In this document: piece after piece, positions 1 to 46,714 of the stretch | Layout of the letters: the number at the start of each line of letters is the position of its first letter | Position numbering within the stretch: the stretch's first letter is position 1 | Virus record (IMG/VR): IMGVR_UViG_2671180847_000008 | Reading direction: 5' to 3' (one strand) | Length of the DNA: 46,714 nucleotides | Source of the DNA: a virus | Taxonomy: Duplodnaviria; Heunggongvirae; Uroviricota; Caudoviricetes | Made by a program: the position numbers and the translations under genes | The notes under the pieces: model-generated | What the model was told of the DNA's origin: nothing | Databases searched by the model: none | Seen by the model: the letters and a program-made list of their open reading frames with translations, nothing else

Positions 1-708
1 ATGTGGGTCAATAAGTATATTGACGATTGCACTGATGAGGATTTAAACGATCGTGACTTTATTGCATCAGTTGTTGACCGGGCTATTTTTCATTTCGCGA
101 TTAATAGTATATGTAATCCTGGGGATAATAAAGATGCAATGCCCATTGAACAATGTACTTTTGATGTAGAAACTAAGAATGACCTTCCCTCCACGGTTCA
201 GCTATTTTATGAGGAATCTAAGGATAATGAACCTTTAGCGAATATACATTTTCAAGCAATAGGTTCTGGTTTTTTAACGTTTGTTAATGCCTGCCAGGAA
301 CATGATGACAACAGCTTAAAATTATTTGCTTCGCTGTTAATTTCACTTTCATATTCTAGTGCCTACGCAGATTTATCAGAAACAGTGTATATTAATGAAA
401 ATAATGAGAGCTACCTGAAAGCTCAGTTTGAAAAATTATCTCAACGTGATATGAAGAAGTACCTGGGAGAGATGAAGCGTCTGGCTGATGGGGGAGAAAT
501 GAATTTTGATGGCTATCTGGATAAGATGTCACATCTGGTGAATGAAGGAACGCTCGATCCTGATATTTTAAGCAAAATGCGAGATGCTGCACCACAATTA
601 ATTAGCTTCGCGAAGTCGTTTGACCCAACCTCAAAGGAAGAGATTAAAATACTTACAGACACTTCTAAATTAATTTATGATTTGTTCGGGGTTAAATCGG
701 AGAAATAA
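1..708 (+). CDS. yjbM: Host hypothetical protein, YjbM-like (235 aa); may be complete, begins at window edge
   Basis: Single long ORF directly upstream of the dusA promoter region, the position yjbM occupies in E. coli K-12; identity recalled from memory, not searched. AT-rich. Confidence 0.5.
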   Translation: MWVNKYIDDCTDEDLNDRDFIASVVDRAIFHFAINSICNPGDNKDAMPIEQCTFDVETKNDLPSTVQLFYEESKDNEPLANIHFQAIGSGFLTFVNACQEHDDNSLKLFASLLISLSYSSAYADLSETVYINENNESYLKAQFEKLSQRDMKKYLGEMKRLADGGEMNFDGYLDKMSHLVNEGTLDPDILSKMRDAAPQLISFAKSFDPTSKEEIKILTDTSKLIYDLFGVKSEK

Positions 709-750
709 TATGTGAAGTTCTTCGATAGTATGGAAGGCATTATATAAAAG

Positions 751-778
751 GACCCAATATTTATTGGGTTCTTTTTTC
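751..778 (+). terminator. Rho-independent terminator after the yjbM-like gene
   Basis: Hairpin GACCCAATA...TATTGGGTTC followed by a run of six T. Confidence 0.6.
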
Positions 779-1070
779 TCTATCAATGCTATTAGCAGGG
801 AGATATATCACCAGAGTTTAATGTGTGATTTTTTATTTATCGTCGAACCTGGATTGTTTATCATTGGCCTTAACAAAGTTAACGGCTAATAAGATTATTT
901 CCATCACTTCGTGAGAGCTTCATGCCTTGAGAGGATCTCAATTTTCTTTTGCAATGAGACAGGCGCTTCCTGTTGTTATGGTATAGTACCCCGCTATTGA
1001 GCCTCCTGAATAGTGATGCTGAATAACATAACCCCATGATATATCGATAAAATAATCTCTACATTTGAAA

Positions 1071-1180
1071 ATGCACGGTAATTCTGAAATGCAAAAAATC
1101 AACCAAACCAGCGCAATGCCTGAAAAAACTGACGTTCACTGGAGTGGTCGGTTTAGCGTTGCACCAATGCTCGATAGGAT
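1071..1180 (+). repeat. attL region: displaced native dusA 5' end (encodes MHGNSEMQKINQTSAMPEKTDVHWSGRFSVAPMLD, then diverges into phage DNA)
   Basis: About 80% identical direct repeat of 45301-45410 (the start of intact dusA); reading frame breaks after the shared ATGCTCGA (1167-1174). Confidence 0.8.
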
Positions 1181-1318
1181 GTACCGTTCTTGAAAAACAA
1201 GTAGTTATACACTTTGTGGGAGCCTATTGGGAACCCGGCGTTTTCATTTCAAGGTGTAATCCATACGCGGCTTAAGAATGAGATATAATGCGACTTTTAG
1301 TGTTCCGCTTGAGAGGCC

Positions 1319-1861
1319 ATGATGCTTACCCTGGACGAGATAGGTCAATCAGTACGTAACAATATCCAGTTGATTATTGATCATGTCGGCTTACCTCTTG
1401 CTGTTGGTCCGCTCAGTGATGATGATTACAAGATTCTGTGTGGTGGCTATGGTGAGCTTGAATGGGACTATGCGTTAAGTACCTATGGCAACTCCAGAGA
1501 AAAGTATGAGTTCTGCATAAAACTTGTTCAGCAAGGTCGGGTTCAGGGAATACCATCAGGAGCAGCAATTTGTGTTTATGGGGTTGAAGAAAACATCTTT
1601 CGTATCCATATGATCGAAAGGTTTTCTAGAGAAGATGAATCTCACCCATTGAAAGGGCGCATGGTTTTACTCACTCTTATGAGTGCTTTTATATTTTGTA
1701 AAGCTGTTGAATGTAAAGTTGTCCACATTGTAGAGCCAGTACCAGAACTGGTGCAGTATTACGAGTCTTTTGGTTTCCGCATGGAACAGTGCGGTTATGT
1801 GATGTCGGCAGTCATTGATGAGCTGCAGGATATCTTTCTTAAATTTGCTCAGAAGGTATAG
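1319..1861 (+). CDS. Prophage cargo protein of unknown function, possibly GNAT-like acetyltransferase fold (start may be the second ATG at 1322)
   Basis: 180-aa ORF; RBS GAGAGG before tandem ATGs; perfect TATAAT at 1284-1289; AT-rich; C-terminal pattern GRMVLL...LVQYYESFGF loosely resembles GNAT motifs A/B. Confidence 0.6.
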   Translation: MMLTLDEIGQSVRNNIQLIIDHVGLPLAVGPLSDDDYKILCGGYGELEWDYALSTYGNSREKYEFCIKLVQQGRVQGIPSGAAICVYGVEENIFRIHMIERFSREDESHPLKGRMVLLTLMSAFIFCKAVECKVVHIVEPVPELVQYYESFGFRMEQCGYVMSAVIDELQDIFLKFAQKV

Positions 1862-1960
1862 ACGAGAAGGGTCTACAAATTGTAGGATACCCGTCCAGAT
1901 TACCTTAAAGGTACATCTATGGCAGTCGTTTTGTGCTTAAACTACTAAGAAACGATGTCA

Positions 1961-1981
1961 CCAATCGACATGATCGATTGG
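1961..1981. promoter_or_regulatory. Palindrome CCAATCGA-N5-TCGATTGG upstream of the 57-aa ORF; candidate operator
   Basis: Perfect 8-bp inverted arms with a 5-bp spacer, about 70 bp upstream of the ATG at 2052. Confidence 0.35.
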
Positions 1982-2051
1982 CATAAGTTAGCGAAACAAG
2001 CTAGCTTTAAAGAAAGGGTTAGAGACGCCTTTACTGTCTCGGGAGTTTTCT

Positions 2052-2225
2052 ATGAAAGATCAAAAAGCAACCAAGCCACAGGTTAAGTTCGACACAATGA
2101 AAGCATTCGCAGGTATGGGTGCTGCTGTTGAAGTTCTGATGAAGGCTGCTCCTAATGCGTTCACTCACGCTACTGTCTCTGGTAAAGAGCAGCAGGGTAA
2201 GCTTCGTCGTCGCAAAGCAGCATGA
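2052..2225 (+). CDS. Small basic protein, 57 aa, unknown function (below the ORF-track length cutoff)
   Basis: ATG with RBS GGGAG 6 nt upstream; ends just before a strong terminator; translation MKDQKATKPQVKFDTMKAFAGMGAAVEVLMKAAPNAFTHATVSGKEQQGKLRRRKAA. Confidence 0.55.
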   Translation: MKDQKATKPQVKFDTMKAFAGMGAAVEVLMKAAPNAFTHATVSGKEQQGKLRRRKAA

Positions 2226-2244
2226 TCATAGCTGGTGCTTTTTG

Positions 2245-2272
2245 AAAACCCGCCTTCAGGCGGGTTTTTTCT
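2245..2272. terminator. Bidirectional rho-independent terminator
   Basis: CCCGCC-TTCA-GGCGGG hairpin flanked by an A-tract on one side and six T on the other; lies between convergent genes. Confidence 0.8.
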
Positions 2273-2554
2273 TTAGTGATGTTCTTTGCCCTTCTGTTTG
2301 ACTGTTCTGACCTGTTCCCACTCGATACGTCCTTCTTCTCGCCTTTTGTCTATGTATTCCGCAAGATCCTGAATATTGATGCAACGTTTTGCTTTTTGTG
2401 ATGTGCCGATGCGATATGTTGGAACGGGCAACTTACAAGCGTTTGCTTTTGCTTCTGCCGTGGCTGGACTCATGCCAAAGTACTTTTGGCTAACTGCTGA
2501 GAGTTCAATGTTTGGGGTATTGAATTCAGCCATCAGTAAAAACAAGGTGTTCAT
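2273..2554 (-). CDS. Excisionase-like DNA-binding protein (PrtN/AlpA-type); start chosen at MNTLFLL
   Basis: ATG at 2554 with RBS GGAG 7 nt upstream; small basic protein; last gene of the leftward operon next to attL. Confidence 0.6.
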   Translation of the reverse strand: MNTLFLLMAEFNTPNIELSAVSQKYFGMSPATAEAKANACKLPVPTYRIGTSQKAKRCINIQDLAEYIDKRREEGRIEWEQVRTVKQKGKEHH

Positions 2555-2590
2555 AATTTTCTCCATCAAAACCGGCTGCACCCGGGAAAA

Positions 2591-3163
2591 TCATAATTCT
2601 GTGCTGGTGGCAGGAATTAATTTCTGCCAGATAGCGGAAACATATTTTGCCTGATGACGGGCATCAGCCAGGGCGTTGTGCCGTTCGCCATCGAAAGGCA
2701 TGTCCATTTTGGGGTCGAATCCGATGGAACGCCCAAGCGTAACGATCGTGCGTACATCGTGGTCATTCCAGTACGCCCACGGGCAGATTTGTCCTGCTCG
2801 CTCATAAGCTCCACGTAAAATTACGTTGTCGAAGGTGGCCCCGTTACCCCAGACTTTTAAATATTTCGTATTGTCTGCGTGCCGGTTAATGAAATGGTTT
2901 AGTTCTGAGAGAGCATCGCTGATCGACAAAGTATCATCAATACAGATTGCAGCTCGCGCTTCAGGGCTTTGTTTCAACCACCACAGGATGGTATCGCCGT
3001 CAGGTGTAGCTCCTTGCTTCATAGCACTGTCCAGGCTGACAACCGCATAAAATTCTTGTCCGATGTCTCCGGTTTCTGGAGTGAAGAACACCGCGCCAAT
3101 GGAAACGATCGGTGCATCCTTATTTTTCCCCATCGTCTCAAGGTCGATCATTAAGTTGTTCAT
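2591..3163 (-). CDS. DnaQ-like 3'-5' exonuclease
   Basis: Start MNNLMIDLETMG with RBS GGAGG; DLET and HNAL-D motifs of DEDDh exonucleases; start overlaps the upstream stop (TGATG). Confidence 0.8.
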   Translation of the reverse strand: MNNLMIDLETMGKNKDAPIVSIGAVFFTPETGDIGQEFYAVVSLDSAMKQGATPDGDTILWWLKQSPEARAAICIDDTLSISDALSELNHFINRHADNTKYLKVWGNGATFDNVILRGAYERAGQICPWAYWNDHDVRTIVTLGRSIGFDPKMDMPFDGERHNALADARHQAKYVSAIWQKLIPATSTEL

Positions 3164-3885
3164 CACTTCACCTCCTGCGGCGGTTCCGGTAGCGGCATCC
3201 AATTGATTACATCGCATTCAGGGATGCTGATATCATCACCAAGCCATCCTTGACCTTCAGACCAGCATTGCACGTAATACCCGTATTCTGTGTTCACTAC
3301 GCACCACTGCCCGTCATCCGGCATTCGCTCACTACAGCTTATCCAACTATCCGGAGTTACCGGAGAGTTGCCATTTACATCGAAGTTTGGCTCTGCGTCC
3401 TGAACCAGGAGGATGTAACCATTCTTGGCAGTATCAAGTTCTAACGCCTCGGTGACGGTGCCGAAATAGCGATTACCTAAATCAGCATCACAAGTGCTTA
3501 CATCAATGGAAACTTCCATGCCTTCGATTAATTCTGGCAAGTTGTAAGTTTGGTTTACAGGTTGGCCTCCCTGAAGCATGGCGGCGCGGTGACACCAGAT
3601 AATCCAGCCAAGCGCCATATCCCATGCCATGTATTCTCTATCACCATTTTTTGCCCTGCGGCGATCTACAGATTCCCCGAAACGCTTCTCCATAAATAAT
3701 TCATAGGCTGCCCGTTCATCCGATACTGCTGCCAGCGATGCCAGTGCAATTTTAAATGCGGTAAGTATGTTGTTAACCACACCTATTTCGAATGCTATTT
3801 CACTACATACAAACGATTTATCGTCTATTATCGACTCAATTCCGGTAATCGTGTTCTGTAACCATTCTTTGGTAAGAGTATTCAT
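3163..3885 (-). CDS. Early-left hypothetical protein with DUF551-like C-terminus
   Basis: 240-aa ORF; RBS AAGGTG; C-terminal W-rich motif DGQWCVV...WMPLPEPP. Confidence 0.7.
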   Translation of the reverse strand: MNTLTKEWLQNTITGIESIIDDKSFVCSEIAFEIGVVNNILTAFKIALASLAAVSDERAAYELFMEKRFGESVDRRRAKNGDREYMAWDMALGWIIWCHRAAMLQGGQPVNQTYNLPELIEGMEVSIDVSTCDADLGNRYFGTVTEALELDTAKNGYILLVQDAEPNFDVNGNSPVTPDSWISCSERMPDDGQWCVVNTEYGYYVQCWSEGQGWLGDDISIPECDVINWMPLPEPPQEVK

Positions 3886-3887
3886 AA

Positions 3888-4079
3888 CTATTTCACCTTA
3901 ATCTCAACATTTCGCAGCTTTAGCTCTACTGGCAGGTCTGACTTTCCGGTTAATGCTAATGCGAGATTTTCTGGAGTAATGAGAGCAGTTATTGTTTTCC
4001 CCCTCGCCAGACGAATAATCATTCGTATTTCGCGATCGTCACATGCTCCTGGTCGAACAATTGATATTTGTCCGTTCAC
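3888..4079 (-). CDS. Small hypothetical protein (63 aa)
   Basis: GTG start with RBS AAGGAG 7 nt upstream; tightly packed in the operon. Confidence 0.5.
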   Translation of the reverse strand: MNGQISIVRPGACDDREIRMIIRLARGKTITALITPENLALALTGKSDLPVELKLRNVEIKVK

Positions 4080-4080
4080 C

Positions 4081-4644
4081 TCACTCTCCTTTGATGCGAA
4101 TGCCAGCGTCAGACATCATATGCAGATACTCAACTGCATCCTGAACCCATTGACCGCCAATCCCGTAATAGCGATGCGTAATGATGTCGATAGTTACTAA
4201 CGGGTCTTGTTCGATTAACTTCCGCAGAAACTCTTCCAGGTCACCAGTGCAGTGCTTGATGACAGGAGTTTTCCCAGGATGGCGAACAACAAGAAACTGA
4301 TTTCCGACTTCACGGACTTCGTTGCTTTCCAGTTCTGCAATGCGCTTCTCTGCGGCTTCCAGCTCAACTCTCAGCTTCCCAACAGTAAGAGCAATATCCT
4401 CGTTCTCCTGATCGCGGCGTTTTATGTATTGCTGGTTTCTTTCCCGTTCATCCAGCAGCGCCAGCACGGTTTCTGGTCCGATCAGAAATTTGAAGGCGTT
4501 GAGCGCATCAATATCCACACCGTAATCTTTAAGTTCCTGTTCACTTAACAAATCATCATCAGCTGGCAACATTAACAGGCGTTCCATTGCTGGAATTGCA
4601 CGTTCCGCCGCCTCACGCAGTGCCTGGTAATTAATTTCGCTCAC
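4081..4644 (-). CDS. Ea22-like early protein (coiled-coil)
   Basis: GTG start with RBS AAGGAGG; N-terminus VSEINYQALREAAERA typical of the ead/Ea22 family; GTGA overlap with the upstream gene. Confidence 0.7.
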   Translation of the reverse strand: MSEINYQALREAAERAIPAMERLLMLPADDDLLSEQELKDYGVDIDALNAFKFLIGPETVLALLDERERNQQYIKRRDQENEDIALTVGKLRVELEAAEKRIAELESNEVREVGNQFLVVRHPGKTPVIKHCTGDLEEFLRKLIEQDPLVTIDIITHRYYGIGGQWVQDAVEYLHMMSDAGIRIKGE

Positions 4645-4880
4645 TGGTTGCCTCCTTTGCGGATCTGCGCTGCGATGCACGAAAAAAAAGACTCTCGCGT
4701 ATGACTGTTAAGAGCTGGCGCGAACGCCGCGCTAAGAACGGCAGCATCACAGCCGTCATCGATATAGAGCGCAATTTTTTTCTCCAGGCGTGCTTTAGCT
4801 TCCTGCAACTGCATACCCCGGCACGCACGCGGGATATACTCAGCAATTTGAGCGATAGATTTTTCGTTCTGTTTAAACAT
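4641..4880 (-). CDS. Small hypothetical early protein (79 aa)
   Basis: ATG with RBS GAGGTG; stop overlaps the Ea22-like start (translational coupling). Confidence 0.55.
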   Translation of the reverse strand: MFKQNEKSIAQIAEYIPRACRGMQLQEAKARLEKKIALYIDDGCDAAVLSAAFAPALNSHTRESFFSCIAAQIRKGGNQ

Positions 4881-5076
4881 GCTTCACCTCGATAGGCTTG
4901 ATGGTATCGATCAGCAGTCGGCGGCGAGTATTTTCTGCAAAGTGGCGGCGTCCGGTTTCTTTGTGGTAAAACTCGTTTTTTCCGACGACCCACATCCGCT
5001 TTGTCTGGTGCAGTTTTTTTACCTGCGGACCGTCTCGGGTGATAACAATTCCTGTATGAGTTTTTATCACGCTCAT
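4873..5076 (-). CDS. Small hypothetical early protein (67 aa)
   Basis: ATG start; ATGA-type overlaps with both neighbours. Confidence 0.5.
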   Translation of the reverse strand: MSVIKTHTGIVITRDGPQVKKLHQTKRMWVVGKNEFYHKETGRRHFAENTRRRLLIDTIKPIEVKHV

Positions 5077-5435
5077 TTCTTATTCTCCGGTGCTTTTGGC
5101 ATTACTGCCCAGTGAGTGATATTGACGTTTTCAAGGTCCCCGACCTGAAATGTCCACTGCCATTCTCCGGTTTCTTTTTGTCCCCAGGTGTACCAGAGAG
5201 AACGCCAGCCAATCAGCCAGCCTTCTCCGTTAGCATCAAATAACAGAACACTTTCATTTGCTGGCGGCAGTTCAGCTGACACTGGCATTATTTTGTTTTC
5301 CAGTGCCGCACATTTAGCTTCAAGCGCATCGAATTTACGTACCAGGTACTCAGCATTTGTTTCATTCACTTTCAGATCTCGCGGTACACATTTCCCGCGA
5401 AGAAACCCTTCCATTTCGAAAACATTCATGCGCAT
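5073..5435 (-). CDS. Small DUF551-like protein
   Basis: 120-aa ORF; C-terminal W-rich motif ITHWAVMPKAPE. Confidence 0.6.
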   Translation of the reverse strand: MRMNVFEMEGFLRGKCVPRDLKVNETNAEYLVRKFDALEAKCAALENKIMPVSAELPPANESVLLFDANGEGWLIGWRSLWYTWGQKETGEWQWTFQVGDLENVNITHWAVMPKAPENKK

Positions 5436-5962
5436 TTGCGTAACTCCGATAACTCGTTAAAACGTTCCATAAACATCCCGTAGGCATGGCCCGGTGCCAG
5501 TGGAACCACGTTGAACATCTCTGTTGCCGGGATGCCTTCCAGTACAGGCCAGAAAGAGCCATCATCAAGCCCGAGATCGCGGCGTTCGGTTGCCAGCATG
5601 ATGAGATCGGCATATTTCACAGGCGTGCTCATAACCGGGGGTAACCCGTATTTCTCACGGATTACGGCATCTATTTTTTCTTCCATCCGTTTATAGTCAG
5701 GAAGAAGGCGTTTCAGTGGAGCGGGGATGTCCTGGCAATATGCTTCTGTTGCATCATGCATTAACGCTTCAAAAGCAAATTCCTGCGGTACCAGCTGGCT
5801 GCAAAGCACCGCATGCTGGGCGACGCTGTAGAAGTGTGAAAGATGTCCTGCAAAGCGACAGATATTTGAAAGGGAAACTGCGATATCGTTAATCACGATG
5901 TCGTCTTTATTTATCTTGTCATAATAAAAATGCTTCCCGGAAAAAGTTTTAATAAATGACAT
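5426..5962 (-). CDS. HD-domain phosphohydrolase (YfdR-like 5'-deoxynucleotidase family)
   Basis: Start MSFIKTF with RBS GGAG; H...HD metal-binding motifs (AQHAVLCS, ALMHDATE). Confidence 0.75.
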   Translation of the reverse strand: MSFIKTFSGKHFYYDKINKDDIVINDIAVSLSNICRFAGHLSHFYSVAQHAVLCSQLVPQEFAFEALMHDATEAYCQDIPAPLKRLLPDYKRMEEKIDAVIREKYGLPPVMSTPVKYADLIMLATERRDLGLDDGSFWPVLEGIPATEMFNVVPLAPGHAYGMFMERFNELSELRKCA

Positions 5963-6090
5963 TTCGTTCTCCACTTTATATGCGCTGCACAGCGCTGAAT
6001 TCTGCTAAAAGGAAGCTCTCACCATCCGGTGATTATTGAGTTAATTACGTTTCCATAAATGCCCCCGCAGGGGCATTTGCAGTAATGAAA

Positions 6091-6915
6091 TCAGGCGGTG
6101 AAAGTACCAATAAAGGTTTCTACTTTGCTGTCTTTGAATTTCTCAACAAGCAGATCACGAAATTCGTTAGCCATTTCTTCCTGCATCGCTTCCAGCTGAA
6201 TAATGCGCAGAACCAGTACAGGACGATCGCCAGTGATAATGCTGAGGCGTAATTTAAACGGACGTTCTTTCAGACCTTCAAACGGAACGCATTTAAATTC
6301 AAATGCCACTGGCATAATGTCTTTGGTCTTCGCTTCGACAGACTCCATCAGGGAGCGTTTGCCGCTGAAGTCATTATCTTCAAAATCAGCGGTCTGGTTT
6401 GCTTCAATCGTGATTTTACGGACTGCCGCAGCCGCTTTTGTTGCCTGAATAGCGTCACCATTGGCATCAAAGCCCACAAGGTAGTCGGCCCAGTCTTCAA
6501 TCCATTCTGCCAGTGACTTCTGGGAGTTACGCTCGCCGTTAACAGACAACAGGGCAGAGAACGGTGCTGTCTTTTTCAGTTTGAGAGTGGCGGTGTTATC
6601 TGCGTGACCTGGTTCATCAATAGTACCCAGGTTAAGCACACTGACGGCTCGCATATTATCGGCATCGATAAAGCAGCGGGTGCCTTCATCTGCAAGATCT
6701 TTAGAATAACGGGTAAAGTCATCGATGCTGGCAGTGGAAAGCGCACCACGGAAACGGAAGCGATTTAAATTAAATTTTTCCAGATCATGAATGCGGAAAT
6801 TCTCAGGCAATGCCACAGCATCGGCACCAATATTACTGATAATTTCATTAACACCCTGAGCAGAAATAAGGGCATGGATTTGATTAATTGCGGTTGCGTC
6901 TAAGTTCTGAGACAT
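6091..6915 (-). CDS. YfdQ-like protein (DUF2303)
   Basis: 274-aa ORF; ATG with RBS GAGGA; family recalled from the CPS-53 prophage early region. Confidence 0.7.
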
Positions 6916-6980
6916 AATAAGTCCTCACTATATAAAGATATTCAGTGATGAGATAAATAATCAGTTTATTAAGAACGATA

Positions 6981-7343
6981 TTAACGACCTGCTGCGCGGA
7001 GTTTTCCGTCAGGCTCACCGGCAAGAGTCAGTAATTGTCCCTGGTCTTCCTGCAGAATAGTCAGGCGACCACCGCGATTGACATACATCGGCGTTTCGGT
7101 GGTGTCTTCTTCGGAAATTTTCCCGCGGTTAGTCGGACGAACATATGAGAGTTTGTGTTTTATTTTCACACGGTTCTCATCAAACGGTTCGATTTCCAGG
7201 TTGAGCGAGACCTTACCTTTGGTTTTCGTGTTCATCACACCGGAAGCGACTTCACTGAGAACTGCGCCGATTTTGGTTTCAAATACGCCGCCGTCCAGCT
7301 CCCCGATAAATTCCTGCACGTTGGTACTGCGTTCGCTAGCCAT
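6981..7343 (-). CDS. YfdP-like early protein; start at MASERSTNV
   Basis: ATG at 7343 with RBS AGGAG 7 nt upstream; the 77 codons of track ORF upstream of this start are R/S/C-rich and look non-coding. Confidence 0.65.
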   Translation of the reverse strand: MASERSTNVQEFIGELDGGVFETKIGAVLSEVASGVMNTKTKGKVSLNLEIEPFDENRVKIKHKLSYVRPTNRGKISEEDTTETPMYVNRGGRLTILQEDQGQLLTLAGEPDGKLRAAGR

Positions 7344-7950
7344 TTTGCTGCTCCTCATCATATCGACCCTGCAAGGTCGGTTGGTTTCTCCACAAAACAG
7401 AGAAGAACACCTGCGGTGACTGCCGCCCGGATGGATTGGGTTATGAGCCCGTCGTCCGGTGATGCTCTTCTCTGTTTTGTAAAAAGAGCGGTACCAGCCG
7501 GAAGCAAGTGTACAAACTGGTACCGCCAAAGCAGTGGCTGTTGTGGTGGGGTTGTCACTCAGGCGTATGGTCAACCTGACAATCCGGTGTCCTCAACGGG
7601 GAAAGAGTAACCCCGCCATACTTACCGCCGCGCCATTTCGCGGATTACCACAACGCTGAGAGCACTTAGCCAGTTACGGCACCACACTTTGTCGCGGTTC
7701 CATAAATGCCCTCATCGTTGCACCCTGGTCTCTTCCCAGGCGTCAAACCGGATCGCCGCGCTGGTTAGGCGTCTTATCAGCATCATCATTGACTTGCACA
7801 TTCCGGCTACCTGGTTTGTTTGCCCGAGCAGGAGTGGATTGTCCCCTTTAACGTCCCCAGACCGCTAACGACGCATGTGCCATACGCCGTGTTACAACCA
7901 AATTTTGTTAGTACCTTGTTTGTAGGTCTGGAAAGAAAGATAAAATGAAG

Positions 7951-7989
7951 TTGCGCATTATGCAAGTGTTTTTATTGCGAGATATGCAA
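7951..7989. promoter_or_regulatory. Candidate OL/pL: two 15-bp operator-like sites
   Basis: TTGCGCATTATGCAA (7951-7965) and TTGCGAGATATGCAA (7975-7989) share the TTGC-N7-GCAA pattern with the site in the cI-cro intergenic region; they overlap a possible leftward promoter. Confidence 0.45.
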
Positions 7990-8000
7990 TTTGGTGGGTA

Positions 8001-8023
8001 ATGAAAAGCCACCTTCTGGTGGC
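8001..8023 (-). terminator. Terminator of the repressor transcript
   Basis: GCCACC-TTCT-GGTGGC hairpin followed on the minus strand by TTTTCAT, just past the repressor stop. Confidence 0.6.
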
Positions 8024-8045
8024 TAATTGATGTTGAGGTAGGAGG

Positions 8046-8738
8046 TTAATTGTGTCGCTTAAGGGTTTGTGACTGACTGATTAAGACCTTTCCAAAGACC
8101 ATAAACCGGTGTTCGTTTTCGCTGGTAATTCCCCATTCGCGGTAAATCTGATTATCAGAAATTACCAGCAGTTTATCAGGTATCATTTGCAGTCGTTTGA
8201 CGTAAATTTTATCATCAAAACCAAATACATATATACCATCCCCATCAAACTGATTGATACTGATATCAACGAAGATGAGATCTCCTGGCTCAATGGTTGG
8301 ACACATACTGTCCCCACGAACGTTGATAACTTTAATGTGATTTGCTGGTCGTCCACCAAACATCGATACAGCATTATCAGTTCTGTATTCAATGGCATGA
8401 ATCACATCAATGACATCACCGCCCTGGATAAGGCCATTTCCCGCACTGGCACTGACATCCAGCATTTCAATACGGAATACATCCTTCACCTGCGCAACAT
8501 CCTCACTAATACTGTTTTTACATACAGTATTACTTTTGAAGTCTGAGGTAAAGAGATCAGCAATATCAACACCTAAGCTCCTGGCAATATTACTCAGGGC
8601 TTGTTCAGTGAATTGTTTCTGCTTACCTGTTTCCAGGCGTGAGATATTCGCCGCATCCACTCCTATTGCTTCAGCGAGATCGGCGATTTTCATGTTCTTC
8701 GCCTGGCGAAGTTGTCTGACTCGATTTCCTATGTTCAT
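8046..8738 (-). CDS. cI: CI-like prophage repressor (HTH plus S24/LexA-like peptidase domain)
   Basis: N-terminal HTH (KIADLAEAIGVDAANISRLETG); C-terminal GDSM Ser and VKRL Lys autocleavage motifs; ATG with almost no leader, as for lambda cI. Confidence 0.9.
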   Translation of the reverse strand: MNIGNRVRQLRQAKNMKIADLAEAIGVDAANISRLETGKQKQFTEQALSNIARSLGVDIADLFTSDFKSNTVCKNSISEDVAQVKDVFRIEMLDVSASAGNGLIQGGDVIDVIHAIEYRTDNAVSMFGGRPANHIKVINVRGDSMCPTIEPGDLIFVDISINQFDGDGIYVFGFDDKIYVKRLQMIPDKLLVISDNQIYREWGITSENEHRFMVFGKVLISQSQTLKRHN

Positions 8739-8744
8739 GCGTTT

Positions 8745-8821
8745 ATTACATTTCTTTATTGCGCGTTAAGCAAATCAACTTGCGCAAAATATTTGCGTGA
8801 AATAATATGCTCATCACGCAA
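8745..8821. promoter_or_regulatory. Divergent immunity promoters with operator-like repeats (candidate pRM/pR/OR)
   Basis: Rightward TTGCGC-N17-TAATAT (8780-8808) ahead of cro; leftward TTGCTT-N17-TGTAAT (8773-8745) ahead of cI; TTGCGCGTTAAGCAA (8759-8773) plus inverted TTGCGTGA...TCACGCAA (8793-8821). Confidence 0.55.
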
Positions 8822-8835
8822 TATGTGGAGGTCAT

Positions 8836-9096
8836 ATGCAATCACCATTACGGAATGTGCGTAAGGCGCACGGATTTACTTTGCAGCATGTTGCTGCGGG
8901 CGTTCAGGTCAATCCAGCGACGCTGAGTCGTATTGAAAGACTGGAACAAATTCCATCTATCGATCTTGCAGAACGTCTGGCCAATTTTTTTAAGGGTGAA
9001 ATCAGCGAAATGCAGATTCTTTATCCGGCACGTTTTCAATCTAGCCAAAACCAGAATGGGTTTAAACCACAGGAACAGGAGGTAAGCCGTGGGTAA
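8836..9096 (+). CDS. cro: Cro-like HTH repressor
   Basis: ATG with RBS GGAGG; HTH FTLQHVAAGVQVNPATLSRIE; divergent from cI. Confidence 0.85.
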   Translation: MQSPLRNVRKAHGFTLQHVAAGVQVNPATLSRIERLEQIPSIDLAERLANFFKGEISEMQILYPARFQSSQNQNGFKPQEQEVSRG

Positions 9097-9640
9097 GCAT
9101 CACTGGAAAGTGGAAAAACAGCCTGAGTGGTACGTGAAAGCTGTCAGAAAAACTATCGCGGCGTTGCCGGGGGGTTACGCTGAAGCTGCTGACTGGCTGG
9201 ATGTAACAGAGAACGCTTTATTCAACCGCCTTCGTGCAGATGGCGATCAGATTTTCCCGCTGGGATGGGCAATGGTTTTACAGCGCGCGGCTGGCACTCA
9301 CTACATTGCGGATGCTGTCGCACAGTCTGCTGGTGGGGTGTTCGTATCGCTTCCTGAAATTGAGGAAGTAGAGAACGCCGATATAAACCAGCGCCTGCTG
9401 GAAGTCATCGAACAGATCGGGAATTACTCAAAGCAGATTCGTTCGGCAATCGAAGATGGGGTCGTGGAGCCACACGAGCAGACAGCAATTAATGATGAGT
9501 TGTATCTGTCAATTTCGAAGCTCCAGGAACATGCAGCACTGGTCTACAAAATCTTCTGCGCTCCAGAAAAGAGTGACGCCCGCGAGTGTGCAGCTCCGGG
9601 CGTCGTGGCGTTTTGTGTCTGTGGAGAAACTAACGCATGA
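9089..9640 (+). CDS. Early regulatory protein of uncertain function, in the position of cII
   Basis: GTG start with RBS AGGAGG 8 nt upstream; 183 aa; immediately downstream of cro. Confidence 0.6.
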   Translation: MGKHHWKVEKQPEWYVKAVRKTIAALPGGYAEAADWLDVTENALFNRLRADGDQIFPLGWAMVLQRAAGTHYIADAVAQSAGGVFVSLPEIEEVENADINQRLLEVIEQIGNYSKQIRSAIEDGVVEPHEQTAINDELYLSISKLQEHAALVYKIFCAPEKSDARECAAPGVVAFCVCGETNA

Positions 9641-9785
9641 ACAGTTTAACGGCAAATAACCGTTTGTCGCAACAGCTGGTGGTCAGTGTCGCTGAACACC
9701 TGTTGTTACGGCATGAATGCAGATTACCAAATCACCTGGCTGTAAGTAACCACAGAGAACTTTACCTGACTGTGGGGGGCGAGTT

Positions 9786-9965
9786 GTGCAGGAACTTAAC
9801 CGCTGGTTTCGTGACGGAAGAGGGCTTTATGTCCATGTTATTCGTTGGGAACCAGAAACACAGCGCGTTATCTATCTTCGCAAAGACTACCCGCATGAGT
9901 GCTTTAGTCCTTTGTGGAAATTCAGGCGTGATTTTGTTGAGTGTGAAGGACCACCAGCACATTGA
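9786..9965 (+). CDS. Candidate small ORF (59 aa) in a different frame from the 383-aa track ORF
   Basis: GTG start preceded by a G-rich RBS; protein-like translation (NRWFRDGRGLYVHVIRWEPETQRVIYLRKDYPHECFSPLWKFRRDFVECEGPPAH); followed by a terminator. Confidence 0.3.
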   Translation: MQELNRWFRDGRGLYVHVIRWEPETQRVIYLRKDYPHECFSPLWKFRRDFVECEGPPAH

Positions 9966-10050
9966 TTCTGCCATTCCGGGACGTTACACTGTTCAGGCAC
10001 CTTATAAAACGGGTGCCGGGCGTGGAAACCCGGAATTCACCAAAGCGCAC

Positions 10051-10074
10051 AACCGCGCTCTTGCGGTTTTTTTG
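10051..10074 (+). terminator. Rho-independent terminator inside the early-right operon (tR1-like)
   Basis: AACCGC-GCTCTT-GCGGTT hairpin followed by TTTTTTT. Confidence 0.65.
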
Positions 10075-10242
10075 TGTCATGAGCAGCATTACGCCCAAAT
10101 TATGGTGGGGCGTGCAGGGCCAACTTCGGTTGGGCCGGGTTCTTTGGTGACCGGTATTTCCACCCCTGTACGTCTCACCACCAATAAGGTCGTGGAAAGC
10201 CTTGGTGGTGAGTTATTAAAAATCACCAAAGAGGCTGCCATC

Positions 10243-10788
10243 ATGGCTACGATCCCAACCCTCACTCAACCTGAAATTGCCATCGTTGATGGTCAGGCTG
10301 TTACTTCATCCCTGGCTGTTGCCAACTTCTTCTCCAAACGTCATGACGATGTACTGAAAAAGATCCGCACGCTTGAATGCTCAGCATCATTCACTGCCCG
10401 CAATTTTTCGGTGAGTGATTACACTGATTGCACAGGTCGCAAACTTCCTTGCTACCAAATAACCCGCGACGGCTTTGCGTTTCTTGCTATGGGTTTCACG
10501 GGTAAACGTGCTGCCCAGTTCAAAGAGGCATACATCAATGCCTTTAACCAGATGGAGAAACAGCTTTCAAATCCCTCTGTACTGAGCGACGTTGCACATA
10601 ACGCCAGCGTTCTCTATTCCTACATTTCATCAATTCATCAGGTCTGGCTGCAGCAGCTTTATCCTATGTTGGCAAAAGCCGAATCTCCGCTGGCTGTTAG
10701 CTTGTATGACTATATTAATGATGCTTCGGCACTGGCCTGCCTCATAAATTTGTCGCTGAACCCTTCAGAGGTAAGGGGGCGCAAATGA
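10243..10788 (+). CDS. Rha-family phage regulatory protein (antirepressor-like)
   Basis: ATG with RBS AAAGAGG; Rha-domain-like N-terminus (TIPTLTQPEIAIVDGQAVTSSLAVANFFSKRHDDVLKKIR); the upstream 200 codons of the track ORF are judged non-coding. Confidence 0.75.
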   Translation: MATIPTLTQPEIAIVDGQAVTSSLAVANFFSKRHDDVLKKIRTLECSASFTARNFSVSDYTDCTGRKLPCYQITRDGFAFLAMGFTGKRAAQFKEAYINAFNQMEKQLSNPSVLSDVAHNASVLYSYISSIHQVWLQQLYPMLAKAESPLAVSLYDYINDASALACLINLSLNPSEVRGRK

Positions 10789-11009
10789 TCCGGAATATTT
10801 TCAAACGGTTTACCAATCAGACTTTCCGTTGTCCTCGTCCGGGTCAGTGGTACACCACACCTGCAGGGCATGTTCTACGTGTTAGCCTGGTTGACCGTGA
10901 ATGTCAGAAGGTGATTTGTGAACCGCTGGGCCGTAATTACCGCGTCAGTATGCCGCTTATAGCCTTTCGCTCCGGAAAAAACATGAAGCATCTCGGAGGT
11001 GCAGCATGA
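10785..11009 (+). CDS. Small hypothetical protein (74 aa)
   Basis: ATGA overlaps at both ends (translational coupling). Confidence 0.55.
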   Translation: MIRNIFKRFTNQTFRCPRPGQWYTTPAGHVLRVSLVDRECQKVICEPLGRNYRVSMPLIAFRSGKNMKHLGGAA

Positions 11010-11824
11010 GTATGGAGCTGATGGTTAAAGCGATGAAAATTCGAGTGGGTAATCCATTGCGAAAACTGGTTCTGATCAAGCTGGCTGATAATGCCAGCGA
11101 TCAGGGTGAGTGCTGGCCCAGCTACCAGCATATTGCTGACCAGTGCGAGATTAGCAAACGTTCTGTGATGAATCATATTGCGGCCCTTTGTGAGTCCGGG
11201 CTGGTAAAAAAAGTCACCCGGAAAGGTGAAAAAGGTAACTCAAGTAATATCTATCTCCTTCATCTGGATGGTGCAGGAGATTCACTAGGGGGTAGTGCAA
11301 ATAATTCACTATCTGGTGCAGCAAATTCACCAGGTAGTGCAGGAGTTGCACCAGGGGGTAGTGCAGGAGATTCACCCAGAACCAGTCACTCTTTTGAACC
11401 AGTCAAAGAACCAGTCAATGAACCAATAGCTGTTGGTGCATCAGTTGATGAGTCCGTGCGAGTTCGTTCAAACCGACCGGAATACTCTCCGGAGTTTGAG
11501 CAGGCATGGCTGGCATATCCCAAACGTGCTGGTGGCAATTCAAAATCTGCAGCCTTCAAAGCCTGGAAAGCCCGTTTGAATGAGGGGGTAAACCCCGAAA
11601 CCATGCTGGAAGGTGTGAAACGCTACGCGGGCTGGGTATCTGCGATGGGTAACAGCGGCACACAATTTGTGAAACAGGCTGTCACGTTCTTTGGTCCGGA
11701 TCGTCATTTCGAAGAATTCTGGGAAGTTCCTGCGGTATCTGCAGCCAGACGCGAGGACCCGTACTTCAAAGCCAGTTACGACAACGTGGACTACAGCCAG
11801 ATCCCGGCAGGATTCAGGGGGTGA
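11006..11824 (+). CDS. Replication initiator-like protein (N-terminal winged HTH)
   Basis: HTH region CWPSYQHIADQCEISKRSVMNHIAALCESGLVKK; internal iteron-like repeats; position equivalent to lambda O. Confidence 0.7.
   Translation: MSMELMVKAMKIRVGNPLRKLVLIKLADNASDQGECWPSYQHIADQCEISKRSVMNHIAALCESGLVKKVTRKGEKGNSSNIYLLHLDGAGDSLGGSANNSLSGAANSPGSAGVAPGGSAGDSPRTSHSFEPVKEPVNEPIAVGASVDESVRVRSNRPEYSPEFEQAWLAYPKRAGGNSKSAAFKAWKARLNEGVNPETMLEGVKRYAGWVSAMGNSGTQFVKQAVTFFGPDRHFEEFWEVPAVSAARREDPYFKASYDNVDYSQIPAGFRG
11270..11430. repeat. Iteron-like direct repeats inside the replication gene (candidate ori)
   Basis: Four to five ~21-24 bp repeats GGTGCAGGAGATTCAC / GGTAGTGCA..., then three to four GAACCAGTCA repeats at 11381-11430. 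Confidence 0.6.
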
Positions 11825-11826
11825 TC

Positions 11827-12315
11827 ATGAGTCTTTTGAATGAAGTTCAGAAATTCATTGAAGCCCATCCGGGGTGTACTTCCGGAGACATTGCGGATGC
11901 TTTTGCAGGTTACTCACGGCAGCGCGTTCTGCAGTCAGCAAGCAAGTTACGTCAGAGTGGGCGTGTGGCTCACCGTTGTGAAGGAGATACACGCAGACAT
12001 TTCCCACGCCTGACTGAGAGAGCGCAGGAGCCGGAACCACAACCAGTTCGTGAAACCAGACCTGTGCGCAATTTCTATGTCGGCACTAACGACCCGCGGG
12101 TGATTTTGTGCCTGACCCGCCAGGCGGAAGAACTGGAGTCCAGGGGCTTATACCGTCGTGCTGCAACGGTGTGGATGGCGGCATTCCGTGAAAGCCACTC
12201 CCAGCCAGAACGAAACAATTTTCTGGCGCGTCGTGAGCAGTGTTTACGGAAAAGCAGCAAGCGCGCTGCATCGGGTGAAGAGTGGTATCTGTCAGGGAAT
12301 TACGTGGGGGCTTAA
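11827..12315 (+). CDS. PerC-like transcriptional activator family protein
   Basis: C-terminal GLYRRAATVWMAAFRE resembles the PerC motif; RBS AGGGGG; start at the second Met. Confidence 0.5.
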   Translation: MSLLNEVQKFIEAHPGCTSGDIADAFAGYSRQRVLQSASKLRQSGRVAHRCEGDTRRHFPRLTERAQEPEPQPVRETRPVRNFYVGTNDPRVILCLTRQAEELESRGLYRRAATVWMAAFRESHSQPERNNFLARREQCLRKSSKRAASGEEWYLSGNYVGA

Positions 12316-12968
12316 TGAGTAATAAATATTGCCAGGCGCTGGTGGAACTGCGGAATAAACCAGCCCATGAACTGAAGGAAGTGGGCGATCAGTGGCGCAC
12401 GCCGGATAACATTTTCTGGGGAATTAACACCCTGTTTGGTCCGTTTGTTCTGGATCTGTTCACTGACGGTGATAACGCCAAATGTGCCGCGTATTACACG
12501 GCGGAAGACAACGCGCTGGCGCATGACTGGTCAGAACGTCTTGCGGAGCTTAAAGGTGCTGCCTTTGGTAATCCCCCATACAGCCGCGCCAGTCAGCATG
12601 AGGGGCAATACATCACCGGCATGCGTTACATCATGAAGCATGCCAGTGCCATGCGTGATAAAGGCGGGCGCTATGTTTTCCTGATCAAAGCTGCCACCAG
12701 CGAAGTGTGGTGGCCGGAAGATGCAGATCATATTGCTTTTATTCGCGGGCGTATTGGTTTTGAACTGCCTGCCTGGTTTATCCCGAAGGATGAGAAGCAG
12801 GTGCCGACAGGTGCGTTCTTCGCTGGTGCTATTGCTGTTTTCGACAAGACCTGGAAGGGACCGGCAATCAGCTACATCGGGCGCGATGAACTTGAGGCAT
12901 GTGGTGAGGCCTTTCTGGCGCAGGTTCGCCAGCAGGCAGAAAAACTGGTCAGGGAGATGGCGGCATGA
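12315..12968 (+). CDS. Phage Dam-like N6-adenine DNA methyltransferase
   Basis: NPPY catalytic motif (GNPPYS); TAATG overlap with the upstream gene. Confidence 0.8.
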   Translation: MSNKYCQALVELRNKPAHELKEVGDQWRTPDNIFWGINTLFGPFVLDLFTDGDNAKCAAYYTAEDNALAHDWSERLAELKGAAFGNPPYSRASQHEGQYITGMRYIMKHASAMRDKGGRYVFLIKAATSEVWWPEDADHIAFIRGRIGFELPAWFIPKDEKQVPTGAFFAGAIAVFDKTWKGPAISYIGRDELEACGEAFLAQVRQQAEKLVREMAA

Positions 12969-13291
12969 CGACGTTAACTCAATGCCAGCAGCAGGTGCTG
13001 GATATGCTGATTTCTTATCAGAAAGAACGTGGCTTCCCGCCAACCAATCAGGAGGTGGCAACCATGCTGGGATACCGTTCAGTGAATGCAGCGGTGGAGC
13101 ATCTTCGCGCACTGGAGAAAAAAGGCGTCATCACGATAAAGCGTGGCGTGGCCCGGGGGATAACGCTTCATACCGCGGTGAAGGACGACGACAGCGAGGC
13201 GGTCGGGATTATCCGCGCACTGCTTGCCGGTGAGGAAAACGCAAGGCTGCGTGCAACCCACTGGTTACATGAGAGGGACCTGAAAGTATGA
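12965..13291 (+). CDS. LexA N-terminal DNA-binding-domain homologue lacking the peptidase domain
   Basis: Aligns with E. coli LexA residues 1-70 (MKALTARQQEVFDLI...[34 protein letters not shown]); only 108 aa, no S24 domain. Confidence 0.75.
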   Translation: MTTLTQCQQQVLDMLISYQKERGFPPTNQEVATMLGYRSVNAAVEHLRALEKKGVITIKRGVARGITLHTAVKDDDSEAVGIIRALLAGEENARLRATHWLHERDLKV

Positions 13292-13677
13292 AGCTGATCC
13301 TGCCTTTTCCGCCCAGCGTGAACACGTATTGGCGACACCCCAACAAAGGGGCGTTTGCTGGTAAGAGCCTGATAAGCTCGGCGGGGCGAAAATTCCAGAG
13401 CGCGGCGTGCGCAGCAATAGTTGAGCAGTTACGTCGTCTGCCGAAACCAACGTCGGCACCTGCTTCAGTGGAGATCGTGTTGTTTCCTCCGGATAACCGG
13501 ATCCGCGATCTGGACAACTATAACAAGGCGCTGTTTGACGCCCTGACCCATGCGGGTGTGTGGGAAGACGACAGTCAGGTGAAAAGAATGCTGGTGGAGT
13601 GGGGACCGGTTATCCCGAAAGGGAAGGTCGAGATCACTATCAGTAAGTACGAGAAAACGGCGGGTGCAGCCGCCTGA
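13288..13677 (+). CDS. rusA: RusA Holliday-junction resolvase
   Basis: MKLILPFPPSVNTYWR N-terminus and DLDNYNKALFDALTHAGVWEDD catalytic region; ATGA overlap. Confidence 0.9.
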   Translation: MKLILPFPPSVNTYWRHPNKGAFAGKSLISSAGRKFQSAACAAIVEQLRRLPKPTSAPASVEIVLFPPDNRIRDLDNYNKALFDALTHAGVWEDDSQVKRMLVEWGPVIPKGKVEITISKYEKTAGAAA

Positions 13678-13696
13678 TCAAGAGGAGAAACGAAGT

Positions 13697-14506
13697 ATGA
13701 ATAATCTGATGGTCATTGATGGTATTGAAGTTCGTCGTGATGCTTATGGGCGTTACAGCCTGAACGATCTGCATCGCGCAGCAGTAGCATCTGGTGCAAA
13801 TGCCAGAACCAAGGAGCCGGGAAAGTTTCTTTCCAGCCAACAAACTGTTGAGCTTGTTCATGAATTGACCAACACCCAGAATTTGGGTGTTGACCCGGTG
13901 AGTGTGATTCATGGGGGAAATGAACGGGGAACGTATGTCTGCAAGGAACTGGTGTATGCCTATGCAATGTGGATCAGCCCGTCATTCCATCTGAAGGTGA
14001 TCCGTACTTTCGATATGGTAACCAGCGCACCGGAAAAATTATCCGGACAGGCTGCTGACAAGATGCAGGCTGGCGTGATCCTGCTGGACTTTATGCGCCG
14101 GGAGTTAAACCTGTCTAACTCTTCAGTGCTTGGTGCTTGTCAGAAACTCCAGGAGGCTGTTGGCTTACCGAATCTGGCACCGCGCTATGCCATTGATGCT
14201 CCTGCTGATGCACACGATGGCTCAAGTCGCCCGACACTGTCACTGAGCGCACTGCTGAAACAGTATGGTATACGCCTGACGGCTAATCAGGCATATCACC
14301 AGATGGTGAAACTGGGGATCGTCGAGCAGCGCGAACGATACAGCCGTACCGCGATTAACAACATCAAAAAATTCTGGTCGCTGACAGCGAAAGGTTGCAT
14401 GTTCGGCAAGAACATCACCAGTCCCGCAAATCCGCGCGAGACGCAGCCGCATTTCTTCGAATCCCGATTCCCTGAGCTGTTAAAGCTGCTCGATACCGTT
14501 CATTGA
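13697..14506 (+). CDS. KilA-N domain protein (antirepressor-like)
   Basis: Start MNNLMVIDG with RBS GAGGAG; KilA-N-like N-terminus (VRRDAYGRYSLNDLHRAA...KELVYAYAMWISPSFHLKV). Confidence 0.75.
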   Translation: MNNLMVIDGIEVRRDAYGRYSLNDLHRAAVASGANARTKEPGKFLSSQQTVELVHELTNTQNLGVDPVSVIHGGNERGTYVCKELVYAYAMWISPSFHLKVIRTFDMVTSAPEKLSGQAADKMQAGVILLDFMRRELNLSNSSVLGACQKLQEAVGLPNLAPRYAIDAPADAHDGSSRPTLSLSALLKQYGIRLTANQAYHQMVKLGIVEQRERYSRTAINNIKKFWSLTAKGCMFGKNITSPANPRETQPHFFESRFPELLKLLDTVH

Positions 14507-14507
14507 G

Positions 14508-15503
14508 GTGACCGTGAGAGCGCTACTGACCCCTGAAATTGCCCCGCGTATGGGGATCGTATTGTTCAGGCCAGGTTCAGAGCTGATGCCCCTGTTTATG
14601 CAGGGGCGTGTCCTGCTGGAGCCTGAGCCGGAGCGTTATTCATCTTTCGCCAGTGGTGCCGTTCCGGCGGCATCACAACCGCTGGCGGATGATCTTGCCG
14701 TTCGGGCCGTGTTCCGCAATGAGGCAGTGATCCGTCGTGCTGGTGGCGTGGAATGTCTTGAAAGCTGGTTACTTCGTGAAAAAGGCTGCCAGTGGCCTCA
14801 TTCCGACTGGCACAGCGAGAACATGACCACAATGCGACACGCTCCGGGTGCAATCCGTCTGTGCTGGCACTGCGATAACCAGCTGCGCGATCAGTTCACG
14901 GAACGGCTGGAATCAATGGCAACGGATAACTGTGCCCGCTGGGTGTTGTCTGTTGTGCGTCGGGATCTCGGTTTTGATGACAGTCACGTTGTGACAATGC
15001 CGGAACTGTGCTGGTGGCTGATTCGTAATGATCTGGCGGATGCCTTACCGGAAAGTGCAGCCCGTAAGGCACTGAGATTACCGAAGCCTGTTGTGCCGTC
15101 TGTTACCCGGGAAAGTGACCTTGTGCCTTCGGTTCCTGCCACCAGCATCATCCAGGATAAGGCGAAAAAGGTGCTGGCGCTGAAAGTGGATCCGGAGTCG
15201 CCGGAGTCTTTTATGTTACGCCCAAAACGTCGCCGCTGGGTTAATGAAAAGTACACGCGCTGGGTTAAGACACAGCCGTGTGCATGTTGTGGAAAGCCCG
15301 CTGATGATCCCCACCACCTGATAGGTCACGGTCAGGGTGGAATGGGAACAAAAGCGCATGACCTTTTTGTGTTGCCTTTGTGCAGAAAGCATCACGACGA
15401 GCTGCATGCGGATACCGTGGCATTTGAAGAGAAGTATGGCTCCCAGCTGGAGCTGATATTTCGTTTTATCGATCGTGCGCTGGCAATTGGCGTGCTGGCC
15501 TGA
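14508..15503 (+). CDS. DUF968-family protein with HNH-like Cys/His motif
   Basis: [21 protein letters not shown]...CRKHHDELH near the C-terminus; start codon uncertain (GTG at 14508). Confidence 0.65.
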
Positions 15504-15520
15504 TTTTGTGGAGAAAGTTG

Positions 15521-15886
15521 ATGCGTGATATTCAAATGGTTCTTGAACGTTGGGGGGCATGGGTGGCAAATAATCACGAGGATGTCACTTGGTCGTCTAT
15601 TGCTGCAGGATTTAAAGGACTAATCCCTTCAAAAGTAAAATCCCGCCCGCAATGTTGTGACGATGACGCGATGATCATTTGTGGATGCATGGCTCGCCTG
15701 AAAAAGAACAACAGCGATTTGCACGATTTATTAGTGGATTATTATGTAGGTGGTATGACGTTTATGGCGCTTGCCCGTAAACATGGGCGTTCTGATTGCT
15801 GGGTTGGGCGTTTATTGCAAAAGGCTGAAGGTGTAGTTGATGGCATGTTAATGATGTTAGAAATTGAGCTAGAGATGGATCGTTAG
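15521..15886 (+). CDS. quuD: Late-gene antiterminator Q (QuuD-like)
   Basis: [22 protein letters not shown]...[16 protein letters not shown] recalled as the DLP12 QuuD family; RBS GGAG. Confidence 0.8.
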
Positions 15887-15928
15887 AAGACCTCTTATTG
15901 AGAGGGTAATTGAATCAGTTTAATGTGT

Positions 15929-15958
15929 GGGGAGTCGATTTATTCTCCCCATTTTATT
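15929..15958 (+). terminator. Terminator hairpin just downstream of Q
   Basis: GGGGAG-N10-CTCCCC followed by ATTTTATTT. Confidence 0.55.
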
Positions 15959-15970
15959 TAATTAATTTAC

Positions 15971-16417
15971 TTAAGGTTTTAATTCATCAAGACGTTGTTG
16001 GATAGTGTTTTTGCTTGCGTTGTCTGTTATAGCCATTTGTTGTACTTGCCCCATTGCCATTTGAGTTTCCATCCACATATCGGCCCACACTTTTGTATCG
16101 TTATTAACTTGAGCGATAGTAAATCTGACTTTTGATACCGGGGTTGTTGAATAGGCATTGCCGATTAACATTTGTCCAAAAACAGCAGACCCGCCTTCCA
16201 GTTCTTTACCACATATAACACTGCTGTTATCCGCGTTGTAAATTATCAACCCTCTACTATTGCAGTAATTCACAAGGGCATCTTTGACTTTATCTTTTGT
16301 CGTATTTTGATAAACCCCCTCAGGTTTTCCTGATTGAGTTTTCTTTATCAATGGTACGGAAGAAGTACAACCTGAAATGATAGTTGCGCTAAGTAATAGT
16401 ACAGTCATTTTATTCAT
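15971..16417 (-). CDS. Lipoprotein of unknown function (moron), antisense to the late operon
   Basis: Signal peptide with lipobox LLSATIISGC; AT-rich; candidate promoter TTGATT-N17-ATAATT on the minus strand (16479-16451). Confidence 0.7.
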   Translation of the reverse strand: MNKMTVLLLSATIISGCTSSVPLIKKTQSGKPEGVYQNTTKDKVKDALVNYCNSRGLIIYNADNSSVICGKELEGGSAVFGQMLIGNAYSTTPVSKVRFTIAQVNNDTKVWADMWMETQMAMGQVQQMAITDNASKNTIQQRLDELKP

Positions 16418-16482
16418 GTTTCTTATCCATTGTTAAGGGCATACCTACACAATTATTTTTATTGGAGATGAATAATCAACCG

Positions 16483-16510
16483 TTTACAATCGTAAAAAAT
16501 CAAATATGCT
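16483..16510 (+). promoter_or_regulatory. Candidate rightward sigma70 promoter (possible late promoter); speculative
   Basis: TTTACA-N16-TATGCT, about 35 nt upstream of a hairpin/T-tract. Confidence 0.25.
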
Positions 16511-16543
16511 GTTAAGAGTGGTTACTTCGCCACACAACTTAAA

Positions 16544-16566
16544 CCCGCCGCTGAGCGGTTTTTTTG
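16544..16566 (+). terminator. Weak rho-independent terminator
   Basis: Short GC stem (GCCGC-TGA-GCGGT) followed by seven T. Confidence 0.4.
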
Positions 16567-16687
16567 TACCTGTAAACTTGGTGCAGTACAGTAAACACGC
16601 TGGTGGTCGTGAATACTGACTTTTTATCTTGCTGGCTTTTTAGACAAGAGTTATTGGTATGTCATGTTAACCAGAAGGGAAAAAGAC

Positions 16688-16891
16688 ATGCTAAAACAGC
16701 AAGATATGACAGAAACCGCCGCCGCAGTCCTTCATTTCTTACCTGCTGACAAGTGGGTAACGCCACGCATGATGACGAGAACTACCGGAGTAAGCGAAGC
16801 CCGGTGCCAGTTAATACTGACTCAGTTAGTTCTGGCGGGTCTGGCGAAGGATAACGGTGGGTACGGGAATAAATTCAGACGCTGCCAGTAA
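16688..16891 (+). CDS. Small hypothetical protein, possibly winged-helix DNA-binding
   Basis: ATG at 16688 (MLKQQDM) with a purine-rich RBS; the track ORF begins 24 nt earlier. Confidence 0.45.
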   Translation: MLKQQDMTETAAAVLHFLPADKWVTPRMMTRTTGVSEARCQLILTQLVLAGLAKDNGGYGNKFRRCQ

Positions 16892-17041
16892 TGGCGGTTT
16901 CCTGCTGTGAAAATGGGCGGCTGGTGGGTGTTGGTAGCACCTGCCAGCCATTCGCTCATGCTTACTGGTCACAAGCGAACCACGGCCCACTGCTTTAGCG
17001 CAAAAGCAGAGTGAGCCTACCAGAGTTACGCTTACTGATCC

Positions 17042-18094
17042 ATGAAAAATACTGTAAAAATAAACAGTGTTGATTTAATCAACGCTGATTGCCTGCATTT
17101 TATTCAGTCCCTGCCTGATGATTCCATTGACCTGATTGTTACCGATCCGCCGTACTTCAAGGTGAAACCCAACGGCTGGGACAATCAGTGGAAAGGGGAC
17201 GAAGATTACCTTAAGTGGCTGGACCACTGTCTGGCCCAGTTCTGGCGGGTGTTAAAACCTGCCGGAAGCCTTTACCTGTTCTGTGGGCATCGCCTGGCAT
17301 CTGATATTGAGATCATGATGCGCGAACGTTTCAACGTGCTTAACCATATCATCTGGGCGAAGCCGTCCGGACGTTGGAATGGGTGTAATAAAGAAAGTCT
17401 GCGCGCATATTTTCCTGCCACAGAGCGCGTTCTGTTTGCTGAACATTACCAGGGGCCATATCGCGGCAAAAGTGACGGCTATGCGGCAAAAGAAAGGGAA
17501 CTCAAACAGCACATAATGGCACCGCTGATATCGTATTTCAGGGATGCTCGTGCCGCACTGGGTATAACGGCAAAACAAATTGCCGAAGCCACAGGTAAGA
17601 AAAATATGGTTTCCCACTGGTTTGGTGCCAGTCAGTGGCAGTTGCCGAATGAGGCTGACTATCGGAAGTTACAGGCACTGTTTTCCCGTATAGCGGCAGA
17701 GAAGTTTCAGGAACAACAACTGGAACAACCACACCACCAGCTGGTGGCATCTTATGATTCACTGAATCGTAAATATTCTGAATTGCTGGATGAGTTTAAA
17801 TCTCTCCGGCGTTATTTCTCCGTATCAGTCTCCGTGCCTTATACCGATGTCTGGATGCATAAACCCGTTCAGTTCTACCCGGGTAAACATCCGTGTGAGA
17901 AACCGGCGGATATGCTCAGGCAAATAATCAATGCCAGTAGTCGACCTGGTGATCTGGTTGCTGATTTTTTTATGGGATCCGGTTCCACAATAAAAGCAGC
18001 AATGGCGCTGGGGCGTCGGGCCTTAGGTGTTGAGCTTGAGTCAGAGCGGTTTAACCAGACAGTGAAAGAGATAAACGAGCTGGTGGGGAAATAA
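17042..18094 (+). CDS. Orphan DNA methyltransferase (N6-adenine or N4-cytosine class)
   Basis: DPPY motif (VTDPPYF) and AdoMet-binding FxGxG (FFMGSGST); no adjacent endonuclease gene. Confidence 0.85.
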
Positions 18095-18100
18095 TCTGGT

Positions 18101-18125
18101 GGCCACGTCAGGTGGCCTTTTTATT
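18101..18125 (+). terminator. Terminator immediately upstream of the lysis cassette
   Basis: GGCCAC-GTCAG-GTGGCC hairpin followed by TTTTTATTT. Confidence 0.6.
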
Positions 18126-18161
18126 TCCATTACACAGCACCCGCATCTGCGAGGTGGGGTT

Positions 18162-18377
18162 ATGAAATCCATGGATAAGTTAACAACGGGTGTCGCCTAT
18201 GGCACCTCAGCAGGTAGTGCCGGGTACTGGTTTTTACAGTTGCTCGATAAAGTCACGCCCTCACAGTGGGCGGCAATAGGTGTGCTGGGTAGTCTGGTGT
18301 TTGGCCTGCTGACGTATCTGACAAATCTTTATTTCAAGATTAAAGAAGACAAGCGTAAGGCTGCACGGGGAGAGTAA
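18162..18377 (+). CDS. Pinholin, phage-21 S-like, with dual-start motif
   Basis: [29 protein letters not shown]...[11 protein letters not shown]; two Met starts (M1, M4) as in S21; RBS GAGGTGGGG. Confidence 0.9.
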
Positions 18378-18381
18378 TTCA

Positions 18382-18732
18382 ATGACTCAAAACTATGAAC
18401 TGATTGTGAAAGGGATCCGCAATTTTGAGAATAAAGTTACGGTAACTTTAGCGTTACGGGACAAAAACCGCTTTGACGGTGAAATTTTTGACCTGGACAT
18501 CTCGCTGGACCGTGTTGAAGGTGCCGCGCTGGAGTTTTATGAGGCAGCAGCCAGAAGGAGCATCAGACAGGTCTTCCTGGATGTTGCTGCCGGGTTATGT
18601 GAAGGGGATGAGCAGTCGCCGGAAAAGCGCCCCGTAATTTTAGATGCGCAGAATGTGTGGATAACCTACAAAGGAAAGCTACCAGGAAGAATTACTGATT
18701 CTCTGAAGACTCCTCCGGAATCACAACCTTAA
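18382..18732 (+). CDS. Hypothetical soluble protein inserted between holin and endolysin
   Basis: ATG with RBS GGAGAG; 116 aa; no transmembrane segment evident. Confidence 0.6.
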   Translation: MTQNYELIVKGIRNFENKVTVTLALRDKNRFDGEIFDLDISLDRVEGAALEFYEAAARRSIRQVFLDVAAGLCEGDEQSPEKRPVILDAQNVWITYKGKLPGRITDSLKTPPESQP

Positions 18733-18795
18733 GTCACTGACCGGAACAGATAAACCTGTCCGTGGGCAGAAACCGATAAATCCTGATAAATATCC

Positions 18796-19329
18796 ATGAA
18801 CGCAAAAATCAGATACGGCCTGTCGGCTGCCGTTCTGGCACTGATTGCCGTCGGTGCGCCCGCGCCTGATATTCTCGACCAGTTTCTGAATGAAAAGGAA
18901 GGTAACCACACCACGGCATACCGTGATGGTGCGGGTATCTGGACCATCTGTCGTGGTGCCACCATGGTGGATGGTAAGCCCGTCATACCGGGAATGAAAC
19001 TGTCGAAGGAAAAATGCAATCAGGTTAATGCCATTGAACGTGATAAGGCGCTGGCATGGGTGGAGAAAAACATCCGGGTATCACTGACGGAACCACAGAA
19101 AGCGGGTATCGCGTCATTTTGTCCCTATAACATTGGCCCCGGTAAGTGTTTTCCGTCGACGTTTTATAAGCGGCTGAATGCTGGTGATCGTAAAGGTGCA
19201 TGCGAGGCGATTCGCTGGTGGATAAAAGATGGTGGGCGCGATTGCCGCATACGTTCAAATAACTGCTATGGACAGGTTATTCGTCGTGACCAGGAAAGCG
19301 CATTAGCCTGTTGGGGGATAGATCAGTGA
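18796..19329 (+). CDS. SAR endolysin (T4-lysozyme-like muramidase)
   Basis: N-terminal signal-anchor-release segment ([18 protein letters not shown]) and E-x8-D-x5-T catalytic triad ([16 protein letters not shown]). Confidence 0.9.
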
Positions 19330-19763
19330 GCAGAGTCGCCGCGATTATTTATGCTTTGGTTATCTGCATCATCGTCTGCCTGTCGTGGGCGGTCAATCAT
19401 TACCGTGATAACGCCATCGCCTACAAAGAACAGCGTGATAAAGCCACATCCATCATCGCTGATATGCAGAAGCGTCAACGTGATGTAGCAGAACTCGACG
19501 CCAGATACACAAAGGAGCTTGCTGATGCTAACGCGACTATCGAAAGTCTCCGTGCTGATGTTTCTGCTGGGCGTAAGCGCCTGCAAGTCGCCGCCACCTG
19601 TGCAAAGTCAACGACCAGAGCCAGCGGCATGGGCGATGGAGAAAGCCCAAGACTTACAGCAGATGCTGAACTCAATTATTACCGTCTCCGAAGCGGAATC
19701 GACAGGATAACCGCGCAGGTTAACTACCTGCAGGAATACATCAGGACGCAATGCCTTCGATGA
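19326..19763 (+). CDS. Rz i-spanin
   Basis: GTG start overlapping the endolysin stop (GTGA); N-terminal TM helix then coiled coil. Confidence 0.8.
19525..19710 (+). CDS. Rz1 o-spanin lipoprotein, embedded in Rz in the +1 frame
   Basis: RBS AAAGGAG; signal peptide with lipobox LLGVSAC; proline-rich mature part; entirely inside Rz. Confidence 0.75.
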
Positions 19764-19936
19764 TAGCGATAATTTTACTCATCATCCTTCACATCTGGCT
19801 CTGTAGACAGGGTGGTGATCACTTCTGGAGTGAATCCAGATTAAACATCTCATTGCTGATGCTTGAAGTTGAGCATCTGGCGCGCGGTAAGGGGCTGCGT
19901 TGAAATAAGAGCCAGTCATTAAAAATACCTGGATTT

Positions 19937-19961
19937 AGCCTCGCATTCGCGGGGCTTTTTA
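19937..19961 (+). terminator. Terminator after the lysis cassette
   Basis: AGCCTCGC-ATTC-GCGGGGCT hairpin followed by TTTTT; a second hairpin lies at 19973-19998. Confidence 0.55.
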
Positions 19962-20389
19962 TTGCCATTACAAAAGCCACTCCCTACAGAGTGGCTTTGA
20001 TAATGACTTATACCCTACACGGGATAACTTAACTGATATCCCTTTTAACGGATAAAGGTATTCAAGCCTGACACATCATGCGCTGTATCGTCGCCGTATT
20101 CCCGTATTAACAGAGACCGTAGCCCGACGGGGAACTCCTTCTGCGAGAGTGTGCGGGAATAATCAAAAACGATGCACACCGGGTTTTTACCGCGTTTATG
20201 GTTCGCGGGTTTGTCCCTCATGCTCGCCAGTCCTGTGCGGGGGTGGAAGAAACAGGATACTCACACAGATTCTTGTGGGCACGATGCTATTCCTTTCTGG
20301 ATTATCCCGATGCCATTCATGCAAGGCGCTGTATCAGACGTTCGTCATGGCTGTCAGGCTGACGGGTCCTCCCGGTGGGGTGGCCTGCC

Positions 20390-20409
20390 ACGGGGCGGGA
20401 GCGTCGCGG
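20390..20409. other. Candidate cosN (cohesive-end site)
   Basis: ACG-GGGCGGGAGCGT-CGCGG versus lambda ACG-GGGCGGCGACCT-CGCGG (recalled from memory); 186 bp upstream of the Nu1-like start (191 bp in lambda). Confidence 0.6.
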
Positions 20410-20578
20410 AAAAAGGCTAGTTTTTGCATTTTTATCGGCCACCATCATCTTTGCATCTTATTGATTATTAATGGTTATTTGTTTTTTGTATGTCGAATTG
20501 AGCGGTTTTTGTTCGACATCGAACGCGTTTTCTTAAAGTTGTTCGCACGATGCATGTTTAAAGCTCTCCGGAGGAAAT

Positions 20579-21070
20579 ATGGATCATGAGTTGAAAAACC
20601 TGGTGCTGAATATTAATCAACTGGCGGCTTTATCTGGTCTGCACCGCCAGACTGTCGTGGCAAGACTGAAAAACATTCGTCCCGCTGGTGGACATGACAA
20701 ACTCAAGCTATATCGGTTGACCGATATTCTGACTGAATTTATGGGGTTACCACCGCCGGTTGCTGAGGGCGAAATGGATCCACATGAACGCAAAGCCTGG
20801 TATCAGTCTGAACGTGAGCGTCTTAAGTTCGAACAGGAAACGGCACAACTCATTCCGGCCAGTGATGTCAGACGGGAGTTTGCCATCTGGGCAAAAGCGG
20901 TCGTGCAGGTGCTGGAGACATTACCGGATATTCTGGAACGTGACTGCGGCCTGCAGCCTGCCGCTGTGAGCCGTGTTCAGTCCATTATTGATGATCTGCG
21001 CGATCAGATAGCCCTGCGGGTGACCGAAGCAGGTGCGGATGATGAGGAGGAATTACAGCAGGAGGAGTAA
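20579..21070 (+). CDS. Terminase small subunit (Nu1-like)
   Basis: N-terminal HTH (NINQLAALSGLHRQTV); RBS GGAGG; directly precedes the large subunit. Confidence 0.8.
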   Translation: MDHELKNLVLNINQLAALSGLHRQTVVARLKNIRPAGGHDKLKLYRLTDILTEFMGLPPPVAEGEMDPHERKAWYQSERERLKFEQETAQLIPASDVRREFAIWAKAVVQVLETLPDILERDCGLQPAAVSRVQSIIDDLRDQIALRVTEAGADDEEELQQEE

Positions 21071-23172
21071 TGCTGAATCAGGAAACCGCAAAGGCAGCAC
21101 GAACCGATTCAGGTTATATCCTTCGCGCACCGAGACGAATGCTGGTTGCTGATGCCGTTGCTCAGTATATGCGGGTGCCCATGGGGGCCGGGAATTCAGT
21201 CCCGTGGGATCCGCTGGTGGCACCGTATGTTATTGAGCCGATGAACTGCCTGGCCTCGCGTGAATACGACGCAGTGATATTTGTTGGCCCGGCACGAACT
21301 GGCAAGACTATCGGCCTGATTGACGGCTGGGTGATTTACAATGTGATTTGCGATCCTGCTGATATGCTGATCATTCAGATGACGGAGGAAAAAGCCCGCG
21401 AACACTCCAAAAAACGACTTGCCAGAACGTTTCGCGTCAGCCCGGAAGTGGTCAGTCGCCTGAGTCCGAACAAAAATGACAACAACGTTTATGACAGAAC
21501 ATTCCTTGCTGGCAACTACCTGAAAATCGGCTGGCCGTCAGTCAATATCATGTCCTCATCAGATTATAAATGCGTGGCGCTGACGGATTATGACCGTTTT
21601 CCGGAAGATATTGATGGCGAGGGGGATGCCTTCTCTCTTGCCTCAAAACGTACCACCACATTTATGTCCAGTGGTATGACGCTGGTGGAGAGTTCCCCCG
21701 GCAGGGATGTGAAGGATGTGAAATGGCGACGGACTTCACCGCATGAGGCTCCACCAACCACGGGGATACTGTCGCTCTATAACCGTGGCGATCGCCGTCG
21801 CTGGTACTGGCCCTGTCCACACTGTGGTGAGTATTTTCAGCCCTGCGGCGATGTGGTTGCTGGTTTCCGTGATATTGCCGATCCCGTGCTGGCAAGTGAG
21901 GCGGCTTATATTCAGTGTCCTTCCTGTTCAGGACGGATTATGCCTGAACAAAAACGTGAGCTGAACGGACGTGGGGTCTGGTTGCGGGATGGTGAATCCA
22001 TCAATGCGGATGGCAGTCGTTATGGTGATCCCCGACGCTCACGTATTGCGTCATTCTGGATGGAGGGGCCGGCAGCTGCTTACCAGACACTCTCGCAACT
22101 CGTTTACAAACTGCTTACTGCAGAACAGGAATACGAGACAACCGGAAGTGAAGAAACACTCAAGACGGTTATCAATACCGACTGGGGATTACCTTATCTT
22201 CCCCGTGCCAGCATGGAGCAACGAAAAAGTGAACTGCTTGAGCAGCGGGCAGAGCCAGTTCCTTCCCGCAGTGTGCCGGATGGCGTTAATTTTCTTGTGG
22301 CGACAGTGGATGTGCAGGCGGGACGTCATCGCCGTTTTGTGGTTCAGGTAACGGGCTATGGCAGCCGTGGCGAACGCTGGATTATTGATCGTTACAACAT
22401 CACGCAGTCATTGCGCGGTGACAGCGACGGTGAGAGCCAGCGAATTGATCCGGCCAGCTATCCGGAAGACTGGGATGTCCTGCTGACGGATGTTTTTCAT
22501 AAAAGCTGGCCGCTGGCCTCCGATCCTTCTCAACAAATGCGACTGATGGCAATGGCGGTGGACTCCGGCGGTGAAGACGGGGTCACTGATAATGCCTATA
22601 AATTCTGGCGTCGTTGCCGTCGTGATGGCCTTGGTAAACGTATTTACCTGTTTAAGGGCGACAGCATCCGGCGCGCAAAACTGATCACCCGTACATTCCC
22701 TGATAACACCGGACGAACGGGCCGACGGGCGCAGGCCGCAGGTGATGTGCCGCTCTGGCTTCTTCAGACGGATGCACTGAAAGACCGGGTGAATAACGCG
22801 TTATGGCGTGACTCGCCAGGTCCCGGCTATGTGCATTTCCCTGACTGGCTGGGGAGCTGGTTTTACGACGAACTGACGTATGAAGAGCGGAGCAGTGACG
22901 GGAAATGGAGTAAGCCGGGTCGCGGTGCCAACGAAGCTTTTGACCTGATGGTGTATGCCGAGGCTCTGGTCATTCTGCATGGATACGAAAAGATCCGCTG
23001 GCCGGATGCACCGGAGTGGGCGAGCCGGGAAACCTGGCTGGAGTGTGTCCCGGACAGTACCGAACCGTCACCCTCACCGGAACCGGTATCCACGCCTGTT
23101 AAAAAACAAAAACGGAAGAAAACAGTAACTGACGATGTTAACCCCTGGCTGACTTCCGGAGGATGGTTATGA
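21070..23172 (+). CDS. Terminase large subunit (lambda gpA family)
   Basis: Walker A GPARTGKT; Cys/His cluster CPHCGEYF like lambda gpA CPHCGEE; 700 aa. Confidence 0.9.
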   Translation: MLNQETAKAARTDSGYILRAPRRMLVADAVAQYMRVPMGAGNSVPWDPLVAPYVIEPMNCLASREYDAVIFVGPARTGKTIGLIDGWVIYNVICDPADMLIIQMTEEKAREHSKKRLARTFRVSPEVVSRLSPNKNDNNVYDRTFLAGNYLKIGWPSVNIMSSSDYKCVALTDYDRFPEDIDGEGDAFSLASKRTTTFMSSGMTLVESSPGRDVKDVKWRRTSPHEAPPTTGILSLYNRGDRRRWYWPCPHCGEYFQPCGDVVAGFRDIADPVLASEAAYIQCPSCSGRIMPEQKRELNGRGVWLRDGESINADGSRYGDPRRSRIASFWMEGPAAAYQTLSQLVYKLLTAEQEYETTGSEETLKTVINTDWGLPYLPRASMEQRKSELLEQRAEPVPSRSVPDGVNFLVATVDVQAGRHRRFVVQVTGYGSRGERWIIDRYNITQSLRGDSDGESQRIDPASYPEDWDVLLTDVFHKSWPLASDPSQQMRLMAMAVDSGGEDGVTDNAYKFWRRCRRDGLGKRIYLFKGDSIRRAKLITRTFPDNTGRTGRRAQAAGDVPLWLLQTDALKDRVNNALWRDSPGPGYVHFPDWLGSWFYDELTYEERSSDGKWSKPGRGANEAFDLMVYAEALVILHGYEKIRWPDAPEWASRETWLECVPDSTEPSPSPEPVSTPVKKQKRKKTVTDDVNPWLTSGGWL

Positions 23173-23381
23173 ATCAGAATGATATTGAAGCCATGATTCA
23201 GCGTTATACGGAAGCTGAAATGGCGGTGCTGGACGGAAAATCCGTCACTTTTAATGGTCAGCAGATGACCATGGAAAACTTATCTGAGATCCGGCAGGGG
23301 CGGCAGGAGTGGGAGCGCCGCCTTGCGGCTCTGATTACACGACGACGGGGGCATCCCGGGTACCGGCTGGCGAGGTTCTGA
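23169..23381 (+). CDS. Head-tail joining protein (gpW-like)
   Basis: About 70 aa; C-terminal RRRGHPGY resembles lambda W RRRGPAGF; RBS GGAGG. Confidence 0.7.
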   Translation: MNQNDIEAMIQRYTEAEMAVLDGKSVTFNGQQMTMENLSEIRQGRQEWERRLAALITRRRGHPGYRLARF

Positions 23382-24889
23382 TGGCAATTCTTGATGATGT
23401 GATTGGCGTTTTTTCACCAGGATGGAAAGCGGCAAGGCTGCGTTCCCGTGCGGTGATCCAGGCTTATGAGGCCGTAAAAACGACGCGGACACACAAAGCC
23501 CGGCGGGAAAACCGAACTGCCGACCAGTTAAGCCAGTACGGGGCCGTGTCGTTACGTGAGCAGGCCCGTTACCTTGATAACAACCACGATCTGGTTATTG
23601 GTGTATTTGACAAGCTGGAAGAACGGGTGGTGGGGAAAAACGGGATTATTGTCGAGCCACATCCGGTATTACGCAATGGGGCCATTGCCCGTGACCTGGC
23701 TGCGGAGATTCGCACCCGATGGAGTGAATGGTCTGTCAGCCCGGAAGTCACCGGGCAGTTTACCCGTCCGATGCTGGAACGTCTGATGCTGCGTACCTGG
23801 CTGCGCGATGGTGAGGTGTTTGCCCAGATGGTTTCCGGGCGCATAAACAGCCTGGCGCCTTCTGCCGGTGTTCATTTCTGGCTGGAGGCGCTCGAGCCGG
23901 ACTTTATTCCCATGACCAGTGATGAGAGCAACAGGCTGAATCAGGGCGTGTTTGTTGATGACTGGGGGCGTCCCGAAAAATATCTGGTGTATAAAAGCCG
24001 TCCCGTATCCGGACGGCAGATGGAAACCAAAGAAGTGGATGCAGAGCGAATGCTGCATCTTAAATTTGTTCGCCGTCTGCACCAGATGCGCGGGACGTCT
24101 TTATTGTCCGGTGTGCTGATCCGCCTCAGTGCCCTGAAAGAATATGAAGATTCTGAGCTGACTGCAGCAAGGATCGCCGCTGCTCTGGGGATGTACATCC
24201 GCAAAGGCGACGGACAGAGCTATGAACCGGATGGTAATGGCAGAAAGGAGAATGAACGTGAGCTTACCATTCAGCCAGGCATTATTTACGACGATCTGAA
24301 ACCCGGCGAAGAAATCGGAATGGTGAAGTCGGATCGCCCCAATCCTAATCTTGAAACTTTTCGTAATGGTCAGTTGCGTGCCGTGGCGGCGGGCAGTCGT
24401 CTGAGTTTTTCCAGTACGGCACGCAACTATAACGGCACTTACAGCGCCCAGCGTCAGGAACTGGTTGAGTCTACTGATGGCTACCTGATCCTGCAGGACT
24501 GGTTTATTGGTGCCGTCACCCGCCCGATGTATCGTGCCTGGCTGAAACAGGCTGTGGCATCCGGTGTTATCAGGCTACCCCGCGATCTTGACCGTTCTTC
24601 ACTGTATACCGCGGTGTATTCCGGACCGGTGATGCCGTGGATTGACCCTGTTAAGGAGGCTGAGGCCTGGAAAATCCAGATTCGTGGTGGAGCGGCGACA
24701 GAATCAGACTGGGTACGTGCTGGTGGTCGTAATCCGGATGATGTCAAACGTCGGCGCAAGGCCGAAATTGATGAAAACCGCAAGCTGGATCTGGTATTTG
24801 ATACCGATCCAGCCAGTGATAAAGGAGGCAGCAGTGCCGCAACGAAACGACAGGATCCGCAGCACACCGACGACCAGTCCGAAGAATAA
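23381..24889 (+). CDS. Portal protein
   Basis: About 500 aa, between W and the capsid gene; TGATG overlap with W. Confidence 0.85.
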   Translation: MAILDDVIGVFSPGWKAARLRSRAVIQAYEAVKTTRTHKARRENRTADQLSQYGAVSLREQARYLDNNHDLVIGVFDKLEERVVGKNGIIVEPHPVLRNGAIARDLAAEIRTRWSEWSVSPEVTGQFTRPMLERLMLRTWLRDGEVFAQMVSGRINSLAPSAGVHFWLEALEPDFIPMTSDESNRLNQGVFVDDWGRPEKYLVYKSRPVSGRQMETKEVDAERMLHLKFVRRLHQMRGTSLLSGVLIRLSALKEYEDSELTAARIAAALGMYIRKGDGQSYEPDGNGRKENERELTIQPGIIYDDLKPGEEIGMVKSDRPNPNLETFRNGQLRAVAAGSRLSFSSTARNYNGTYSAQRQELVESTDGYLILQDWFIGAVTRPMYRAWLKQAVASGVIRLPRDLDRSSLYTAVYSGPVMPWIDPVKEAEAWKIQIRGGAATESDWVRAGGRNPDDVKRRRKAEIDENRKLDLVFDTDPASDKGGSSAATKRQDPQHTDDQSEE

Positions 24890-24902
24890 TTCCTGGTTCA
24901 GG

Positions 24903-26861
24903 ATGCAGGCTGGTCACCAGAGTGACGCGGATATTTATATTTATGACGAGATTGGTTTCTGGGGTGTTACAGCGAAGCAGTTTATCAGTGATCTGAATGC
25001 ACTGGGCGATATCACCCACATTAATCTCCATATTAATTCACCGGGTGGCGATGTCTTTGAAGGCATCGCCATTTTTAATGCGCTGAAAACACATGGTGCG
25101 TCCATTACCGTTTATGTCGACGGTGTGGCGGCGTCAATGGCGTCGGTCATTGCGATGGTGGGAAACCCGGTCATTATGCCGGAAAACACCTTCATGATGA
25201 TTCATAAACCATTTGGCTTTACGGGCGGTGATGCGGAGGACATGCGCACCTATGCCGACCTGCTCGATAAGGTTGAGGCGGTTCTGTTACCCGCTTATGC
25301 ACAGAAAACCGGGAAAACCACCGATGAAATTGCTGCCATGCTGGCGGATGAGACCTGGATGTCAGGTGCCGAATGTCTGGAACATGGATTTGCTGATCAG
25401 GTAACGCCAGCCGTTAAGGCAATGGCATGTATTCAGTCAAAACGTACAGAGGAATTTAAAAAGATGCCGGAATCCATTCGAAACATGATTACTCCGCCAC
25501 GCAACAGTGCTCCACGCGTACAGGATGATGAACCTGCTGCCTCCCGGACGCCAGTGCAGGCAGCAGCACCCGTGGTGGATGAAAACAGTATCCGTGCGCA
25601 GGTACTGGCAGAGCAAAAAGCGCGTGTAAACGGTATTAATGATCTGTTTGCCATGTTTGGCGGGCGTTATCAGACGCTGCAGGCTCAGTGTCTTGCCGAT
25701 CCTGAATGTTCGCTGGAGCAGGCCCGCGAAAAGCTGTTGAACGAGATGGGGCGCGAGTCCACGCCATCCAATAAAAATACCCCGGCTCATATTTATGCCG
25801 GTAACGGTAATTTTGTGGGGGACGGGATCCGCCAGGCGCTGATGGCGCGTGCCGGATTTGAAAAACCCGAACGTGATAATGTCTACAACGGGATGACCCT
25901 GCGTGAATATGCCCGTATGTCACTGACTGAACGGGGTATTGGGGTTTCCGGTTATAACCCGATGCAGATGGTCGGTGCGGCGTTCACACACAGTACGTCT
26001 GACTTCGGTAATATTCTGCTGGATGTTGCGAACAAAGCCATTCTGCAGGGCTGGGAAGATGCCCCTGAAACCTATGAACAGTGGACGCGGAAAGGTCAGT
26101 TGTCTGATTTTAAAATTGCCCATCGTGTGGGTATGGGGGGCTTCAGTGCTCTGCGTCAGGTGCGTGAAGGGGCGGAATATAAATACGTCACCACCGGAGA
26201 TAAACAGGCCACTATTGCACTGGCGACCTATGGCGAGCTGTTCAGTATCACCCGTCAGGCCATTATCAATGATGATCTGAATATGCTGACCGATGTCCCG
26301 ATGAAACTGGGCCGTGCGGCGAAATCCACTATTGCCGATCTGGTTTATGCCATTCTGACGTCTAACCCGAAAATCTCCACAGATAATGTAAGTCTGTTCG
26401 ATAAAGCGAAACATGCAAACGTACTGGAGAGCGCTGCAATGGACGTGGCATCGCTGGATAAAGCCCGCCAGTTGATGCGCGTTCAGAAAGAGGGGGAGCG
26501 TCATCTGAATATTCGTCCTGCGTTCGTACTGGTACCGACGGCGATGGAGTCTGTTGCTAACCAGGTCATTCGCTCCTCAAGTGTCAAGGGGGCTGACATT
26601 AACGCCGGTATTATTAACCCGGTGAAAGATTTTGCGACCGTTATTGCAGAGCCTCGTCTTGATGATAACAGCCAGACCACTTTCTACCTGGCTGCGTCCA
26701 AAGGCTCCGATACGATTGAAGTGGCTTATCTCAACGGTGTGGATACGCCATATATTGATCAGATGGAGGGCTTCAGTGTGGATGGCGTGACAACGAAAGT
26801 GCGTATTGACGCCGGTGTCGCGCCAGTTGATCACCGCGGTCTGGTGAAATGTACGGCGTAA
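24903..26861 (+). CDS. Prohead protease (ClpP/S49-like) - scaffold - major capsid protein fusion
   Basis: N-terminal serine-protease region (INSPGGDVFEGIAIFNAL, VAASMASVIAMVG); central coiled-coil; large C-terminal capsid-sized domain; single 652-aa ORF. Confidence 0.8.
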   Translation: MQAGHQSDADIYIYDEIGFWGVTAKQFISDLNALGDITHINLHINSPGGDVFEGIAIFNALKTHGASITVYVDGVAASMASVIAMVGNPVIMPENTFMMIHKPFGFTGGDAEDMRTYADLLDKVEAVLLPAYAQKTGKTTDEIAAMLADETWMSGAECLEHGFADQVTPAVKAMACIQSKRTEEFKKMPESIRNMITPPRNSAPRVQDDEPAASRTPVQAAAPVVDENSIRAQVLAEQKARVNGINDLFAMFGGRYQTLQAQCLADPECSLEQAREKLLNEMGRESTPSNKNTPAHIYAGNGNFVGDGIRQALMARAGFEKPERDNVYNGMTLREYARMSLTERGIGVSGYNPMQMVGAAFTHSTSDFGNILLDVANKAILQGWEDAPETYEQWTRKGQLSDFKIAHRVGMGGFSALRQVREGAEYKYVTTGDKQATIALATYGELFSITRQAIINDDLNMLTDVPMKLGRAAKSTIADLVYAILTSNPKISTDNVSLFDKAKHANVLESAAMDVASLDKARQLMRVQKEGERHLNIRPAFVLVPTAMESVANQVIRSSSVKGADINAGIINPVKDFATVIAEPRLDDNSQTTFYLAASKGSDTIEVAYLNGVDTPYIDQMEGFSVDGVTTKVRIDAGVAPVDHRGLVKCTA

Positions 26862-26947
26862 ACGTCGCAGACAACAATTCTGATGGCCCGTAAGGGCTTT
26901 TTTTGTACCTGAAATCAGCCCCTGAACGGGGCTGTGCGGAGACAGTT

Positions 26948-27271
26948 ATGGCAAAGAATTTTGTAGAAGAAGGAAAAACGGTGGCGATTATTGCCAGTGC
27001 AGCCATCAGCAGCGGAGATCTGGTGCAGGTGGGCGATGTTTTTGCGGTGGCGCTGACCGATATTCCACAGGGTGAAACAGGCGACGGCATGACCGAAGGT
27101 GTGTTTATGCTGCCTAAGCTGAAAACGGATGACATGAAAACGGGTAAGAAGGTTTATCTGAAGTCCGGAAAAGTTCAGCTGACTAACAGCGGCTCTGATC
27201 CGCTGGTCGGGGTTGTCTGGGCAGATGCCGGAACCAGTGCAGAAGAAGTGCCGGTAAAACTCAATGTCTGA
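26948..27271 (+). CDS. Small head-associated protein (possible decoration/FI-position protein)
   Basis: 107 aa immediately after the capsid gene; RBS GGAG. Confidence 0.5.
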   Translation: MAKNFVEEGKTVAIIASAAISSGDLVQVGDVFAVALTDIPQGETGDGMTEGVFMLPKLKTDDMKTGKKVYLKSGKVQLTNSGSDPLVGVVWADAGTSAEEVPVKLNV

Positions 27272-27539
27272 TCCCTTTTCCCGGCTGGCAGCGCGTATGG
27301 ATGCGATCACGGTCAGAAAGATGGGAAAGACAGCCTCGATTAATGATGTCGATATGACTGTGATCCCGGGAGAAACACTGGCAGAGCTGAATGCTCTGTC
27401 CGGACCTGCGGTCTCTCTGGTGGTGTTTTCTTCGGGATACCGCCCACGGCGCGGGGATCGCGTTGTTTATGACGGACAACAATGGACGGTCACACGGCAT
27501 GAACGCTTTAACGGTAAGCCAATGATCTTTATTGAGTAA
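27264..27539 (+). CDS. Head-tail connector (FII-position protein)
   Basis: 91 aa; position before Z/U/V; RRGDRVVYDGQQW motif. Confidence 0.55.
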   Translation: MSDPFSRLAARMDAITVRKMGKTASINDVDMTVIPGETLAELNALSGPAVSLVVFSSGYRPRRGDRVVYDGQQWTVTRHERFNGKPMIFIE

Positions 27540-27550
27540 AGAGGTGTGGG

Positions 27551-28141
27551 ATGAAGGGGCTTGAGAATGCCATCCGCAATCTGAACAGCCTTGATACCCG
27601 TATGGTGCCACAGGCCAGCGCATGGGCGATAAACCGTGTGGCACAGAAAGCGGTCTCGGTTGCCACCCGGCAGGTTGCCGGGAATACCGTTGCGGGAGAT
27701 AACCAGGTGAAAGGGATCCCCCTGAAACTGGTACGTCAGCGTGTCCGGGTGTTTAAAGCCAGTCCGTCAGGAAAAATGACGGCCAGGATCCGCGTTAACC
27801 GGGGCAATCTGCCCGCCATCAAACTGAACACAACACGGCGGCGTGCTGGTGAAGGACTGAGAGTGGGAAAATACTTTTTCCGGGGGGCATTTGTTCAGCA
27901 ACTGGCGAATGGCCGCTGGCATGTTCTGAGGCGTCTTCCTGAAGCGCGTTTTGCAACAGGGCATGACCATCAGGGCAGGCCAAGAAAAAATCGTCTTCCT
28001 GTGGAGGTAGTGAAAATCCCGCTGTCCGGACCGCTGACACAGGCATTTGAAGATGCCCGCGATCGCATCATTGCTGCGGAAATGCCGAAACAGCTGGGGT
28101 ATGCACTGAAACAACAACTGAGGTTATGGCTGACCCGATGA
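27551..28141 (+). CDS. Z: Minor tail protein Z-like
   Basis: 196 aa (lambda gpZ is 192 aa); position; RBS GAGGTG. Confidence 0.7.
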   Translation: MKGLENAIRNLNSLDTRMVPQASAWAINRVAQKAVSVATRQVAGNTVAGDNQVKGIPLKLVRQRVRVFKASPSGKMTARIRVNRGNLPAIKLNTTRRRAGEGLRVGKYFFRGAFVQQLANGRWHVLRRLPEARFATGHDHQGRPRKNRLPVEVVKIPLSGPLTQAFEDARDRIIAAEMPKQLGYALKQQLRLWLTR

Positions 28142-28539
28142 ACCGACATACACAAATCCGCCAGGTCGTACTGGCACGCCTTCGGGAACAGTGTGGGGAC
28201 AGCGCCACGTTTTTTGACGGACTTCCGGCATTTATTGATGCGCAGGAACTGCCTGCCGTGGCGGTGTGGCTGAGTGATGCTCAGTACACCGGAAAAATGA
28301 CGGATGAAGATGACTGGCAGGCTGTTCTGCATATTGCCGTCTTCATCCGGGCACAGGCACCGGATTCAGAGCTGGATATGTGGATGGAGAGCACCATTTT
28401 CCCGGCCCTGAATGATGTACCGGCACTTTCCGGACTCATCGACACCCTGAACCCACTCGGTTTTAACTATCAACGTGATAATGAGATGGCCACCTGGGCG
28501 ATGGCGGAAATCACGTACCAGATCACGTACACGAATTAA
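28138..28539 (+). CDS. U: Tail terminator protein U
   Basis: Strong similarity to lambda gpU as recalled (TFFDGLPAFIDAQELPAVAVWLSDAQYTG, DSELDMWMES, ITYQITY). Confidence 0.9.
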   Translation: MNRHTQIRQVVLARLREQCGDSATFFDGLPAFIDAQELPAVAVWLSDAQYTGKMTDEDDWQAVLHIAVFIRAQAPDSELDMWMESTIFPALNDVPALSGLIDTLNPLGFNYQRDNEMATWAMAEITYQITYTN

Positions 28540-28549
28540 GGAGGTGGTA

Positions 28550-29293
28550 ATGACCACACCAAATCCACTGGCAAAGACGAAAGGTGCGGGGACGACGTTC
28601 TGGATGTATACCGGCAACGGCGACGCATTTGCGAACCCTTTGTCGGACACTGACTGGCTGCGTCTTGCGATGGTGAAGGATCTGCAACCTGGCGAAATGA
28701 CCGCTGATGCAGAAGATGATACTTATCTCGATGATGAAGATGCAGACTGGAAAACGACAACCCAGGGGCAGAAATCAGTCGGTGATACTTCGGCGACGCT
28801 GGCCTGGCGTCCGGGTGACAGCGGGCAGAAAAAACTGGTTCAGTTGTTCGACTCCGGTGAAGTCTGCGCGTTTCGTATCAAATATCCCAACGGTACTGTT
28901 GATGTTTTCCGTGGCTGGCTGAGTTCACTGGGTAAAACCATTGCCTCAAAAGACGTGATGACCCGCACTGTGAAAATCAGCGGTGTGGGGCGTCCGTATC
29001 TGGCAGAGGAAGGCACTGAAACAGTGAGCGTTACCGGGCTGACGGTGGCACCGGCATCTGCCAGTGTAAAAGTGGGAGCAACCACCACGCTGACCTTTAC
29101 AGTAAAACCTGACGGAGCCAGTGACAAAGCGATCAGTGTGCATTCGTCAGATCCACAGACTGCCACGGTGACCCTGAACGGGCTTGTGGCCACGGTGAAA
29201 GGCGTGAAGCAGGGCAGTGTCAGCATTGTGGGCATGACTTCTGACGGCGATTTTGTGGCAGTGGCTGCGGTGACTGTCAGCGCCGCAGGTTAA
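28550..29293 (+). CDS. V: Major tail protein V with C-terminal Ig-like domain
   Basis: Near-identity to lambda gpV motifs (KGAGTT, ANPLSDTDW, SYLDDEDADW, FPNGTVDVFRGW); RBS AAGGAGG. Confidence 0.95.
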   Translation: MTTPNPLAKTKGAGTTFWMYTGNGDAFANPLSDTDWLRLAMVKDLQPGEMTADAEDDTYLDDEDADWKTTTQGQKSVGDTSATLAWRPGDSGQKKLVQLFDSGEVCAFRIKYPNGTVDVFRGWLSSLGKTIASKDVMTRTVKISGVGRPYLAEEGTETVSVTGLTVAPASASVKVGATTTLTFTVKPDGASDKAISVHSSDPQTATVTLNGLVATVKGVKQGSVSIVGMTSDGDFVAVAAVTVSAAG

Positions 29294-29350
29294 CAGGACG
29301 ATACTCATCATTTGCCCCGGTTATCCGGGGCTTTTTTGCAGGTGGAGAAC

Positions 29351-29740
29351 ATGATGTTTCTGAAACAGGGCACGTTTAATTATGAAAAACAGTCCGTGGT
29401 GCTCAGTGAGCTGTCCGGGCTGCAGAGAATTGAATATCTGGCGTTTGTTCAGCAGCGAACGGCAAAGTTTGATGCCGGTGAGGGAGAACTGCCGGAGGCT
29501 GAACGACAGATTGCTTTTCTGCGGATGGGGATGGATATCAATGCCTGGCTGGTTTCCCGCTCACTGTGGAATGCGGATCAGTCTAAGGATGTAGAGACGC
29601 TTTGCGCATCCGTTATTACAACATGGTCGTATGATGCCCTGGGTGCGGGGGCGGAGATGGTTCTGTCGCTGAGCGGTATGGGGGCCATTGATAATGCCGG
29701 GGATGATGAGCATGAGGCGCTGACGCCGGAAAAGTCCTGA
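29351..29740 (+). CDS. G: Tail assembly chaperone G
   Basis: Similar to lambda gpG (LSELSGLQRIEYLA, TTWSYDA). Confidence 0.9.
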   Translation: MMFLKQGTFNYEKQSVVLSELSGLQRIEYLAFVQQRTAKFDAGEGELPEAERQIAFLRMGMDINAWLVSRSLWNADQSKDVETLCASVITTWSYDALGAGAEMVLSLSGMGAIDNAGDDEHEALTPEKS

Positions 29741-30078
29741 CGCGGGAAATGCAGTTTGTCATGCGGCTTGCCCGGGAGTTCCGGCGGGCAGACTGGCGGC
29801 GGATGCTGTCGGAAATGTCGGCCACTGAGCTTGGTGAGTGGGGCGATTATTTCCGGATGCAGAGCTTCAGTGATGTGTGGATGGATGCGCAGTTTGCCTC
29901 GCTGAAGGCATTGATCGTGAGAATGGTGTCCGGCAGCAGTGATGCTGCGGTGGCTGATTTCAGCCTTTTACCGGAAGAGAACGGGATACCGGAGCGAACG
30001 GACGAAGAACTGATGCATCTTGGGGAAGGTATTTCCGGAGGTGTGCGTTATGGACCAGATAGCCAACCTGGTCATTGA
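29351..30078 (+). CDS. T: Tail assembly chaperone G-T, made by programmed -1 frameshift
   Basis: T frame (open 29716-30078) is -1 relative to G; slippery-type run CCGGAAAAG at 29726-29734 just before the G stop. Confidence 0.75.
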
Positions 30079-33000
30079 TTTGGGGATTGATGCGGCAGAG
30101 TTTAAAAATGAAATCCCCCGTATCAAAAACCTTCTGAATGGTGCAGCCAGCGATGCAGAACGGTCTTCTGCCCGTATGCAGCGTTTTATGGAGCGTCAAA
30201 CTCAGGCCGCCCGGCAGACAACGCAGGCGGCGTCTTCGGCTGCAACAGCCGCATCCGTCCATGCGCAGACAGTGGAGAAGAACGCACAGGCTCATGAACG
30301 CATGGCCCGCGAGGTGGAGAAAACCCGCCAGCGCATGGAGGCGCTGAGCCAGAAAATGCGCGAGGAACAGGCGCAGGCCATGGCTCTGGCGGAGGCTCAG
30401 GATAAAGCGGCTGCTGCGTTTTATCGTCAGATTGACAGTGTGAAACAGGCCAGTGCGGGGCTGCAGGAATTACAGCGTATTCAGCAGCAGATCCGACAGG
30501 CCAGAAGCAGTGGCGGGATTGGTCAGCAGGATTATCTGGCGCTGATTTCTGAGGTTACGGCGAAAACCCGTGTTCTTACACAGGCTGAGGAAGAGGCTAC
30601 CCGACAGAAAGTGGCGTTTATCCGTCAGCTTAAAGAGCAGGCAACCCGCCAGAATCTTTCTTCTTCTGAGTTGCTTCGTGCTAAGGCTGCCCAGCTGGGG
30701 GTAAGCAGTGCTGCAGAAGTGTATATCCGCAAAATGGAGCAGGCAGGAAAAGCCACGCATTCGCTGGGTCTGAAAAGTGCAGCGGCCCGTCAGGAGATAG
30801 GCGTTCTGATAGGTGAACTGGCCCGCGGAAATTTAGGTGCGCTGAGGGGATCCGGAATAACGCTGGCTAACCGTGCCGGGTGGATAGACACACTGATGTC
30901 ACCGAAAGGCATGATGCTTGGCGGGGTTATTGGCGGTATTGCCGCGGCTGTCTATGGTCTGGGTAAAGCCTGGTATGACGGTCAGAAGGAGGGGGAAGAA
31001 TTTAACCGCCAGCTGTCGCTGACGGGGCATTATGCCGGAGTCACTGCCGGGCAGCTGTGGACGCTCAGTCGTGCTATTTCCGGGAATGGTATCACGCAAC
31101 ATGCTGCAGCCGGTGCGCTGGCTCAGGTGGTGGGGAGTGGTGCATTTCGTGGAAACGATATCGGTATGGTGGCGAGAGCTGCCGCACAGATGGAGCGATC
31201 TGTTGGCCAGTCGGTCAGCGATACCATAAATCAGTTTAAGCGGCTGAAGGATGATCCTGTAAATGCCGCGAAGGCTCTGGACAATGAGCTGCATTTTCTT
31301 ACTGCCACTCAGCTTGAGCAGATACGTGTCCTTGGGGATCAGGGACGGTCCAGTGATGCTGCACGGATAGCCATGTCTGCACTGGCAGAGGAAACCGGTC
31401 GGCGTACTGCGGATATTGATAATAACCTCAATGCGCTTGGTAGTACGCTGAAGTATCTGTCTGATTTGTGGAGTCGTTTCTGGGATGCGGCCATGAATAT
31501 TGGTCGTGAAGACTCGCTGGATGAACAGATTGCCGCTTTACAGGAGAAAGTGTCGCGGGCGAAAAGACTCCCCTGGACGGCATCATCTTCTCAGGTTGAA
31601 TACGATCAGCAGCGTCTTAACGATCTTCAGGAGAAAAAACGCCAGAAGGATTTGCAGGATGCAAAAGAGCAGGCAGAGCGGAATTATCAGGAGCAACAGA
31701 AACGCCGTAATGCTGAAAATGCTGCACTGAACCGGATGAATGAAACGGAAGCAGCACGGCATCAGCGTGAAATTGCGCGTATTAATGCCATGCAGTACGC
31801 CGATCAGGCTGTCAGGGATGCGGCGATACAACGTGAAAATGAACGTTACGAGAAAGCCCTGGCATCTGGTAAGAAAAAAACACGCGAAACCCGTAATGAT
31901 GAGGCCACCCGGTTATTGCTGCAGTACAGTCAGCAACAGGCACAGGTGGAAGGGCAGATTGCTGCTGCAAGACAGTCAGCAGGCATTGCCACTGACAGGA
32001 TGACAGAAGCGCATAAACAGCTTCTGGCTCTGCAGCAGCGCATCAGCGACCTGGACGGGAAAAAACTGACGGCAGATGAAAAGAGTGTGCTTGCCCGTAA
32101 AGATGAACTGATTCAGGCATTGACGCTGCTGGATGTAAAACAGCAGGAGCTTCAGAAACAGACGGCACTCAACGAGCTGAAGAAAAAAACAATTCAGCTG
32201 ACCAGCCAACTGGCTGAAGAAGAGCGCGCTCAGCGTCAGCAACATGACCTGGATATCGCCACGGTGGGTATGGGTGATCAGCAGCGGCAGCGATATCAGG
32301 TACAACTGAGTCTTCGCCAGAAATACCAGCAACAGCTGGAGCAGTTGAGGCGGGATAGTGAGCAGAAAGGGACATATAACACGGATGACTACAGAAAGGC
32401 CGAGCAGGCGCTGACGGAGAGCCTGAACCGACAACTGAATGAGAATCGCCGTTACTGGCAACAGCTTGAAATTGCTCAGGGTGACTGGAAAAACGGAGTC
32501 CTGCGTGCACTCCAGAATGTCACTGAGAATGCGGATAACACAGCCGGGACAGTGGAACAGTTGTTCACGTCTGCGTTCAGTAGCATGAGTGACTGGCTGG
32601 CGACATTCTGTACTACAGGCAAACTCAATTTCAAATCCTTCACCTCTTCTGTGCTGTCAGATATGTCCAGAATCATGGCTCAGATAGCTTTAATGAAAGC
32701 GGTAAAAGGCATTGCTTCCGCGCTGCCTTTTGATTTTGTAGCTAATGCTGATGGCGGTGTTTATCAGTCGGCTGATTTGAGTCGCTACAGTGGCACGGTG
32801 GTTAACCGTCCGACGTTTTTTGCTTTTGCAAAAGGCGCGGGTGTGATGGGGGAAGCGGGACCTGAAGCCATTCTGCCTCTGCGTCGTGGTGCTGACGGTA
32901 AGCTGGGGGTTGTGGCGGATATTGGTGGTTCAGGTATGGCGATGTTTGCCCCGCAGTACAACATCGAGATCAATAACGATGGCACGAACGGGCAGATAGG

Positions 33001-33106
33001 TCCGGCTGCCCTGAAGGTGGTTTATGACCTTGGGAAAAAAGCGGCAGCGGACTTTATGCAACAGCAGGCCCGTGATGGTGGTCGGTTAAGTGGAGCATAT
33101 CGGTAA
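30050..33106 (+). CDS. H: Tail tape measure protein (gpH-like)
   Basis: 1018 aa; coiled-coil rich; between G-T and M. Confidence 0.9.
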   Translation: MDQIANLVIDLGIDAAEFKNEIPRIKNLLNGAASDAERSSARMQRFMERQTQAARQTTQAASSAATAASVHAQTVEKNAQAHERMAREVEKTRQRMEALSQKMREEQAQAMALAEAQDKAAAAFYRQIDSVKQASAGLQELQRIQQQIRQARSSGGIGQQDYLALISEVTAKTRVLTQAEEEATRQKVAFIRQLKEQATRQNLSSSELLRAKAAQLGVSSAAEVYIRKMEQAGKATHSLGLKSAAARQEIGVLIGELARGNLGALRGSGITLANRAGWIDTLMSPKGMMLGGVIGGIAAAVYGLGKAWYDGQKEGEEFNRQLSLTGHYAGVTAGQLWTLSRAISGNGITQHAAAGALAQVVGSGAFRGNDIGMVARAAAQMERSVGQSVSDTINQFKRLKDDPVNAAKALDNELHFLTATQLEQIRVLGDQGRSSDAARIAMSALAEETGRRTADIDNNLNALGSTLKYLSDLWSRFWDAAMNIGREDSLDEQIAALQEKVSRAKRLPWTASSSQVEYDQQRLNDLQEKKRQKDLQDAKEQAERNYQEQQKRRNAENAALNRMNETEAARHQREIARINAMQYADQAVRDAAIQRENERYEKALASGKKKTRETRNDEATRLLLQYSQQQAQVEGQIAAARQSAGIATDRMTEAHKQLLALQQRISDLDGKKLTADEKSVLARKDELIQALTLLDVKQQELQKQTALNELKKKTIQLTSQLAEEERAQRQQHDLDIATVGMGDQQRQRYQVQLSLRQKYQQQLEQLRRDSEQKGTYNTDDYRKAEQALTESLNRQLNENRRYWQQLEIAQGDWKNGVLRALQNVTENADNTAGTVEQLFTSAFSSMSDWLATFCTTGKLNFKSFTSSVLSDMSRIMAQIALMKAVKGIASALPFDFVANADGGVYQSADLSRYSGTVVNRPTFFAFAKGAGVMGEAGPEAILPLRRGADGKLGVVADIGGSGMAMFAPQYNIEINNDGTNGQIGPAALKVVYDLGKKAAADFMQQQARDGGRLSGAYR

Positions 33107-33435
33107 TGGAGACGTTTCACTGGAAAGTGCGCCCGGATATGAATGTGGTATCAGAGCCGAAAGTGGTGACAGTGAAGCTGGGCGATGGTTATGAACAGCG
33201 TCGTGCGGCGGGACTGAATAACCAGTTGTCGACTTACAGCGTGACGATACGTGTTCGTAAATGTGAACACCCATCTTTAAAAGCCTTTCTGGAACGGCAC
33301 GGTGGCGTCCGCGCATTTCAGTGGACGCCACCTTATGACTGGAAACCGATTAGGGTGGTTTGTCGTAAATGGTCGGCAAGCGTGGGGGCGCTGTGGGTAA
33401 CCATAACGGCAGATTTTGAACAGGTCGTGGCATAG
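33106..33435 (+). CDS. M: Minor tail protein M
   Basis: 109 aa, lambda gpM-like (FHWKVRPDM..., WTPPYDW). Confidence 0.9.
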   Translation: METFHWKVRPDMNVVSEPKVVTVKLGDGYEQRRAAGLNNQLSTYSVTIRVRKCEHPSLKAFLERHGGVRAFQWTPPYDWKPIRVVCRKWSASVGALWVTITADFEQVVA

Positions 33436-33444
33436 GAGGCTCTG

Positions 33445-34143
33445 ATGCAGGATATTCCACAGGAAACACATCATGAGACGACACGCCTCACTCAGTCAGC
33501 CCAGGTGGTGCTCTGGGAAATCGATCTGACAGAGGTCGGTGGTGAACGTTATTTTTTCTGTAATGAGCAGAACGAAAAAGGTGAGCCGGTTATCTGGCAG
33601 GGGCGGCAGTATCAGGTATACCCCATTCAGGGGACGGGATTTGAACTGAACGGCAAGGGCAGTGCTGCCCGTCCGACACTGACGGTTTCTAACCTGTACG
33701 GTATGGTCACCGGGATGGCGGAAGATCTGCAGAGTCTGGTCGGCGGAACGGTGGTCCGGCGTAAGGTTTACGCCCGTTTTCTGGATGCGGTGAACTTCGT
33801 CAACGGAAACAGTGACGCCGATCCGGAGCAGGAGGTGATCAGCCGCTGGCGCATTGAGCAGTGCAGCGAACTGAGCGCGGTGAGTGCCTCTTTTGTACTG
33901 TCCACGCCGACGGAAACGGACGGCGCTGTTTTTCCGGGACGTATCATGCTGGCCAACACCTGCACCTGGACCTATCGCGGTGATGAGTGCGGTTATCACG
34001 GTCCGGCAGTCGCGGATGAATATGACCAGCCGACGTCCGATATCACGAAGGATAAATGCAGCAAATGCCTGAGCGGCTGTAAGTTTCGCAATAACGTCGG
34101 CAACTTTGGCGGCTTCCTTTCCATTAACAAACTTTCGCAGTAA
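33445..34143 (+). CDS. L: Minor tail protein L
   Basis: 232 aa as in lambda gpL; conserved Cys cluster at the C-terminus; RBS AGGAGG. Confidence 0.9.
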   Translation: MQDIPQETHHETTRLTQSAQVVLWEIDLTEVGGERYFFCNEQNEKGEPVIWQGRQYQVYPIQGTGFELNGKGSAARPTLTVSNLYGMVTGMAEDLQSLVGGTVVRRKVYARFLDAVNFVNGNSDADPEQEVISRWRIEQCSELSAVSASFVLSTPTETDGAVFPGRIMLANTCTWTYRGDECGYHGPAVADEYDQPTSDITKDKCSKCLSGCKFRNNVGNFGGFLSINKLSQ

Positions 34144-34147
34144 TCCC

Positions 34148-34891
34148 ATGACAGAGACAGAATCAGCGATTCTGGCACACGCCCGGCGATGTGCGCCAGC
34201 GGAGTCGTGCGGCTTCGTGGTGAGAGCGCCGGAGGGGGAAAGATATTTTCCCTGCGTGAATATTTCCGGTGAGCCGGAGGATTATTTCCGGATGGCTCCG
34301 GAGGACTGGCTGCAGGCAGAGATGCAGGGTGAGATTGTGGCACTGGTCCACAGTCATCCCGGTGGTCTGCCCTGGCTGAGTGAGGCTGACCGGCGGCTGC
34401 AGGTGCAGAGTGATTTGCCGTGGTGGCTGGTCTCCCGGGGGGCGATTCACAAGTTCCGCTGTGTGCCGCATCTCACCGGGCGGCGCTTTGAGCACGGGGT
34501 GACGGACTGTTACACGCTGTTCCGGGATGCTTATCATCTGGCGGGGATTGAGATGCCGGATTTTCATCGCGGGGATGACTGGTGGCGTAACGGTCAGAAT
34601 CTCTATCTGGATAATCTGGAGGCCACAGGGCTGTATCAGGTGGCGTTGTCATCAGCACAACCGGGCGATGTGCTGCTGTGCTGTTTTGGTTCATCGGTGC
34701 CGAATCATGCCGCCATTTACTGCGGCGACGGTGAGCTGCTGCACCATATTCCTGAACAACTGAGTAAACGAGAGAGGTATACCGACAAATGGCAGCGACG
34801 CACACACTCCCTCTGGCGTCACCGGGCATGGCACGCATCTGCCTTTACGGGGATTTACAACGATTTGGCCGCCGCATCGACCTTCGAGTGA
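34148..34891 (+). CDS. K: Tail assembly protein K (JAB/MPN plus NlpC/P60-like)
   Basis: HSHP metal motif and a C/H catalytic region; position. Confidence 0.85.
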   Translation: MTETESAILAHARRCAPAESCGFVVRAPEGERYFPCVNISGEPEDYFRMAPEDWLQAEMQGEIVALVHSHPGGLPWLSEADRRLQVQSDLPWWLVSRGAIHKFRCVPHLTGRRFEHGVTDCYTLFRDAYHLAGIEMPDFHRGDDWWRNGQNLYLDNLEATGLYQVALSSAQPGDVLLCCFGSSVPNHAAIYCGDGELLHHIPEQLSKRERYTDKWQRRTHSLWRHRAWHASAFTGIYNDLAAASTFE

Positions 34892-35436
34892 AAACGGGGT
34901 CCGAAGCCATCCGGGCGCTGGCCATGCAGATCCCGGCGTTTCGTCAGAAACTGAGCGACGGCTGGTACCAGGTACGCATTGCCGGGCGTGATGCAGGTGA
35001 AACCGAATTGTCTGCCCGTCTTAATGAGCCGCTAGCAAATGGTGCCGTGATCCACATCGTGCCGCGTCTGGCGGGAGCTAAAAGTGGCGGTGTGTTTCAG
35101 GTGGTGCTGGGGGCGGCGCTGATTGCGGTGGCATGGTGGAACCCTGTGGGCTGGCTGGGTGCCGCGGCTGTATCGGGCATGTATGCGGCAGGGGCCAGTA
35201 TGATCCTGGGCGGAGTGGCGCAGATGCTGGCACCGAAAGCCAGGACGCCCACGGCAGCAAGTACAGATAACGGCAAACAGAACACCTATTTCTCCTCACT
35301 GGATAACATGGTTGCCCAGGGCAATGTTCTGCCGGTTCTGTACGGTGAAATGCGCGTGGGGTCGCGGGTGGTCTCTCAGGAGATCAGCACGGCAGACGAA
35401 GGGGATGGTGGTCAGGTTGTGGTGATTGGTCGCTGA
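34789..35436 (+). CDS. I: Tail assembly protein I
   Basis: Close to lambda gpI as recalled (MAATHTLPLASPGMARICLYGDLQRFGRRIDLRVKTG..., C-terminal GEMRVGSRVVSQEISTADEGDGGQVVVIGR); overlaps K. Confidence 0.9.
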   Translation: MAATHTLPLASPGMARICLYGDLQRFGRRIDLRVKTGSEAIRALAMQIPAFRQKLSDGWYQVRIAGRDAGETELSARLNEPLANGAVIHIVPRLAGAKSGGVFQVVLGAALIAVAWWNPVGWLGAAAVSGMYAAGASMILGGVAQMLAPKARTPTAASTDNGKQNTYFSSLDNMVAQGNVLPVLYGEMRVGSRVVSQEISTADEGDGGQVVVIGR

Positions 35437-35452
35437 TGAAAAACGTTTATGT

Positions 35453-35476
35453 GAAACCGCCTCCGGGCGGTTTTGT
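35453..35476 (+). promoter_or_regulatory. Short hairpin between I and J (possible attenuator); weak
   Basis: CCGCC-TCCG-GGCGG followed by TTTTG. Confidence 0.2.
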
Positions 35477-35495
35477 CGTTTATGGAGCGTGAGGA

Positions 35496-38400
35496 ATGGG
35501 TAAAGGCAGCAGTAAGGGGCATACCCCGCGCGAAGCGAAGGACAACCTGAAATCCACGCAGCTGCTGAGTGTGATTGATGCCATCAGCGAAGGGCCGATT
35601 GAAGGTCCGGTGGATGGATTAAAAAGCGTGCTGCTGAACAGTACGCCGGTGCTGGACAGTGAGGGGAATACCAATATATCCGGCGTCACGGTGGTGTTCC
35701 GGGCCGGTGAGCAGGAGCAGACACCGCCGGAGGGATTTGAATCCTCCGGCTCCGAGACGGTGCTGGGTACGGAAGTGAAATATGACACGCCGATCACCCG
35801 CACCATTACGTCTGCAAACATCGACCGTCTGCGCTTTACCTTCGGTGTGCAGGCACTGGTGGAAACCACCTCAAAGGGGGACAGGAATCCGTCGGAAGTT
35901 CGCCTGCTGGTTCAGATACAACGTAACGGTGGCTGGGTGACGGAAAAAGACATCACCATTAAGGGCAAAACCACCTCGCAGTATCTGGCCTCGGTAGTGG
36001 TGGATAATCTGCCGCCGCGCCCGTTCAACATCCGGATGCGCAGGATGACGCCGGACAGCACCACAGACCAGCTGCAGAACAAAACGCTCTGGTCGTCATA
36101 CACCGAAATCATCGATGTGAAACAGTGCTACCCGAACACGGCACTGGTCGGCGTACAGGTGGATTCGGAGCAGTTCGGCAGCCAGCAGGTGAGCCGTAAT
36201 TATCATCTTCGCGGGCGTATTCTGCAGGTGCCGTCGAACTATAACCCGCAGACGCGGCAATACAGCGGTATCTGGGACGGAACGTTTAAGCCAGCATACA
36301 GCAACAACATGGCCTGGTGTCTGTGGGATATGCTGACCCACCCGCGCTACGGCATGGGTAAACGTCTTGGTGCGGCAGATGTGGATAAATGGGCGCTGTA
36401 TGTCATCGGCCAGTGTTGCGACCAGTCGGTGCCGGACGGTTTTGGCGGCACGGAGCCGCGCATCACCTGTAATGCCTGGCTGACCACACAGCGTAAGGCG
36501 TGGGATGTTCTCAGTGATTTCTGCTCGGCGATGCGCTGTATGCCGGTATGGAACGGGCAGACGCTGACGTTCGTGCAGGACCGACCATCAGATAAGGTGT
36601 GGACCTATAACCGCAGTAATGTGGTGATGCCGGATGATGGCGCGCCGTTCCGCTACAGCTTCAGCGCCCTGAAGGACCGCCATAATGCCGTTGAGGTGAA
36701 CTGGATTGACCCGGATAACGGCTGGGAGACGGCGACAGAGCTTGTGGAGGACACGCAGGCCATTGCCCGTTACGGTCGTAACGTCACGAAGATGGATGCC
36801 TTTGGCTGTACCAGGCGGGGGCAGGCGCACCGCGCCGGGCTGTGGCTGATTAAAACGGAACTGCTGGAAACGCAGACCGTGGACTTCAGCGTGGGCGCAG
36901 AAGGGCTTCGCCATGTACCGGGCGATGTTATTGAAATCTGTGATGATGACTATGCCGGTATCAGCACCGGTGGTCGTGTGCTGGCGGTGAACAGCCAGAC
37001 CCGGACGCTGACGCTCGACCGTGAAATCACGCTGCCATCCTCCGGTACCACGCTGATAAGCCTGGTTGACGGAAGTGGCAATCCGGTCAGCGTGGAGGTT
37101 CAGTCCGTCACCGACGGCGTGAAGGTAAAAGTGAGCCGTGTTCCTGACGGTGTTGCCGAGTACAGCGTGTGGGGGCTGAAGCTGCCGACGCTGCGCCAGC
37201 GCCTGTTCCGCTGTGTGAGTATCCGTGAGAACGACGACGGTACGTATGCCATCACTGCAGTGCAGCATGTACCGGAGAAAGAAGCCATCGTGGATAACGG
37301 GGCGCACTTTGACGGTAACCAGAGCGGCACGGTGAATGGTGTCACGCCGCCAGCAGTGCAGCATCTGACCGCCGAAGTCACCGCAGACAGCGGGGAATAC
37401 CAGGTGCTGGCCCGCTGGGACACGCCGAAGGTGGTGAAGGGCGTGAGCTTCCTGCTTCGCCTGACCGTGGCAGCGGATGACGGCAGTGAGCGGCTGGTCA
37501 GCACGGCCCGGACGACGGAAACCACTTACCGCTTCACACAACTGGCTCTGGGGAACTACAGGCTGACAGTCCGGGCAGTAAATGCGTGGGGGCAGCAGGG
37601 CGATCCGGCGTCGGTATCGTTCCGGATTGCCGCACCGGCAGCGCCGTCGCGGATTGAGCTGACGCCGGGCTATTTTCAGATAACCACCACGCCGCATCTT
37701 GCGGTTTATGATCCGACGGTACAGTTTGAGTTCTGGTTCTCGGAAAAGCGGATTGCGGATATCAGGCAGGTTGAAACCACAGCACGCTATCTTGGCACGG
37801 CGCTGTACTGGATAGCCGCCAGTATCAATATCAGGCCGGGCCATAATTATTATTTTTACGTTCGCAGTGTGAACACCGTTGGCAAATCGGCATTCGTGGA
37901 GGCTGTTGGTCAGCCGAGTGATGACGCATCCGGCTATCTGGATTTTTTCAAAGGCGAGATAGGGAAAACCCATCTGGCTCAGGAGCTGTGGACGCAGATT
38001 GATAACGGTCAGCTTGCGCCTGACCTGGCTGAAATCAGGACATCCATTACGGATGTCAGCAATGAAATCACACAGACCGTCAATAAGAAACTGGAAGACC
38101 AGAGTGCGGCAATTCAGCAGATACAGAAGGTTCAGGTTGATACAAATAATAACCTGAACAGCATGTGGGCTGTGAAGCTGCAGCAGATGCAGGACGGACG
38201 CCTTTATATCGCGGGTATTGGTGCCGGTATTGAGAACACCCCTGACGGCATGCAGAGTCAGGTGCTGCTGGCGGCAGACAGGATTGCGATGATTAATCCT
38301 GCGAATGGCAACACAAAGCCGATGTTTGTTGGGCAGGGCGATCAGATATTCATGAACGAAGTGTTCCTGAAACGCCTGACGGCTCCCACCATTACCAGCG

Positions 38401-38993
38401 GCGGTAATCCTCCGGTATTTTCCCTGACACCGGACGGGCGGCTGACGGCGAAAAATGCCGATATCAGCGGTAACGTGAATGCGAACGCCGGGACGCTCAA
38501 CAATGTCACGGTAAATGAAAACTGTACGATTAAGGGCATGCTGGAGGCGACTCAGGTCAGAGGTGACTTCGTTAAAGCTGTATCCAAATCATTTCCGAAA
38601 CAGGCTGGTACGTGGGGTAACACGGAAACACCAAACGGGACGGTTACAGTCACCATCAGCGATGATCATAACTTTGACCGTCAAATCATTATTCCGCCCA
38701 TTATCTTTAACGGAATAGCGTATAGCGATCCGGGAAGTGGTAATAACCCGGGAGGTACAAGATACACGGGTTATGGTTTTGAAGTTCGCAAAAACGGTGT
38801 ATTAATCGCATCCAGAGAAACTAAAGGGGCCATTCCCGGTAGCTACAGTGCGGTTATTGATATGCCGAGTGGCAGGGGAAGCGTCACTCTGGAGTTTAAG
38901 GTTTTCCATAAAGGCAATCAGTGGGCAGGTAATATCACCGACTGTACGGTGATTGTGACCAAAAAAGCTGCTTCCGGCATCAGTATTCGTTGA
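35496..38993 (+). CDS. J: Host-specificity / central tail fibre protein J
   Basis: 1165 aa; extensive similarity to lambda gpJ through most of its length as recalled. Confidence 0.95.
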
Positions 38994-39013
38994 AGTTGTT
39001 ATAACCCATATAA

Positions 39014-39039
39014 GGGCACCAGAAATGGTGCCTTTTTTA
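39014..39039 (+). terminator. Terminator after J
   Basis: GGCACC-AGAAAT-GGTGCC followed by TTTTTT. Confidence 0.8.
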
Positions 39040-39062
39040 TTGCAGAAAAGCGAGAGGTAATT

Positions 39063-39662
39063 ATGCGTAAACTTTATGCCGCCATTTTGTCCGCAGCCAT
39101 TTGTCTGGCCGTATCCGGTGCGCCTGCATGGGCATCTGAACATCAGTCCACGCTGAGCGCGGGGTATCTTCATGCCCGGACCAACGTTCCCGGCAGCGAT
39201 GATCTGAACGGGATTAACGTGAAATACCGTTATGAGTTTACGGACACACTGGGGCTGGTGACGTCATTCAGCTATGCAGGAGACAAGAATCGCCAGCTTA
39301 CCCGTTACAGCGATACCCGCTGGCATGAAGATTCCGTTCGTAACCGCTGGTTCAGCGTAATGGCGGGGCCGTCTGTGCGCGTGAATGAATGGTTCAGCGC
39401 GTATGCGATGGCGGGTGTGGCTTACAGCCGTGTGTCGACTTTCTCCGGGGATTATCTCCGCGTAACTGACAACAAGGGGAAAACGCACGACGTGCTGACC
39501 GGAAGTGATGACGGTCGCCACAGCAACACGTCTCTGGCGTGGGGGGCTGGCGTGCAGTTTAACCCGACCGAATCCGTGGCCATTGATATTGCTTATGAAG
39601 GCTCCGGCAGTGGCGACTGGCGCACTGACGGTTTCATCGTGGGTGTCGGTTATAAGTTCTGA
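39063..39662 (+). CDS. lom: Lom outer-membrane protein (Ail/OmpX family)
   Basis: Signal peptide; C-terminal [25 protein letters not shown] matches lambda Lom as recalled; RBS GAGAGG. Confidence 0.9.
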
Positions 39663-39688
39663 TTAGCCAGGTAACACAGTGTTATGAC

Positions 39689-39716
39689 AGCCCGCCGGTT
39701 CAGGCGGGCTTTTTTG
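39689..39716 (+). terminator. Terminator after lom
   Basis: AGCCCGCC-GGTTCA-GGCGGGCT followed by TTTTT. Confidence 0.85.
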
Positions 39717-39726
39717 TGGGGTGAAT

Positions 39727-42700
39727 ATGGCAGTAAAGATTTCAGGTGTACTGAAAGACGGCGCAGGTAAACCGGTACAGAACTGCACAATCCAGCTGAA
39801 AGCAAAACGTAACAGCACCACGGTGGTGGCGAACACGGTGGCCTCAGAAAATCCGGATGAAGCCGGGCGTTACAGCATGGACGTTGAGTACGGTCAGTAC
39901 AGCGTTATTCTGTTGGTGGAAGGCTTCCCGCCATCGCATGCCGGGACCATCACCGTGTATGAAGACTCACAACCGGGTACGCTGAATGATTTTCTCGGTG
40001 CCATGACGGAGGATGATGTCCGTCCGGAGGCACTGCGCCGCTTTGAACTGATGGTGGAAGAGGTGGCGCGTAACGCGTCCGCAGTGGCGCAGAACACAGC
40101 AGCCGCGAAGAAGTCAGCCAGCGATGCCAGCACATCAGCCCGTGAGGCGGCAACCCATGCGACTGATGCTGCAGGCTCAGCACGTGCAGCCAGCACGTCA
40201 GCCGGACAGGCCGCTTCGTCGGCTCAGTCAGCGTCTTCCAGCGCAGGAACGGCATCAACAAAGGCTACTGAAGCATCAAAAAGTGCTGCCGCTGCAGAGT
40301 CTTCAAAAAGCGCGGCAGCCACCAGTGCCGGTGCAGCGAAAACGTCAGAAACGAATGCCGCAGCATCACAAAAATCTGCGGCCACTTCTGCATCCACCGC
40401 GACCACGAAAGCGTCAGAAGCTGCCACCTCAGCCCGGGATGCGTCGGCTTCAAAAGTGGCGGCAAAATCATCAGAAACGAGCGCAGCCTCGAGCGCCGGC
40501 AGTGCAGCTTCCTCGGCAACGGCGGCAGGAAATTCCGCGAAGGCCGCAAAAACGTCTGAGACGAATGCGGATAACAGCGCACAGGCGGCAGCAGACTCAC
40601 AAACTGCATCGGCAAACTCCGCGACAGCAGCCAAAAAATCAGAAACCAACGCGAAAAATAGTGAGGCAGCAGCAAAGGTCAGCGAAACCAACGCTAAAGC
40701 GTCAGAGAACAAGGCGAAAGAATATCTCGACAAGGTCGGGGGACTCGTCAGCCCGATGACGCAATACGATTGGCCTGTTGTTACTGCTAGTGAGTCTCTT
40801 TACATCAAGATCGCGAAACTTTCCGATCCTGGAGCCAGCAGAAGTCATGTAACGCTAATGGTTACTAACGCTGGTAACTACGGCTCCCCTTACGGAAACA
40901 TTGACTTTATCGAGATCTCGGCGCGCGGTCTGCCTTCTTTGCTTAGTGCGGATAATGTTTCTCGTCATCTGAGTATACGCCGCTTAGGGTCAACCGGGCT
41001 GACCGATAACAACCAGATGCGTTACGGCCTGGTTAAAGGTGACGGCTTTATTGAGGTTTGGGCATTCCAGGGTGCGTTTATTAACGACGCAAAGGTTGCG
41101 GTGCTGGCGCAGACAACACTAAACACAGAATTATACATTCCAGACGGATTTGTTAAGCAAACCGCCGCGCCTTCTGGATATATTGAAGGCAACGTTGTAA
41201 GGATTTACGACCAGGTAAACAAGCCGACTAAAGCAGATTTGGGTCTTTCTAATGCTATGCTTACAGGCGCTTTCGGTCTTGGCGGTAGCGGGATATCAAC
41301 AAACGGCAAGATGAGCGATGTAGAGATCTTAAAAGCTCTGCGTGACAAAGGTGGTCATTTCTGGCGCGGTGATAAGCCGACCGGAAGCACGGCGACCATT
41401 TATAGCCACGGTTCTGGTATATTCTCGCGGTGCGGCGATACGTGGTCAGCGATCAATATCGACTACTCAACCGCGAAGATTAAGATCTATGCCGGCAACG
41501 ATGCCCGGCTTAACAACGGGACTTTTAGCGTCAATGAGCTATACGGCTCGGCAAACAAGCCGTCGAAATCGGATGTTGGACTTGGCAACGTAACGAACGA
41601 TGCGCAGGTAAAAAAAACCGGTGATACAATGACCGGTGACTTGACAATCAAAAAAGGTACACCGTCAGTCTTCCTGCGGGCAGACAGTGGAGTCACCGCT
41701 TTGCGGTTTTATACTGGCGATAACACAGAGCGCGGCATAATCTATGCTGGTCCTAACACTGATTCGCTTGGCGAAGTTCGCATCAGGGCAAAGACAGCAG
41801 GGGGGACATCAGGAGGGGATCTTGTTGTTCGTCACGACGGGAGGGTTGAAGTCCGTGATCTCACAGTAGCGTATAAAATTAAAAGCAGAACGATTGAGAT
41901 TGCAAATACCGACACTGACTCATCGGCAACTACGCTAAGCATCTATGGAGTACAGCACACGCCGTTGGTTTTAACGCGTTCTGGTTCTTCTGAAAATGTG
42001 TCCATTGGGTTTAAGTTAGACAACGTGAACCCAAAGTATCTTGGAATTGATACTAATGGGGATCTGGCTTTTGGTGAGAGTCCTGATCAGAAACAAAACA
42101 GCAAATTGATCACGCAAGCGAAACTCGACAAGGGATTAACGATTGGTGGTCAACTGGCTTTCAAAGGTACGACAGCGTTTTCAGCCGTTGCTACGTTCAG
42201 TGCCGGGATAGCAGGAGCCATCGAGCCGGAAAACATTGACGGCCAGACGGTTAATCTTAACAACCTGACCATCATCAAGTCAGATGCCGGGGCAGTTAAA
42301 TACTATATTTGTCCATCCTCTGCAGGTGGTGCAAATATCACCAACAAGCCTGACGGCGTAACAGGTAACTTTTTGCTCCGTGTTGAATCGACTCGTAAGG
42401 TTAGGGATTCAGATTATGCGAACATACAAACGCTGATTAACAGCGACACAAAACGTATATACGTTCGCTTTGTTGTTAATGGAAACTGGACAGCGTGGAG
42501 TCAGGTTGTTGTTTCCGGATGGAATCAGGATGTAACCGTCAGGTCGTTAACCTCGACGACTCCATCAAAATTAGGTGGCGGGCGGATTGATGTGCTTGGA
42601 AGTACGTCAGATTATGGCAGCATGAATTGTACCGTTCGTGGTGTTGATAGCACTGGAACCAATTCGGCGTGGTCGGTAGGCACATCAGAAAGCACAGGCA

Positions 42701-43506
42701 AAAAGTTGTTCCTGAAAAACCACAGAAGCAGCGCTCAAGTGCTGTTAAATGGCGATGATGGAGCGGTTCAACTACTAAGTGGCACTGTTAACGGTGCTAC
42801 AGCGCAGGCGCTAACCATCAACAAAGATGAGGTTAACTCAACTGCCGATTTAGTAATTAGAAAACAAACAGGGACTGGCAATCGTTTTGCTTTACTTAAT
42901 TCAGGTAATTCAGAACTGCCAGTTAGCATCGCGGTCTGGGGGTCAAGTGATCGACAAAACGTTTTTGAGGTTGCAACGTCTGCTGCGTATCTGTTTTATG
43001 CGCAAAGAACACCAGCAGGCCAGTTGTTTGATGTAAATGGCGCTATTAATTGCACAACGCTGAATCAGTCATCAGACCGCGACCTTAAAGACGATATTCG
43101 CGTTATCAGCGACGCGACGAAAGCAATCCGCAAAATGAACGGTTACACCTACACGCTCAAGGAAAACGGCCTGCCTTATGCTGGCGTTATTGCACAGGAA
43201 GTAATGGAGGCGATACCAGAAGCTGTGGGATCGTTTACTCATTATGGTGAAGAGTTGCAAGGTCCGACCGTTGACGGCAACAAGCTACGCGAAGAAACGC
43301 GCTATCTTAATGTTGACTACGCCGCCGTGACGGGTTTACTTGTTCAGGTCGCCCGTGAAACAGATGATCGCGTTACCGCGCTGGAAGAGGAAAATACAAC
43401 GTTACGTGAAAATCTGGCAACAGCAGGCACCCGGATCACCACTCTGGAAAATCAGGTAAGCGAACTGGTTGCACTTGTCCGGCAGTTAACAGGAAGCGAA
43501 CATTGA
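39727..43506 (+). CDS. stf: Side tail fibre protein with lambda-Stf-like N-terminus and C-terminal intramolecular chaperone domain
   Basis: N-terminus MAVKISGVLKDGAGKPVQNCTIQLKAKRNSTTVV as in lambda Stf; Ala/Ser-rich repeats (40080-40740); C-terminal region NGYTYTLKENGLPYAGVIAQEV plus coiled coil resembles the peptidase-S74 self-cleaving chaperone. Confidence 0.85.
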   Translation: MAVKISGVLKDGAGKPVQNCTIQLKAKRNSTTVVANTVASENPDEAGRYSMDVEYGQYSVILLVEGFPPSHAGTITVYEDSQPGTLNDFLGAMTEDDVRPEALRRFELMVEEVARNASAVAQNTAAAKKSASDASTSAREAATHATDAAGSARAASTSAGQAASSAQSASSSAGTASTKATEASKSAAAAESSKSAAATSAGAAKTSETNAAASQKSAATSASTATTKASEAATSARDASASKVAAKSSETSAASSAGSAASSATAAGNSAKAAKTSETNADNSAQAAADSQTASANSATAAKKSETNAKNSEAAAKVSETNAKASENKAKEYLDKVGGLVSPMTQYDWPVVTASESLYIKIAKLSDPGASRSHVTLMVTNAGNYGSPYGNIDFIEISARGLPSLLSADNVSRHLSIRRLGSTGLTDNNQMRYGLVKGDGFIEVWAFQGAFINDAKVAVLAQTTLNTELYIPDGFVKQTAAPSGYIEGNVVRIYDQVNKPTKADLGLSNAMLTGAFGLGGSGISTNGKMSDVEILKALRDKGGHFWRGDKPTGSTATIYSHGSGIFSRCGDTWSAINIDYSTAKIKIYAGNDARLNNGTFSVNELYGSANKPSKSDVGLGNVTNDAQVKKTGDTMTGDLTIKKGTPSVFLRADSGVTALRFYTGDNTERGIIYAGPNTDSLGEVRIRAKTAGGTSGGDLVVRHDGRVEVRDLTVAYKIKSRTIEIANTDTDSSATTLSIYGVQHTPLVLTRSGSSENVSIGFKLDNVNPKYLGIDTNGDLAFGESPDQKQNSKLITQAKLDKGLTIGGQLAFKGTTAFSAVATFSAGIAGAIEPENIDGQTVNLNNLTIIKSDAGAVKYYICPSSAGGANITNKPDGVTGNFLLRVESTRKVRDSDYANIQTLINSDTKRIYVRFVVNGNWTAWSQVVVSGWNQDVTVRSLTSTTPSKLGGGRIDVLGSTSDYGSMNCTVRGVDSTGTNSAWSVGTSESTGKKLFLKNHRSSAQVLLNGDDGAVQLLSGTVNGATAQALTINKDEVNSTADLVIRKQTGTGNRFALLNSGNSELPVSIAVWGSSDRQNVFEVATSAAYLFYAQRTPAGQLFDVNGAINCTTLNQSSDRDLKDDIRVISDATKAIRKMNGYTYTLKENGLPYAGVIAQEVMEAIPEAVGSFTHYGEELQGPTVDGNKLREETRYLNVDYAAVTGLLVQVARETDDRVTALEEENTTLRENLATAGTRITTLENQVSELVALVRQLTGSEH

Positions 43507-43689
43507 TATCTTTCAAGACCTGAAGGAGGCTGTTCCTGGTACGTTCTGACTGTTGTTGATCTGGAAATTGCAACGGAGGAAGAGAAATCGTTACTGGCCG
43601 CATGGAAGACATATCGGGTGTTGTTGAATCGTGTTGATACATCAACTGCACCTGATATTGAGTGGCCGGAAGAACCAGACACAATGTAA
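43507..43689 (+). pseudogene. 3' remnant of a tail-fibre assembly (tfa) gene
   Basis: No start codon; the last ~45 codons ([42 protein letters not shown]) resemble Tfa C-termini; in frame directly after the stf stop. Confidence 0.55.
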
Positions 43690-43691
43690 GC

Positions 43692-43737
43692 GAAAAAGAA
43701 AAACCGCAGACACGACGTATGCAGGACGTGCTGCGGT
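43692..43737 (-). terminator. Terminator of the dinI-like gene
   Basis: ACCGCAG...CTGCGGT hairpin followed on the minus strand by TTTTTCTTTTT. Confidence 0.65.
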
Positions 43738-43804
43738 TGGCTGGTGAACTTTCGATAGTGCGAGTATTGAATGATTTCCAGCCGTTACCGATTTTACGTG
43801 TTTA

Positions 43805-44053
43805 TTAGTGAACAAACCACTCGTCAGCAGACTCCCAGGTATCTTTCAGAGTCTCCTGAACAAATGTTTTTGCAGAATCTTTATCTGCGGTGCGTGTAAC
43901 AGAAAGCCCATCGTTGCTGGTGGCTTTTACGATCACCTCTACATCGTCATAACGTTTACTGATGCGTCGGGTTAATTCTTCCTTTAACGCATCCACAGCA
44001 CCGTTTGGCATTTTAGTTATTTTTTCTTTGGCTATGCAGATCTCAATACGCAT
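43805..44053 (-). CDS. dinI: DinI-like DNA-damage-inducible protein
   Basis: 82 aa; [11 protein letters not shown]...[16 protein letters not shown] resembles the DinI family; LexA boxes in its promoter. Confidence 0.85.
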
Positions 44054-44066
44054 AAAAGTCCCTCTA

Positions 44067-44114
44067 TACTGTGTTTGTATACAGTATTATTTTTAACTGT
44101 ATGGATAAACAGTG
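44067..44114. promoter_or_regulatory. Two tandem LexA (SOS) boxes in the dinI-like promoter
   Basis: taCTGTgtttgtatACAGta (44067-44086) and aaCTGTatggataaACAGtg (44095-44114); both fit CTGT-N8-ACAG exactly. Confidence 0.85.
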
Positions 44115-45212
44115 TCAAGAGGTCTTATTTCTGCTCCTTTGGAGCTCTTCAAAACGATTATGTAAAGATTTCGGATACAGTTCGGTATATACCTGCCATA
44201 GCACGTTTAATGAACGATGCCCTGTAACCTGAGCGACTTCCTCAATACTAAAACCAGCCTCAAATAAGCGACTTGCCCCTTCTCTACGCAAATCATGGTA
44301 TCGCAGATCTTTAATACCTAATTTGCTTCTTACCCTCTGAAATCCTGCAGTAACAGAAGTGCTGTTATATGGAAAAATGAATTCCGATTTTTTGGGCTGT
44401 CGTTGGACGATATCCCAGGCTTCCCCAAGCAAGGCTACTTTCATGTGGTTGCCTTCCTTTTTGCGTGGATCTTTCCTGTCTCTTACGAGTATAGATTTTT
44501 GTTCCTGGTCGAGATCTTCCCATCGTAACCGGCATACTTCTCCGATCCGCATACAGGACCACACAGAAAATTTGAGGATATCAACGAACGGAATTTTTGA
44601 GCATTTATGAGTAGATCGTTGTTGAAGGCCTTCAATGAGCATGTCCAGTTCATCAGATGCTGGTCTACGATTACGACGGTTTGATTTACCAATCAAACCA
44701 AGTTTAAGTAGATATGGGCGAGCGCTTTTCGCCGGGTTTGATGTGTAATTAATTCCGTATACAGGTTTGGCCGCATCCAGAACACTGCCAAGATAACTAA
44801 CATCGTGGCTGACTGTTGCTGGACCTGCACCAGCGTTGTTTCTTAGCCTGCAATGTTCAATTACGTCATTTTCTGTCAGTTCAGATAGTTTGATCGCGGA
44901 GATGTCACTATCCATAAGCAGTTCCAGCACATATCTTTTAGTACGGCCTGCTTTACCTCCGGCATTTGGGTCATTTAAATATTTGTGTAGTAAGTCACGG
45001 ACTGTAAGTCCGTCAACTGCATTTGATGATGGAATGCCATATAGATCTAATTCCATCACTTTCTGTGTTCCCCATGTTTTGGCATGAGCATGTTTAGGGA
45101 ATGTTTTGCTTTCCCTGTAAGTGATAACACCTTTTTCTTTGATAATCACATTACAGCGATAGCGTGGTGTGCCATCGGATTTTAGTCGTTTCTCTATGTT
45201 ATAGTACGCCAT
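44115..45212 (-). CDS. int: Tyrosine integrase (dusA-targeting type)
   Basis: C-terminal catalytic region with HDLRREGASRLFEAG and VTGHRSLNVLWQVYTELY (His-x-x-Arg, Tyr nucleophile); adjacent to the attachment site in dusA. Confidence 0.9.
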   Translation of the reverse strand: MAYYNIEKRLKSDGTPRYRCNVIIKEKGVITYRESKTFPKHAHAKTWGTQKVMELDLYGIPSSNAVDGLTVRDLLHKYLNDPNAGGKAGRTKRYVLELLMDSDISAIKLSELTENDVIEHCRLRNNAGAGPATVSHDVSYLGSVLDAAKPVYGINYTSNPAKSARPYLLKLGLIGKSNRRNRRPASDELDMLIEGLQQRSTHKCSKIPFVDILKFSVWSCMRIGEVCRLRWEDLDQEQKSILVRDRKDPRKKEGNHMKVALLGEAWDIVQRQPKKSEFIFPYNSTSVTAGFQRVRSKLGIKDLRYHDLRREGASRLFEAGFSIEEVAQVTGHRSLNVLWQVYTELYPKSLHNRFEELQRSRNKTS

Positions 45213-45231
45213 TACACGACCTCGTTATTTC

Positions 45232-45267
45232 GGGTTCCCAGAAAACGTGGGAACCTGTGCGGGAACC
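45232..45267. repeat. GGGAACC repeats between int and the att core (candidate arm-type sites)
   Basis: GGGTTCCC (45232-45239), GGGAACC (45249-45255), GGGAACC (45261-45267); a further GGGAACCC at 1229-1236 lies on the phage side of attL. Confidence 0.4.
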
Positions 45268-45300
45268 TAACGCGAGAAAAATAGCCTGAAATGTTCAAAA

Positions 45301-45410
45301 ATGCACGATAATCCTGAAACACAGAAAACTAATCAAACCAGCGTGATGCCTGAAAAAACTGGCGCTTACTGGAGTTCTCGGTTTAGCATTGCTCCTATGC
45401 TCGACTGGAC
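45301..45410 (+). repeat. attR region: prophage-supplied replacement 5' end of dusA
   Basis: About 80% identical to 1071-1180; encodes a diverged N-terminus ([35 protein letters not shown]) fused in frame to the rest of dusA. Confidence 0.8.
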
Positions 45411-46338
45411 GGACAGACATTGCCGCTATTTCTTGCGTCTGCTTTCCCGCAATACGTTGCTGTATACCGAAATGGTGACCACAGGGGCGATTATTCACGG
45501 TAAAGGTGATTATCTGGCGTACAGTGAAGAAGAACATCCGGTAGCGTTGCAACTGGGCGGTAGCGATCCGGCGGCGCTGGCGCAGTGTGCAAAGCTGGCA
45601 GAAGCGCGCGGATATGATGAGATCAACCTGAATGTCGGCTGCCCGTCTGACCGGGTGCAGAACGGCATGTTTGGTGCGTGTCTGATGGGTAATGCGCAGC
45701 TGGTTGCCGACTGCGTGAAAGCGATGCGCGATGTGGTGTCGATTCCGGTGACGGTGAAAACGCGTATTGGCATCGACGACCAGGACAGCTATGAATTTCT
45801 CTGCGATTTCATCAATACCGTTTCCGGCAAAGGCGAGTGTGAGATGTTCATCATCCACGCACGTAAAGCCTGGCTTTCGGGGTTAAGCCCGAAAGAAAAC
45901 CGTGAAATCCCGCCGCTCGATTATCCGCGTGTGTATCAACTGAAGCGTGACTTTCCGCATCTGACAATGTCGATTAACGGTGGTATCAAGTCGCTGGAAG
46001 AGGCCAAAGCACACCTGCAACATATGGATGGCGTGATGGTCGGGCGCGAGGCGTATCAGAATCCGGGTATTCTGGCGGCGGTAGACCGGGAGATCTTTGG
46101 TTCCTCGGATACCGATGCCGATCCGGTGGCGGTAGTGCGCGCCATGTATCCGTACATTGAGCGTGAACTCAGCCAGGGGACGTATCTCGGCCATATTACC
46201 CGGCATATGTTGGGCTTGTTCCAGGGTATTCCTGGCGCGCGGCAGTGGCGGCGTTATTTAAGTGAAAATGCCCATAAAGCGGGTGCAGACATTAATGTGC
46301 TGGAACACGCGCTCAAACTGGTGGCGGATAAGCGTTAA
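45301..46338 (+). CDS. dusA: tRNA-dihydrouridine synthase A (chimeric: phage-derived first ~35 codons)
   Basis: Full-length 345-aa ORF of the Dus family with catalytic Cys region (NLNVGCPS); promoter and 5' end lie in prophage DNA. Confidence 0.9.
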
Positions 46339-46420
46339 CTTTTCACCAAAAAGTAGTCAAATTCACCACGCCCTGCGCACCGTCGCGGGGCGTTTTGCTG
46401 TTAAATCAATAGATTATTTT

Positions 46421-46436
46421 TGGCATGATTCTTGTA
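46421..46436 (+). promoter_or_regulatory. Possible sigma54-type promoter element upstream of pspG
   Basis: TGGCATG-N4-TTGT resembles the -24/-12 consensus TGGCAC-N5-TTGC, with an imperfect -12. Confidence 0.3.
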
Positions 46437-46471
46437 ATGCCAGCAAGAGATTTCATATTTGGGAGAGCATC

Positions 46472-46714
46472 ATGCTGGAACTACTTTTTGTGATTGGCTT
46501 TTTTGTCATGCTGATGGTCACCGGCGTTTCGTTGCTGGGCATTATCGCCGCGCTGGTTGTGGCGACGGCCATTATGTTCCTCGGCGGTATGCTGGCATTG
46601 ATGATTAAGTTGCTGCCGTGGTTACTACTGGCGATTGCGGTGGTGTGGGTTATTAAGGCGATTAAAGCACCAAAAGTGCCGAAATATCAGCGTTATGACC
46701 GCTGGCGTTACTAA
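46472..46714 (+). CDS. pspG: Phage shock protein G (small inner-membrane protein)
   Basis: 80 aa, two hydrophobic helices; MLELLFVIGFFVMLMVTGVSLLGIIAALVV...QRYDRWRY; directly downstream of dusA as in E. coli K-12. Confidence 0.85.
   Translation: MLELLFVIGFFVMLMVTGVSLLGIIAALVVATAIMFLGGMLALMIKLLPWLLLAIAVVWVIKAIKAPKVPKYQRYDRWRY

Follow-up and report, generated by a model that had tools for sequence, protein, structure and literature searches.

The stretch of DNA analysed here, 46,714 nt at its full length and referred to below as the window, almost certainly contains a lambdoid, temperate member of the mEp460 phage group that integrated into dusA, a tRNA-modification gene of E. coli, and whose phage-borne gene start replaces the resident one in frame. 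The analysis establishes directly the two junctions and the core, the derivation of the right-hand arm from the phage, the reading frame and the family of the integrase. A prophage in dusA with a substitute gene start is a well-documented, already known system; the sole new point is that the displaced “original” start also looks like the leftover of an older mobile element. The features on which the description relies are the following, in window coordinates.

1–708, plus strand: yjbM (DUF2713) host flank; Pfam DUF2713, E = 1.5e-167
1068–1174, plus strand: resident (K-12-type) dusA 5' arm, now the host side of attL; identical to prophage-free K-12 up to 1174
1071–1193, plus strand: truncated ORF begun by the resident arm; 35 dusA codons, 5 phage codons and a stop
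1167–1174, plus strand: common core ATGCTCGA at attL, from the four-way alignment
1175–45404, no strand: mEp460-like lambdoid prophage, from nucleotide matches to mEp460, PhiR55_1, PhiR40_1 and Ayreon
1175–1235, plus strand: P' arm of attP; other dusA elements and phages are alike exactly up to 1235
1319–2269, plus strand: two-gene cargo cassette; ORF 1319–1861, ORF 2052–2225 and a terminator
2273–2581, minus strand: PrtN-family recombination directionality factor (RdfN-type excisionase); Pfam PyocinActivator, E = 4e-23; PHROG excisionase
43805–44094, minus strand: dinI-like gene (43805–44053) with its upstream region; Pfam DinI
44115–45212, minus strand: dusA-associated tyrosine integrase, 365 aa; Pfam Phage_integrase over residues 189–346, E = 1e-20
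45213–45300, no strand: int-dusA' intergenic region (P arm), from motif and repeat searches
45298–45404, plus strand: phage-borne dusA' arm, contiguous with the P' arm in free mEp460
45301–46338, plus strand: chimeric dusA, 345 aa; intact ORF with a Pfam Dus domain over residues 30–340

The prophage and its junctions

According to the alignment of the core, the prophage proper runs from 1175 to 45404 (44,230 bp), which is slightly narrower than the extent of 1071–45410 given in an earlier note on this DNA. It matches mEp460 (NC_019716), PhiR55_1, PhiR40_1 and Ayreon at 95–98% identity with a coverage of 75–91%, and has its lambdoid architecture in common with them. When the two halves are considered separately, the coverage is 75% and 89% for mEp460 (at 98.2% and 96.2% identity), with which the prophage is collinear over most of the genome, and 86% and 82% for PhiR55_1. 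The prophage body is lambdoid with a full structural and regulatory gene set, and the genes matched to phages of the mEp460 group include those for terminase, portal, head protease, tape measure, J, side tail fibre, O, Q and Rha. The attP and integrase of mEp460 are 99% identical to those of the prophage, while the early-region and cargo genes of mEp460 and its relatives differ from it in a mosaic pattern. mEp460 was sequenced as the linear, cos-ended genome of a free phage, whereas the copy described here is integrated; alignment with this linear record maps the cos ends near 20553/20554 in the window.

A repeat search of the window returned one outstanding direct repeat, 1068–1184 and 45298–45414 (117 nt, 81% identical, spacing 44230), which blastn reports with 83% identity over 107 nt (1068–1174 against 45298–45404, E = 3e-28). 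The two flanking copies of the dusA start, of about 110 bp and about 80% identity, that the earlier note had described are therefore present. The junctions were then analysed by a four-way comparison between attP of the free phage mEp460, attB of prophage-free K-12, and attL and attR of the window. The only stretch identical in all four sites is ATGCTCGA, at 1167–1174 and 45397–45404, so that the core previously placed near these positions equals the maximal common core, and the integration site falls inside dusA codons 33–35. The left flank is identical to prophage-free E. coli genomes exactly up to base 1174, and attR is K-12 sequence from 45397 onward. A synthetic attP, obtained by joining 45404 to 1175, matches mEp460 in one piece (99.1% over 1431 nt); since this reconstructed site is contiguous in a virion-derived genome, the right copy is phage DNA. 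Set against the empty site of prophage-free K-12, the left copy proves to be the resident one, and foreign sequence makes up the right copy as far as ATGCTCGA, as had been proposed. We infer the position of strand exchange within this core: the overlap is probably the 7-bp TGCTCGA (1168–1174), and the core appears, as read from the four-way alignment, to be centred in an attP dyad, TCCTAT-GCTCG-ATAGGA.

Until the sites were compared, the resident copy could have lain on either side, as both encode a plausible N-terminus, and the orientation might have been reversed, with a native start on the right and a phage-delivered copy on the left. This is practically out of the question, considering that the left copy, up to 1174, is the exact sequence of prophage-free K-12 and of thousands of further genomes, while the right copy departs from K-12 at 19 coding positions and is contiguous with phage DNA in free mEp460; the attB and attP comparison led us to reject it. 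The chance that the repeat is not an att duplication at all, but a local duplication, a gene-conversion tract or an assembly artefact beside an unrelated prophage, is just as negligible. Nothing speaks for it except the bare presence of the repeat, whereas the right (integrase-dusA) junction recurs in 733 of the 5426 complete E. coli genomes and the identical left junction in 331, the reciprocal product is present as attP in phage genomes, and the breakpoints fall to the base on the shared core. This explanation was rejected on those grounds. The phage junction predicted for hosts with a short dusA start (see below) is also present in one piece, in 20 genomes.

Integrase, excision factor and attP arms

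Alignment of the integrase to XerA (5hxy) identifies R222, H306, R309, H332 and Y342 as the R-H-R-H tetrad and the nucleophilic tyrosine, and searches in NCBIfam and the PDB give weak Xer-type matches. The protein is 99% identical over 365 aa to the mEp460 integrase, itself named among the BLASTP hits of the survey of dusA-associated integrases (DAI; Farrugia 2015, PMC4482086), which agrees with the earlier assignment to the known class of dusA-specific integrases; our assignment to the DAI family was made via the mEp460 integrase. The closest characterised relative of the DAI integrases is the Rci shufflon recombinase (Farrugia 2015, PMC4482086). The integrase ORF ends 88 nt from the right-hand dusA ATG (45301) and is divergent to dusA, and the PrtN/RdfN-type gene stands across attP from int. 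The database record of the mEp460 integrase bears the depositor's note “INT_Rci cd00796”.

SKA5, Lys8385Vzw and other dusA elements diverge from the prophage right after 1235, at the end of the P' arm. The repeat GTGGGAGCCTATTGGGAACC at 1216–1235 is a candidate arm-type integrase site, as are GGGTTCCC (45232–45239) and GGGAACCT (45249–45256 and 45261–45268) on the other side; the P' and P arms have a 21-nt repeat in common. Kosakonia and Phytobacter elements with an 82–83% identical integrase conserve the P-arm motifs, and four of the five GGGAACC occurrences in the window lie in attP, with a total that equals the chance expectation (5 vs 4.95). It is the clustering of the motifs and their conservation across elements that suggest a role as arm-type sites. 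The int-dusA' spacer presumably holds divergent promoters.

Replacement of the dusA start

On this reading, the integrase recombined the phage attP with the chromosomal site in dusA codons 33–35, at the core ATGCTCGA. The P arm of attP, which adjoins int, contains a homologue of the dusA start (ATG and 34 codons, 81–83% identical to the resident one), and since it carries this homologue, integration displaces the resident start and substitutes the phage-borne one. The resident start and its promoter are thereby shifted to attL, into a 40-codon dead end, while at attR the phage-borne start joins the rest of dusA in frame to give a full-length DusA of 345 aa. Excision would use the integrase and the PrtN-family factor (2273–2581).

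The left copy translates as MHGNSEMQKINQTSAMPEKTDVHWSGRFSVAPMLD, followed by RMYRS and a stop. It had been regarded as the native N-terminus running into phage DNA, which holds in the sense that it was resident before integration and breaks at 1174; beyond that sense “native” does not stand, since the K-12-type start appears to be element-derived. The RefSeq annotation at attL, a 105-nt “incomplete tRNA-dihydrouridine synthase” pseudogene, corresponds to the displaced start. On the right, the phage-borne arm has its ATG at 45301 and comprises the first 34 codons and two bases of codon 35, with the core at its end; the chimeric gene is phage DNA up to the core and host DNA from base 45405 onward. 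The diverged right copy is thus fused in frame to the rest of dusA in one intact ORF, and the presence of the arm in the attP of a free phage bears out the claim that the phage supplies the replacement for the first ~35 codons. The practical value lies in annotation: the attL pseudogene is a displaced start, and the dusA beside int is a chimera.

The resident and phage 35-codon stretches differ by 19 nt, amounting to 10 non-synonymous and 5 synonymous codon changes, and the chimeric DusA retains the RFS(V/I)APMLD beta-strand. The earlier note also attributed a promoter to the phage; because a consensus scan of the plus strand of 45213–45300, between int and the phage-borne ATG, returned no sigma-70-like site, we infer such a replacement promoter for this phage rather than read it from the sequence. 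Transcription of the chimeric dusA would start within the 88-nt spacer, at a promoter supplied by the phage, and the chimeric enzyme is presumably active. It could be argued that the lysogen has in effect lost dusA function, the fusion being untranscribed or the protein non-functional, as dusA is dispensable, the spacer has no consensus promoter, no obvious Shine-Dalgarno sequence is seen by eye before 45301, and 10 of the 35 residues are altered. We nevertheless find this quite improbable. Among element-type arms across genera, the ATG and the frame are kept in 9 of 10 and the RFS(V/I)AP strand in all, which implies selection for translation and hints that the gene is expressed, and integration of the Vibrio element IMEVchUSA3 reduces dusA expression without abolishing it (PMC8409611).

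Comparison with known systems

As the literature documents, islands and prophages, Stx phages among them, have a hotspot at the dusA 5' end, and the way the gene start is replaced is both described and, in part, experimentally tested. About half of the dusA-specific elements are prophages, and a PrtN homologue is found in about 64% of them (Farrugia 2015, PMC4482086). The prophage described here has in common with these elements an integrase directly upstream of and divergent to dusA, insertion in the dusA 5' end, semi-conserved flanking direct repeats, a new 5' end supplied by the element and a prtN homologue. It differs from them in the flanking repeat, which is ~110 bp long at 81–83% identity compared to ~21 bp (PMC4482086), because the resident start resembles the element arm; the flanking similarity covers only ~25 nt where the host has the short start.

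The closest experimental case is phi1720a-02 / PhiStx2dact (KF030445), which is 97.7% identical in nucleotides to the integrase end of the synthetic attP. This phage integrates about 100 bp into dusA of Citrobacter rodentium at a 7-base core, forming an in-frame PhidusA', and it excises and regenerates attP circles in vivo (PMC6328086). Its core context, GCTCC-ATGCTCGA-CTGGA, is the same as here (the C. rodentium attB is quoted in PMC6328086), but it carries stx2 and has another host species (C. rodentium). The PhidusA' ORF is also longer (184 bp, PMC6328086), whereas the phage-supplied part in the window is limited to 35 codons by an upstream stop. IMEVchUSA3, a dusA-specific SGI1-like element of Vibrio cholerae (Durand et al. 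2021, PMC8409611), supplies promoter and N-terminus to dusA, as demonstrated with a lacZ fusion, and needs RdfN, a PrtN homologue, for its excision (PMC8409611). It is likened to the prophage by description, and is a mobilizable island, not a phage, whose excision is controlled by AcaCD of IncC plasmids. Among the dusA elements compared, the replacement promoter is demonstrated only for this distant relative.

Phage 21 and e14 also rebuild the interrupted end of their target gene, icd, where it is the 3' end that is replaced and therefore no promoter need be supplied. Another element of this kind is SXT in prfC (cited in PMC8409611). In both cases attP carries a copy of the target gene end and the gene is intact after integration, as here, while the integrase families and target genes are different.

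Origin of the resident dusA start

The resident K-12-type start probably originated as the attR arm of an older member of the same element family and persists as its fossil; if so, the dusA 5' end in the window has been replaced twice in succession. By the same token, the dusA promoter region, the first 34 codons and the AT-rich yjbL/yjbM (DUF2713) segment are likely to be a domesticated ancient dusA-integrating element that lost its integrase and attL, the ancestral arrangement having zur beside a short dusA. A full-text literature search found no paper stating that the K-12-type dusA start is element-derived.

The K-12-type start is present in ~81% of E. coli. In other Escherichia species and in 1043 of the 5426 E. 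coli genomes (~19%), zur lies directly beside a shorter, unrelated dusA start, encoding a DusA of 331 aa compared to 345 aa for the K-12 type. The alternative is that the K-12-type start is truly ancestral in E. coli, that the phage arm was captured from such a host, and that the short start is derived. It is the majority form, with the yjbM flank in 4380 of 5426 genomes, K-12 has no attL fossil and a trace of an integrase start that by itself falls short of significance (z = 2.3–2.6), and element-borne arms must ultimately derive from the dusA of some host. We still regard this as unlikely. A short start with zur or a TraF_2 gene nearby is found in E. albertii, E. whittamii and Escherichia sp. 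E1V33, and also in most Enterobacteriaceae genera besides Escherichia. K-12-type DNA departs from the zur-dusA arrangement exactly at the att core, and a comparison of K-12 with ST1193 shows near-identity on the right side of ATGCTCGA and no relationship on its left side. The GC content is 27–41% from ~70 nt beyond zur to the core, compared to 50–60% on both sides (in the window, 0.364 for 1–1067 and 0.546 for the dusA body), and the yjbM-bearing AT-rich segment is missing in the ancestral-type Escherichia where zur abuts dusA.

Outside this setting, K-12-like starts adjoin homologous integrases or their remnants: extra DNA is found at all 10 loci with such a start; a homologous integrase lies immediately upstream at five of them, and significant integrase remnants are present at two others. 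The K-12 arm also falls within the diversity of element arms, with 84/99 positions shared with a Kosakonia element and 82/99 with mEp460 (background ~55/99), and the N-terminus supplied by the Vibrio element has the same length and is 61% identical to that of K-12 (PMC8409611). If the K-12-type start is indeed a fossil arm, integrative elements that rebuild their target can permanently overwrite the promoter and N-terminus of a housekeeping gene. In that case E. coli would have two forms of DusA (345 aa and 331 aa, with different promoters), and the biochemistry and regulation of K-12 DusA would describe the overwritten form, with a promoter and N-terminus derived from a mobile element.

Other features of the prophage

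The cargo cassette occupies a variable slot between attL and rdfN, which in strain K71-77 holds a Panacea-domain pair; in other prophages the same cargo pair is found between Q and the lysis genes. Its two ORFs, of 180 aa (1319–1861) and 57 aa (2052–2225), belong to PHROG 4350 and 2741, respectively, and have no Pfam match, while some homologues of the former are labelled GNAT-like by their sources. An intrinsic terminator lies 3' of them at 2244–2269. At the other end of the prophage, pattern and promoter scans place a LexA-box-like palindrome (44067–44086) over the predicted promoter of the dinI-like gene.

Flanking repeat and prophage boundaries

The window opens in yjbM (DUF2713) and finishes in pspG, which is the K-12 neighbourhood of dusA. 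It contains a single outstanding direct repeat, at 1068-1184 and 45298-45414 (117 nt, 81% identity; 107 nt at 83% by blastn, E = 3e-28). The left copy translates as MHGNSEMQKINQTSAMPEKTDVHWSGRFSVAPMLD, followed by RMYRS and a stop codon, and the right copy opens an intact dusA reading frame; the phage-supplied and resident DusA N-termini differ at 10 of 35 residues. The earlier note's observation of flanking copies of the dusA start was accurate, the repeat, the reading frames and the position of the integrase being as it described. The features of this region are:

1175-45404: lambdoid prophage, 44,230 bp
1319-2269: two-gene cassette of a 180-aa and a 57-aa ORF, just inside attL (the left prophage junction)
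2273-2581: PrtN-family excision factor gene (rdfN), across attP (the phage site) from the integrase gene
44115-45212, minus strand: tyrosine recombinase gene, 365 aa, divergent to the dusA ORF and 88 nt upstream of it
45301-46338, plus strand: dusA ORF opened by the right copy, intact, 345 aa, Dus domain

Against mEp460, PhiR55_1, PhiR40_1 and Ayreon, the two prophage halves show 75-91% coverage at 95-98% identity; terminase, portal, head protease, tape measure, J, side tail fibre, O, Q and Rha are among the genes matched. A 29-nt motif occurs four times at 40333-40655 within the gene for the side tail fibre (39721-43506), with spacings of 126 and 84 nt, and probably corresponds to a structural repeat in the fibre.

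Crossover site and attP

In a three-way alignment with K-12, attL follows K-12 up to ATGCTCGA (1167-1174) and attR, the right junction, follows it from ATGCTCGA (45397-45404) onward, with many positions unlike K-12 in the 96 nt preceding the attR ATGCTCGA. In prophage-free E. coli genomes, the exact match to the left flank ends at base 1174. This empty-site comparison identifies the left copy as resident and the right one as foreign, as had been proposed. The attP predicted by joining 44700-45404 to 1175-1900 is found in one piece in the genome of the free phage mEp460 (99.1% identity over all 1431 nt), which confirms that the replacement start is supplied by the phage. In a four-way alignment, ATGCTCGA is the sole stretch common to attP, attL, attR and attB (the empty chromosomal site), in agreement with the crossover core placed there by the earlier note. 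The attP core is centred in a perfect dyad, TCCTAT-GCTCG-ATAGGA, which would fit two inverted core-type sites flanking a 7-bp overlap, TGCTCGA.

For a second host type, the dusA start of ST1193, which lacks yjbM, was joined to the phage P' arm (1175-1235). Twenty complete genomes contain this predicted junction in one piece, at 98-99.5%, and the same core is therefore used by the phage in both host types. In the attL of E. coli Q5 (locus L131:~1600-1612), where the host dusA start is the short one, the core is ATGCTTGA and not ATGCTCGA; this single-base variant within the presumed overlap could, together with its attR and the parental attP, help place the strand-exchange points.

What the P' arm has in common with other dusA elements and phages stops precisely at base 1235, beyond which the sequences diverge. 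The shared stretch terminates in GTGGGAGCCTATTGGGAACC, which repeats a motif that occurs three times in the spacer between int and the phage-borne dusA' arm (45213-45300). This motif is kept in Kosakonia and Phytobacter elements with integrases of only 82-83% identity. These copies are candidate arm-type sites.

Relation to known dusA elements

The dusA-associated integrases were defined by Farrugia et al. 2015 (PMC4482086), whose elements enter dusA at its 5' end, swap that end for their own sequence and are flanked by semi-conserved repeats of ~21 bp; prtN is present on ~64% of them, and about half are prophages. The integrase described here (residue set R222-H306-R309-H332-Y342) has no family-specific NCBIfam name. 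With the mEp460 integrase, which is named among the hits of that study, it shares 99% identity, so that its assignment to the known dusA-specific class holds. Phage phi1720a-02, which is 97.7% identical to our predicted attP over the integrase end, integrates at a 7-base core that lies 100 bp inside C. rodentium dusA, produces an in-frame PhidusA' and regenerates attP in vivo (PMC6328086). In the Vibrio dusA element of Durand et al. 2021 (PMC8409611), the excision factor is RdfN, a PrtN homologue, and the element supplies the promoter and the N-terminus, dusA expression being maintained. The yjbM/dusA site is also listed as an Stx-phage insertion site. Among 5426 complete E. coli genomes, the int-dusA junction is found in 733 and the same left junction in 331. 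The reading of a dusA prophage with a replacement start is correct, and the system is one already known.

Expression of the chimeric dusA

A consensus scan of 43700-45500 gave no plus-strand sigma-70 consensus between int and the phage-borne ATG, so a phage-supplied promoter for the chimeric dusA is presumed by analogy. Two candidates picked by eye, TGAAAT (45287-45292) and GATAAT (45307-45312), lack a -35 element. Translation of the element-type start is likely to be under selection, since 9 of 10 element-type arms, drawn from several genera, retain the ATG and the reading frame, and all retain the RFS(V/I)AP strand.

Origin of the resident dusA start

When dusA was compared across 80 Enterobacteriaceae species, most were found to have a different, shorter start, unrelated to that of K-12 ahead of the RFS motif. 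Among these are E. albertii, E. whittamii and Escherichia sp. E1V33, in which yjbLM are absent and dusA is the immediate neighbour of zur. This arrangement occurs in 1043 of the 5426 complete E. coli genomes (ST1193, ST95 and PMV-1 are examples), and the yjbM flank, whose identity across E. coli drops to 90-93%, in 4380. In K-12 and strain 219 (L001:824-1809 and L002:2324-3309), the annotation treats yjbL/yjbM as a single DUF2713 pseudogene with a frameshift; in E. coli K71-77 (L138:1793-2809) it gives an intact gene of 338 aa. Several short-start species (loci L010, L017, L026, L035, L037, L049, L074, L076 and L080) have 650-1750 nt between the conserved TraF_2 gene and the dusA core, the usual distance being ~140 nt, and these longer gaps may reflect further insertions, or fossils, at this position.

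The left copy had been described as native. This stands insofar as it is K-12 sequence up to 1174, but the K-12-type start itself looks element-derived, on account of the breakpoint at the core, the base composition, the integrases that accompany it, the affinity of its arm and the Vibrio N-terminus. On the right-hand side of ATGCTCGA, K-12 and ST1193 are near-identical, and on the left-hand side they are unrelated; the K-12 segment from ~70 nt beyond zur to the core has 27-41% GC, compared to 50-60% on both sides. All ten loci with K-12-like starts carry extra DNA. A homologous integrase (64-99% identity) lies directly upstream in five of them, and two more, Silvania and K. pseudosacchari, retain remnants, statistically significant, of the region where the integrase gene starts; that of Kosakonia oryziphila (L062), with 465 nt of extra DNA and no detectable integrase trace, lends weak support. 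The K-12 arm is identical to that of the Kosakonia element at 84/99 positions and to that of mEp460 at 82/99, against a background of ~55/99, and the N-terminus supplied by the Vibrio element (PMC8409611) has the same length as that of K-12 and is 61% identical to it.

In K-12 itself, blastx gave no integrase remnant, and the best local DNA match, between window 977-998 and the integrase start codon region, recurs with several elements and is not significant (z <=2.6). There is no attL fossil (an ancestral dusA start) between zur and yjbL in K-12, where homology to the ancestral spacer stops ~70 nt beyond zur. A scan of viral contigs for a source of yjbM returned only prophage predictions overrunning into the host flank, and yjbM was absent from the phages of the GenBank collection, to which only 1068-1174 of window 1-1174 matches. 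No intact donor element for the K-12-type start was found in either set, and full-text searches turned up no paper stating that this start is element-derived. These negative results weaken the case. The simplest reading of the sequence comparisons, which we consider probable, is that the K-12-type start and yjbLM are a fossil of the attR side left by an older element from the same family, which would make the present insertion a serial replacement. Such an origin of the resident start would also explain why the repeat spans ~110 bp and not ~21 bp.

Cargo next to attL and LexA-box-like sites

The 180-aa ORF has no Pfam match; for some of its homologues, the source annotation reads GNAT or N-acetyltransferase. 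Citrobacter-type and Edwardsiella prophages (L132-L137) have the 180-aa/57-aa pair between the gene for the Q antiterminator and those for lysis, and in K71-77 (L138:3336-4660, corresponding to window 1236-2272) it is replaced by a Panacea-domain protein and a hypothetical protein. Cargo varies in the slot that separates the P' arm from rdfN. A conserved integration module with the two ORFs under the displaced host dusA promoter was rejected as a general feature, because the cassette sits elsewhere in other prophages, the K71-77 slot carries other cargo and the cassette has a perfect TATAAT of its own at 1284-1289.

A pattern search allowing at most one mismatch found three LexA-box-like palindromes (TACTGT-N8-ACAGTA) in the window, against 0.04 expected by chance:

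8510-8529: within the ORF of the cI-like repressor (8046-8738), in the linker that joins its HTH domain to its S24 peptidase domain
17050-17069: at the start codon of a DNA methylase gene (17042-18094)
44067-44086: overlapping the predicted promoter of a dinI-like gene

The first and last of these, flanks included, are identical at 25 of 29 nt.

Follow-up and report, generated by a model that had tools for sequence, protein, structure and literature searches.

A GNAT-fold gene and its small downstream partner form a two-gene moron in the int/attP-xis slot of an mEp460-like prophage

Introduction

The closest described systems are the GNAT/RHH type II toxin-antitoxin modules (TacAT, AtaRT, KacAT and ItaRT), in which the antitoxin gene lies upstream of the toxin gene in a tight operon and encodes an RHH (DUF1778) DNA-binding domain. 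RimI/RimJ, Ard1/Naa10, Naa20 and NatD, by comparison, serve housekeeping and have no small partner protein of their own. Accessory inserts of phages are termed morons, a concept said to have been defined by Hendrix and colleagues; lambda lom and bor and stx downstream of Q are reportedly examples. The module described here, in which a gene for a GNAT-fold protein is followed by a gene for a 57-aa protein, is common, yet existing annotation calls both gene products hypothetical and nothing more. This includes gp23 and gp24 of phage mEp460, for which a literature search found no characterising paper.

The prophage and its accessory slot

The window, that is, the whole stretch of DNA analysed (46,714 nucleotides; IMG/VR record IMGVR_UViG_2671180847_000008), is an mEp460-like lambdoid prophage inserted in dusA of E. 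coli. The two ends of the window are organised as follows:

about 1071-1175, plus strand: displaced 5' remnant of host dusA at the prophage junction (RefSeq annotation of a near-identical locus)
1166-1235: phage-end segment common to both alleles of the slot; the left edge of the swappable cassette is at about 1235
1236-2041, plus strand: allele-specific GNAT cassette proper, comprising candidate promoter P1, the GNAT gene, candidate promoter P2 and the RNA leader (homology breakpoints)
2273-2581, minus strand: PrtN-family excisionase, a neighbour outside the module (Pfam PF11112, 4e-23; phrog_1300 "excisionase", 8e-40)
44115-45212, minus strand: integrase, at the opposite end of the window from the module
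45301-46338: restored full-length dusA, adjoining the integrase, with its 5' end supplied by the phage

A 99.8%-identical locus in RefSeq labels the remnant "tRNA-dihydrouridine synthase, missing C-terminus", and a tRNA scan of the window found no tRNA genes. Since the integrase and the restored dusA lie at the far end, the circular phage order is int-attP-module-xis, exactly that of gp22-gp25 in phage mEp460. The two profile matches bear out the identification of the adjoining gene as excisionase-like in a sequence-only reading that preceded this analysis. That reading also placed the module between att and the excisionase gene, which is correct; its label attL would be attR by lambda convention, a difference of naming only. 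The region had further been called AT-rich relative to the rest of the prophage. At a G+C content of 0.425-0.438 across 1201-2400 it is so against the late genes (about 0.50-0.60), but the difference is modest because the adjacent early region likewise lies at 0.43-0.50.

Two alleles occupy the slot in E. coli: about 357 genomes have the GNAT cassette, and 206 have a toxin-antitoxin cassette of the Panacea type. Variability of the slot among relatives, which the earlier reading had proposed as a test of accessory cargo, is thus directly visible. The Panacea cassette is roughly 1.3 kb long, consists of a gene with a SocA/Panacea antitoxin domain and a partner gene of 128-139 aa, and replaces 1236-2041 between otherwise near-identical flanks. 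In alignment with the window, homology to the Panacea-allele prophages ends after ...CCTATTGGGAACC, and bases 1-79 of the query also match genomes without the GNAT cassette. The right edge of the variable cassette in E. coli is exactly the Shine-Dalgarno sequence of the small gene (about 2041), and the small gene and the terminator are common to both alleles. The same 57-aa gene therefore follows either cassette and is intact without the GNAT gene in 206 genomes, so that it may have a function of its own. The stretch 1236-2275 is a two-gene phage moron that is autonomous and moves horizontally, and here it sits in the int/attP-xis accessory slot; a conserved -10 element, a clear terminator and the swap between near-identical flanks agree with the insulated unit first proposed.

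Distribution and co-occurrence of the two genes

About 357 of 5426 complete E. coli genomes (about 6.6%) carry the module, many O157:H7 and O111 strains among them, and of the 357-358 E. coli genomes bearing the GNAT gene, 356 possess the small gene as well. The module is also found in Salmonella, Enterobacter hormaechei, Edwardsiella, Photorhabdus, Pantoea and Shewanella. In every GNAT locus examined, a homologue of the small protein is encoded 95-282 bp downstream on the same strand. This linkage covers about 115 loci, extends down to 20% identity and from Escherichia to Shewanella, and holds in at least six genomic contexts, including:

att-xis slot: E. coli, Salmonella and mEp460
Q-to-lysis slot: Franconibacter, Edwardsiella, E. 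hormaechei and phage Eeyore
within tail genes: Photorhabdus
beside integrases: Pantoea and locus L108
chromosomal islet: locus L007

Divergent members were gathered through the contigs that encode them; single divergent proteins searched against viral contigs gave one locus. The GNAT family as a whole falls into 94 representative clusters. The linkage of the GNAT gene to the small gene is obligate across distant hosts and phage types, and the original treatment of the two genes as a pair is upheld. Being asymmetric, the linkage is equally compatible with the small protein as an obligate cofactor or as a substrate of the enzyme. The two genes lie about 190 nt apart with a candidate promoter between them, and the E. 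coli recombination break falls in the same interval, as might be expected of two unrelated adjacent morons or of decaying, unexpressed remnants. Such an origin is nevertheless highly improbable, given 100% co-occurrence on the GNAT side over 20-100% identity, the strong purifying selection on the small gene and the invariance of catalytic-type residues in the GNAT protein.

The GNAT-fold protein

The two plus-strand ORFs of the sequence-only reading, 1319-1861 (180 aa) and 2052-2225 (57 aa), are both present and correspond to the following genes:

1322-1861, plus strand: GNAT-fold acyltransferase gene (179 aa from the ATG at 1322; the ORF opens at 1319, giving 180 aa)
2041-2045, plus strand: Shine-Dalgarno sequence GGGAG of the small gene, where homology between the alleles restarts
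2052-2225, plus strand: 57-aa partner gene (phrog_2741; mEp460 gp24), from coding pattern and homologues

The true start of the larger gene is probably the ATG at 1322, because homologues begin MLTL and a ribosome-binding sequence, GAGAGG, lies at 1311-1316. Most E. coli copies, including mEp460 gp23, are two codons shorter, with TAG in place of AAG in the window. The AlphaFold2 model of the 180-aa protein is confident (pLDDT 91) and has a mixed alpha/beta GNAT fold. Searched against the PDB with Foldseek, it gave 322 matches at E<=1e-3, and all 50 of the matches listed are GNAT-type acyltransferases (e.g., AtaT, TacT and KacT). A resemblance to acetyltransferases had been noted at the C-terminus; the resemblance is upheld, but the predicted fold spans the whole protein.

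Curated sequence collections are largely silent on both proteins, as anticipated when no family assignment was considered secure. The larger protein matches no Pfam or NCBIfam family at E<=1, and the small protein likewise has no Pfam or NCBIfam match; a PDB profile search returned nothing relevant for either. Neither protein matches any model of PADLOC-DB 2.0.0 (database of 2023) at E<=1. PF00583 is touched by one of 52 relatives (E = 0.006), UniRef names some family members "N-acetyltransferase", and in PHROGs the module proteins match only families of unknown function. Similarity to a housekeeping or structural protein, which the sequence-only reading had set against its own view of the pair as accessory cargo, was not found. 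By its modelled fold the protein is a member of the GNAT superfamily, one that curated sequence profiles do not match.

Down to 20% identity, two residues never change: E100, which lies on strand beta4, and Y148, which belongs to the YYxxFGF helix. They probably occupy what are usually the positions of the general base and general acid in GNAT enzymes. The motif-A loop between beta4 and alpha3 reads HPLKGRM, which is atypical against Q/RxxGxG/A; its central Gly113 is kept within the close family, but M, L or V stands in place of the final G/A.

The small partner protein

Of the changes in the small gene, 1215 fall at third codon positions, 287 at first and 331 at second positions, and its other plus-strand frames are closed. 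By this substitution pattern the small ORF is a real coding gene under strong purifying selection. A further ORF of 43 aa at 1955-2086 was rejected as coding; it has no family matches and runs through part of the leader, in which homologues show insertions or deletions of lengths not divisible by three. AlphaFold2 models the 57-aa protein at pLDDT 61, with short stretches of helix across residues 15-37 and basic tails that are disordered. The C-terminal ...AA is retained in divergent homologues, and the ...KAA ending presumably recalls C-termini of the ssrA/MuA type, which is the sole ground for the idea of a degron.

The small protein might instead be the substrate of the enzyme, which would acetylate its N-terminus or the lysine beside Gly49 to give an active modified peptide. 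Obligate linkage would fit such a relationship, as would the invariance of Gly49, with a conserved acidic residue before it and often a lysine after it, and the presence of a lasso-peptide acetyltransferase among the Foldseek matches. At the position of Lys50, however, divergent homologues have Q, E, R or P, the locus encodes neither a leader peptide nor proteins for export or immunity, and the small gene is kept in the 206 genomes from which the enzyme is absent. A substrate role is accordingly rated as quite unlikely.

Promoters, terminator and RNA leader

Transcription of the module appears to be bounded and divided by three elements:

1284-1289, plus strand: -10 element of candidate promoter P1, an exact TATAAT read from the sequence
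1859-1888, plus strand: candidate internal promoter P2 (-35 TAGACG at 1859-1864, 18-nt spacer, -10 TAGGAT at 1883-1888)
2244-2275: intrinsic terminator common to the module and the convergent excisionase gene (inverted-repeat search and scan)

The module had been credited with its own TATAAT and ribosome-binding signals. Both are there, and a TAnAAT-type hexamer recurs 30-35 nt 5' of the GNAT start in homologous modules with unrelated flanks; a consensus scanner called no promoter at this site, because P1 lacks a good -35 element. The -35 hexamer of P2 overlaps the GNAT stop codon. P2 is likewise missing from the scanner list, since it matches just 8 of 12 consensus positions, but across 19 diverged sequences its -35 is invariant and its -10 is invariant at five of six positions, while the spacer varies. 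From this conservation we infer that transcription of the small gene starts at P2. The terminator has an 11-bp G+C-rich stem (2244-2269) followed by a T run, and because an A run precedes the stem it can double as the terminator of the convergent excisionase gene, in line with the strong bidirectional terminator first described. Terminators stand directly upstream of the module in several unrelated contexts, and downstream of it in the window.

Before the small gene lies a perfect 8-bp inverted repeat (CCAATCGA at 1961-1968 and TCGATTGG at 1974-1981); just one other inverted repeat of 8 bp or longer was found in 1100-2400. The sequence-only reading had found this repeat and taken it for a palindromic operator. 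It behaves rather as an RNA hairpin, one of five in a covarying 5' leader, with G-U wobble pairs that form on the plus strand only:

1900-1914, plus strand: hairpin H2 (TTACC..GGTAA), 91% of cells paired
1920-1959, plus strand: hairpin H2b, sequence-variable (independent folds)
1961-1981, plus strand: hairpin H3, the 8-bp inverted repeat (pair-change counts)
1985-2007, plus strand: hairpin H4, sequence-variable, with four of seven pairs changed on both sides and 89.5% of cells paired
2022-2040, plus strand: hairpin H5 (GAGAC..GTCTC), abutting the Shine-Dalgarno sequence, with an invariant GTCTC arm

Judged by covariation, the roughly 155 nt behind P2 are a five-hairpin RNA. The leader folds with z = -2.9 and -3.4, is 87% paired (26-46% in slid controls) and contains 29 double-change cells where 14 +/- 3.4 are expected. 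In H3, C-G becomes U-G in nine sequences and A-U becomes G-U in seven, and two pairs show compensatory changes; in H5, A-to-G changes of the 5' arm yield G-U pairs. H2b falls in inconsistent alignment columns (pair offsets vary by lineage), so independent folds were used for the leader; its segment forms one main hairpin from unrelated sequences in 16 of the 17 sequences that retain it and is cleanly deleted in the other two (L007 and L010). An RNAalifold pairing of columns 10-13 with 197-200 was set aside in favour of the local GAGAC/GTCTC hairpin, as it links H5 with the -35 hexamer through pairs that show no variation.

A DNA operator at 1961-1981, bound by a repressor of the small gene, would account for a palindrome that is perfect in the window, for the sequence conservation of its arms and for the recurrence of the outer TTACC/GGTAA half-sites in H2. 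It is nonetheless unlikely. The left arm is CTGATTG in 9 of 19 sequences with the right arm unchanged, which breaks the DNA palindrome and keeps the RNA pairing through G-U. G-U cells exceed A-C cells (55 against 26), the flanking H2b and H4 hold their structure despite unrelated sequences, and the half-site spacing is unequal (5 nt in H2, 15 nt in H3).

The leader architecture is confined to the Enterobacteriaceae clade. In Edwardsiella, Photorhabdus, Shewanella, Pantoea and others the spacer is at least 95 nt long and has no recognisable common leader architecture. An Rfam covariance scan of 700-2700 found nothing in 1862-2051, and its only matches in the module, on the terminator, were below threshold. 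An ArcA-modulated sRNA, sRNA-17, is said to lie in an mEp460-like prophage (PMC7719688); the sequence published for it falls at about 7488 in the window, outside the module, and it was discarded as the module RNA.

Proposed function

A plausible, tentatively held reading is that the GNAT protein is an enzyme of the toxin type which a labile small partner restrains, and that it serves abortive infection or prophage maintenance. The enzyme would use acyl-CoA to acetylate an amino group on a component of translation, either aminoacyl-tRNA or a protein N-terminus or lysine, and its activity could arrest growth. The small protein would bind the enzyme, folding upon binding, and thereby neutralise or gate it. 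Its supply would be set separately by its own promoter and structured leader, including the hairpin beside the Shine-Dalgarno sequence, and the conserved ...KAA C-terminus may render it protease-labile. Were that supply to fail (e.g., on infection by another phage or on prophage loss), the enzyme would be freed, so that the pair would act like a toxin-antitoxin or abortive-infection module benefiting the lysogen. This reading draws on the modelled fold with its invariant Glu/Tyr pair, the linkage and its asymmetry, the Panacea cassette as sister allele, the mostly disordered small protein and the separate control elements. Against it stand the downstream position of a partner that is not an RHH/DUF1778 antitoxin, the lack of any PADLOC match and the atypical motif-A loop. 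The most specific form of the toxin reading is doubtful: it would make the module an unrecognised class of GNAT toxin with a disordered, protease-labile neutraliser of 50-58 aa and a five-hairpin riboregulatory leader, acting in abortive infection or superinfection exclusion and alternating with Panacea in a defence slot of dusA prophages.

The nearest structures among the matches listed are tRNA-acetylating toxins and N-terminal acetyltransferases, and they include many acetyltransferases of protein N-termini and lysines. Such neighbours would also suit an enzyme that is not toxic and that, with the small protein as its regulatory or adaptor subunit, acetylates a specific protein of the host or of an incoming phage, in lysogenic conversion or in counter-defence of the kind known from AcrVA5, an anti-CRISPR acetyltransferase. 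The small basic protein would then target the enzyme or autoregulate the operon through the leader hairpins. Generic GNATs are common in viruses, and a search of a viral structure library returned only these. The small protein has basic tails (RRRK), H2 and H3 conserve TTACC/GGTAA beyond what pairing needs, as a protein site might, and the small gene persists without the GNAT gene. The basic C-terminal tail is not conserved in divergent homologues, however, the leader belongs to one clade, and the sister allele of the slot is a cassette of the toxin-antitoxin type; a modifying enzyme is possible but rather less than probable.

If the toxin-antitoxin or abortive-infection reading is true, the GNAT toxin family would gain from the module a type of antitoxin and an RNA control element that are both new, and dusA prophages would have a compact two-allele accessory slot that can be mined for further systems. 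Should the toxin reading prove wrong, three results still hold: enzyme and partner are obligately linked, the covarying RNA leader is an uncatalogued one, and nature has provided a clean swap of cassettes.

Comparison with known systems

Set against TacAT, AtaRT, KacAT and ItaRT, the window GNAT has no detectable sequence similarity to their toxins. Its partner is just 57 aa long and has no RHH/DUF1778 domain, and the ORF list contains no antitoxin-type ORF of this kind upstream of the GNAT gene; the partner gene lies instead downstream, with its own candidate promoter and a 155-nt leader. Unlike the N-terminal acetyltransferases, the family is phage-borne and, the single PF00583 match excepted, unmatched by Pfam and NCBIfam GNAT profiles. 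In sister prophages, as in phages SKA5 and Lys8385Vzw, Panacea (PanA/SocA) cassettes have the slot, the flanks and the 57-aa gene that follows in common with the window module, but their proteins are unrelated to the window GNAT, and Panacea is an alternative allele that is absent from the window.

The module resembles lambdoid morons in being an insert bounded by promoter and terminator that is present or absent between conserved phage genes, and in occupying both classical slots, att-proximal and between Q and lysis. It differs from the usual moron in its internal promoter and RNA leader, and the term is used here for architecture, not function. Phage mEp460 is its nearest counterpart: gp23 and gp24 are identical to the window proteins except for the two extra C-terminal residues of the window GNAT, the layout is likewise int, gp23, gp24, xis, and with this sequenced phage the linkage, the leader and the cassette swap are directly testable.

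Setting and allelic variation of the module

In the window, a lambdoid prophage of approximately 44 kb occupies dusA of Escherichia coli. The module comprises the GNAT gene, the larger 180-aa ORF, and the small gene, a 57-aa ORF downstream. Both are present, as the sequence-only reading had them, together with an exact TATAAT (1284-1289), a ribosome-binding site (GAGAGG, 1311-1316), an inverted repeat with perfect 8-bp arms (1961-1968 and 1974-1981), and a terminator.

Features of the module and prophage ends

1071-1175, displaced dusA 5' remnant at the left junction
1319-1861, GNAT gene
2052-2225, small gene
2244-2269, terminator with an 11-bp stem
2273-2581, minus strand, PrtN-family excisionase, right-hand neighbour of the module
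44115-45212, minus strand, tyrosine integrase at the far end
45301-46338, full-length dusA with phage-supplied 5' end, far end

A DinI gene lies near the integrase and full-length dusA. The N-terminus of the intact right-end dusA is phage-derived, its original 5' end being the left-junction remnant; this is the 5'-end replacement described for dusA-specific integrases. The module region shares 99.5-99.8% identity with hundreds of E. coli chromosomes, and its proteins have identical counterparts in the sequenced phage mEp460, gp23 and gp24, encoded between int (gp22) and the excisionase gene (gp25). The proposed AT-richness holds in sign (G+C 0.43) but is modest, as adjacent early genes range over 0.43-0.50 and late genes over 0.50-0.60.

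Variation of the slot between the attachment site and the excisionase gene, proposed earlier as a check, is seen among related prophages, and E. coli has two alleles. The small gene and terminator occur in 562 of 5426 complete E. coli genomes and the GNAT gene in 357-358, with the whole pair in 356. The remaining 206 carry a cassette, also found in phages SKA5 and Lys8385Vzw, that pairs a SocA/Panacea antitoxin-domain gene (Pfam 2e-19) with a gene for a 128-139-aa partner. Since 356 and 206 make 562, a third allele is not evident. Homology between the alleles ends at about 1235 and returns exactly at the small-gene Shine-Dalgarno sequence (about 2042). These boundaries and counts indicate that the GNAT gene never occurs without the small gene, whereas the small gene can occur without the GNAT gene. 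The Panacea cassette (L003, 2486-3474, and L013, 2973-3961, in the same slot of sister prophages) encodes a 190-aa antitoxin-domain protein and a 128-139-aa protein without family, presumably the two halves of a PanA/PanT-type toxin-antitoxin system with an uncharacterised toxin.

A 148-aa ORF in reverse orientation (15971-16417, minus strand), whose product has a lipoprotein-type signal (…LSATIISGC), occupies a low-G+C patch (0.39-0.41) elsewhere in the prophage. Its neighbours are a small ORF (15506-15886), which we take to be a Q-like antiterminator, and a gene for a DNA methylase (17042-18094). It is the prophage's second moron-like insert; other phages have the GNAT module at this position.

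Linkage and mobility of the pair

The survey took in approximately 115 loci, from complete genomes, GTDB species representatives, IMG/VR, and assemblies; without exception the GNAT homologue is followed, 95-282 bp downstream and in the same orientation, by a homologue of the small protein. Set beside this linkage, chance adjacency of the two genes is very improbable.

Contexts of the module

E. coli, Salmonella: att-xis slot of dusA prophages
Franconibacter, Edwardsiella, Enterobacter hormaechei, phage Eeyore: between the Q antiterminator and lysis genes
Photorhabdus: middle of a myovirus tail-gene cluster
Pantoea, one metagenomic contig: beside integrases
Shewanella: beside early genes
L007: two-gene chromosomal islet without phage genes

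Several copies have a terminator directly upstream. The upstream terminators and the retention of the pair in unrelated contexts make the module a classic insulated moron, mobile as a pair, in agreement with the architecture first proposed. In L007 (5305-6174, Escherichia sp. ESNIH1) and L010, an EamA-type transporter gene and oxidoreductase genes flank the isolated pair, and the neighbourhood is free of phage genes.

Four loci, L008 (5199-5211), L011 (5197-5209), L089 (3921-3933), and L108 (111-123), share an exact 13-mer, CATCTTTTACAAC, which precedes the GNAT start by about 70-80 nt and may be an upstream regulator site. In L089 and L108, for which spacing was measured, it is 32 nt upstream of a -10-like hexamer. 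The GNAT protein of L108 shares only about 23% identity with the L105-type query and is one of those furthest in sequence from the window protein. The window itself carries just a degenerate version of the 13-mer, GTTTTCATTTC, at about 1240-1250, adjoining the cassette boundary.

The larger protein

Homologues begin MLTL, which makes ATG 1322 the likely start of the larger gene. At its end (1853-1861) the window gene reads through, as AAG, a TAG that stops most E. coli copies and mEp460 gp23 two codons earlier, so that the protein ends …KFAQKV rather than …KFAQ, two residues longer. Pfam, NCBIfam, PADLOC, and PDB profiles gave no match to a curated family; the sole match is phrog_4350, of unknown function. 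The family is small: among 1.84 billion representative proteins, a profile search retrieved 94 clusters at E<=1e-3.

AlphaFold2, given 32 homologues, produced a confident model (pLDDT 91, pTM 0.88), and the predicted fold is unambiguously GNAT, in line with the earlier suggestion of an acetyltransferase-like C-terminus; Foldseek returned 322 PDB matches at E<=1e-3, the best 50 of which are all GNAT-type acyltransferases. Residues Q17, L47, W49, E100, and Y148 are invariant in members down to 20% identity. E100, on strand beta4, and Y148, in a YYxxFGF helix, occupy what we take to be the usual GNAT sites of general base and acid, a point in favour of a putative active enzyme. The pyrophosphate loop, HPLKGRM, departs from the usual sequence.

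The small protein

The 57-aa ORF is, on the pattern of its divergence, a real gene: differences among 14 diverged copies fall at third (1215), first (287), and second (331) codon positions, and the alternative plus-strand frames are closed. Its product has no family beyond phrog_2741. The low-confidence model (pLDDT 61) has short helical segments across residues 15-37 and disordered basic tails. The elements conserved in divergent homologues are the central helix, invariant Gly49 with an acidic residue before it, and a C-terminal ...AA; the ...KAA terminus presumably resembles ssrA and MuA-type ClpX recognition tails. That this protein is a substrate of the enzyme is improbable.

A candidate internal promoter and a structured RNA leader

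In the GNAT-to-small-gene spacer, aligned across 19 diverged modules, TAGACG (1859-1864), overlapping the GNAT stop codon, is invariant; TA(G/C)GAT (1883-1888), 18 nt downstream, is invariant at 5 of 6 positions. Together they form a conserved, non-consensus candidate promoter, P2. Hairpins follow in its predicted transcript.

Leader hairpins

1900-1914, H2
1920-1959, H2b
1961-1981, H3, the palindrome of the sequence-only reading
1985-2007, H4
2022-2040, H5, abutting the Shine-Dalgarno sequence

Independent folds of the window (z = -2.9) and of a sequence about 35% different (z = -3.4) give the same architecture. In the alignment, 87% of cells are paired, against 26-46% with partners slid, and 29 cells carry changes on both sides, where shuffles give 14 +/- 3.4. 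Of the 7 pairs of H4, 4 show compensatory changes; H2b forms one main hairpin from unrelated sequences in 16 of 17 lineages keeping the segment and is cleanly deleted in two lineages.

The inverted repeat had been read as a DNA operator, a reading that is compatible with the others. In nine sequences, however, the H3 left arm changes from CCAATCG to CTGATTG with the right arm unchanged, which breaks the DNA palindrome and keeps RNA pairing through G-U; an operator is therefore unlikely, and the repeat is, as predicted from these changes, an RNA hairpin. The overall excess of G-U over A-C cells (55 versus 26) points to a plus-strand transcript. H2 and H3 are conserved in sequence, with TTACC/GGTAA common to both, leaving room for a protein that recognises them. 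In distant members of the family the spacer is still 95 nt or longer, but the five-hairpin architecture is absent. Rfam has no match for the leader. In L007 and L010, which lack H2b, the 3' arm of H2 can pair instead with the 5' arm of H3, which hints at alternative leader conformations.

The 193-nt ArcA-modulated small RNA sRNA-17 of E. coli K1 RS218 is said to lie in an mEp460-like prophage (PMC7719688). Its published sequence maps to 7488-7508 (plus strand) and surroundings in the prophage early region, outside the module region.

Proposed function and comparison with known systems

These comparisons show a mobile, insulated pair of enzyme and partner, with probably separate control of the partner. 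The linkage asymmetry, the disorder of the partner, its conserved ...KAA, and the toxin-antitoxin sister allele point, tentatively, to a toxin-antitoxin-like or abortive-infection module, in which the GNAT protein would acetylate a translation component and a labile small protein would hold it in check. The main rival, somewhat less likely, is that the enzyme modifies its target without being toxic and that the small protein is its targeting or autoregulatory subunit.

No PADLOC model of a known defence system matches the module, and no paper was found on gp23/gp24-type proteins. GNAT/RHH toxin-antitoxin systems would be closest in mode of working, but their defining antitoxin features are absent: the module lacks an RHH domain, has its two genes in the opposite order, and separates them by a long spacer. 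The larger protein belongs to the GNAT superfamily by fold, yet fails every curated GNAT sequence profile. The module fits the definition of a phage moron.

Follow-up and report, generated by a model that had tools for sequence, protein, structure and literature searches.

A modular non-coding leader at the head of the early-left operon of an N-less lambdoid phage, a probable relative of the dicF-containing untranslated region of prophage Qin

Background

We report that the interval between OL/pL and yfdP in a 46,714-nucleotide phage sequence (IMG/VR record IMGVR_UViG_2671180847_000008; this whole stretch is referred to as the window) is probably a multi-domain non-coding 5' leader of a repressor-controlled, early-left (pL-type) operon and a relative of the long dicF-containing untranslated region (UTR) of the Qin dicBF operon; we hold this reading, including the mechanism outlined below, with moderate confidence. 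Judged from sequence comparison, the leader is built as a mosaic of RNA modules that share homology with the untranslated region ydfC-dicF-dicB of Qin. From 5' to 3' these are a GAAGAGA hairpin, the long-stem domain M2, the 115-nt domain M3a, a DicF-like hairpin and a 90-nt three-way junction (Table 1), and the function of the leader is most likely that of a processed, sRNA-producing attenuator.

To our knowledge, the Qin dicBF operon is the only studied example of such a leader. The DicF-type reading would tie a set of N-less lambdoid prophages (SfV, SfII, ST64B, mEp460, cdtI and Stx2c phages) to this operon, it predicts a prophage sRNA family with exchangeable cargo domains, and it makes the question of how N-less phages express a 7-kb left operon experimentally approachable. 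The three-way junction is present in about half of the complete E. coli genomes, yet it is unannotated. Moreover, its tRNA-fMet-like loop, which copies 14 nt of a universal translation signal and is invariant amid changing surroundings, constitutes a precise and testable handle; should the loop prove to be bound by the ribosome, by a synthetase or by an anticodon nuclease, this would represent a new phage route to translation initiation or to countering tRNA-directed defence.

Table 1. Features of the early-left leader and the adjoining operator region (positions in the window)
Feature	Position	Strand	Basis
Whole early-left leader, without conserved ORF	7344..7945	-	ORF list, GC, fold, RefSeq copies
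OL, two exact operator-like repeats TTGCG-N5-TGCAA	7951..7989 (7951-7965, 7975-7989)	.	Sequence repeats
Hairpin CCUGG-GAAGAGA-CCAGG, invariant 7-nt loop, boxB-like	7724..7740	-	Stem covariation
Domain M2, ~17-bp irregular long stem CAACGAUGAGGGCAUUU / AAGUGCUCUCAGCGUUG around a short insert	7651..7720	-	Read from sequence
Domain M3a, 115-nt multi-helix, closing stem GUUGUGG/CCACAAC	7540..7654	-	K-12 identity, RNAalifold
DicF-like module, UUUGGCGGUACCAG, 19-nt loop, CUGGUACCGC, then UCUUUUU	7481..7530	-	Intrinsic terminator, predicted
Three-way junction, 90 nt	7391..7480	-	Covariance model, covariation, MFE
P1, 20 bp	7480-7461 with 7411-7392	-	Junction outer helix
P2	7459-7455 with 7431-7427	-	Junction helix
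P3	7426-7423 with 7416-7413	-	Junction helix
Invariant apical loop ACGGGCUCAUAACCCAAUCC	7433..7452	-	metZ comparison
Linker GGAGAAACCAAC and possible 11-codon uORF	7358..7393	-	uORF survey of variants
RBS-proximal hairpin CGACCU-UGCA-GGGUCG	7364..7379	-	Sequence; recurring hairpins

Results and discussion

Location and composition of the leader

The leader is untranslated, comprises approximately 600 nt of the minus strand (a 602-nt RNA) between OL/pL and yfdP, whose start codon is the ATG at 7343, and lacks a conserved ORF; the first-pass annotation had described an untranslated leader of ~600 bp between pL and the first early-left gene at the same place. The neighbouring features are the hairpin of the repressor terminator (8007-8024) and a gene for a cI-like repressor with Peptidase_S24 and HTH domains (8046-8738, minus strand). 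A third operator-like copy with one mismatch is present between cI and cro (8759-8773) and this, together with the two exact repeats, places OL/pL where the first-pass annotation had it. Transcription from pL presumably starts leftward from OL; a consensus promoter scan gave no minus-strand promoter at OL/pL. The Q antiterminator (PF06530) is encoded at 15506-15886. Pfam scans of 20 neighbouring ORFs, 10 in and around the immunity region and a further 10 extending to the lysis genes, revealed no N family, in keeping with the earlier remark that there is no N-like gene near the immunity region.

The description of the region as GC-rich and carrying inverted repeats also holds: the GC content of 7300-7900 is 0.53-0.555 compared with 0.38-0.45 in the flanks, and there are inverted repeats with arms of 25 nt and 10 nt. 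The minus-strand leader RNA is more stable than its shuffles (z = -4.6), the corresponding value for the plus strand of the same 602 nt being z = -3.75, and the proposed analysis of structure and covariation identified several covarying helices. Comparison with other phages revealed that the leader is a mosaic in which modules have been exchanged at sharp boundaries. The Rfam scan suggested at the same time gave no family in the leader, neither for the whole window at gathering score nor in permissive searches of 2 kb and 381 nt. ARAGORN predicted 0 tRNA genes in the window and, for 36 related loci, none except two ordinary ones in a single locus (L147). Among approximately 1000 identical or near-identical E. 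coli copies in RefSeq there is no annotation of the interval. The region upstream of yfdP in K-12 CPS-53 was considered as a counterpart and rejected; it is rearranged and has neither the leader nor the junction.

Coding potential of the interval

The assertion that no minus-strand ORF of 60 aa or more precedes yfdP had to be corrected, since a mechanical 66-aa ORF with a GTG start is present at 7358-7558 and the yfdP frame is open upstream to a TTG at 7574 (an in-frame extension). It might be argued that small proteins have been missed, i.e., the 66-aa or a 77-aa minus-strand ORF, a 151-aa antisense ORF or a short uORF. The 151-aa ORF on the plus strand matches phrog_3651 (E = 1.7e-93), the interval has a second PHROG match (phrog_33599, E = 6e-18), hypothetical proteins are annotated here in some phage records, and the foot of P1 carries a NUG-GAG-AAA sequence for which the stop codon is often close to the main start codon. 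We nevertheless consider this explanation highly improbable. Near-identical DNA accounts for the two PHROG families, and the frames break outside that group; the conserved core was compared in 130 distinct variants and has no consistently open frame, the open spans across it ranging from 81 to >1000 nt in differing frames. Inserts among the core variants differ in length by non-multiples of 3, as do the junctions, which vary between 90 and 121 nt. Pfam gave no match for the leader ORFs, and the covariation of the helices fits RNA rather than codons. Finally, the NUG-GAG-AAA uORF is only inconsistently present: it varies between 3 and 46 codons, forms a single frame with the main ORF in some variants and has lost its start codon (ACG) in two, such that no conserved short coding gene clearly emerged from the interval.

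The DicF-like terminator and its homology to the Qin dicF region

The DicF-like module is predicted to form an intrinsic terminator with a GC-rich stem of 10 bp and the run UCUUUUU behind it (7526-7481, minus strand). In 135 of 154 instances the junction is immediately preceded on its 5' side by a hairpin and T-run; the stems covary and the loops are CU-rich. The hairpin in the window aligns with the 3' part of K-12 DicF (27 of 41 aligned positions identical); the 5' end of DicF is missing, its first 12 positions being without counterpart in the alignment and up to ~19 nt as judged by eye. In the dicBF operon, which has a long UTR, the DicF 5' end is generated by RNase E, the 53-nt form by the terminator and the 72-nt form by RNase III (PMC5069750). 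From the K-12 sequence a 20-bp helix can be read, in the 5' arm of which the end of the 72-nt DicF is located, and P1 of the junction occupies the position of this helix.

The two leaders are thus alike in several respects. They have the same place on the phage map, at the head of a repressor-controlled operon corresponding to pL, and in both a hairpin with UUUGGCGG...CCGC(C/U)CUUUUU is followed by a 20-bp helix ahead of the first downstream gene. Furthermore, M3a shares 105 of its 115 positions (91%) with NC_000913.3 1649251-1649365, which is located just upstream of dicF. They differ in that the top of the window hairpin is not that of K-12 DicF, that the terminator is followed by the tRNA-fMet-like junction in place of the STnc100-like domain of K-12, and that ydfABC, present upstream in Qin, is absent, the leader beginning directly at pL. 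With respect to membership of the DicF class, the position in the operon with homologous flanks and the terminator hairpin with its U-run both argue for a DicF-type element; the Rfam DicF model (RF00039, gathering score 48 bits), in contrast, gave no match in the window, even when 381 nt were searched at E<=10. DicF-like sequences in prophages were reportedly described by Faubladier and Bouche in 1994.

In DicF the 5' seed pairs with xylR and the 3' region with the RBS of ftsZ. The predicted duplex energy of the DicF-like hairpin with ftsZ was z = +1.3 relative to shuffles, in a crude test of low power for which the K-12 DicF control itself was weak (z = -1.2). Pairing in cis between the hairpin and the conserved GGAGAAAC linker was rejected with a mean z of ~0 over 38 variants.

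Exchangeable upstream domains

The RNAalifold consensus of M3a includes four compensatory pairs, and an internal hairpin has a variable CU-rich loop (UUACUCUUU in the window). At the equivalent position other phages carry domains that score as sub-threshold STnc100 or as tRNA with a 64-68 nt insert, and the equivalents in three loci (L110, L092 and L104) match the tRNA model; the closing stem GUUGUGG(U)/(A)CCACAAC is common to all M3 variants. The Rfam scores among these relatives are 29 bits for DicF, 39.5 and 35.1 bits for STnc100, and 43.9 and 40 bits for tRNA. STnc100 (RF02076) and PasD are prophage-encoded, Hfq-dependent sRNAs whose leaders likewise adjoin Q and the genes for lysis (bioRxiv 10.64898/2026.05.13.724894). 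The likeness to these is that the M3 slot in SfII and ST64B holds the STnc100-like domain with the two scores given above (gathering score 47). M3a, in contrast, is a different insert within the same frame, and the STnc100 model gave no match in the window, M3a included.

The arms of M2 appear to resemble those of P1 in the three-way junction, and 4 nt at the start of the M3 closing stem also belong to the 3' end of M2; at other loci the M2 arms enclose larger inserts with T-arm-like hairpins.

In the GAAGAGA hairpin the stems covary (CCUGG/CCAGG, CCUCG/CGAGG and CCCGG/CCGGG) while the loop is constant. Such an invariant loop on covarying stems, with GAAGA as its first five bases as in the lambda nutL boxB loop, could suggest a nut-type site where the hairpin serves as boxB for an N-like protein that has gone unrecognised in another part of the prophage. 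This is very unlikely in our view. A lambda-type nut site has boxA followed by boxB within ~10 nt, together with N; no boxA was seen next to the hairpin when the flanks were read, there is no small arginine-rich ORF downstream, Pfam gave no N-like match and the hairpin is present in only ~35 of 155 junction-bearing leaders.

The three-way junction

The covariance model of the junction (model R1) scored 107.8 bits on the minus strand compared with 40.3 bits on the plus strand. In the junction alignment 95.6% of the cells are paired and eight pairs have changed on both sides, which was reached by none of 500 shuffles, and the MFE corresponds to z = -8.25. Of the 5426 complete E. coli genomes, 2490 (46%) carry the junction, with up to five copies per genome, and most carry some part of the leader. 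In other phages the junction recurs on unrelated scaffolds, in early-left as well as in late leaders. The gene that follows varies, and encodes YfdP-like, YfdR-like or, by reading of the N-terminal sequence, RdgC-like proteins; in the late-leader types the first downstream genes look like holins. Neither this junction nor its other scaffolds matched any Rfam family.

The swapping of modules at sharp boundaries, and an invariant 20-mer that could be a binding site, raise the question whether it is the DNA that is conserved, in the role of a protein-binding site or of a linker for recombination between the mosaic modules, the RNA folds being incidental. This can be given hardly any weight, since the helices are kept by compensatory changes, G-U pairs occur on the transcribed leader strand only, and the orientation of the element relative to transcription is the same in early-left and late contexts.

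With its long outer stem and two inner hairpins in a phage operon leader the junction is similar to the Rfam consensus of C4 RNA. The C4 RNAs of phages P1/P7 and the CI RNA of P4 are small tRNA-like molecules that RNase P cuts out of operon leaders, and their loops complement target sites further downstream. The junction differs in that the Rfam C4 model (RF01695, CL00128) misses the leader, a true C4 RNA being present elsewhere in the window (10098-10185), and in that complements of its loop, in a search of the prophage window for trans targets, were no commoner than expected by chance.

Antitermination by RNA

HK022 put RNA binds the zinc-binding domain of the RNAP beta' subunit and thereby promotes read-through. 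It extends from +1 of pL over ~70 nt and forms two stem-loops (PMC9378689). Like put, the present leader is a cis-encoded RNA heading the early operons of an N-less lambdoid phage, and the ST64B record carries a note that phages of this type have a repressor similar to HK022 cI. Here we built a covariance model (R2) from seven putL sequences, with the put consensus GUCGAACGGCGCGAC...UAAACCAUGCGUCGG...GGCGGGYUCAGG. The model recovered both HK022 controls (putL 99 bits, putR 36.7 bits) and gave no match in 7344-8045 at E<=10 with filters off. Blastn with putL matched 21 phage records, none of which was of the SfV/ST64B/mEp460 type. Paired put sites after pL and downstream of pR were not detected, the best match in the window (9639-9711, plus strand, 10.3 bits, E = 0.84) not being significant. 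Unlike put, which is located at +1 of pL, the conserved modules of this leader are positioned 220-550 nt downstream, and there is no similarity to put in sequence or structure. We therefore reject identity with HK022 put. The first-pass suggestion of a functional structured RNA or sRNA instead of a spacer is supported by the covarying helices and the homology to the dicF UTR; its other half, an HK022-type cis-acting antiterminator, is not.

More generally, processive antitermination could be RNA-based and independent of N protein, through a true put homologue or through another RNA, e.g. the three-way junction, that binds RNA polymerase. The lack of a detectable N-like gene fits this idea, as does the presence of the junction, always on the transcribed strand, at the head of both types of lambdoid operon that need antitermination, i.e., in early-left leaders and in late leaders downstream of Q and tRNA genes; in Klebsiella phages, moreover, it lies upstream of a strong terminator. 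We still judge it unlikely. Apart from the negative put searches, the junction follows the terminator immediately, both in the E. coli/Salmonella type and in some types of late leader, and therefore cannot assist polymerase in passing it, and the late operons are already served by Q. If the terminator is efficient the 7-kb left operon would nonetheless need an antitermination mechanism, of which none was identified.

A tRNA-fMet-like apical loop

The 14 nt at 7451-7438 (CGGGCUCAUAACCC) are identical to the anticodon stem-loop of tRNA-fMet (metZ), corresponding to three G-C pairs and the loop CUCAUAA with CAU at 7445-7443. The flanks GA and AAUCC are invariant as well but differ from those in tRNA-fMet. 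The same loop is present on at least five unrelated scaffolds, including peat-bog Acidobacteriaceae contigs, and a full-text literature search for its sequence gave nothing. The element is not a cloverleaf: acceptor, D and T arms are absent and the Rfam tRNA model, like ARAGORN, found nothing in the leader. Since the identity ends at the anticodon stem, short of the tRNA 3' end, we rejected an attP remnant of an element integrating into tRNA-fMet.

In the E. coli thrS operator a mimic of an anticodon arm is located in the 5' leader, and the junction is similar in this respect. We tentatively suggest, with rather low confidence, that the junction represents a new phage RNA class that mimics the anticodon arm of initiator tRNA and is made at the head of early-left or late transcripts. 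It might act as decoy or sensor for a host factor reading this arm, for instance MetRS or an anticodon nuclease of the VapC type that acts on tRNA-fMet, or as a ligand of the 30S P site/IF3 that loads or holds ribosomes on the leader. If the mimicry is true, its recurrence from Enterobacterales phages to prophage-like regions of Acidobacteriaceae would mean selection for the universal tRNA-fMet anticodon arm.

A model for the leader

According to the DicF-type reading, relief of repression would allow leftward transcription from pL, and the nascent RNA would fold as autonomous modules, from the GAAGAGA hairpin through M2 and M3a to the DicF-like hairpin. The latter, with its U-run, would act as an intrinsic terminator that stops a fraction of the transcripts; termination would both attenuate expression of yfdP, yfdQ, yfdR and beyond, and generate the 3' end of a leader RNA. 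Host RNases would process this RNA, as they do DicF, to small and stable species, and their CU-rich loops could pair in trans with ribosome-binding sites of target mRNAs. Transcripts that read through would enter the junction, where P1, from its position and helix length a putative RNase III-type processing site, would be cut. We infer that such cleavage would separate sRNA and mRNA and would determine, for the first gene, where its message begins at the 5' end, how stable it is and how well it is translated. The invariant tip of the junction, a copy of the anticodon arm of initiator tRNA, is presumably a docking site for a conserved component of the host by which this arm is recognised.

The region between the junction and yfdP

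At the foot of the junction a possible uORF begins with GUG (7393-7391) and ends with UGA (7360-7358) just upstream of, and partly overlapping, the yfdP Shine-Dalgarno sequence; the data give a weak indication that this uORF is real. The RBS-proximal hairpin within the linker is followed by the Shine-Dalgarno sequence GAGGAG (7356-7351) and then by the yfdP start codon. Hairpins with a (U/G)GCAG loop recur at this RBS-proximal position with stems that differ.

Organization and distribution of the leader

The sequence is a lambdoid prophage with a cI-like repressor, cro and a CII/CP76-family gene to the right of the leader and yfdP, yfdQ and a yfdR-like gene to its left (see the table). Two exact copies of an operator-like sequence, TTGCG-N5-TGCAA, together with a cro-side copy having one mismatch, place OL/pL where the first-pass annotation had positioned them; a third exact copy lies distant from cI, within the Rha/antirepressor region. 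From OL/pL to 7344 the RefSeq copies of 99-100% identity carry no annotation, the GC content of the region is 0.53-0.555 vs 0.38-0.45 in the flanks, and the 602-nt minus-strand leader RNA folds far more strongly than its own shuffles (z = -4.6), which confirms the earlier description of a gene-free, GC-rich and structured leader between pL and yfdP.

Of 5426 complete E. coli genomes, 4738 contain a portion of the 702-bp interval, and 999 have 80% or more of its length. It was also found in phages mEp460, cdtI, 2H10, Ayreon, many Stx2c phages and the PhiR phages, and in part in SfII, SfV, SfIV and ST64B. Conservation of the sequence downstream of OL persists among phages with different immunity regions; this sequence is thus part of the left operon rather than of the immunity module.

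Coordinates of features in the window and in related loci from other phages, contigs and E. coli K-12
Feature	Sequence	Position	Strand	Remarks
yfdP, yfdQ, yfdR-like	window	yfdP ATG at 7343		leftward; yfdQ, DUF2303; yfdR-like, 5'-deoxynucleotidase
Leader	window	7344-7945	-
uORF	window	7358-7393	-	GUG-GAG-AAA..., 11 codons
RBS-proximal hairpin	window	7364-7379	-
phrog_33599 match	window	7358-7558	-
phrog_3651 match	window	7155-7610	+
Three-way junction	window	7391-7480	-	90 nt
DicF-like hairpin and U-run	window	7481-7530	-
M3a, multi-helix domain	window	7540-7654	-	115 nt
Long-stem domain	window	7651-7720		17 bp
Operator-like, exact	window	7951-7965, 7975-7989
Terminator hairpin after cI	window	8007-8024
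cI-like repressor	window	8046-8738	-	HTH, Peptidase_S24
Operator-like, one mismatch	window	8759-8773		cro side
cro	window	8836-9096	+
CII/CP76-family gene	window	9089-9640	+
isrK	window	9997-10073	+	Rfam, 67.9 bits
C4 antisense RNA	window	10098-10185	+	Rfam, 83.6 bits; directly after isrK
Operator-like, exact	window	10428-10442	-
tRNA-like RNA	L110	1077-1203	-	43.9 bits
tRNA-like RNA	L092	1800-1925	+	40 bits
tRNA-like RNA	L104	4364-4488	-	29.5 bits
STnc100-like domain	L157 (K-12, Qin)	3438-3595		between dicF and dicB
Opening module	L006	about 3100-3190	-	also L002, L105, L144
isrJ	L169	956-1026	+	72.6 bits; about 120 nt upstream of another scaffold type of the junction
11+9-bp hairpin scaffold	L141	2553-2621	-	also L198, L204, L207

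Open reading frames on the leader

The statement that the minus strand has no ORF of 60 aa or more does not hold literally, since there is a 66-aa ORF with a GTG start and the yfdP frame is open up to a TTG at 7574; moreover, a 151-aa antisense ORF matches phrog_3651. On comparing variants, these frames break down as the sequences diverge. Because the frames are not conserved, the ORFs have no Pfam support and the underlying helices covary, we treat them as artefacts of conserved non-coding DNA. The families phrog_3651 and phrog_33599, whose matches in the leader include one antisense to yfdP, look like collections of spurious gene calls over conserved RNA-coding DNA.

Modules shared with dicF, STnc100 and other leaders

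Alignment with mEp460 and SfII revealed a nearly invariant 190-nt block adjoining yfdP and, upstream of it, a variable insert framed by GUUGUGG...CCACAAC. In the window this slot holds M3a, and the sequence directly upstream of dicF in the E. coli K-12 prophage Qin is identical to M3a (7654-7540) at 105 of 115 positions. The 3' half of DicF aligns with the next hairpin of the window, UUUGGCGGUAYCAGUUU...CCGCYCUUUUU (27 of 41 aligned positions identical), whereas the DicF 5' end is absent. In SfII and ST64B the slot is filled by an STnc100-like domain (39.5 and 35.1 bits, respectively; gathering score 47), and the DicF model scores the hairpin-terminators of three related loci (L104, L046 and L092) at 29 bits. 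STnc100 and PasD are prophage-encoded sRNAs, and Hfq-dependent stability has been shown for Pas sRNAs (PMC8550237; bioRxiv 10.64898/2026.05.13.724894). Rfam gave no score for M3a or the hairpin of the window, which on position and partial sequence are to be regarded as homologues, not as formal members of the DicF or STnc100 families.

Other loci (L110, L092 and L104) carry in the same slot a tRNA-like RNA in which the acceptor, D and T arms are well formed and an insert of 64-68 nt occupies the position of the anticodon arm. ARAGORN made no tRNA call for these RNAs; as read from the sequences, the inserts of L104 and L110 contain a CAU-loop hairpin. The four helices of M3a are supported by five variants, and its apical hairpin changes in sequence while retaining a CU-rich loop (UUACUCUUU, CGACUCCUU or UCUUCCUU). 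A hairpin and U-run, with differing stems and CU-rich loops, lies directly 5' of the junction in 135 of 154 instances. Further upstream there is a hairpin with an invariant GAAGAGA loop and three stem variants, and the long-stem domain resembles the arms of the junction.

The 5' end of DicF is generated by RNase E, its 53-nt form ends at an intrinsic terminator, and RNase III gives a 72-nt form (PMC5069750). The RNase III end reported for the 72-nt form lies 19 nt beyond the terminator and falls within the 5' strand of a 20-bp helix, GUGAAUUUUGUGAUGUGGUG / CACUGCAUCACAAAAUUCAU, that closes a second, STnc100-like domain (GUGAUGUGGUGAAUGCGGCUGAGCGCACGCGG...CACCUGGAGGCACCAGGCACUGCAUCAC), unannotated in K-12.

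The homology to the dicF region and the covarying helices support the broader suggestion that the leader is a regulatory RNA; as a whole it is a variant of the dicBF-type untranslated region.

A common three-way junction

One module of the leader, the junction, is apparently a phage RNA motif that is very widespread and has not been described before. It is built from a 20-bp P1, a 5-bp P2 bearing a conserved loop and a variable P3. Among 17 diverse sequences 95.6% of cells were paired and eight pairs changed on both sides, values reached by none of 500 shuffles (slid controls, 37-57% paired), and the junction alone folds with z = -8.25. A covariance model scored the leader strand at about 100 bits vs about 40 for the opposite strand, and detected a single copy in the window, with no match in Qin, CPS-53 or HK022. 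When the best-conserved 20-nt stretch of the leader (ACGGGCUCAUAACCCAAUCC; 7452-7433, minus strand) was used as query, matches were obtained in over 120 IMG/VR contigs, in 28 species genomes, of which about 24 are Enterobacterales from 15 genera, and in additional viral and metagenome contigs. The junction is present in 2490 of the 5426 E. coli genomes, always unannotated or under 'hypothetical protein'.

The uORF begins at the 3' base of the outer helix and ends shortly before the Shine-Dalgarno of yfdP. It varies in length and is not present in all variants; in several of the others its stop codon overlaps the start codon of the main ORF (AUGA). Loops of (U/G)GCAG or UGCA are found repeatedly, both on the hairpin next to the RBS and on P3 of many junction variants; UGCA being self-complementary, a loop-loop contact is conceivable.

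Similarity to initiator tRNA

The apical CGGGCUCAUAACCC is identical to the anticodon stem-loop of initiator tRNA-fMet (metZ: ...gtCGGGCTCATAACCCgaagg...), including the loop CU-CAU-AA and the three G-C pairs that mark initiator tRNAs. Natural variants change positions 37/38 from AA to UA or UC, or the closing pair from G-C to G-U, with CUCAU unchanged. The loop sits on scaffolds unrelated in sequence: one with a 6-bp P1 in Klebsiella phages, between Q and the lysis genes and directly after tRNA-Arg or tRNA-Asn; one located directly behind a terminator and upstream of an apparent holin gene in other phages of enterobacteria; one adjoining isrJ; one from a human-gut metagenome; and a perfect 11+9-bp hairpin in peat-bog Acidobacteriaceae contigs, between small ORFs and beside an ORF resembling a glucosaminidase-type endolysin. 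The last of these suggests that the motif extends beyond enterobacterial phages. No Rfam family matches the junction or its other scaffold types, and a full-text literature search for the loop sequence found no mention.

That the loop is invariant on changing scaffolds, has a fixed orientation to transcription and heads both early-left and late transcripts argues for a universal partner that recognizes the anticodon arm of the initiator. Candidates are the 30S P site with IF3, MetRS and tRNA-fMet-specific anticodon nucleases, e.g. enteric VapC. The invariant flanks, GA...AAUCC, differ from those of tRNA-fMet, so that the motif may mimic the initiator arm only in part, or else be a remnant of a tRNA that now serves a different purpose.

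Antitermination and a proposed mode of action

The roughly 70-nt putL of HK022 begins at +1 of pL (PMC9378689). A covariance model of seven putL sequences scored HK022 putL at 99 bits and an independent control, putR directly after cro, at 36.7 bits (E = 1e-7), but gave no match within 7344-8045 at E ≤ 10 with filters off; the best match anywhere in the window was 9639-9711 (10 bits). With putL as query, blastn returned 21 phage records (HK022, HK75, O276, HK639, phiEt88 and others), none of the phage type of the window. These data refute the proposal of an HK022 put-type element in the leader. An effect of the junction on terminators further along the left operon, which the polymerase has to traverse for 7 kb without N, is conceivable, but the junction cannot assist the polymerase at its own upstream terminator. 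ST64B-type and SfII-type leaders open with another conserved module, CAUAGAGCAGCGAACAGGCAGGACGCC...CCGGAUGAUUCGCUG, which has short strings in common with HK022 putL, yet is undetected by the put model.

Most likely we are dealing with a DicF-type leader, made from pL as a series of RNA modules that each fold on their own. On the basis of homology and geometry, the DicF-like terminator would attenuate the left operon and set the 3' end of the leader RNA, which, as for DicF, would then be cut into small RNAs with CU-rich loops as plausible seed regions. P1 begins 2 nt after the U-run and the corresponding 20-bp helix in K-12 holds the RNase III end; hence we infer that P1 is an RNase III-type processing helix, where a cut would release the sRNA portion and give the yfdP mRNA a new 5' end.

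RNA genes in the right operon

Because Rfam predicts isrK and C4 RNA as a pair, within a mechanical ORF (9637-10788) upstream of a Rha/antirepressor-type gene, the prophage also carries a P1/P7 immI-like RNA immunity module in its right operon.

Follow-up and report, generated by a model that had tools for sequence, protein, structure and literature searches.

TTGC-N7-GCAA dyads around cI as putative CI/Cro operators of a lambda-type immunity cassette in a lambdoid prophage

Do the short dyads that lie on both sides of a prophage repressor gene act as the operators of an immunity switch? We addressed this question in IMG/VR virus record IMGVR_UViG_2671180847_000008 (Caudoviricetes), a stretch of 46,714 nucleotides that was analysed at its whole length and is called the window below. 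The window is a lambdoid prophage; between positions 1157 and 25000 it shares 98% identity with Escherichia phages PhiR40_1 and PhiR55_1 and, for the most part, with mEp460. Over the 1.6 kb round the sites, identity reaches 99% with PhiR47_1, mEp460 and phiSTEC1575-Stx2k, 96% with the Stx2 phages 1720a-02, Stx2a_1447 and WGPS2, and 90% with Shigella phage SfII. A preliminary description of this DNA had reported the 15-bp pattern TTGC-N7-GCAA twice to the left of cI and once in the spacer between cI and cro, and had read it as an OL/OR organisation. A pattern search confirmed all three exact occurrences, at 7951, 7975 and 8759.

The same search across the window showed that the 15-mer was not evenly spread, since three of the six matches were clustered in the non-coding DNA around cI. 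Enrichment of the bare pattern over the whole window was weak (6 matches against 2.0 expected; at least 6 in 2 of 100 shuffles), whereas the three matches within the 568 non-coding bases round cI compared with 0.024 expected (Poisson P = 2.4e-6). It is the clustering and not the window-wide enrichment that carries the weight, and these sites are not chance occurrences. To score sites independently of the window, we built a symmetrised weight matrix from relatives whose repressors were 67-84% identical, to which the window and its close kin contributed nothing; the family consensus dyad of 15 bp is TTGCRYRWYRYGCAA. Four sites reached 18.5-22.2 bits, and the best of the other positions, out of 46,694, scored 10.5 bits. 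All four high-scoring sites fell in the 568 non-coding bases around cI, and they include a strong site missed by the preliminary description, ATGCTCATCACGCAA at 8807-8821, which carries one mismatch. A weak fifth site at 8857-8871, inside cro, had also been missed. The remaining exact matches, at 10428, 14395 and 20880, were rejected as extra operators, as they lie inside long open reading frames and score at most 6.6 bits. Coordinates of the sites, the predicted promoters and the two regulatory genes are collected in Table 1.

Table 1 Putative operators, predicted promoter elements and genes of the immunity region (window coordinates)
Feature	Position	Strand	Remarks
Predicted PL -10, TATCTT	7937..7942	-	17 nt downstream of TTGCAT; partly conserved columns
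OL promoter-proximal operator (putative), TTGCGCATTATGCAA	7951..7965		exact pattern; 18.5 bits; conserved
Predicted PL -35, TTGCAT	7965-7960	-	right half of the proximal OL site on the minus strand
OL distal operator (putative), TTGCGAGATATGCAA	7975..7989		exact pattern; 22.2 bits, best of the window
cI intrinsic terminator, GC-rich hairpin then TTTTC	8007..8024	-	hairpin and T-run, same place in all relatives
cI repressor, 230 aa	8046..8738	-	HTH_3 N-terminal, Peptidase_S24 C-terminal
Predicted PRM -10, TGTAAT	8745..8750	-	17 nt from TTGCTT
OR site a (putative), TTGCGCGTTAAGCAA	8759..8773		exact pattern; 18.9 bits
Predicted PRM -35, TTGCTT	8773-8768	-	within site a
Invariant block, ACTTGCGCAA	8778..8787		contains PR -35; overlapping half-sites in both orientations
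Predicted PR -35, TTGCGC	8780-8785	+	inside the invariant block
Extra TTGCG half-site	8793..8797	+	left arm of inverted pair; specific to part of the family
Predicted PR -10, TAATAT	8803..8808	+	17 nt after TTGCGC; TAAYAT in all relatives
OR site c (putative), ATGCTCATCACGCAA	8807..8821		one mismatch; 19.7 bits
GGAGG	8827-8831	+	ahead of cro ATG at 8836
cro, 86 aa, HTH_3	8836..9096	+	divergent to cI
Weak operator-like palindrome, GTGCGTAAGGCGCAC	8857..8871		cro codons 8-12; 7.9 bits; 50 bp from site c

Conservation of the sites was examined in 14 immunity regions with repressors 67-100% identical, drawn from at least six genera of enterobacteria (Escherichia, Shigella, Salmonella, Citrobacter, Klebsiella, Pseudescherichia, Buttiauxella and Trabulsiella). 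Site offsets of -35 and -83 relative to cI, and of stop+53..57 and stop+76..81 behind it, were kept in Escherichia, Shigella, Salmonella, Citrobacter, Klebsiella, Buttiauxella and Trabulsiella. The TTGCR/YGCAA arms and their positions were retained, and the site centres and the rest of the spacer diverged. The invariant columns of the spacer comprised the cI start, ATTACA, TTGCG and GCAA of site a and the 10-bp block ACTTGCGCAA; further towards cro they comprised TAA-AT, ATGC and GCAA of site c, part of the ribosome-binding site and the cro start. No sites of the TTGC-N7-GCAA type were found alongside the 43%-identical repressors of PhiR34_1 and Salfasec13b.

PL, PRM and PR were assigned as predicted promoters from sequence and conservation, and their hexamers and spacings were kept across the family. 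The overlap of the sites with -35 and -10 elements of divergent promoters, as proposed in the preliminary description, held up, in that conserved hexamers of three promoters overlap the sites. A generic promoter scan called none of PL, PR and PRM because it needs 4 of 6 matches at -35, and each of the three hexamers matches TTGACA at 3 of 6 positions. The leftward TCCACA/TATTAT candidate that the scan did return (8829-8802) was set aside, as it was not conserved. On the plus strand the PRM -10 reads ATTACA; it was invariant in 13/13 aligned relatives, and its spacing to the ATG was kept as well (7 nt in one locus). In the window it is followed by six nucleotides (AAACGC) and then by the cI ATG. 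With the -10 ending 6 nt before the ATG and with no Shine-Dalgarno sequence present, the cI mRNA is predicted to be leaderless.

The cI-cro spacer is 97 bp long. Site a covers the PRM -35 and 9 nt of the promoter spacer, which gives it a position like that of lambda OR3, and a perfect site was found at offset -35/-36 from the cI ATG in all 14 relatives. Site c takes in the final two bases of the PR -10 and reaches to about +6, a position like that of lambda OR1; TTGCR-N5-NGCAT occurred at offset -83/-84 from the cI ATG, again in every one of the 14 relatives. The outer mismatch that site c always carries (plus strand, ATGC in place of TTGC) corresponds to the AT that closes the PR -10 hexamer. 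The two sites lie 48 bp apart and are the only OR sites above 12 bits in the window.

Between them stands the block ACTTGCGCAA, all 10 columns of which were invariant in 13 relatives. At this middle position the window has only one arm of the dyad, and a full site with one mismatch (9.7-13.6 bits) was found only in Kp4873-4, Flotzy, Buttiauxella and C. amalonaticus (4 of 13 relatives). The block is probably a weak middle operator. With no full middle site in the window, PRM need not be activated cooperatively in the manner of lambda. The inverted pair TTGCGTGA (8793-8800) and TCACGCAA (8814-8821) that the preliminary description had added to the spacer exists, and its arms are 100% complementary, but it is no unit of its own: the right arm is the right half of the full site at 8807-8821. 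As for the left arm, TTGCG at 8793 was kept only where repressor identity is 93% or more (the window, Stx2a_1447, SfII and two Citrobacter loci) and was absent in Adana, Kp4873-4, Flotzy and others. An everted repeat in the same region, CGCAAAATATTTGCG (8783-8797), was considered as a site of its own or as a PurR-like box and was rejected, because it was not conserved beyond close relatives.

Only seven positions in the window reach 7 bits, and the palindrome within cro is one of them. The corresponding offset of -133/-134 scored 7.9-20 bits in 13/13 relatives, and this class of site had not been used for the matrix. Among these relatives is a Pseudescherichia locus that has no evident intact cro start. 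It may be an auxiliary operator, or its conservation may reflect a constraint on the coding sequence.

On the other side of cI, the two OL sites are 24 bp apart, centre to centre, and a pair with a 7-9 nt gap was found behind the cI terminator in 11 of 14 relatives. The terminator separates cI transcription from OL and PL. The proximal site covers the -35 hexamer and part of the PL spacer, and the distal site lies clear of any promoter element. A PL -10 was present at equal distance in the 12 relatives that have retained OL; it read TATCTT or TAATTT, with TATCAT and TATGGT in two loci.

The two proteins encoded around these sites resemble a phage repressor and its Cro partner. CI matched HTH_3 (E = 1.1e-10; also HTH_26 and HTH_31) and Peptidase_S24 (E = 5.9e-19), and a recognition helix A29-A-N-I-S-R-L-E36 was located in its 434-type HTH. 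The closest solved structure to its DNA-binding domain was dh434 (E = 2e-4), the name of which suggests a derivative of the 434 repressor. Its translation contains Ala99-Gly100 (SASAG) as the cleavage position and Ser144 (GDSM) and Lys181 (VKRL) as catalytic residues, the features of a self-cleaving repressor of the LexA/S24 type, to which CI would accordingly belong by sequence. The recognition helix of Cro, A28-T-L-S-R-I-E34, aligns with that of CI in a common motif, A-[NT]-[IL]-S-R-[IL]-E, as would be expected if both proteins read the same sites. A CP76-type CII-like gene lies downstream of cro.

Association between the sites and the repressor was assessed in 100 viral contigs with enough upstream DNA, which were collected through a 19-mer of the RNA element found downstream of PL and thus blind to cI and the sites. 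Membership of the repressor family was set at 60% identity or more over the full length, and sites were counted at 12 bits or more between cI and the RNA. At least two sites were found in 21 of the 22 contigs with this repressor family. Not one such site was found in any of the 78 contigs without the family (0/78), 17 of which have other S24 repressors. The 21 positive contigs represent about 10 distinct OL sequences and the loci are related, so that the counts overstate the number of independent events; the separation by repressor family in the 100 contigs is still complete. A further line of evidence came from phage Ayreon, which has e14-type immunity. Its identity to the window runs through the left flank and ends at about 7906, some 25 bp downstream of the predicted PL start, and Ayreon's own dyads begin just past this point. 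Since the boundary falls outside the sites, OL, cI, OR and cro move as one unit. An exchangeable cassette that carries both the sites and the two regulators would set the immunity specificity of the phage, as the preliminary description had supposed.

Taken together, the repressor and Cro domains, the fixed offsets, the hexamer overlap, the co-occurrence with the repressor family and the mosaic boundary argue for the OL/OR organisation first proposed. We consider it highly likely that the TTGC-N7-GCAA sites are the CI/Cro operators of a lambda-type immunity cassette that controls three early promoters. From the sequence we infer CI and Cro binding, the transcription starts, the order of site filling and any cooperativity in the following scheme. 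CI dimers, and Cro after induction, would recognise the 15-bp dyad TTGCRYRWYRYGCAA. The OL pair would lie on and just upstream of the PL -35, where its occupancy would block early leftward transcription. Site c, over PR from -10 to +1, would turn off cro, the CII-like gene and the replication genes, and site a, over the PRM -35, would cap the synthesis of cI itself. PRM would start at the cI ATG or within a base or so of it, yielding a leaderless cI mRNA. At all three promoters the TTGC arm would double as the TTG of the -35 hexamer. Upon induction, RecA-stimulated self-cleavage at Ala99-Gly100 would lift the repression. Matrix scores are similar for sites a and c and give no indication that PR is shut off ahead of PRM.

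How many operators OR contains bears directly on this scheme. OR may work with sites a and c only, as a switch with simple negative autoregulation of cI and no OR2-type activation of PRM; the weak palindrome within cro, and perhaps a loop to OL, would assist it. We regard this version as the less probable one, though it is a serious contender. Sites a and c are the only two above 12 bits in the window, the middle position scores less than 5.5 bits in 9 of 13 relatives (less than 5 in eight, 5.3-5.4 in Pseudescherichia), and the site inside cro stands at a fixed offset in 13/13 relatives. Lambda OR2 is centred at about -42 from the PRM start, and a middle site here would be centred at about -49, some 7 bp further out. 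Yet the invariance of all 10 bp of ACTTGCGCAA exceeds what a -35 element needs, four relatives do have a one-mismatch site there, and the 48 bp from site a to site c is close to the lambda OR1-OR3 spacing, leaving room for a weak middle site that is filled cooperatively.

Two other readings would take CI out of its central role. That the dyads are bound mainly by another protein, be it Cro alone, the CP76-type CII-like protein or a host regulator, is improbable in our view. The recognition helix of Cro is indeed similar to that of CI, but the occurrence of the sites follows that of the cI family exactly (21 of 22 contigs that have it, 0 of 78 that do not), and the OL sites adjoin cI and are far from cII. 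A host factor would leave the movement of the sites with the cassette unexplained; the everted repeat CGCAAAATATTTGCG at 8783-8797 is loosely like the host PurR box, but its spacing is wrong, the central CG is missing and the relatives have not conserved it. Still less credence can be given to a pattern made of -35-like TTGC with chance palindromes, or of DNA or RNA hairpins, in place of protein sites. TTGC overlaps the -35 at three promoters and enrichment across the window is modest, as such a reading would have it; against this, the GCAA arm is invariant at its fixed 7-nt distance and lies outside any hexamer at 7975 and 8759, the distal OL site overlaps no promoter element at all, and the clustering has P = 2.4e-6. 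As hairpins or terminators the sites were rejected, with stems of 4-5 bp, loops of 5-7 nt and no T-run; moreover, transcripts from these promoters would not include the OL sites, site a or most of site c, since these precede the predicted starts.

The region downstream of PL has features of its own. No open reading frame of 30 aa or more was found on the PL strand wholly downstream of the predicted PL start (7930-7575), and no N-like reading frame lies between PL and the first gene after it. This gene is yfdP-like and starts near 7343, which leaves a leader of about 590 nt. This leader contains a conserved element (nhmmer match from 7903 to 7675 on the minus strand, E = 2.5e-47, one copy in the window) with a conserved core of about 230-250 nt (7903 to about 7650, minus strand). 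The element was also found in P1, in the trnI-ban gap, in the P1-like phages D6 and SJ46, in phiV10/epsilon15-like phages directly ahead of a tRNA-Arg gene, and in Klebsiella phage ST512-KPC3phi13.3; its 19-mer GGTAGCCGGAATGTGCAAG occurs in more than 120 viral contigs. Among 107 distinct copies of the element, 34 were accompanied by a tRNA gene between -1200 and +1500 nt, in every case on the strand of the element, and 32 of 37 such tRNA genes either stop about 95 nt short of the 19-mer or start 163-171 nt past it. In the relatives L031 and L061, OL/PL of the same type lie only about 10 nt ahead of the 5' end of the element, and the distance to the PL -10 hexamer is within about 10 nt in some relatives.

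RNAalifold on 53 representatives, in which the 19-mer columns were fixed by the collection method, gave three helices with compensatory changes, and both sides had changed in 9 of 27 pairs. The clearest helix was the hairpin CCUCG-GAAGAGA-CGAGG, with the variants CCUGG/CCAGG and GCCGG/CCGGC. PL appears to transcribe a conserved, structured RNA. Rfam returned no family for it, whether the window was scanned at gathering and permissive thresholds or 10 diverse loci at the gathering threshold, and ARAGORN found no tRNA in the window. Neither blastn nor nhmmer detected similarity between the leader RNA and the early region of HK022, which should contain putL and putR, and motif strings of the RNA were found in no publication, nor in the supplements of the HK022 put structure paper. 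It is a tentative and rather doubtful idea that this conserved, structured RNA outside Rfam, possibly an RNA-only antiterminator or linked to tRNA, represents an undescribed class of phage non-coding RNA under the direct control of the immunity switch.

The immunity cassette was found at 80-100% identity in 1040 of 5426 complete E. coli genomes, and the Stx2 phages Stx2a_1447, WGPS2, phiSTEC1575-Stx2k and 1720a-02 have the same cassette. Searches by phage names, site sequences and pattern found no published account of these operators or of the site sequence. The operator consensus TTGCRYRWYRYGCAA and the promoter map concern an immunity group for which no published description was found, yet about one in five complete E. 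coli genomes and several Shiga-toxin-2 phages contain it. Consensus and map could be used for predicting which prophages are mutually immune, and they provide defined targets for studying how repression, and hence the induction of toxin phages, is set in carrier strains.

Compared with known systems, the locus is similar in layout to lambda. It shares the divergent cI and cro genes with spacer dyads overlapping PR and PRM, the second operator cluster beyond the 3' end of cI at a leftward PL, the 24-bp distance between adjacent OL sites, a cI mRNA beginning at the ATG (here predicted) and a LexA-like cleavage domain. The outer OR sites are 48 bp apart here, as in lambda, where OR1 and OR3 are separated by about 47-48 bp. 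It differs from lambda in that the sites are of 15 bp (TTGC-N7-GCAA) and not of 17 bp, OL has two sites instead of three, the middle OR site is reduced to one arm, and an extra weak site lies inside cro. There is no rex between cI and OL, and a long non-coding leader takes the place of N after PL; SfII and its relatives are likewise without N according to the SfIV genome paper (PMC3851460). The DNA-binding domain of CI, unlike that of lambda, is of the 434/XRE type.

With 434 and P22 c2 the locus has in common this XRE-type fold (Pfam HTH_3, with dh434 as the best structure match), short dyads whose outer arms of 4-5 bp are conserved and whose centre varies, and, as far as the similar recognition helices indicate, common sites read by both CI and Cro. 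The arms of the 434 operator are ACAA/TTGT, whereas those here are TTGC/GCAA; the sequence relationship to 434 is distant and no operator is shared. The Stx2 phage 933W is comparable as a lambdoid Stx-phage switch and reportedly has an OL with only two repressor sites, and its repressor and operator sequences differ from those of this cassette. The element e14 of E. coli K-12 (ymfK, ymfT, ymfL) has the same gene order, and the adjacent cII-like gene is annotated YmfL in relatives of the window; phage Ayreon joins an e14-type cassette to the left flank seen here. The same immunity as e14 was nevertheless rejected, since YmfK is unrelated save for a short S24 stretch (38% over 39 aa); the e14 spacer has GTAC-type dyads and no TTGC-N7-GCAA site. 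The mechanism is of the known lambda/434-like type, and what sets this group apart is its site sequence together with the two-plus-two arrangement; in biological terms, it is a variation of the lambda switch and brings no new principle.

The untranslated leader that runs leftward from the predicted promoter PL to its first gene contains a candidate for a conserved structured RNA, which includes the 19-mer GGTAGCCGGAATGTGCAAG (window 7811-7793, minus strand). Copies with 76-88% identity were found in P1, D6, SJ46, phiV10/epsilon15-like phages and one Klebsiella phage, and more than 120 viral contigs carry the element. Compensatory changes were observed in three helices. In P1 the copy lies between trnI and ban, and in the phiV10/epsilon15-like phages it is followed directly by a tRNA-Arg. 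The candidate matched no family in Rfam, no tRNA was called in it, and it had no similarity to the early region of HK022, which should hold the put sites.

Features of the immunity region and of the compared leaders
Feature	Position	Strand	Remark
Conserved structured RNA candidate, PL leader	7650-7903	minus	downstream of predicted PL
Next segment of PL leader	7548-7643	minus	likeness to P1
Region of cI start choice	8694-8738		
isrK	9997-10073	plus	Rfam match, 67.9 bits
C4 antisense RNA	10098-10185	plus	Rfam match, 83.6 bits
Adana/Flotzy/e14 leader segment	L003 and L005, downstream of OL; L017, 1640-1700		

The likeness to P1 was also seen in the next segment of the leader, which showed 75% identity over 97 nt to P1 68739-68832, where the ban operon, under C1 control, begins. 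This P1 stretch is overlapped by an annotated 'dicF-like region', and the DicF model of Rfam had no match in the window.

Another conserved leader segment, reading AACAGGCAGGA-GCCCACGAAGTAGCC-, is common to Salmonella phage Adana (L003), phage Flotzy (L005) and K-12 e14 (L017) after their PL. It stands where the window has its RNA element, and the immunity cassettes on its other side differ. In two relatives, a Pseudescherichia MAG (L013) and Klebsiella spallanzanii (L014), the predicted operators between cI and cro (OR) were kept and one or both of the sites left of cI (OL) were lost; no intact cro start was evident in the Pseudescherichia locus. Both are probably decaying prophages that still have the repressor and its autoregulatory sites.

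The repressor gene cI is recorded as 648 nt, starting at Met16, in mEp460 and Stx2a_1447. The Pfam match to HTH_3 begins at residue 7, and a protein starting at Met16 would lack that domain's first helix. A more likely start is the ATG at 8738, kept in all relatives and located 6 nt after TGTAAT, the predicted -10 hexamer of the cI promoter PRM.

To the right of cro, the isrK and C4 matches both fall within a 383-aa 'ORF' (9637-10788), whose Ash and Rha domains lie downstream of them. The isrK/C4 arrangement resembles the immI antirepressor control of P1/P7 and the isrK locus of Gifsy-1. The long reading frame has probably been over-called, and a second layer of immunity, based on RNA, may exist in this phage.

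What the first reader, a model, noticed from the sequence alone, without database searches (positions are those of the whole stretch)
11270..11430. Iteron-like direct repeats inside the replication initiator gene
Two families of short direct repeats (GGTGCAGGAGATTCAC-like and GAACCAGTCA) are embedded in the coding sequence and encode a Gly/Ser/Ala-rich linker. This parallels the lambda origin, which lies inside gene O, and marks the probable ori of this phage.
Basis: partly seen in the sequence, partly recalled or inferred. Interest (0 to 1): 0.5.

Follow-up and report, generated by a model that had tools for sequence, protein, structure and literature searches.

The report
Replication origin inside phage initiator gene
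The repeats are real and are very probably the prophage's replication origin: five binding sites for the phage's own initiator protein, then a short DNA element kept almost unchanged in related phages of many bacterial genera, all written inside the initiator's own gene as in phage lambda.

Summary
Gene 11006-11824 (+) encodes a 272-aa winged-helix (HTH_36) replication initiator. Its disordered linker is encoded by five 15-bp dyad repeats, GTGCA-N5-TKCAC, at 11271-11375 (spacing 24/21/21/24). These are the only five sites for this pattern in 46.7 kb. Three exact GAACCAGTCA copies follow at 11379-11417.

Comparative data show both repeat families are DNA elements, not peptide repeats.
- Homologous genes across Gammaproteobacteria share the layout: winged helix, 2-10 phased iterons, core, then a swappable C-domain.
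- The iteron sequence changes with the recognition helix (about 12 classes; Mantel r 0.54, p 2e-4).
- The same iteron occurs in other reading frames and in inverted orientation.
- The core keeps 96% codon identity at identical residues, against 38% in the N-domain. It is also read in two or three frames.
- Natural chimeras cross over inside the core.
- Relatives carry lambda P, DnaC+DnaB or a primase-helicase directly downstream. This prophage has none.

The lambda-like origin reading is supported (about 0.8) but untested experimentally. There is no classical AT-rich tract and no DnaA box. No searchable paper describes these iterons or the core. I rate it a new variant of a known kind, of moderate interest.

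The parts
11006..11824 (+). Replication initiator gene (272 aa), homologue of SfV orf39. It is the HTH_36 protein of the 'Eru6' replication region of Stx phages.
   Evidence: ORF. Pfam HTH_36 1.8e-11 and a weak DnaD_N hit. PHROG 270 'replication initiation protein' 2.4e-88. 99% identical to the annotated 'replication protein' of SfV, mEp460 and Stx2c phages. The representative Eru6 phage AP012537 matches at 98.7%.
11006..11269 (+). N-terminal winged-helix DNA-binding domain (aa 1-88). The putative recognition helix is aa 50-63 (nt 11153-11194, SKRSVMNHIAALCE).
   Evidence: AlphaFold2 with a 29-sequence alignment gives pLDDT 72-94 for aa 1-89, with helices 3-11, 17-29, 40-47 and 51-64 and a wing at 67-73/79-85. 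Foldseek returns only winged-helix proteins, including the DnaD N-domain 2v79. The helix is the most variable part of the domain.
11230..11269 (.). Locally unstable stretch immediately left of iteron 1 (GC 0.33). It encodes the wing of the DNA-binding domain.
   Evidence: Nearest-neighbour duplex stability is at the 99th percentile of 40-mers in the window. There is no excess synonymous conservation here, so any role in unwinding is only possible, not shown.
11271..11285 (.). Iteron 1, GTGCAGGAGATTCAC
11295..11309 (.). Iteron 2, GTGCAAATAATTCAC
11316..11330 (.). Iteron 3, GTGCAGCAAATTCAC
11337..11351 (.). Iteron 4, GTGCAGGAGTTGCAC (perfect 5-N5-5 palindrome)
11361..11375 (.). Iteron 5, GTGCAGGAGATTCAC. 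It always lies 24 bp from the preceding iteron and 3 bp from the core.
11376..11412 (.). Conserved origin core, CCAGAACCAGTCACTCTTTTGAACCAGTCAAAGAACC. It holds GAACCAGTCA at 11379 and 11396 plus the GAACC at 11408, and is shared by all iteron classes.
   Evidence: Nearly identical DNA in E. coli, Salmonella, Klebsiella, Aeromonas and Vibrio phages whose N-domains are 62-82% identical in alignment. Codon identity at identical residues is 96%, against 38% in the N-domain. Found in 139 phage records. 66 of 80 prophage loci picked by N-domain peptides alone carry it with at most 3 mismatches in 28 nt. The crossover point of a natural chimera lies here.
11408..11429 (.). Third exact GAACCAGTCA (11408-11417) and a degenerate fourth copy, GAACCAATAG (11420-11429). 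This is the 12-bp-period part of the array and its copy number varies among close relatives.
   Evidence: Variants 4 aa longer or shorter at this point are seen. The 40-mer 11390-11429 has GC 0.38 and 93rd-percentile instability. As single-stranded DNA it has no structure (z +0.5/+0.8).
11270..11476 (+). Coding sequence of the disordered linker (aa 89-157) between the two domains. It contains the whole origin.
   Evidence: AlphaFold2 pLDDT is 29-47 for aa 91-157. This is the length-variable part of the alignment.
11477..11755 (+). C-terminal helical domain (aa ~158-250). It is exchangeable between initiators and is presumed to recruit the host helicase.
   Evidence: PHROG hits for 'replication protein', 'DnaD-like helicase loader' and 'primosomal protein' cover aa 145-272. 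The domain is shared with initiators that have unrelated N-domains. Helices are predicted at pLDDT 55-80. There is no Pfam or PDB match.

Best explanation
Region 11271-11429 is the vegetative replication origin of this dusA-integrated SfV-like prophage. It is written inside the linker-coding part of the initiator gene.

Inferred mechanism:
- Dimers of the initiator's N-terminal winged-helix domain bind the five 15-bp dyad iterons (half-sites GTGCA / TKCAC). These sites are about two helical turns apart and so lie on one face of the DNA, giving an O-some-like nucleoprotein complex.
- The complex distorts the adjacent DNA. Strand opening and helicase loading then take place at or next to the conserved core of GAACCAGTCA repeats, which starts 3 bp after the last iteron.
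- The C-terminal domain, tethered by the flexible linker, recruits the host DnaB (with DnaC), because this phage encodes no helicase, loader or primase.

What is shown and what is inferred:
- Shown by comparison: the anatomy, DNA-level selection on both repeat families, covariation of iteron with recognition helix, co-inheritance of N-domain and iterons, and the replication-module context.
- Inferred only: binding, unwinding at the core, and helicase recruitment by the C-domain.
For: 1. The five iterons are the only matches in the window, and no shuffle reached that count (0/100).
2. Homologous genes from phages of 8 or more genera share one layout: winged helix, 2-10 repeats spaced 21/24 bp (or 23+22), with the last interval 24 bp in nearly every array, then the core, then a variable C-domain.
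3. Iteron sequence tracks the recognition helix. Examples: SKRSVM with GTGCA-N5-TKCAC; RSTVK with GGGCAG-N3-CTGCCC; KRTAMR or ERTFMR with GTGAC-N5-GTCAC; SRTAVR with TGCCA-N5-TGGCA; SR(K/T)TAI with GTGTA-N5-TACAC. Across 30 helix classes the Mantel Spearman correlation is 0.54 (p 2e-4), against 0.15 (p 0.07) for the rest of the domain. Partial r is 0.54 versus -0.13.
4. The repeats are DNA, not peptide. The same iteron is read in another frame where spacings are 23/22 bp (L017, L091, L129, RAH1, mEp010). It also occurs as the exact reverse complement in Vibrio phage 236O40-1 and Shewanella prophages.
5. Core: 219/229 (96%) codon identity at identical residues versus 473/1237 (38%) in the N-domain. 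All 12 codons score at least 0.9 and the signal drops immediately afterwards. The 10-mer is read in 2-3 frames.
6. Natural domain swaps keep N-domain and iterons together. The crossover in one chimera (P0066) lies inside the core.
7. Relatives have lambda P, DnaC+DnaB or Toprim-DnaB genes directly downstream, so this gene occupies the 'O' position.
8. The repeats encode a predicted disordered linker between two folded domains, as in lambda O.
9. No other repeat cluster in the window is a candidate origin.
Against: - There are no experimental data for any member of this initiator family in the searchable literature.
- There is no classical AT-rich unwinding tract. The flanks reach only GC 0.33 and 0.38, and many sites in the window are less stable.
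- There is no DnaA box within 7 kb and no GATC cluster.
- The role of the core is inferred only from position and conservation. An RNA-level constraint, or a peptide constraint combined with a DNA constraint, is not formally excluded.
- The covariation test does not fully remove phylogenetic non-independence.
- Some near-identical genes carry only one or two iterons (P0042, P0028), so five copies are not required, or those prophages are defective.
- The function of the C-domain rests on PHROG names only.
Confidence: 0.8

Rival explanations
1. The repeats are only a slippage-prone low-complexity region that encodes a flexible Gly/Ser/Ala linker. They have no function as DNA.
For: Copy number varies among near-identical genes, from 242 to 302 aa. 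The encoded segment is predicted to be disordered. All five copies in this window are in one reading frame.
Against: In relatives the same 15-mer is read in a shifted frame, or inverted, and then encodes unrelated peptides (VQEIH, GESPAL). Half-sites are invariant while the central 5 bp vary. The phasing is fixed at 21/24 bp. The sequence covaries with the recognition helix rather than with the rest of the protein.
Confidence: 0.03
2. The 15-mers are binding sites of the protein, but they serve autoregulation, copy control or incompatibility (as a roadblock or by handcuffing). Replication would start elsewhere in the genome.
For: Plasmid iterons have such dual roles (established knowledge). 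No strong AT-rich tract or DnaA box lies next to the array.
Against: No other repeat cluster or candidate origin exists in the window. The array always abuts a strongly conserved non-coding-type element at a fixed 3-bp distance. The arrangement in the interdomain linker is the one proven for lambda (PMC7466680).
Confidence: 0.08
3. The conserved GAACCAGTCA core is kept for a reason other than unwinding or helicase loading. One possibility is that the peptide RTSHSFEPVxEP is a short linear motif that binds a host factor. Another is that the sequence is maintained as a homology patch for swapping C-domains, or acts at the mRNA level.
For: The peptide is conserved too. Chimeras do cross over inside it. 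It is not AT-rich.
Against: Synonymous sites are 96% conserved, against 38% nearby, including the rare AGA codon. The 10-mer recurs in different frames, so in some lineages the peptide is EPVTLEPV or PNQSYITSK instead. Distant relatives keep AACCGTCA or AACCATCA repeats at about 12-bp period with a different peptide. It has no RNA or single-stranded-DNA structure and no Rfam hit. Selection for evolvability alone would not hold synonymous sites across orders of bacteria.
Confidence: 0.15

Closest known systems
Phage lambda ori-lambda inside gene O (O-some), and the six-iteron origins of Stx phages 933W and P27
   Same: The origin lies in the middle of the initiator gene, in the segment that encodes the linker between the DNA-binding N-domain and the helicase-recruiting C-domain. 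It has an array of 4-6 dyad-symmetric direct repeats bound by initiator dimers. The iterons are specific to each phage, whereas the adjacent segment is shared between phages. Iteron number varies naturally (PMC7466680; the lambdoid comparison is established knowledge).
   Different: The initiator is not a Pfam Phage_rep_O protein but an HTH_36 / DnaD_N-like winged helix. The iterons are 15 bp (5-N5-5), not 19 bp. In place of the ~40-bp AT-rich tract there is a GC 0.38-0.43 core of GAACCAGTCA direct repeats. This prophage has no P-type loader.
Iteron plasmids (RK2 oriV/TrfA, pPS10 RepA, F RepE, R6K pi)
   Same: Winged-helix initiators bind phased ~22-bp iterons. Next to the iterons lies an unwinding element made of short direct repeats (13-mers), which some Rep proteins bind sequence-specifically as single-stranded DNA (established knowledge; review PMC4980987). 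The 12-bp-period GAACCAGTCAAA repeats resemble this more than they resemble lambda's AT tract.
   Different: Plasmid origins are intergenic and usually contain DnaA boxes; none occurs here. There is no sequence relationship to those Rep families.
HTH_36 proteins of non-lambdoid Stx-phage replication regions Eru5, Eru6, Eru8, Eru11 and Eru13 (Fagerlund et al. 2022, PMC8951638)
   Same: It is the same protein family and, for Eru6, the same gene. The representative Eru6 phage Stx2a_WGPS2 matches at 98.7%. The Rha/Ash gene lies upstream, as described in that paper.
   Different: That paper classifies gene content only. It does not mention iterons or an origin and states that nothing is known about replication of Eru phages.
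DnaD-like replisome organisers of Firmicute phages, with the origin inside the gene (e.g. SPP1 G38P/oriL) - from my own knowledge, not checked here
   Same: A DnaD_N-like winged-helix N-domain (weak Pfam hit; 2v79 among the fold hits), with binding sites inside its own gene.
   Different: Different hosts and different repeats. No significant sequence similarity was established here.

Membership tests
lambda-type origin (ori embedded in initiator gene) | Array of several direct repeats, each with internal dyad symmetry, inside the initiator ORF | tested here: met
   Five 15-mers of 5-N5-5 form at 11271-11375. The palindrome score is 4.2/5.
lambda-type origin (ori embedded in initiator gene) | Repeats lie in the segment that encodes the flexible linker between a DNA-binding N-domain and a C-domain specific for the helicase or loader partner | tested here: met
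   AlphaFold2 gives a folded 1-89, a disordered 91-157 and a helical 160-216. The C-domain is exchanged between relatives together with the downstream helicase or loader gene type.
lambda-type origin (ori embedded in initiator gene) | Initiator homologous to lambda O (Pfam Phage_rep_O) | tested here: not met
   Pfam reports HTH_36, DnaD_N, B-block_TFIIIC and HTH_20 only. There is no Phage_rep_O hit at E<=0.01.
lambda-type origin (ori embedded in initiator gene) | Pronounced AT-rich unwinding tract next to the iterons | tested here: not met
   The right flank 11390-11429 has GC 0.38 (93rd percentile of instability) and the left flank 11230-11269 has GC 0.33 (99th). Neither approaches the least stable sites of the window.
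lambda-type origin (ori embedded in initiator gene) | Iterons specific to the initiator variant, adjacent segment shared between variants | tested here: met
   About 12 helix/iteron classes share one common core.
lambda-type origin (ori embedded in initiator gene) | Partner helicase-loader gene (P) directly downstream | tested here: not met
   In the window the next genes are PerC-like, Dam, LexA-like and RusA. No helicase, loader or primase is present anywhere. Relatives do have lambda P, DnaC+DnaB or a primase-helicase.
lambda-type origin (ori embedded in initiator gene) | Initiator binds the repeats; the fragment supports initiator-dependent replication | not testable with these tools
   Needs EMSA or footprinting and a plasmid replication assay.
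Iteron-plasmid origin | DnaA box(es) in the origin | tested here: not met
   TTWTNCACA occurs only at 18656, 25295 and 36380, fewer than expected by chance.
Iteron-plasmid origin | Iterons phased about 22 bp apart and bound by a winged-helix Rep | tested here: inconclusive
   Phasing at 21/24 bp and a winged-helix fold are met. Binding is untested and the protein is not related to plasmid Rep families.
HTH_36 phage replication initiators (PHROG 270 / 8540 / 391; SfV orf39, phi24B 'O') | Sequence membership above the curated threshold | tested here: met
   HTH_36 scores 44.1 bits against a cut-off of 25. PHROG 270 scores 2.4e-88. 5426 homologues at E<=1e-5.
HTH_36 phage replication initiators (PHROG 270 / 8540 / 391; SfV orf39, phi24B 'O') | Position at the head of a replication module (after cI/cro/cII-like genes, before the helicase or loader where present) | tested here: met
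   The window has a cI-like repressor (8046-8738, -), cro-like and CII/CP76-like genes and Rha/Ash upstream. Relatives are shown.

The most novel reading that the evidence does not exclude
The GAACCAGTCA-repeat core (11376-11417) may be a previously undescribed, sequence-specific origin core. It would be used by a very large family of HTH_36 initiators in temperate phages of Enterobacterales, Vibrionales, Aeromonadales, Alteromonadales, Pseudomonadales, Pasteurellales and others. On this reading it is where the duplex is opened or the helicase is loaded. It would be recognised as a sequence, possibly as single-stranded DNA, by the invariant part of the initiator or by a conserved host replication protein, rather than acting through AT-richness. 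Because it is invariant, it would also serve as the homology patch through which phages exchange helicase-recruitment domains while keeping each initiator paired with its iterons.
Probability: 0.35. Interest if true: 0.65.

Novelty: new variant of a known kind. Interest (0 to 1): 0.5.

Why it matters
It gives a concrete, testable origin for the SfV / ST64B / mEp460 / cdtI / Stx2c-type prophages, found in about half of complete E. coli genomes (at least partial matches in 2718 of 5426, full-length in 897). By extension it does the same for the HTH_36-type ('Eru5/6/8/11/13', phi24B 'O') replication regions of Shiga-toxin phages. A 2022 survey stated that nothing is known about how those replicate (PMC8951638), although replication drives toxin gene dosage.

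The table of about 12 matched recognition-helix and iteron classes is a ready-made specificity code for a winged-helix family. It is also a tool for predicting origins and replication incompatibility in prophages.

The invariant, non-AT-rich core poses a clear question about how the origin opens and how the helicase is delivered when the phage brings no loader.

Phage origins with iterons were recently reported as the site where the Lamassu defence system is enriched during infection (bioRxiv 10.1101/2025.04.02.646746). Mapped origins in non-lambda phages are therefore useful for defence studies.

Tried and rejected
- A promoter/terminator scan of 10700-12400 found no sigma-70-like site. It found two terminator-like sites, at chance level.
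- Rfam at E<=1 gave only a spurious mir-875 match (22 bits against a gathering score of 84).
- No DnaA box and no GATC cluster lies at the origin.
- A classical AT-rich tract is absent.
- Folding the core as single-stranded DNA showed no structure (z +0.5/+0.8). The iteron array folds somewhat better than shuffles (z -2.6), as expected from its dyads.
- A sixth iteron-like site, GTGAAGGAGATACAC at 11978, was rejected because about one such match is expected by chance.
- NCBIfam and a PDB sequence search gave nothing informative for either domain.
- Single-sequence AlphaFold2 was too poor to use (pLDDT 44). The alignment-based model resolved the N-domain but left the C-domain at pLDDT 55-80, and Foldseek matched only the winged helix. 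The C-domain fold therefore stays unassigned.
- Searches for the iteron strings, core strings and the peptide found no relevant paper.
- Searches combining SfV, ST64B, 24B, iterons and origin found only lambda/933W work.
- The SfV genome paper (Allison 2002) and the Weigel & Seitz 2006 review are not held. Prior mention of the repeats there cannot be excluded.
- The core is rare in the plasmid collection (16 records). Where the gene table lists a feature under the match it is a helix-turn-helix protein gene, and several records are of phage-genome size. It is not a general plasmid element.
Full report
**Observation**

The window is a complete prophage in an E. coli chromosome. A host DUF2713 gene lies at 1-708, and an integrase at 44115-45212 sits next to dusA at 45301-46338. 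ORF 11006-11824 (+) encodes a 272-aa protein.

Five copies of a 15-bp motif lie inside it, at 11271, 11295, 11316, 11337 and 11361 (spacing 24/21/21/24):
- GTGCAGGAGATTCAC
- GTGCAAATAATTCAC
- GTGCAGCAAATTCAC
- GTGCAGGAGTTGCAC
- GTGCAGGAGATTCAC

The pattern GTGCANNNNNTKCAC occurs nowhere else in the 46,714 bp. Shuffles gave a mean of 0.36 matches and none of 100 reached the observed count. Each unit is a 5-N5-5 imperfect palindrome.

Three bases after the last unit come three exact GAACCAGTCA copies (11379, 11396, 11408; spacing 17 and 12). These are the only exact copies in the window. A degenerate fourth, GAACCAATAG, follows. Tandem Repeats Finder sees these arrays and only two other short arrays in the whole window, both in late genes. 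The encoded peptide is GAGDSLGGSANNSLSGAANSPGSAGVAPGGSAGDSP-RTSHSFEPVKEPVNEP.

**What the gene is**

Pfam assigns HTH_36 to aa 17-67 (1.8e-11), with a sub-threshold DnaD_N match. PHROGs place the protein in 'replication initiation protein' and 'replication initiation O-like' families (2.4e-88 for PHROG 270). They split it into an N-part (aa 1-140) and a C-part (aa 135-272), each with its own families. The C-part families carry names such as 'DnaD-like helicase loader' and 'primosomal protein'.

The gene is 99% identical to the 'replication protein' of SfV (orf39), mEp460, cdtI and Stx2c phages, and 89% identical to ST64B sb42. Matches to it, full-length or partial, occur in 2718 of 5426 complete E. 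coli genomes; 897 genomes hold a place covering at least 80% of the gene. It is the HTH_36 protein of replication region 'Eru6' of Fagerlund et al. 2022. That paper says nothing is known about replication of Eru phages and does not mention iterons.

An AlphaFold2 model built on 29 homologues gives three parts:
- A confident winged helix at aa 1-89 (pLDDT 72-94), with helix 51-64 as the recognition helix and a wing at 67-73/79-85.
- A disordered segment at aa 91-157 (pLDDT about 30-47).
- A helical C-domain from aa 160.

Foldseek returns only winged-helix proteins, the DnaD N-domain among them. Both repeat families therefore lie in the DNA that encodes the interdomain linker.

**Context**

Upstream lie a cI-like repressor, cro-like and CII-like genes, a Rha/Ash protein and a 74-aa ORF. 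Downstream lie PerC-like, Dam, LexA-like, RusA, KilA-N, DUF968 and Q genes. No helicase, loader or primase gene is present anywhere in the window.

In relatives that share the N-domain, the next gene encodes one of the following:
- lambda P (Klebsiella RAH1, Pseudomonas phi2).
- DnaC-like followed by DnaB (Aeromonas AsXd-1).
- A Toprim-DnaB primase-helicase (Salmonella S135, E. coli Min27).

This gene family therefore occupies the 'O' position of lambdoid replication modules.

**Comparative anatomy**

Homologues were found by protein similarity (tblastn). They come from E. coli, Salmonella, Klebsiella, Aeromonas, Vibrio and Pseudomonas phages. All show the same order of parts:
1. Winged helix.
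2. Three to eight direct repeats.
3. A nearly invariant sequence, CAGAACCAGTCACTCTTT(T/A)GAACCAGTCAA(A/T)GAACC.
4. A C-domain of one of several unrelated types.

The repeats differ by clade:

| Phage | Repeat |
|---|---|
| Min27 / F451 | GGGGCAGGAGCTGCCCC x3 |
| S135 | TGCCGCCAGAAAGCA-type x5 |
| RAH1 | TGCCA-N5-(T/A)nGCA x4 |
| D67, mEp010, D79 | GTGAC-N5-GTCAC |
| Window, ST64B, AsXd-1, cdtI | GTGCA-N5-TKCAC |

A scan of IMG/VR for the invariant sequence returned at least 120 loci, every one inside such a gene. Together with the tblastn-derived phage genes this gave 92 distinct N-parts. Their arrays have 2-8 units spaced 21 or 24 bp (or 23+22), and the last interval is 24 bp in nearly every array.

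**Evidence that the 15-mers are DNA sites matched to the protein**

- After registering each array on its dyad axis, about 12 recognition-helix classes each have their own half-site.
- Over 30 helix classes, half-site distance correlates with recognition-helix distance (Spearman 0.54, Mantel p 2e-4). It does not correlate with the rest of the N-domain (0.15, p 0.07). Partial correlations are 0.54 and -0.13. This test does not remove all phylogenetic dependence.
- Where spacings are 23 and 22 bp, the same 15-mer is translated in another frame. For example, GTGCAGGAGATTCAC gives VQEIH in L017, L091 and L129, and the RAH1 unit gives both PMPSK and GVCHE.
- Vibrio phage 236O40-1 and Shewanella prophages carry GTGAATCTCCTGCAC. 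This is the exact reverse complement of the window's iteron. Their recognition helices are of the related RRSV(I/M) type.
- Within arrays the outer 5+5 bases are constant while the central five vary.
- Copy number varies between near-identical genes. Proteins of 242, 250, 272, 286, 294, 296 and 302 aa correspond to about 1-10 units. cdtI has eight units through a 66-bp triplication step, and P0028 has two units in many assemblies.

A pure peptide-repeat explanation does not survive the frame-shift and inversion observations.

**Evidence that the GAACCAGTCA core is a DNA element**

I used only sequences found by protein similarity, and only pairs with less than 75% N-domain identity. Codons encoding identical residues are themselves identical in 473/1237 cases (38%) in the N-domain, and in 219/229 cases (96%) in the 12 codons of the core. 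Per column, all 12 core codons score at least 0.9 and the signal stops immediately afterwards. N-domain columns mostly score 0.1-0.5. The rare Arg codon AGA is kept.

In the window itself, copy 1 of the 10-mer is read as (R)TSH and copy 2 as EPV.

An independent sample was drawn from one genome per species using N-domain peptides only (KLVL[IL]KLAD, C[WY]PS...). It returned 80 loci spanning Enterobacterales, Pseudomonas, Aeromonas, Shewanella, Marinomonas, Halomonas-like genera, Aliivibrio, Microbulbifer, Avibacterium and a Cardiobacteriaceae MAG. In that sample:
- 66 of 80 loci have the 28-nt core with at most 3 mismatches.
- 77 of 80 have at least one GAACCAGTCA (at most 1 mismatch) after the last iteron.
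- 70 of 80 have two or three copies.
- Spacings are 17 bp (53 cases) and 12 bp (27 cases), with a few of 14-16.
- The motif falls in two main reading frames (102 and 66 cases) and rarely a third (4).

More distant homologues keep related repeats at about 12-bp period: GAACCGTCA in Pseudomonas phi2 and AACCATCA in Vibrio 1.236.O.

The core occurs in 139 phage records, including phi24B 'O', Pectobacterium ZF40, Stenotrophomonas BUCT709 and Aggregatibacter S1249. In the records listed, wherever a feature is annotated under the match it is this gene family, and none shows a rep_origin feature there. It occurs in only 16 'plasmid' records.

**Module exchange**

Proteins P0066, P0069 and P0072 combine Min27-type, RAH1-type and L019-type N-domains, each with its own iterons, with a C-domain essentially identical to the window's. 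I checked the DNA of P0066. It is about 99% identical to Min27 up to the first part of the core, apart from one iteron fewer, and 100% identical to the window from ...AAGAACCAGTCAATGAACC onward. The N-domain and iterons are thus inherited as a unit. The C-domain, and in other phages its helicase or loader partner, is swapped by recombination inside the core.

**What is not there**

- No sigma-70-like promoter.
- No convincing Rfam family.
- No DnaA box within 7 kb.
- No GATC cluster.
- No classical AT-rich tract. The two flanks of the array are only moderately unstable: 11230-11269 has GC 0.33 (99th percentile) and 11390-11429 has GC 0.38 (93rd percentile).
- As single-stranded DNA the core is unstructured.

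**Mechanism proposed**

Initiator dimers bind the five phased iterons through the winged helix and form an O-some-like complex. Strand opening and helicase loading then occur at or beside the conserved core. The C-domain, on its flexible tether, recruits host DnaB/DnaC, since the phage supplies no loader. The first step is strongly supported by comparison but not by experiment. The second and third steps are inference. I put 0.8 on 'this region is the origin and the 15-mers are the initiator's sites', and about 0.35-0.4 on the core being the site of opening or loading.

**Comparison with known systems**

The architecture is that of ori-lambda in gene O and of the 933W/P27 origins (PMC7466680). 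Shared features are iterons in the linker-coding segment, specificity in the iterons, a shared adjacent segment, and natural variation in iteron number.

It is not a member of the lambda O family (no Phage_rep_O hit). It also lacks the AT tract and the P gene, so I do not file it as ori-lambda-type in the strict sense. The repeated 10/12-mers next to the iterons recall the 13-mer unwinding elements of iteron plasmids. However, the origin is intragenic, has no DnaA box, and its protein is unrelated to plasmid Reps.

No searchable paper contains the iteron strings, and those containing the 10-mer strings are unrelated eukaryotic studies. Two older sources that might mention the repeats (Allison 2002; Weigel & Seitz 2006) could not be read.

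**Verdict**

It is a new variant of a known kind, of moderate interest (0.5). The most novel defensible reading concerns the invariant core.

Noticed in passing
window 44115-46338 and 1-708: The window is a whole prophage integrated next to dusA. The integrase lies at 44115-45212 (-) and dusA at 45301-46338 (+). A host DUF2713 gene lies at the other end.
   Followed up: partly
window 8000-16000 (early region): There is no helicase, helicase-loader or primase gene anywhere in the prophage, so this is an 'initiator-solo' replication module. Relatives with the same N-domain, iterons and core have lambda P, DnaC+DnaB or a Toprim-DnaB primase-helicase directly downstream.
   Followed up: yes
window 11821-12315 (+): A PerC-like gene with an N-terminal MarR-like segment overlaps the initiator stop codon. 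It follows this C-domain type in the relatives examined here (SfV-like phages, ST64B sb43, and the P0066 chimera). One database protein, P0027 (436 aa), fuses HTH_36 with PerC/MarR_2. That could be a frameshift artefact or a hint of a functional link.
   Followed up: no
window 11978-11992: GTGAAGGAGATACAC in the PerC-like gene resembles an iteron (12/15 matches). About one match to the loose pattern is expected by chance in the window, so it is probably fortuitous.
   Followed up: partly
L002 3387-5399 (phage Min27 'P'): The primase-helicase downstream of the Min27 initiator contains an intein (Hint plus LAGLIDADG domains).
   Followed up: no
window ~5500-7000 (early-left operon; cf. L137 6798-8715): Homologues of yfdP, yfdQ (DUF2303) and yfdR are present in the related prophages examined (L001, L137, L139); in the window itself only the DUF2303 gene (6091-6915) was confirmed. 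A paper found in the search reports in its title that YfdR of the K-12 CPS-53 prophage binds DnaA and that overexpressing the yfdQ-yfdR-yfdS-yfdT cluster inhibits chromosomal initiation (PMC4776307). This may be relevant to a phage that must borrow the host replication machinery.
   Followed up: no
L139 / L140 6001-6753 (protein P0028): Otherwise near-identical prophages carry an initiator gene with only two iterons (250 aa); the protein is listed on 64 contigs (the longest 5.2 Mb) and in 90 blocks of the contig index. The neighbouring early genes look intact in L139, whereas L140 has an IS insertion nearby. Whether two iterons suffice is open.
   Followed up: partly
window 40178-40203 and 41793-41819: Two short tandem repeats (periods 13 and 12) lie in the tail-fibre gene 39721-43506.
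   Followed up: no
L132 1720-1900 (Vibrio phage D79): This is a distant homologue (30% identity) with five GTGACAGAGAGTCAC iterons. It lacks the GAACCAGTCA core and has two CCTAACA repeats at that position instead. It may be an alternative core type.
   Followed up: no

Follow-up and report, generated by a model that had tools for sequence, protein, structure and literature searches.

Two different orphan N6-adenine methyltransferases encoded by one lambdoid prophage probably act only during lytic growth, modifying the progeny phage DNA before it is packaged. The DNA analysed here, 46,714 nucleotides in its entirety and referred to as the window, represents an Escherichia coli prophage of the SfV/mEp460/cdtI/PhiR40_1 type that is integrated at dusA and contains integrase, repressor, Q, lysis, terminase, portal, capsid and tail genes. 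A first-pass annotation had described two orphan methyltransferases in this element, an NPPY enzyme in the replication/nin region and a DPPY enzyme between Q and the lysis genes. Both open reading frames are present at these positions, the second between Q and the holin gene, and they match the Pfam families PF05869 and PF01555, respectively. The relevant features of the window are the following:

1–708, DUF2713 gene, left flank of the prophage
12315–12968, plus strand, orphan N6-adenine DNA methyltransferase of the early operon, 217 amino acids, PF05869/TIGR01712 'phage Dam' type with an NPPY motif
12965–13291, plus strand, protein consisting of a LexA N-terminal domain only (LexA-N), 108 amino acids, PF01726, E-value 2.9e-19
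15506–15886, plus strand, late-gene antiterminator Q of the Q21 type, PF06530, E-value 2.1e-51
16483–16510, plus strand, candidate late promoter pR' (TTTACA, 16-nt spacer, TATGCT), as suggested by a consensus scan
16545–16566, plus strand, candidate terminator tR', a short G+C hairpin followed by T7
16688–16891, plus strand, winged-helix-like open reading frame, 67 amino acids, phrog_331, E-value 4.6e-26
17042–18094, plus strand, orphan beta-class adenine methyltransferase of the M.EcoGII family, 350 amino acids, late operon
18101–18125, plus strand, terminator-like hairpin with a T-run, separating the end of the methyltransferase gene from the holin start (-12.2 kcal/mol, z -2.4)
18162–18377, plus strand, holin of the essD type, first gene of the lysis cassette, annotation carried over with converted coordinates from a RefSeq locus of 99.9% identity
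44115–45212, integrase, right end of the prophage, adjoining dusA

The smaller enzyme matches the Pfam model PF05869 (Dam) with an E-value of 9.7e-46 and 156 bits (cut-off 28.1), and the NCBIfam equivalog TIGR01712 (phage_N6A_met) with 255.6 bits (cut-off 97.05). Its NPPY sequence at residues 86–89 corresponds to motif IV, (D/N)PP(Y/F/W), and Asn86, Pro87, Pro88 and Tyr89 are invariant among 20 homologues. The exact 217-residue sequence is held by public databases under the label 'phage N-6-adenine-methyltransferase', and searches by sequence or profile detected no solved structure for this Dam-like subfamily. The enzyme shares both its Pfam and NCBIfam families with M.EcoVT2Dam (VT2-Sakai orf32) and the Dam proteins of T1-type phages, together with the NPPY motif, small size, nin-region position and orphan status. 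M.EcoVT2Dam, the one characterised enzyme with GATC specificity in this comparison according to a REBASE-based table, is 175 residues long as compared with 217, and the two proteins are 31% identical over 144 residues. The earlier designation 'Dam-like' is consequently correct as a family name (PF05869/TIGR01712), but at only 31% identity to M.EcoVT2Dam it does not carry over to GATC specificity: GATC is the known target of the family, and the site of the window enzyme is putative. The enzyme probably methylates a short site. GATC occurs in the window at an observed/expected ratio of 0.75, and is neither avoided nor enriched beyond other palindromes, a frequency that is uninformative about specificity in either direction.

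The gene of this enzyme belongs to the replication/nin block, where a PerC-like gene precedes it and the LexA-N, RusA, KilA-N, DUF968 and Q genes follow. It is part of an early operon with translational coupling, in which the replication gene and the PerC-like, Dam-like, LexA-N and RusA genes are linked by start/stop overlaps of 1–4 nt. The LexA-N gene, whose start shares 4 nt with the end of the Dam-like gene, is missing beside homologues of the methyltransferase that are 39–65% identical, and is a neighbour rather than a conserved partner.

The larger enzyme matches PF01555 (N6_N4_Mtase) end to end over residues 29–341 with an E-value of 2.8e-42. It displays the beta-class order of an N-terminal DPPY motif (residues 35–38), a central recognition domain and a C-terminal FxGxG motif (FMGSG, residues 310–314). 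The first-pass annotation had assigned it to a DPPY class of methylases; the motif stands, but the protein is not a generic site-specific enzyme and belongs instead to the non-specific M.EcoGII family. A total of 282 of 349 residues are identical to those of M.EcoGII, that is, 81% over the full length with 91% similarity, a value to be taken as approximate since the reference was machine-read, with small reading errors, from a PDF table in the supplement of PMC11551740. Pairwise comparison with reconstructed ancestors, likewise taken from the machine-read PDF, gave identities of 89.6% to Anc291, 87.5% to Anc289 and 71% to Anc284, values that put the window enzyme within the range covered by ancestors active in experiments. 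Both Anc291 and Anc289 methylated DNA and RNA in vitro, RNA methylation by Anc291 followed no discernible motif, and M.PflMI, the outgroup, is the nearest site-specific relative named (PMC11551740). M.EcoGII and M.EcoGI, described by Murray et al. in 2018 from prophages of E. coli O104:H4 strain C227-11 (PMC5778455), share with the window enzyme the beta-class order, the length (349 versus 350 residues) and the location in a prophage without a nuclease. M.EcoGII is non-specific, methylates up to 99% of dA in vitro and blocks many restriction enzymes; it is deleterious when expressed, and is unexpressed in C227-11 (PMC5778455). M.EcoGI has also been reported to methylate adenine in any context. 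By homology, the 350-residue enzyme is predicted to methylate adenine irrespective of context; nevertheless, the 19% of residues that differ from M.EcoGII include 17 of the 78 in the predicted four-helix recognition domain, and this divergence could change the specificity.

The methyltransferase gene is followed directly by the holin gene, which places it in the late transcription unit. Q matches the solved Q21 structures 6P18/6JNX with an E-value of 7e-9. Conservation of the -10 region of the candidate promoter and of the ~30 bases transcribed first is confined to the phages with the same type of Q, namely the window, phiP27 and Stx2_EH2246, and does not extend to mEp460, which has a different late regulator of 251 residues. 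The candidate terminator is conserved in all four phages, and the pairing of its stem is retained despite base changes in phiP27 and Stx2_EH2246. Promoter-proximal sequence varies with the type of Q, whereas the terminator and everything downstream are common to the phages compared. The stem in the window is weaker than in the related phages (-6.7 kcal/mol, z -1.3; 25 of 200 shuffled sequences fold as well), and a weak promoter-like site at 16746–16773, inside the small winged-helix-like frame, may allow some Q-independent expression of the enzyme. The position behind a Q21-type Q and a conserved promoter-terminator unit suggests that the larger enzyme is expressed late and in a Q-dependent manner.

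The orphan status claimed for both genes is upheld. No restriction endonuclease model was matched by any of eight other open reading frames scanned between 9.6 and 16.9 kb in a PADLOC search, and the adjacent genes encode the PerC-like protein, LexA-N, RusA, the small winged-helix-like protein and the holin. The only nucleases nearby, RusA and a DUF968/HNH protein, are ordinary nin-region genes that also adjoin Q in Stx2_EH2246 (ydfU). Over the frames scanned, a Type II restriction-modification system, which would have a cognate endonuclease gene next to the methyltransferase, was rejected.

Both genes are widespread, and their association is conserved. The Dam-like gene is matched in 2120 and the larger methyltransferase gene in 1263 of 5426 complete E. 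coli genomes, and the 6.4-kb module with both genes is found in 524 of them (~10%). The same pair in unchanged order occurs in SfV, mEp460, cdtI, PhiR40_1/PhiR55_1 and O157 Stx2c phages, at 95–99% DNA identity across most of positions 12000–18400, although the type of Q and the sequence inserted between it and the late promoter vary in this set. The order Q, small frame, methyltransferase and holin is shared by the window, E. coli strain Q5 and mEp460, and the last three genes occur in the same order in Yersinia phage P840 and in PhiR46_1. In phiP27 and Stx2_EH2246, homologues 87% and 94% identical to M.EcoGII lie between Q and the tRNA-stx genes, as opposed to the holin that directly follows the window gene; Stx2_EH2246 has the same order of Q, small frame and methyltransferase as the window, and phiP27 carries a GIY-YIG nuclease gene in place of the lipoprotein gene of the window.

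These observations, comprising gene identity, catalytic motifs, homology levels, gene order, the promoter-terminator unit and the lack of a nearby nuclease, were combined with the non-specific activity, toxicity and lysogen silence described in papers on close relatives, and from them we infer the timing of expression, the activity of these exact proteins and the benefit against restriction. The 217-residue enzyme would be made from the early rightward operon after loss of the repressor, and the 350-residue enzyme would be transcribed only once Q permits read-through, late in infection; the latter would be kept silent in the lysogen because of its predicted toxicity. Context-free adenine methylation would then blunt, in the next host, the numerous Type I, II and III restriction systems that m6A blocks. 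Protection from host restriction, which the first-pass annotation had offered as one of two roles, is the best reading. For the family to which the larger enzyme belongs, this role is accepted (PMC5778455, PMC12707154), and the protection that a phage would gain in vivo from M.EcoGII-type methylation is presented in published work as likely.

The early Dam-like enzyme might instead serve the phage's own DNA transactions, such as full methylation of fast-replicating DNA for packaging-site recognition, control of replication or avoidance of mismatch-repair cutting, a possible but doubtful role that would not conflict with what is proposed above for the late enzyme. The neighbours of the gene are replication and recombination genes, with which it is coupled in translation, the pac site of P1 requires GATC methylation, and, because E. 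coli already methylates GATC, a phage enzyme with this target would add little protection. According to a preprint, moreover, activation and lysis by the T1-type phage SW1 were complete only when YfdM was overproduced, and methylation of the packaging site is suggested there. YfdM of K-12, however, is a remnant of the Dam-like gene truncated at the NPPY motif, which makes a catalytic role doubtful and the view of the preprint only a proposal; the gene is missing in many related lambdoid phages, including Stx2_EH2246, and the GATC site of the window enzyme is itself putative. The truncated K-12 copy, along with the truncated or fused versions common in databases, could also indicate that both genes are non-functional, decaying passengers of a defective prophage. 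This is the least probable of the explanations: neither frame is shortened, the catalytic and cofactor motifs of each are intact, every residue that is invariant among six homologues (down to 48% identity) is retained, the prophage carries the gene set listed at the outset, from integrase to tail, and the plaque-forming phages PhiR40_1, PhiR55_1 and mEp460 carry modules with 98% DNA identity.

Orphan methyltransferases such as Dam and CcrM regulate genes, and the first-pass annotation had suggested an epigenetic effect on the host. Production of one or both enzymes in the lysogen, with methylation of the chromosome altering host expression, would be favoured by the weaker tR' hairpin and the internal promoter-like site, but is very improbable. 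In the lysogen, no methylation signal came from M.EcoGI and M.EcoGII, and constitutive expression harmed the cell (PMC5778455); M.EcoMV, 99% identical to M.EcoGI, left no motif in EC958 and was considered inactive there on the basis of RT-PCR, and O111 strains with M.EcoGI/GII homologues display only GATC and CTGCAG motifs. Both genes lie in lytic-cycle operons that a lambdoid repressor or tR' would hold off, and methylation of adenine regardless of context cannot encode site-specific regulation. An RNA substrate, by which the enzymes would tune translation or prophage induction in the manner reported for the Stx-prophage enzyme M.EcoPA8orf6770P, with the 67-residue protein as a partner, is improbable as well. 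M.EcoGII and the reconstructed ancestors methylate RNA in vitro (PMC5778455, PMC11551740), and M.EcoPA8orf6770P, annotated as a DNA adenine methylase, prefers 16S rRNA when bound to PNB-2 (PMC10810198); a small winged-helix-like frame also lies ahead of the M.EcoGII-like gene at 16 of the 35 species-level loci. Yet the Stx-prophage enzyme is of the MT-A70 family with a DPPW motif, encoded near the integrase end, and so differs in family and position (PMC10810198), M.EcoGII by itself is highly active on DNA (PMC5778455), and the absence of the small frame from the other 19 loci leaves its partnership predicted at most.

Mom of phage Mu and the promiscuous Hia5/Hin1523 adenine methyltransferases follow the strategy predicted for the larger window enzyme, a broad, nearly context-free modification of adenine encoded where the regulatory region of a temperate phage ends; Mom, too, stays silent in lysogens, and its artificial expression is toxic (PMC3299994). 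By contrast, the proteins are unrelated or only distantly related to the window enzymes, the product of Mom is N6-(1-acetamido)-adenine, and the Hia5 type is alpha-class, with a motif order opposite to that of the beta-class window enzyme. M.EcoPA8orf6770P resembles the window arrangement as a prophage 'DNA adenine methylase' with a winged-helix gene just upstream, but is a DPPW enzyme active on 16S rRNA as a 1:1 heterodimer with PNB-2 (PMC10810198). The MT-A70/PNB-2 type was rejected for the window enzymes, whose motifs are NPPY in PF05869 and DPPY in PF01555.

The small frame has weak TrmB/MarR_2 matches and is 53% identical to L23 of phiP27. Its homologues lie 73–268 nt upstream of the methyltransferase where present, and the 19 of 35 loci without it include some that are 72–82% identical, so that its product does not qualify as an obligate subunit. 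With LexA-N unconserved too, an obligate upstream winged-helix partner was rejected. The family occurs in 57 phage records. From Escherichia to Xenorhabdus, Proteus and Providencia, it accompanies M.EcoGII-like genes on their immediate upstream side.

The two-methyltransferase arrangement is already known and not unusual, having been present in sequenced phages since SfV; both enzymes are common and previously described, and the finding is real but ordinary. No motif is to be expected for the larger enzyme, because the M.EcoGII family methylates adenine in any context, and a lysogen with no new motif is what protection of progeny DNA itself predicts; such a result cannot refute that reading. 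At low probability, the phrog_331 protein could be more than a neighbour, either controlling when the toxic enzyme is made or restricting its targets as a subunit; separately, the 217-residue Dam-like subfamily could have a target other than GATC. Were the phrog_331 protein a subunit of this kind, the 'non-specific' activity of the catalytic protein alone would not represent its behaviour in the phage.

The region from 12000 to 18400 is 99.9% identical to a prophage of E. coli strain Q5. Its identity is 98% to PhiR40_1 and PhiR55_1, both temperate and plaque-forming, and 97-99% to mEp460, cdtI and SfV across most of its length. Among 5426 complete E. coli genomes, 524 cover at least 80% of the region. 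The prophage is bounded by a DUF2713 gene at the left edge (1-708) and by an integrase/dusA region at the right (44115-46338); in strain Q5 the left flank of the prophage is lexA-dinF-yjbJ-zur. These limits agree with dusA, a known integration site. The features are arranged as follows.

8046-8738, minus strand: cI-like repressor gene, after the left-arm genes; it is followed by a cII-like gene, Rha and a replication gene
12315-12968, plus strand: Dam-like methyltransferase gene, after a PerC-like gene
12965-13291: gene for a LexA DNA-binding domain (LexA-N), followed by RusA, KilA-N, DUF968 and Q genes and then by a small island
15971-16417, minus strand: lipoprotein-like gene, between Q and the second methyltransferase
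16483-16510: promoter-like site, TTTACA-16-TATGCT, also between Q and the methyltransferase
16545-16566: candidate tR', a short hairpin with a T7 run, in the same interval
16688-16891, plus strand: small winged-helix-like ORF of family phrog_331
17042-18094, plus strand: second, larger methyltransferase gene, followed by holin, lysozyme and spanin genes and then by terminase, head and tail genes
44115-45212, minus strand: tyrosine integrase gene, directly adjoining dusA (dihydrouridine synthase gene) at the right end

The two methyltransferase ORFs lie exactly where the first-pass annotation had placed them, and its description of both as lacking a cognate endonuclease is borne out by PADLOC: when eight further ORFs between 9.6 and 16.9 kb were scanned, no restriction endonuclease model matched any of them. 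RusA and the DUF968/HNH protein belong to the usual gene set of nin regions; in phage Stx2_EH2246, Q is likewise preceded by ydfU, a DUF968 gene, and no Dam-like gene occurs within the stretch examined. The same layout of an early and a late methyltransferase is found in the distantly related Yersinia phage vB_YenS-P840, whose early PF05869-like enzyme is 31% identical and whose late M.EcoGII-like enzyme, encoded just before the holin, is about 60% identical to its counterpart. A HicAB toxin-antitoxin pair lies between the two P840 genes (364-996 and 3001-4074 of reference locus L011). Both exact methyltransferase sequences of the window are already public under methyltransferase names, and the gene pair is already known, in sequenced phages since SfV and with annotation in RefSeq.

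The larger, 350-aa product matches PF01555 end to end (E 2.8e-42) and carries DPPY at residues 35-38 and FMGSG at 310-314, the motif order of the beta class. Over its full length it is identical to M.EcoGII at 282 of 349 positions (91% similar), with the reference taken from Supplementary Table S1 of Ochiai et al. (PMC11551740), whose sequences, as printed, carry minor errors of machine reading. Against the reconstructed ancestors Anc291 and Anc289, likewise machine-read, the identity is 89.6% and 87.5%. In the predicted recognition domain, 17 of 78 residues differ from M.EcoGII. Because of these identities, the enzyme is assigned by sequence to the M.EcoGII family and is probably a non-specific adenine methyltransferase, a name that fits better than the "site-specific DNA-methyltransferase" of many records. 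The family is already biochemically characterised, and the two-gene arrangement is common and known. An enzyme of this family is sold as a reagent.

M.EcoGII, encoded by a prophage of E. coli O104:H4, methylates adenine whatever the sequence context, modifies as much as 99% of dA in vitro and blocks many restriction enzymes; its near relatives form a very large family across E. coli prophages and phages (Murray et al. 2018, PMC5778455). Every tested ancestor methylated both DNA and RNA in vitro, the RNA methylation of Anc291 displayed no discernible motif, and the outgroup M.PflMI is the nearest site-specific relative named (PMC11551740). Solved structures gave only distant matches, to the catalytic halves of the larger enzyme (M.RsrI, M1.MboII, CcrM), and peptide strings of the protein sought in paper texts returned no match. 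Identity with the rRNA methyltransferase of Stx prophages (PMC10810198) was rejected, as the latter is an MT-A70 protein with a DPPW motif encoded elsewhere in the prophage. The promiscuous Hia5/Hin1523 enzymes were also set aside, since by description they constitute a separate alpha-class subfamily. In about 100 records of Stx2a-converting phages (TL-2011c, ArgO145 and others), the match is confined to residues 316-350 of the larger enzyme (66% identity), which may reflect a gene remnant or a different methylase with a common C-terminal end.

The Q protein of the window is of the Q21 type. The stretch between Q and the larger methyltransferase gene was aligned with those of phiP27, Stx2_EH2246 and mEp460. 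Conservation of the -10 region and of roughly the first 30 transcribed bases extends to phiP27 and Stx2_EH2246, whose 126-aa Q is the same, but not to mEp460, whose late regulator differs. By contrast, the hairpin at 16545-16566 and all downstream sequence are common to all four phages, and the changes in the stem preserve pairing. A pR'-tR' unit with a promoter-proximal part fitted to its own Q would be expected to give this pattern. The M.EcoGII-like genes of phiP27 and Stx2_EH2246 (products 87% and 94% identical to M.EcoGII, respectively) lie between the pR'-tR' unit and the tRNA-stx genes, and in Yersinia phage P840 and in PhiR46_1 (56-61% identity) the gene stands directly before the holin. 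In Stx phages, stx2 depends on pR' and Q. We infer that the 350-aa enzyme is expressed late and in a Q-dependent manner.

The inference is weakened by two features of the window, namely its hairpin and a weak promoter-like site inside the small ORF. The candidate tR' hairpin has a folding energy of -6.7 kcal/mol (z -1.3), weaker than in the relatives, and its stem is shorter, with a T at the 3' end where phiP27, Stx2_EH2246 and mEp460 have a G (GCGGT versus GCGGG). As to M.EcoGII itself, constitutive expression harms the cell, and no expression occurs in the lysogen (PMC5778455). M.EcoMV, which shares 99% identity with M.EcoGI, yielded no motif and was classed as inactive on RT-PCR evidence, and O111 strains carrying homologues of M.EcoGI and M.EcoGII showed only GATC and CTGCAG; these independent data on relatives agree with silence in the lysogen.

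On the opposite strand, with Q on one side and the candidate late promoter on the other, the lipoprotein-like ORF at 15971-16417 encodes 148 aa with a lipoprotein signal (MNKMTVLLLSATIISGC). A promoter-like site of its own stands at 16436-16407 and a hairpin at 15929-15948; the ORF belongs to phrog_3152 with no Pfam match, and looks like a lysogen-expressed moron. In phiP27, a GIY-YIG nuclease gene occupies its place.

An IMG/VR scan for diverged loci gave only 83-100% identical copies, and a scan of species-representative genomes was used instead. In 16 of 35 species-level loci (methyltransferase 44-82% identical), a homologue of the small winged-helix-like ORF precedes the methyltransferase gene on its strand, at a distance of 73-268 nt. 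It is missing from 19, some with a methyltransferase at 72-82% identity. The ORF is conserved immediately before M.EcoGII-like genes in Citrobacter, Scandinavium, Xenorhabdus, Photorhabdus, Proteus, Providencia and Pseudocitrobacter, is missing next to such genes in Kosakonia, Enterobacter, Rosenbergiella, Vibrio and others, and occurs in 57 phage records, apparently of the same phage types. It is a frequent companion of M.EcoGII-like genes. It is not an obligate subunit of the larger enzyme, because it is absent from 19 loci and M.EcoGII is active alone; it may have a regulatory or modulatory function.

The 217-aa product of the smaller gene matches Pfam PF05869 (Dam; E 9.7e-46) and the NCBIfam equivalog TIGR01712, phage N-6-adenine-methyltransferase (255.6 bits, cut-off 97), with NPPY at residues 86-89. 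It can be named confidently as an N6-adenine methyltransferase. Start/stop overlaps of 1-4 nt with its neighbours (11824/11821, 12315/12315, 12968/12965 and 13291/13288) place the gene in the early rightward operon. Comparison was with a characterised member of the family, M.EcoVT2Dam of phage VT2-Sakai, for which a REBASE-based table gives GATC; its identity is only 31%, and it is shorter by 42 residues. By family, GATC is the most probable target. Outside the SfV group, the nearest phage homologues belong to chi-like Salmonella and Klebsiella phages (~46% identity). Searches of the PDB by sequence and by profile detected no solved structure, an AlphaFold2 prediction from 20 close homologues failed (pLDDT 39), and counts of GATC and other 4-mer palindromes in the window were uninformative.

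YfdM of K-12 (91 aa; cryptic prophage CPS-53; 8113-8388 of locus L009) is 100% identical to residues 1-89 of the Dam-like enzyme, encoded by 12315-12581 of the window, and stops at the NPPY motif, which marks it as a truncated remnant of the gene. A preprint credits overproduced YfdM with a phage-helper effect, which is hard to reconcile with a protein devoid of everything beyond the catalytic motif. Several RefSeq phage records name PF05869 methyltransferases "phosphoadenosine phosphosulfate reductase", a label to avoid, whose source seems to be phrog_33262, a 495-position fusion profile with its Dam-like part at positions 283-492. In phage Eeyore (L004 1492-2826), a 444-aa protein contains a Dam domain (19-199) and an unassigned C-terminal half, and the next gene encodes another methyltransferase.

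The neighbouring early-operon gene at 12965-13291 encodes a 108-aa LexA DNA-binding domain alone, without the peptidase domain, which could bind SOS boxes without being cleavable. LexA-N as a conserved recognition partner of the Dam-like enzyme was rejected. The genes downstream of 39-65% identical homologues in Klebsiella, Salmonella, Aeromonas and Serratia phages are unrelated and have no Pfam match, and the C-terminal extensions of 285-327-aa homologues (Cronobacter, Atlantibacter and one 322-aa relative) display no LexA-N resemblance by inspection. Dam::LexA-N fusions in the protein collection constitute clusters of one or two members, with deletions.

The first-pass annotation proposed that the pair protects phage DNA from restriction or alters host gene expression epigenetically. 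The anti-restriction reading is reasonable; the epigenetic effect finds no support. For the Dam-like enzyme it is also reasonable that it completes the methylation of fast-replicating phage DNA, or acts in replication or packaging, as a rival to anti-restriction; GATC is already methylated by the host's own Dam. A methylome test of the lysogen would be expected to be negative under the anti-restriction and the epigenetic readings alike. Lysogen methylomes will not show what these enzymes do, and the proper sample is virion DNA after induction.

Both genes are very common in E. coli: counted singly, the larger is matched in 1263 (23%) and the Dam-like gene in 2120 (39%) of 5426 complete genomes. 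Given this frequency, late context-free adenine methylation may be widespread in temperate coliphages. It is nothing new in kind, and by it temperate coliphages, Stx phages included, may cross restriction barriers.
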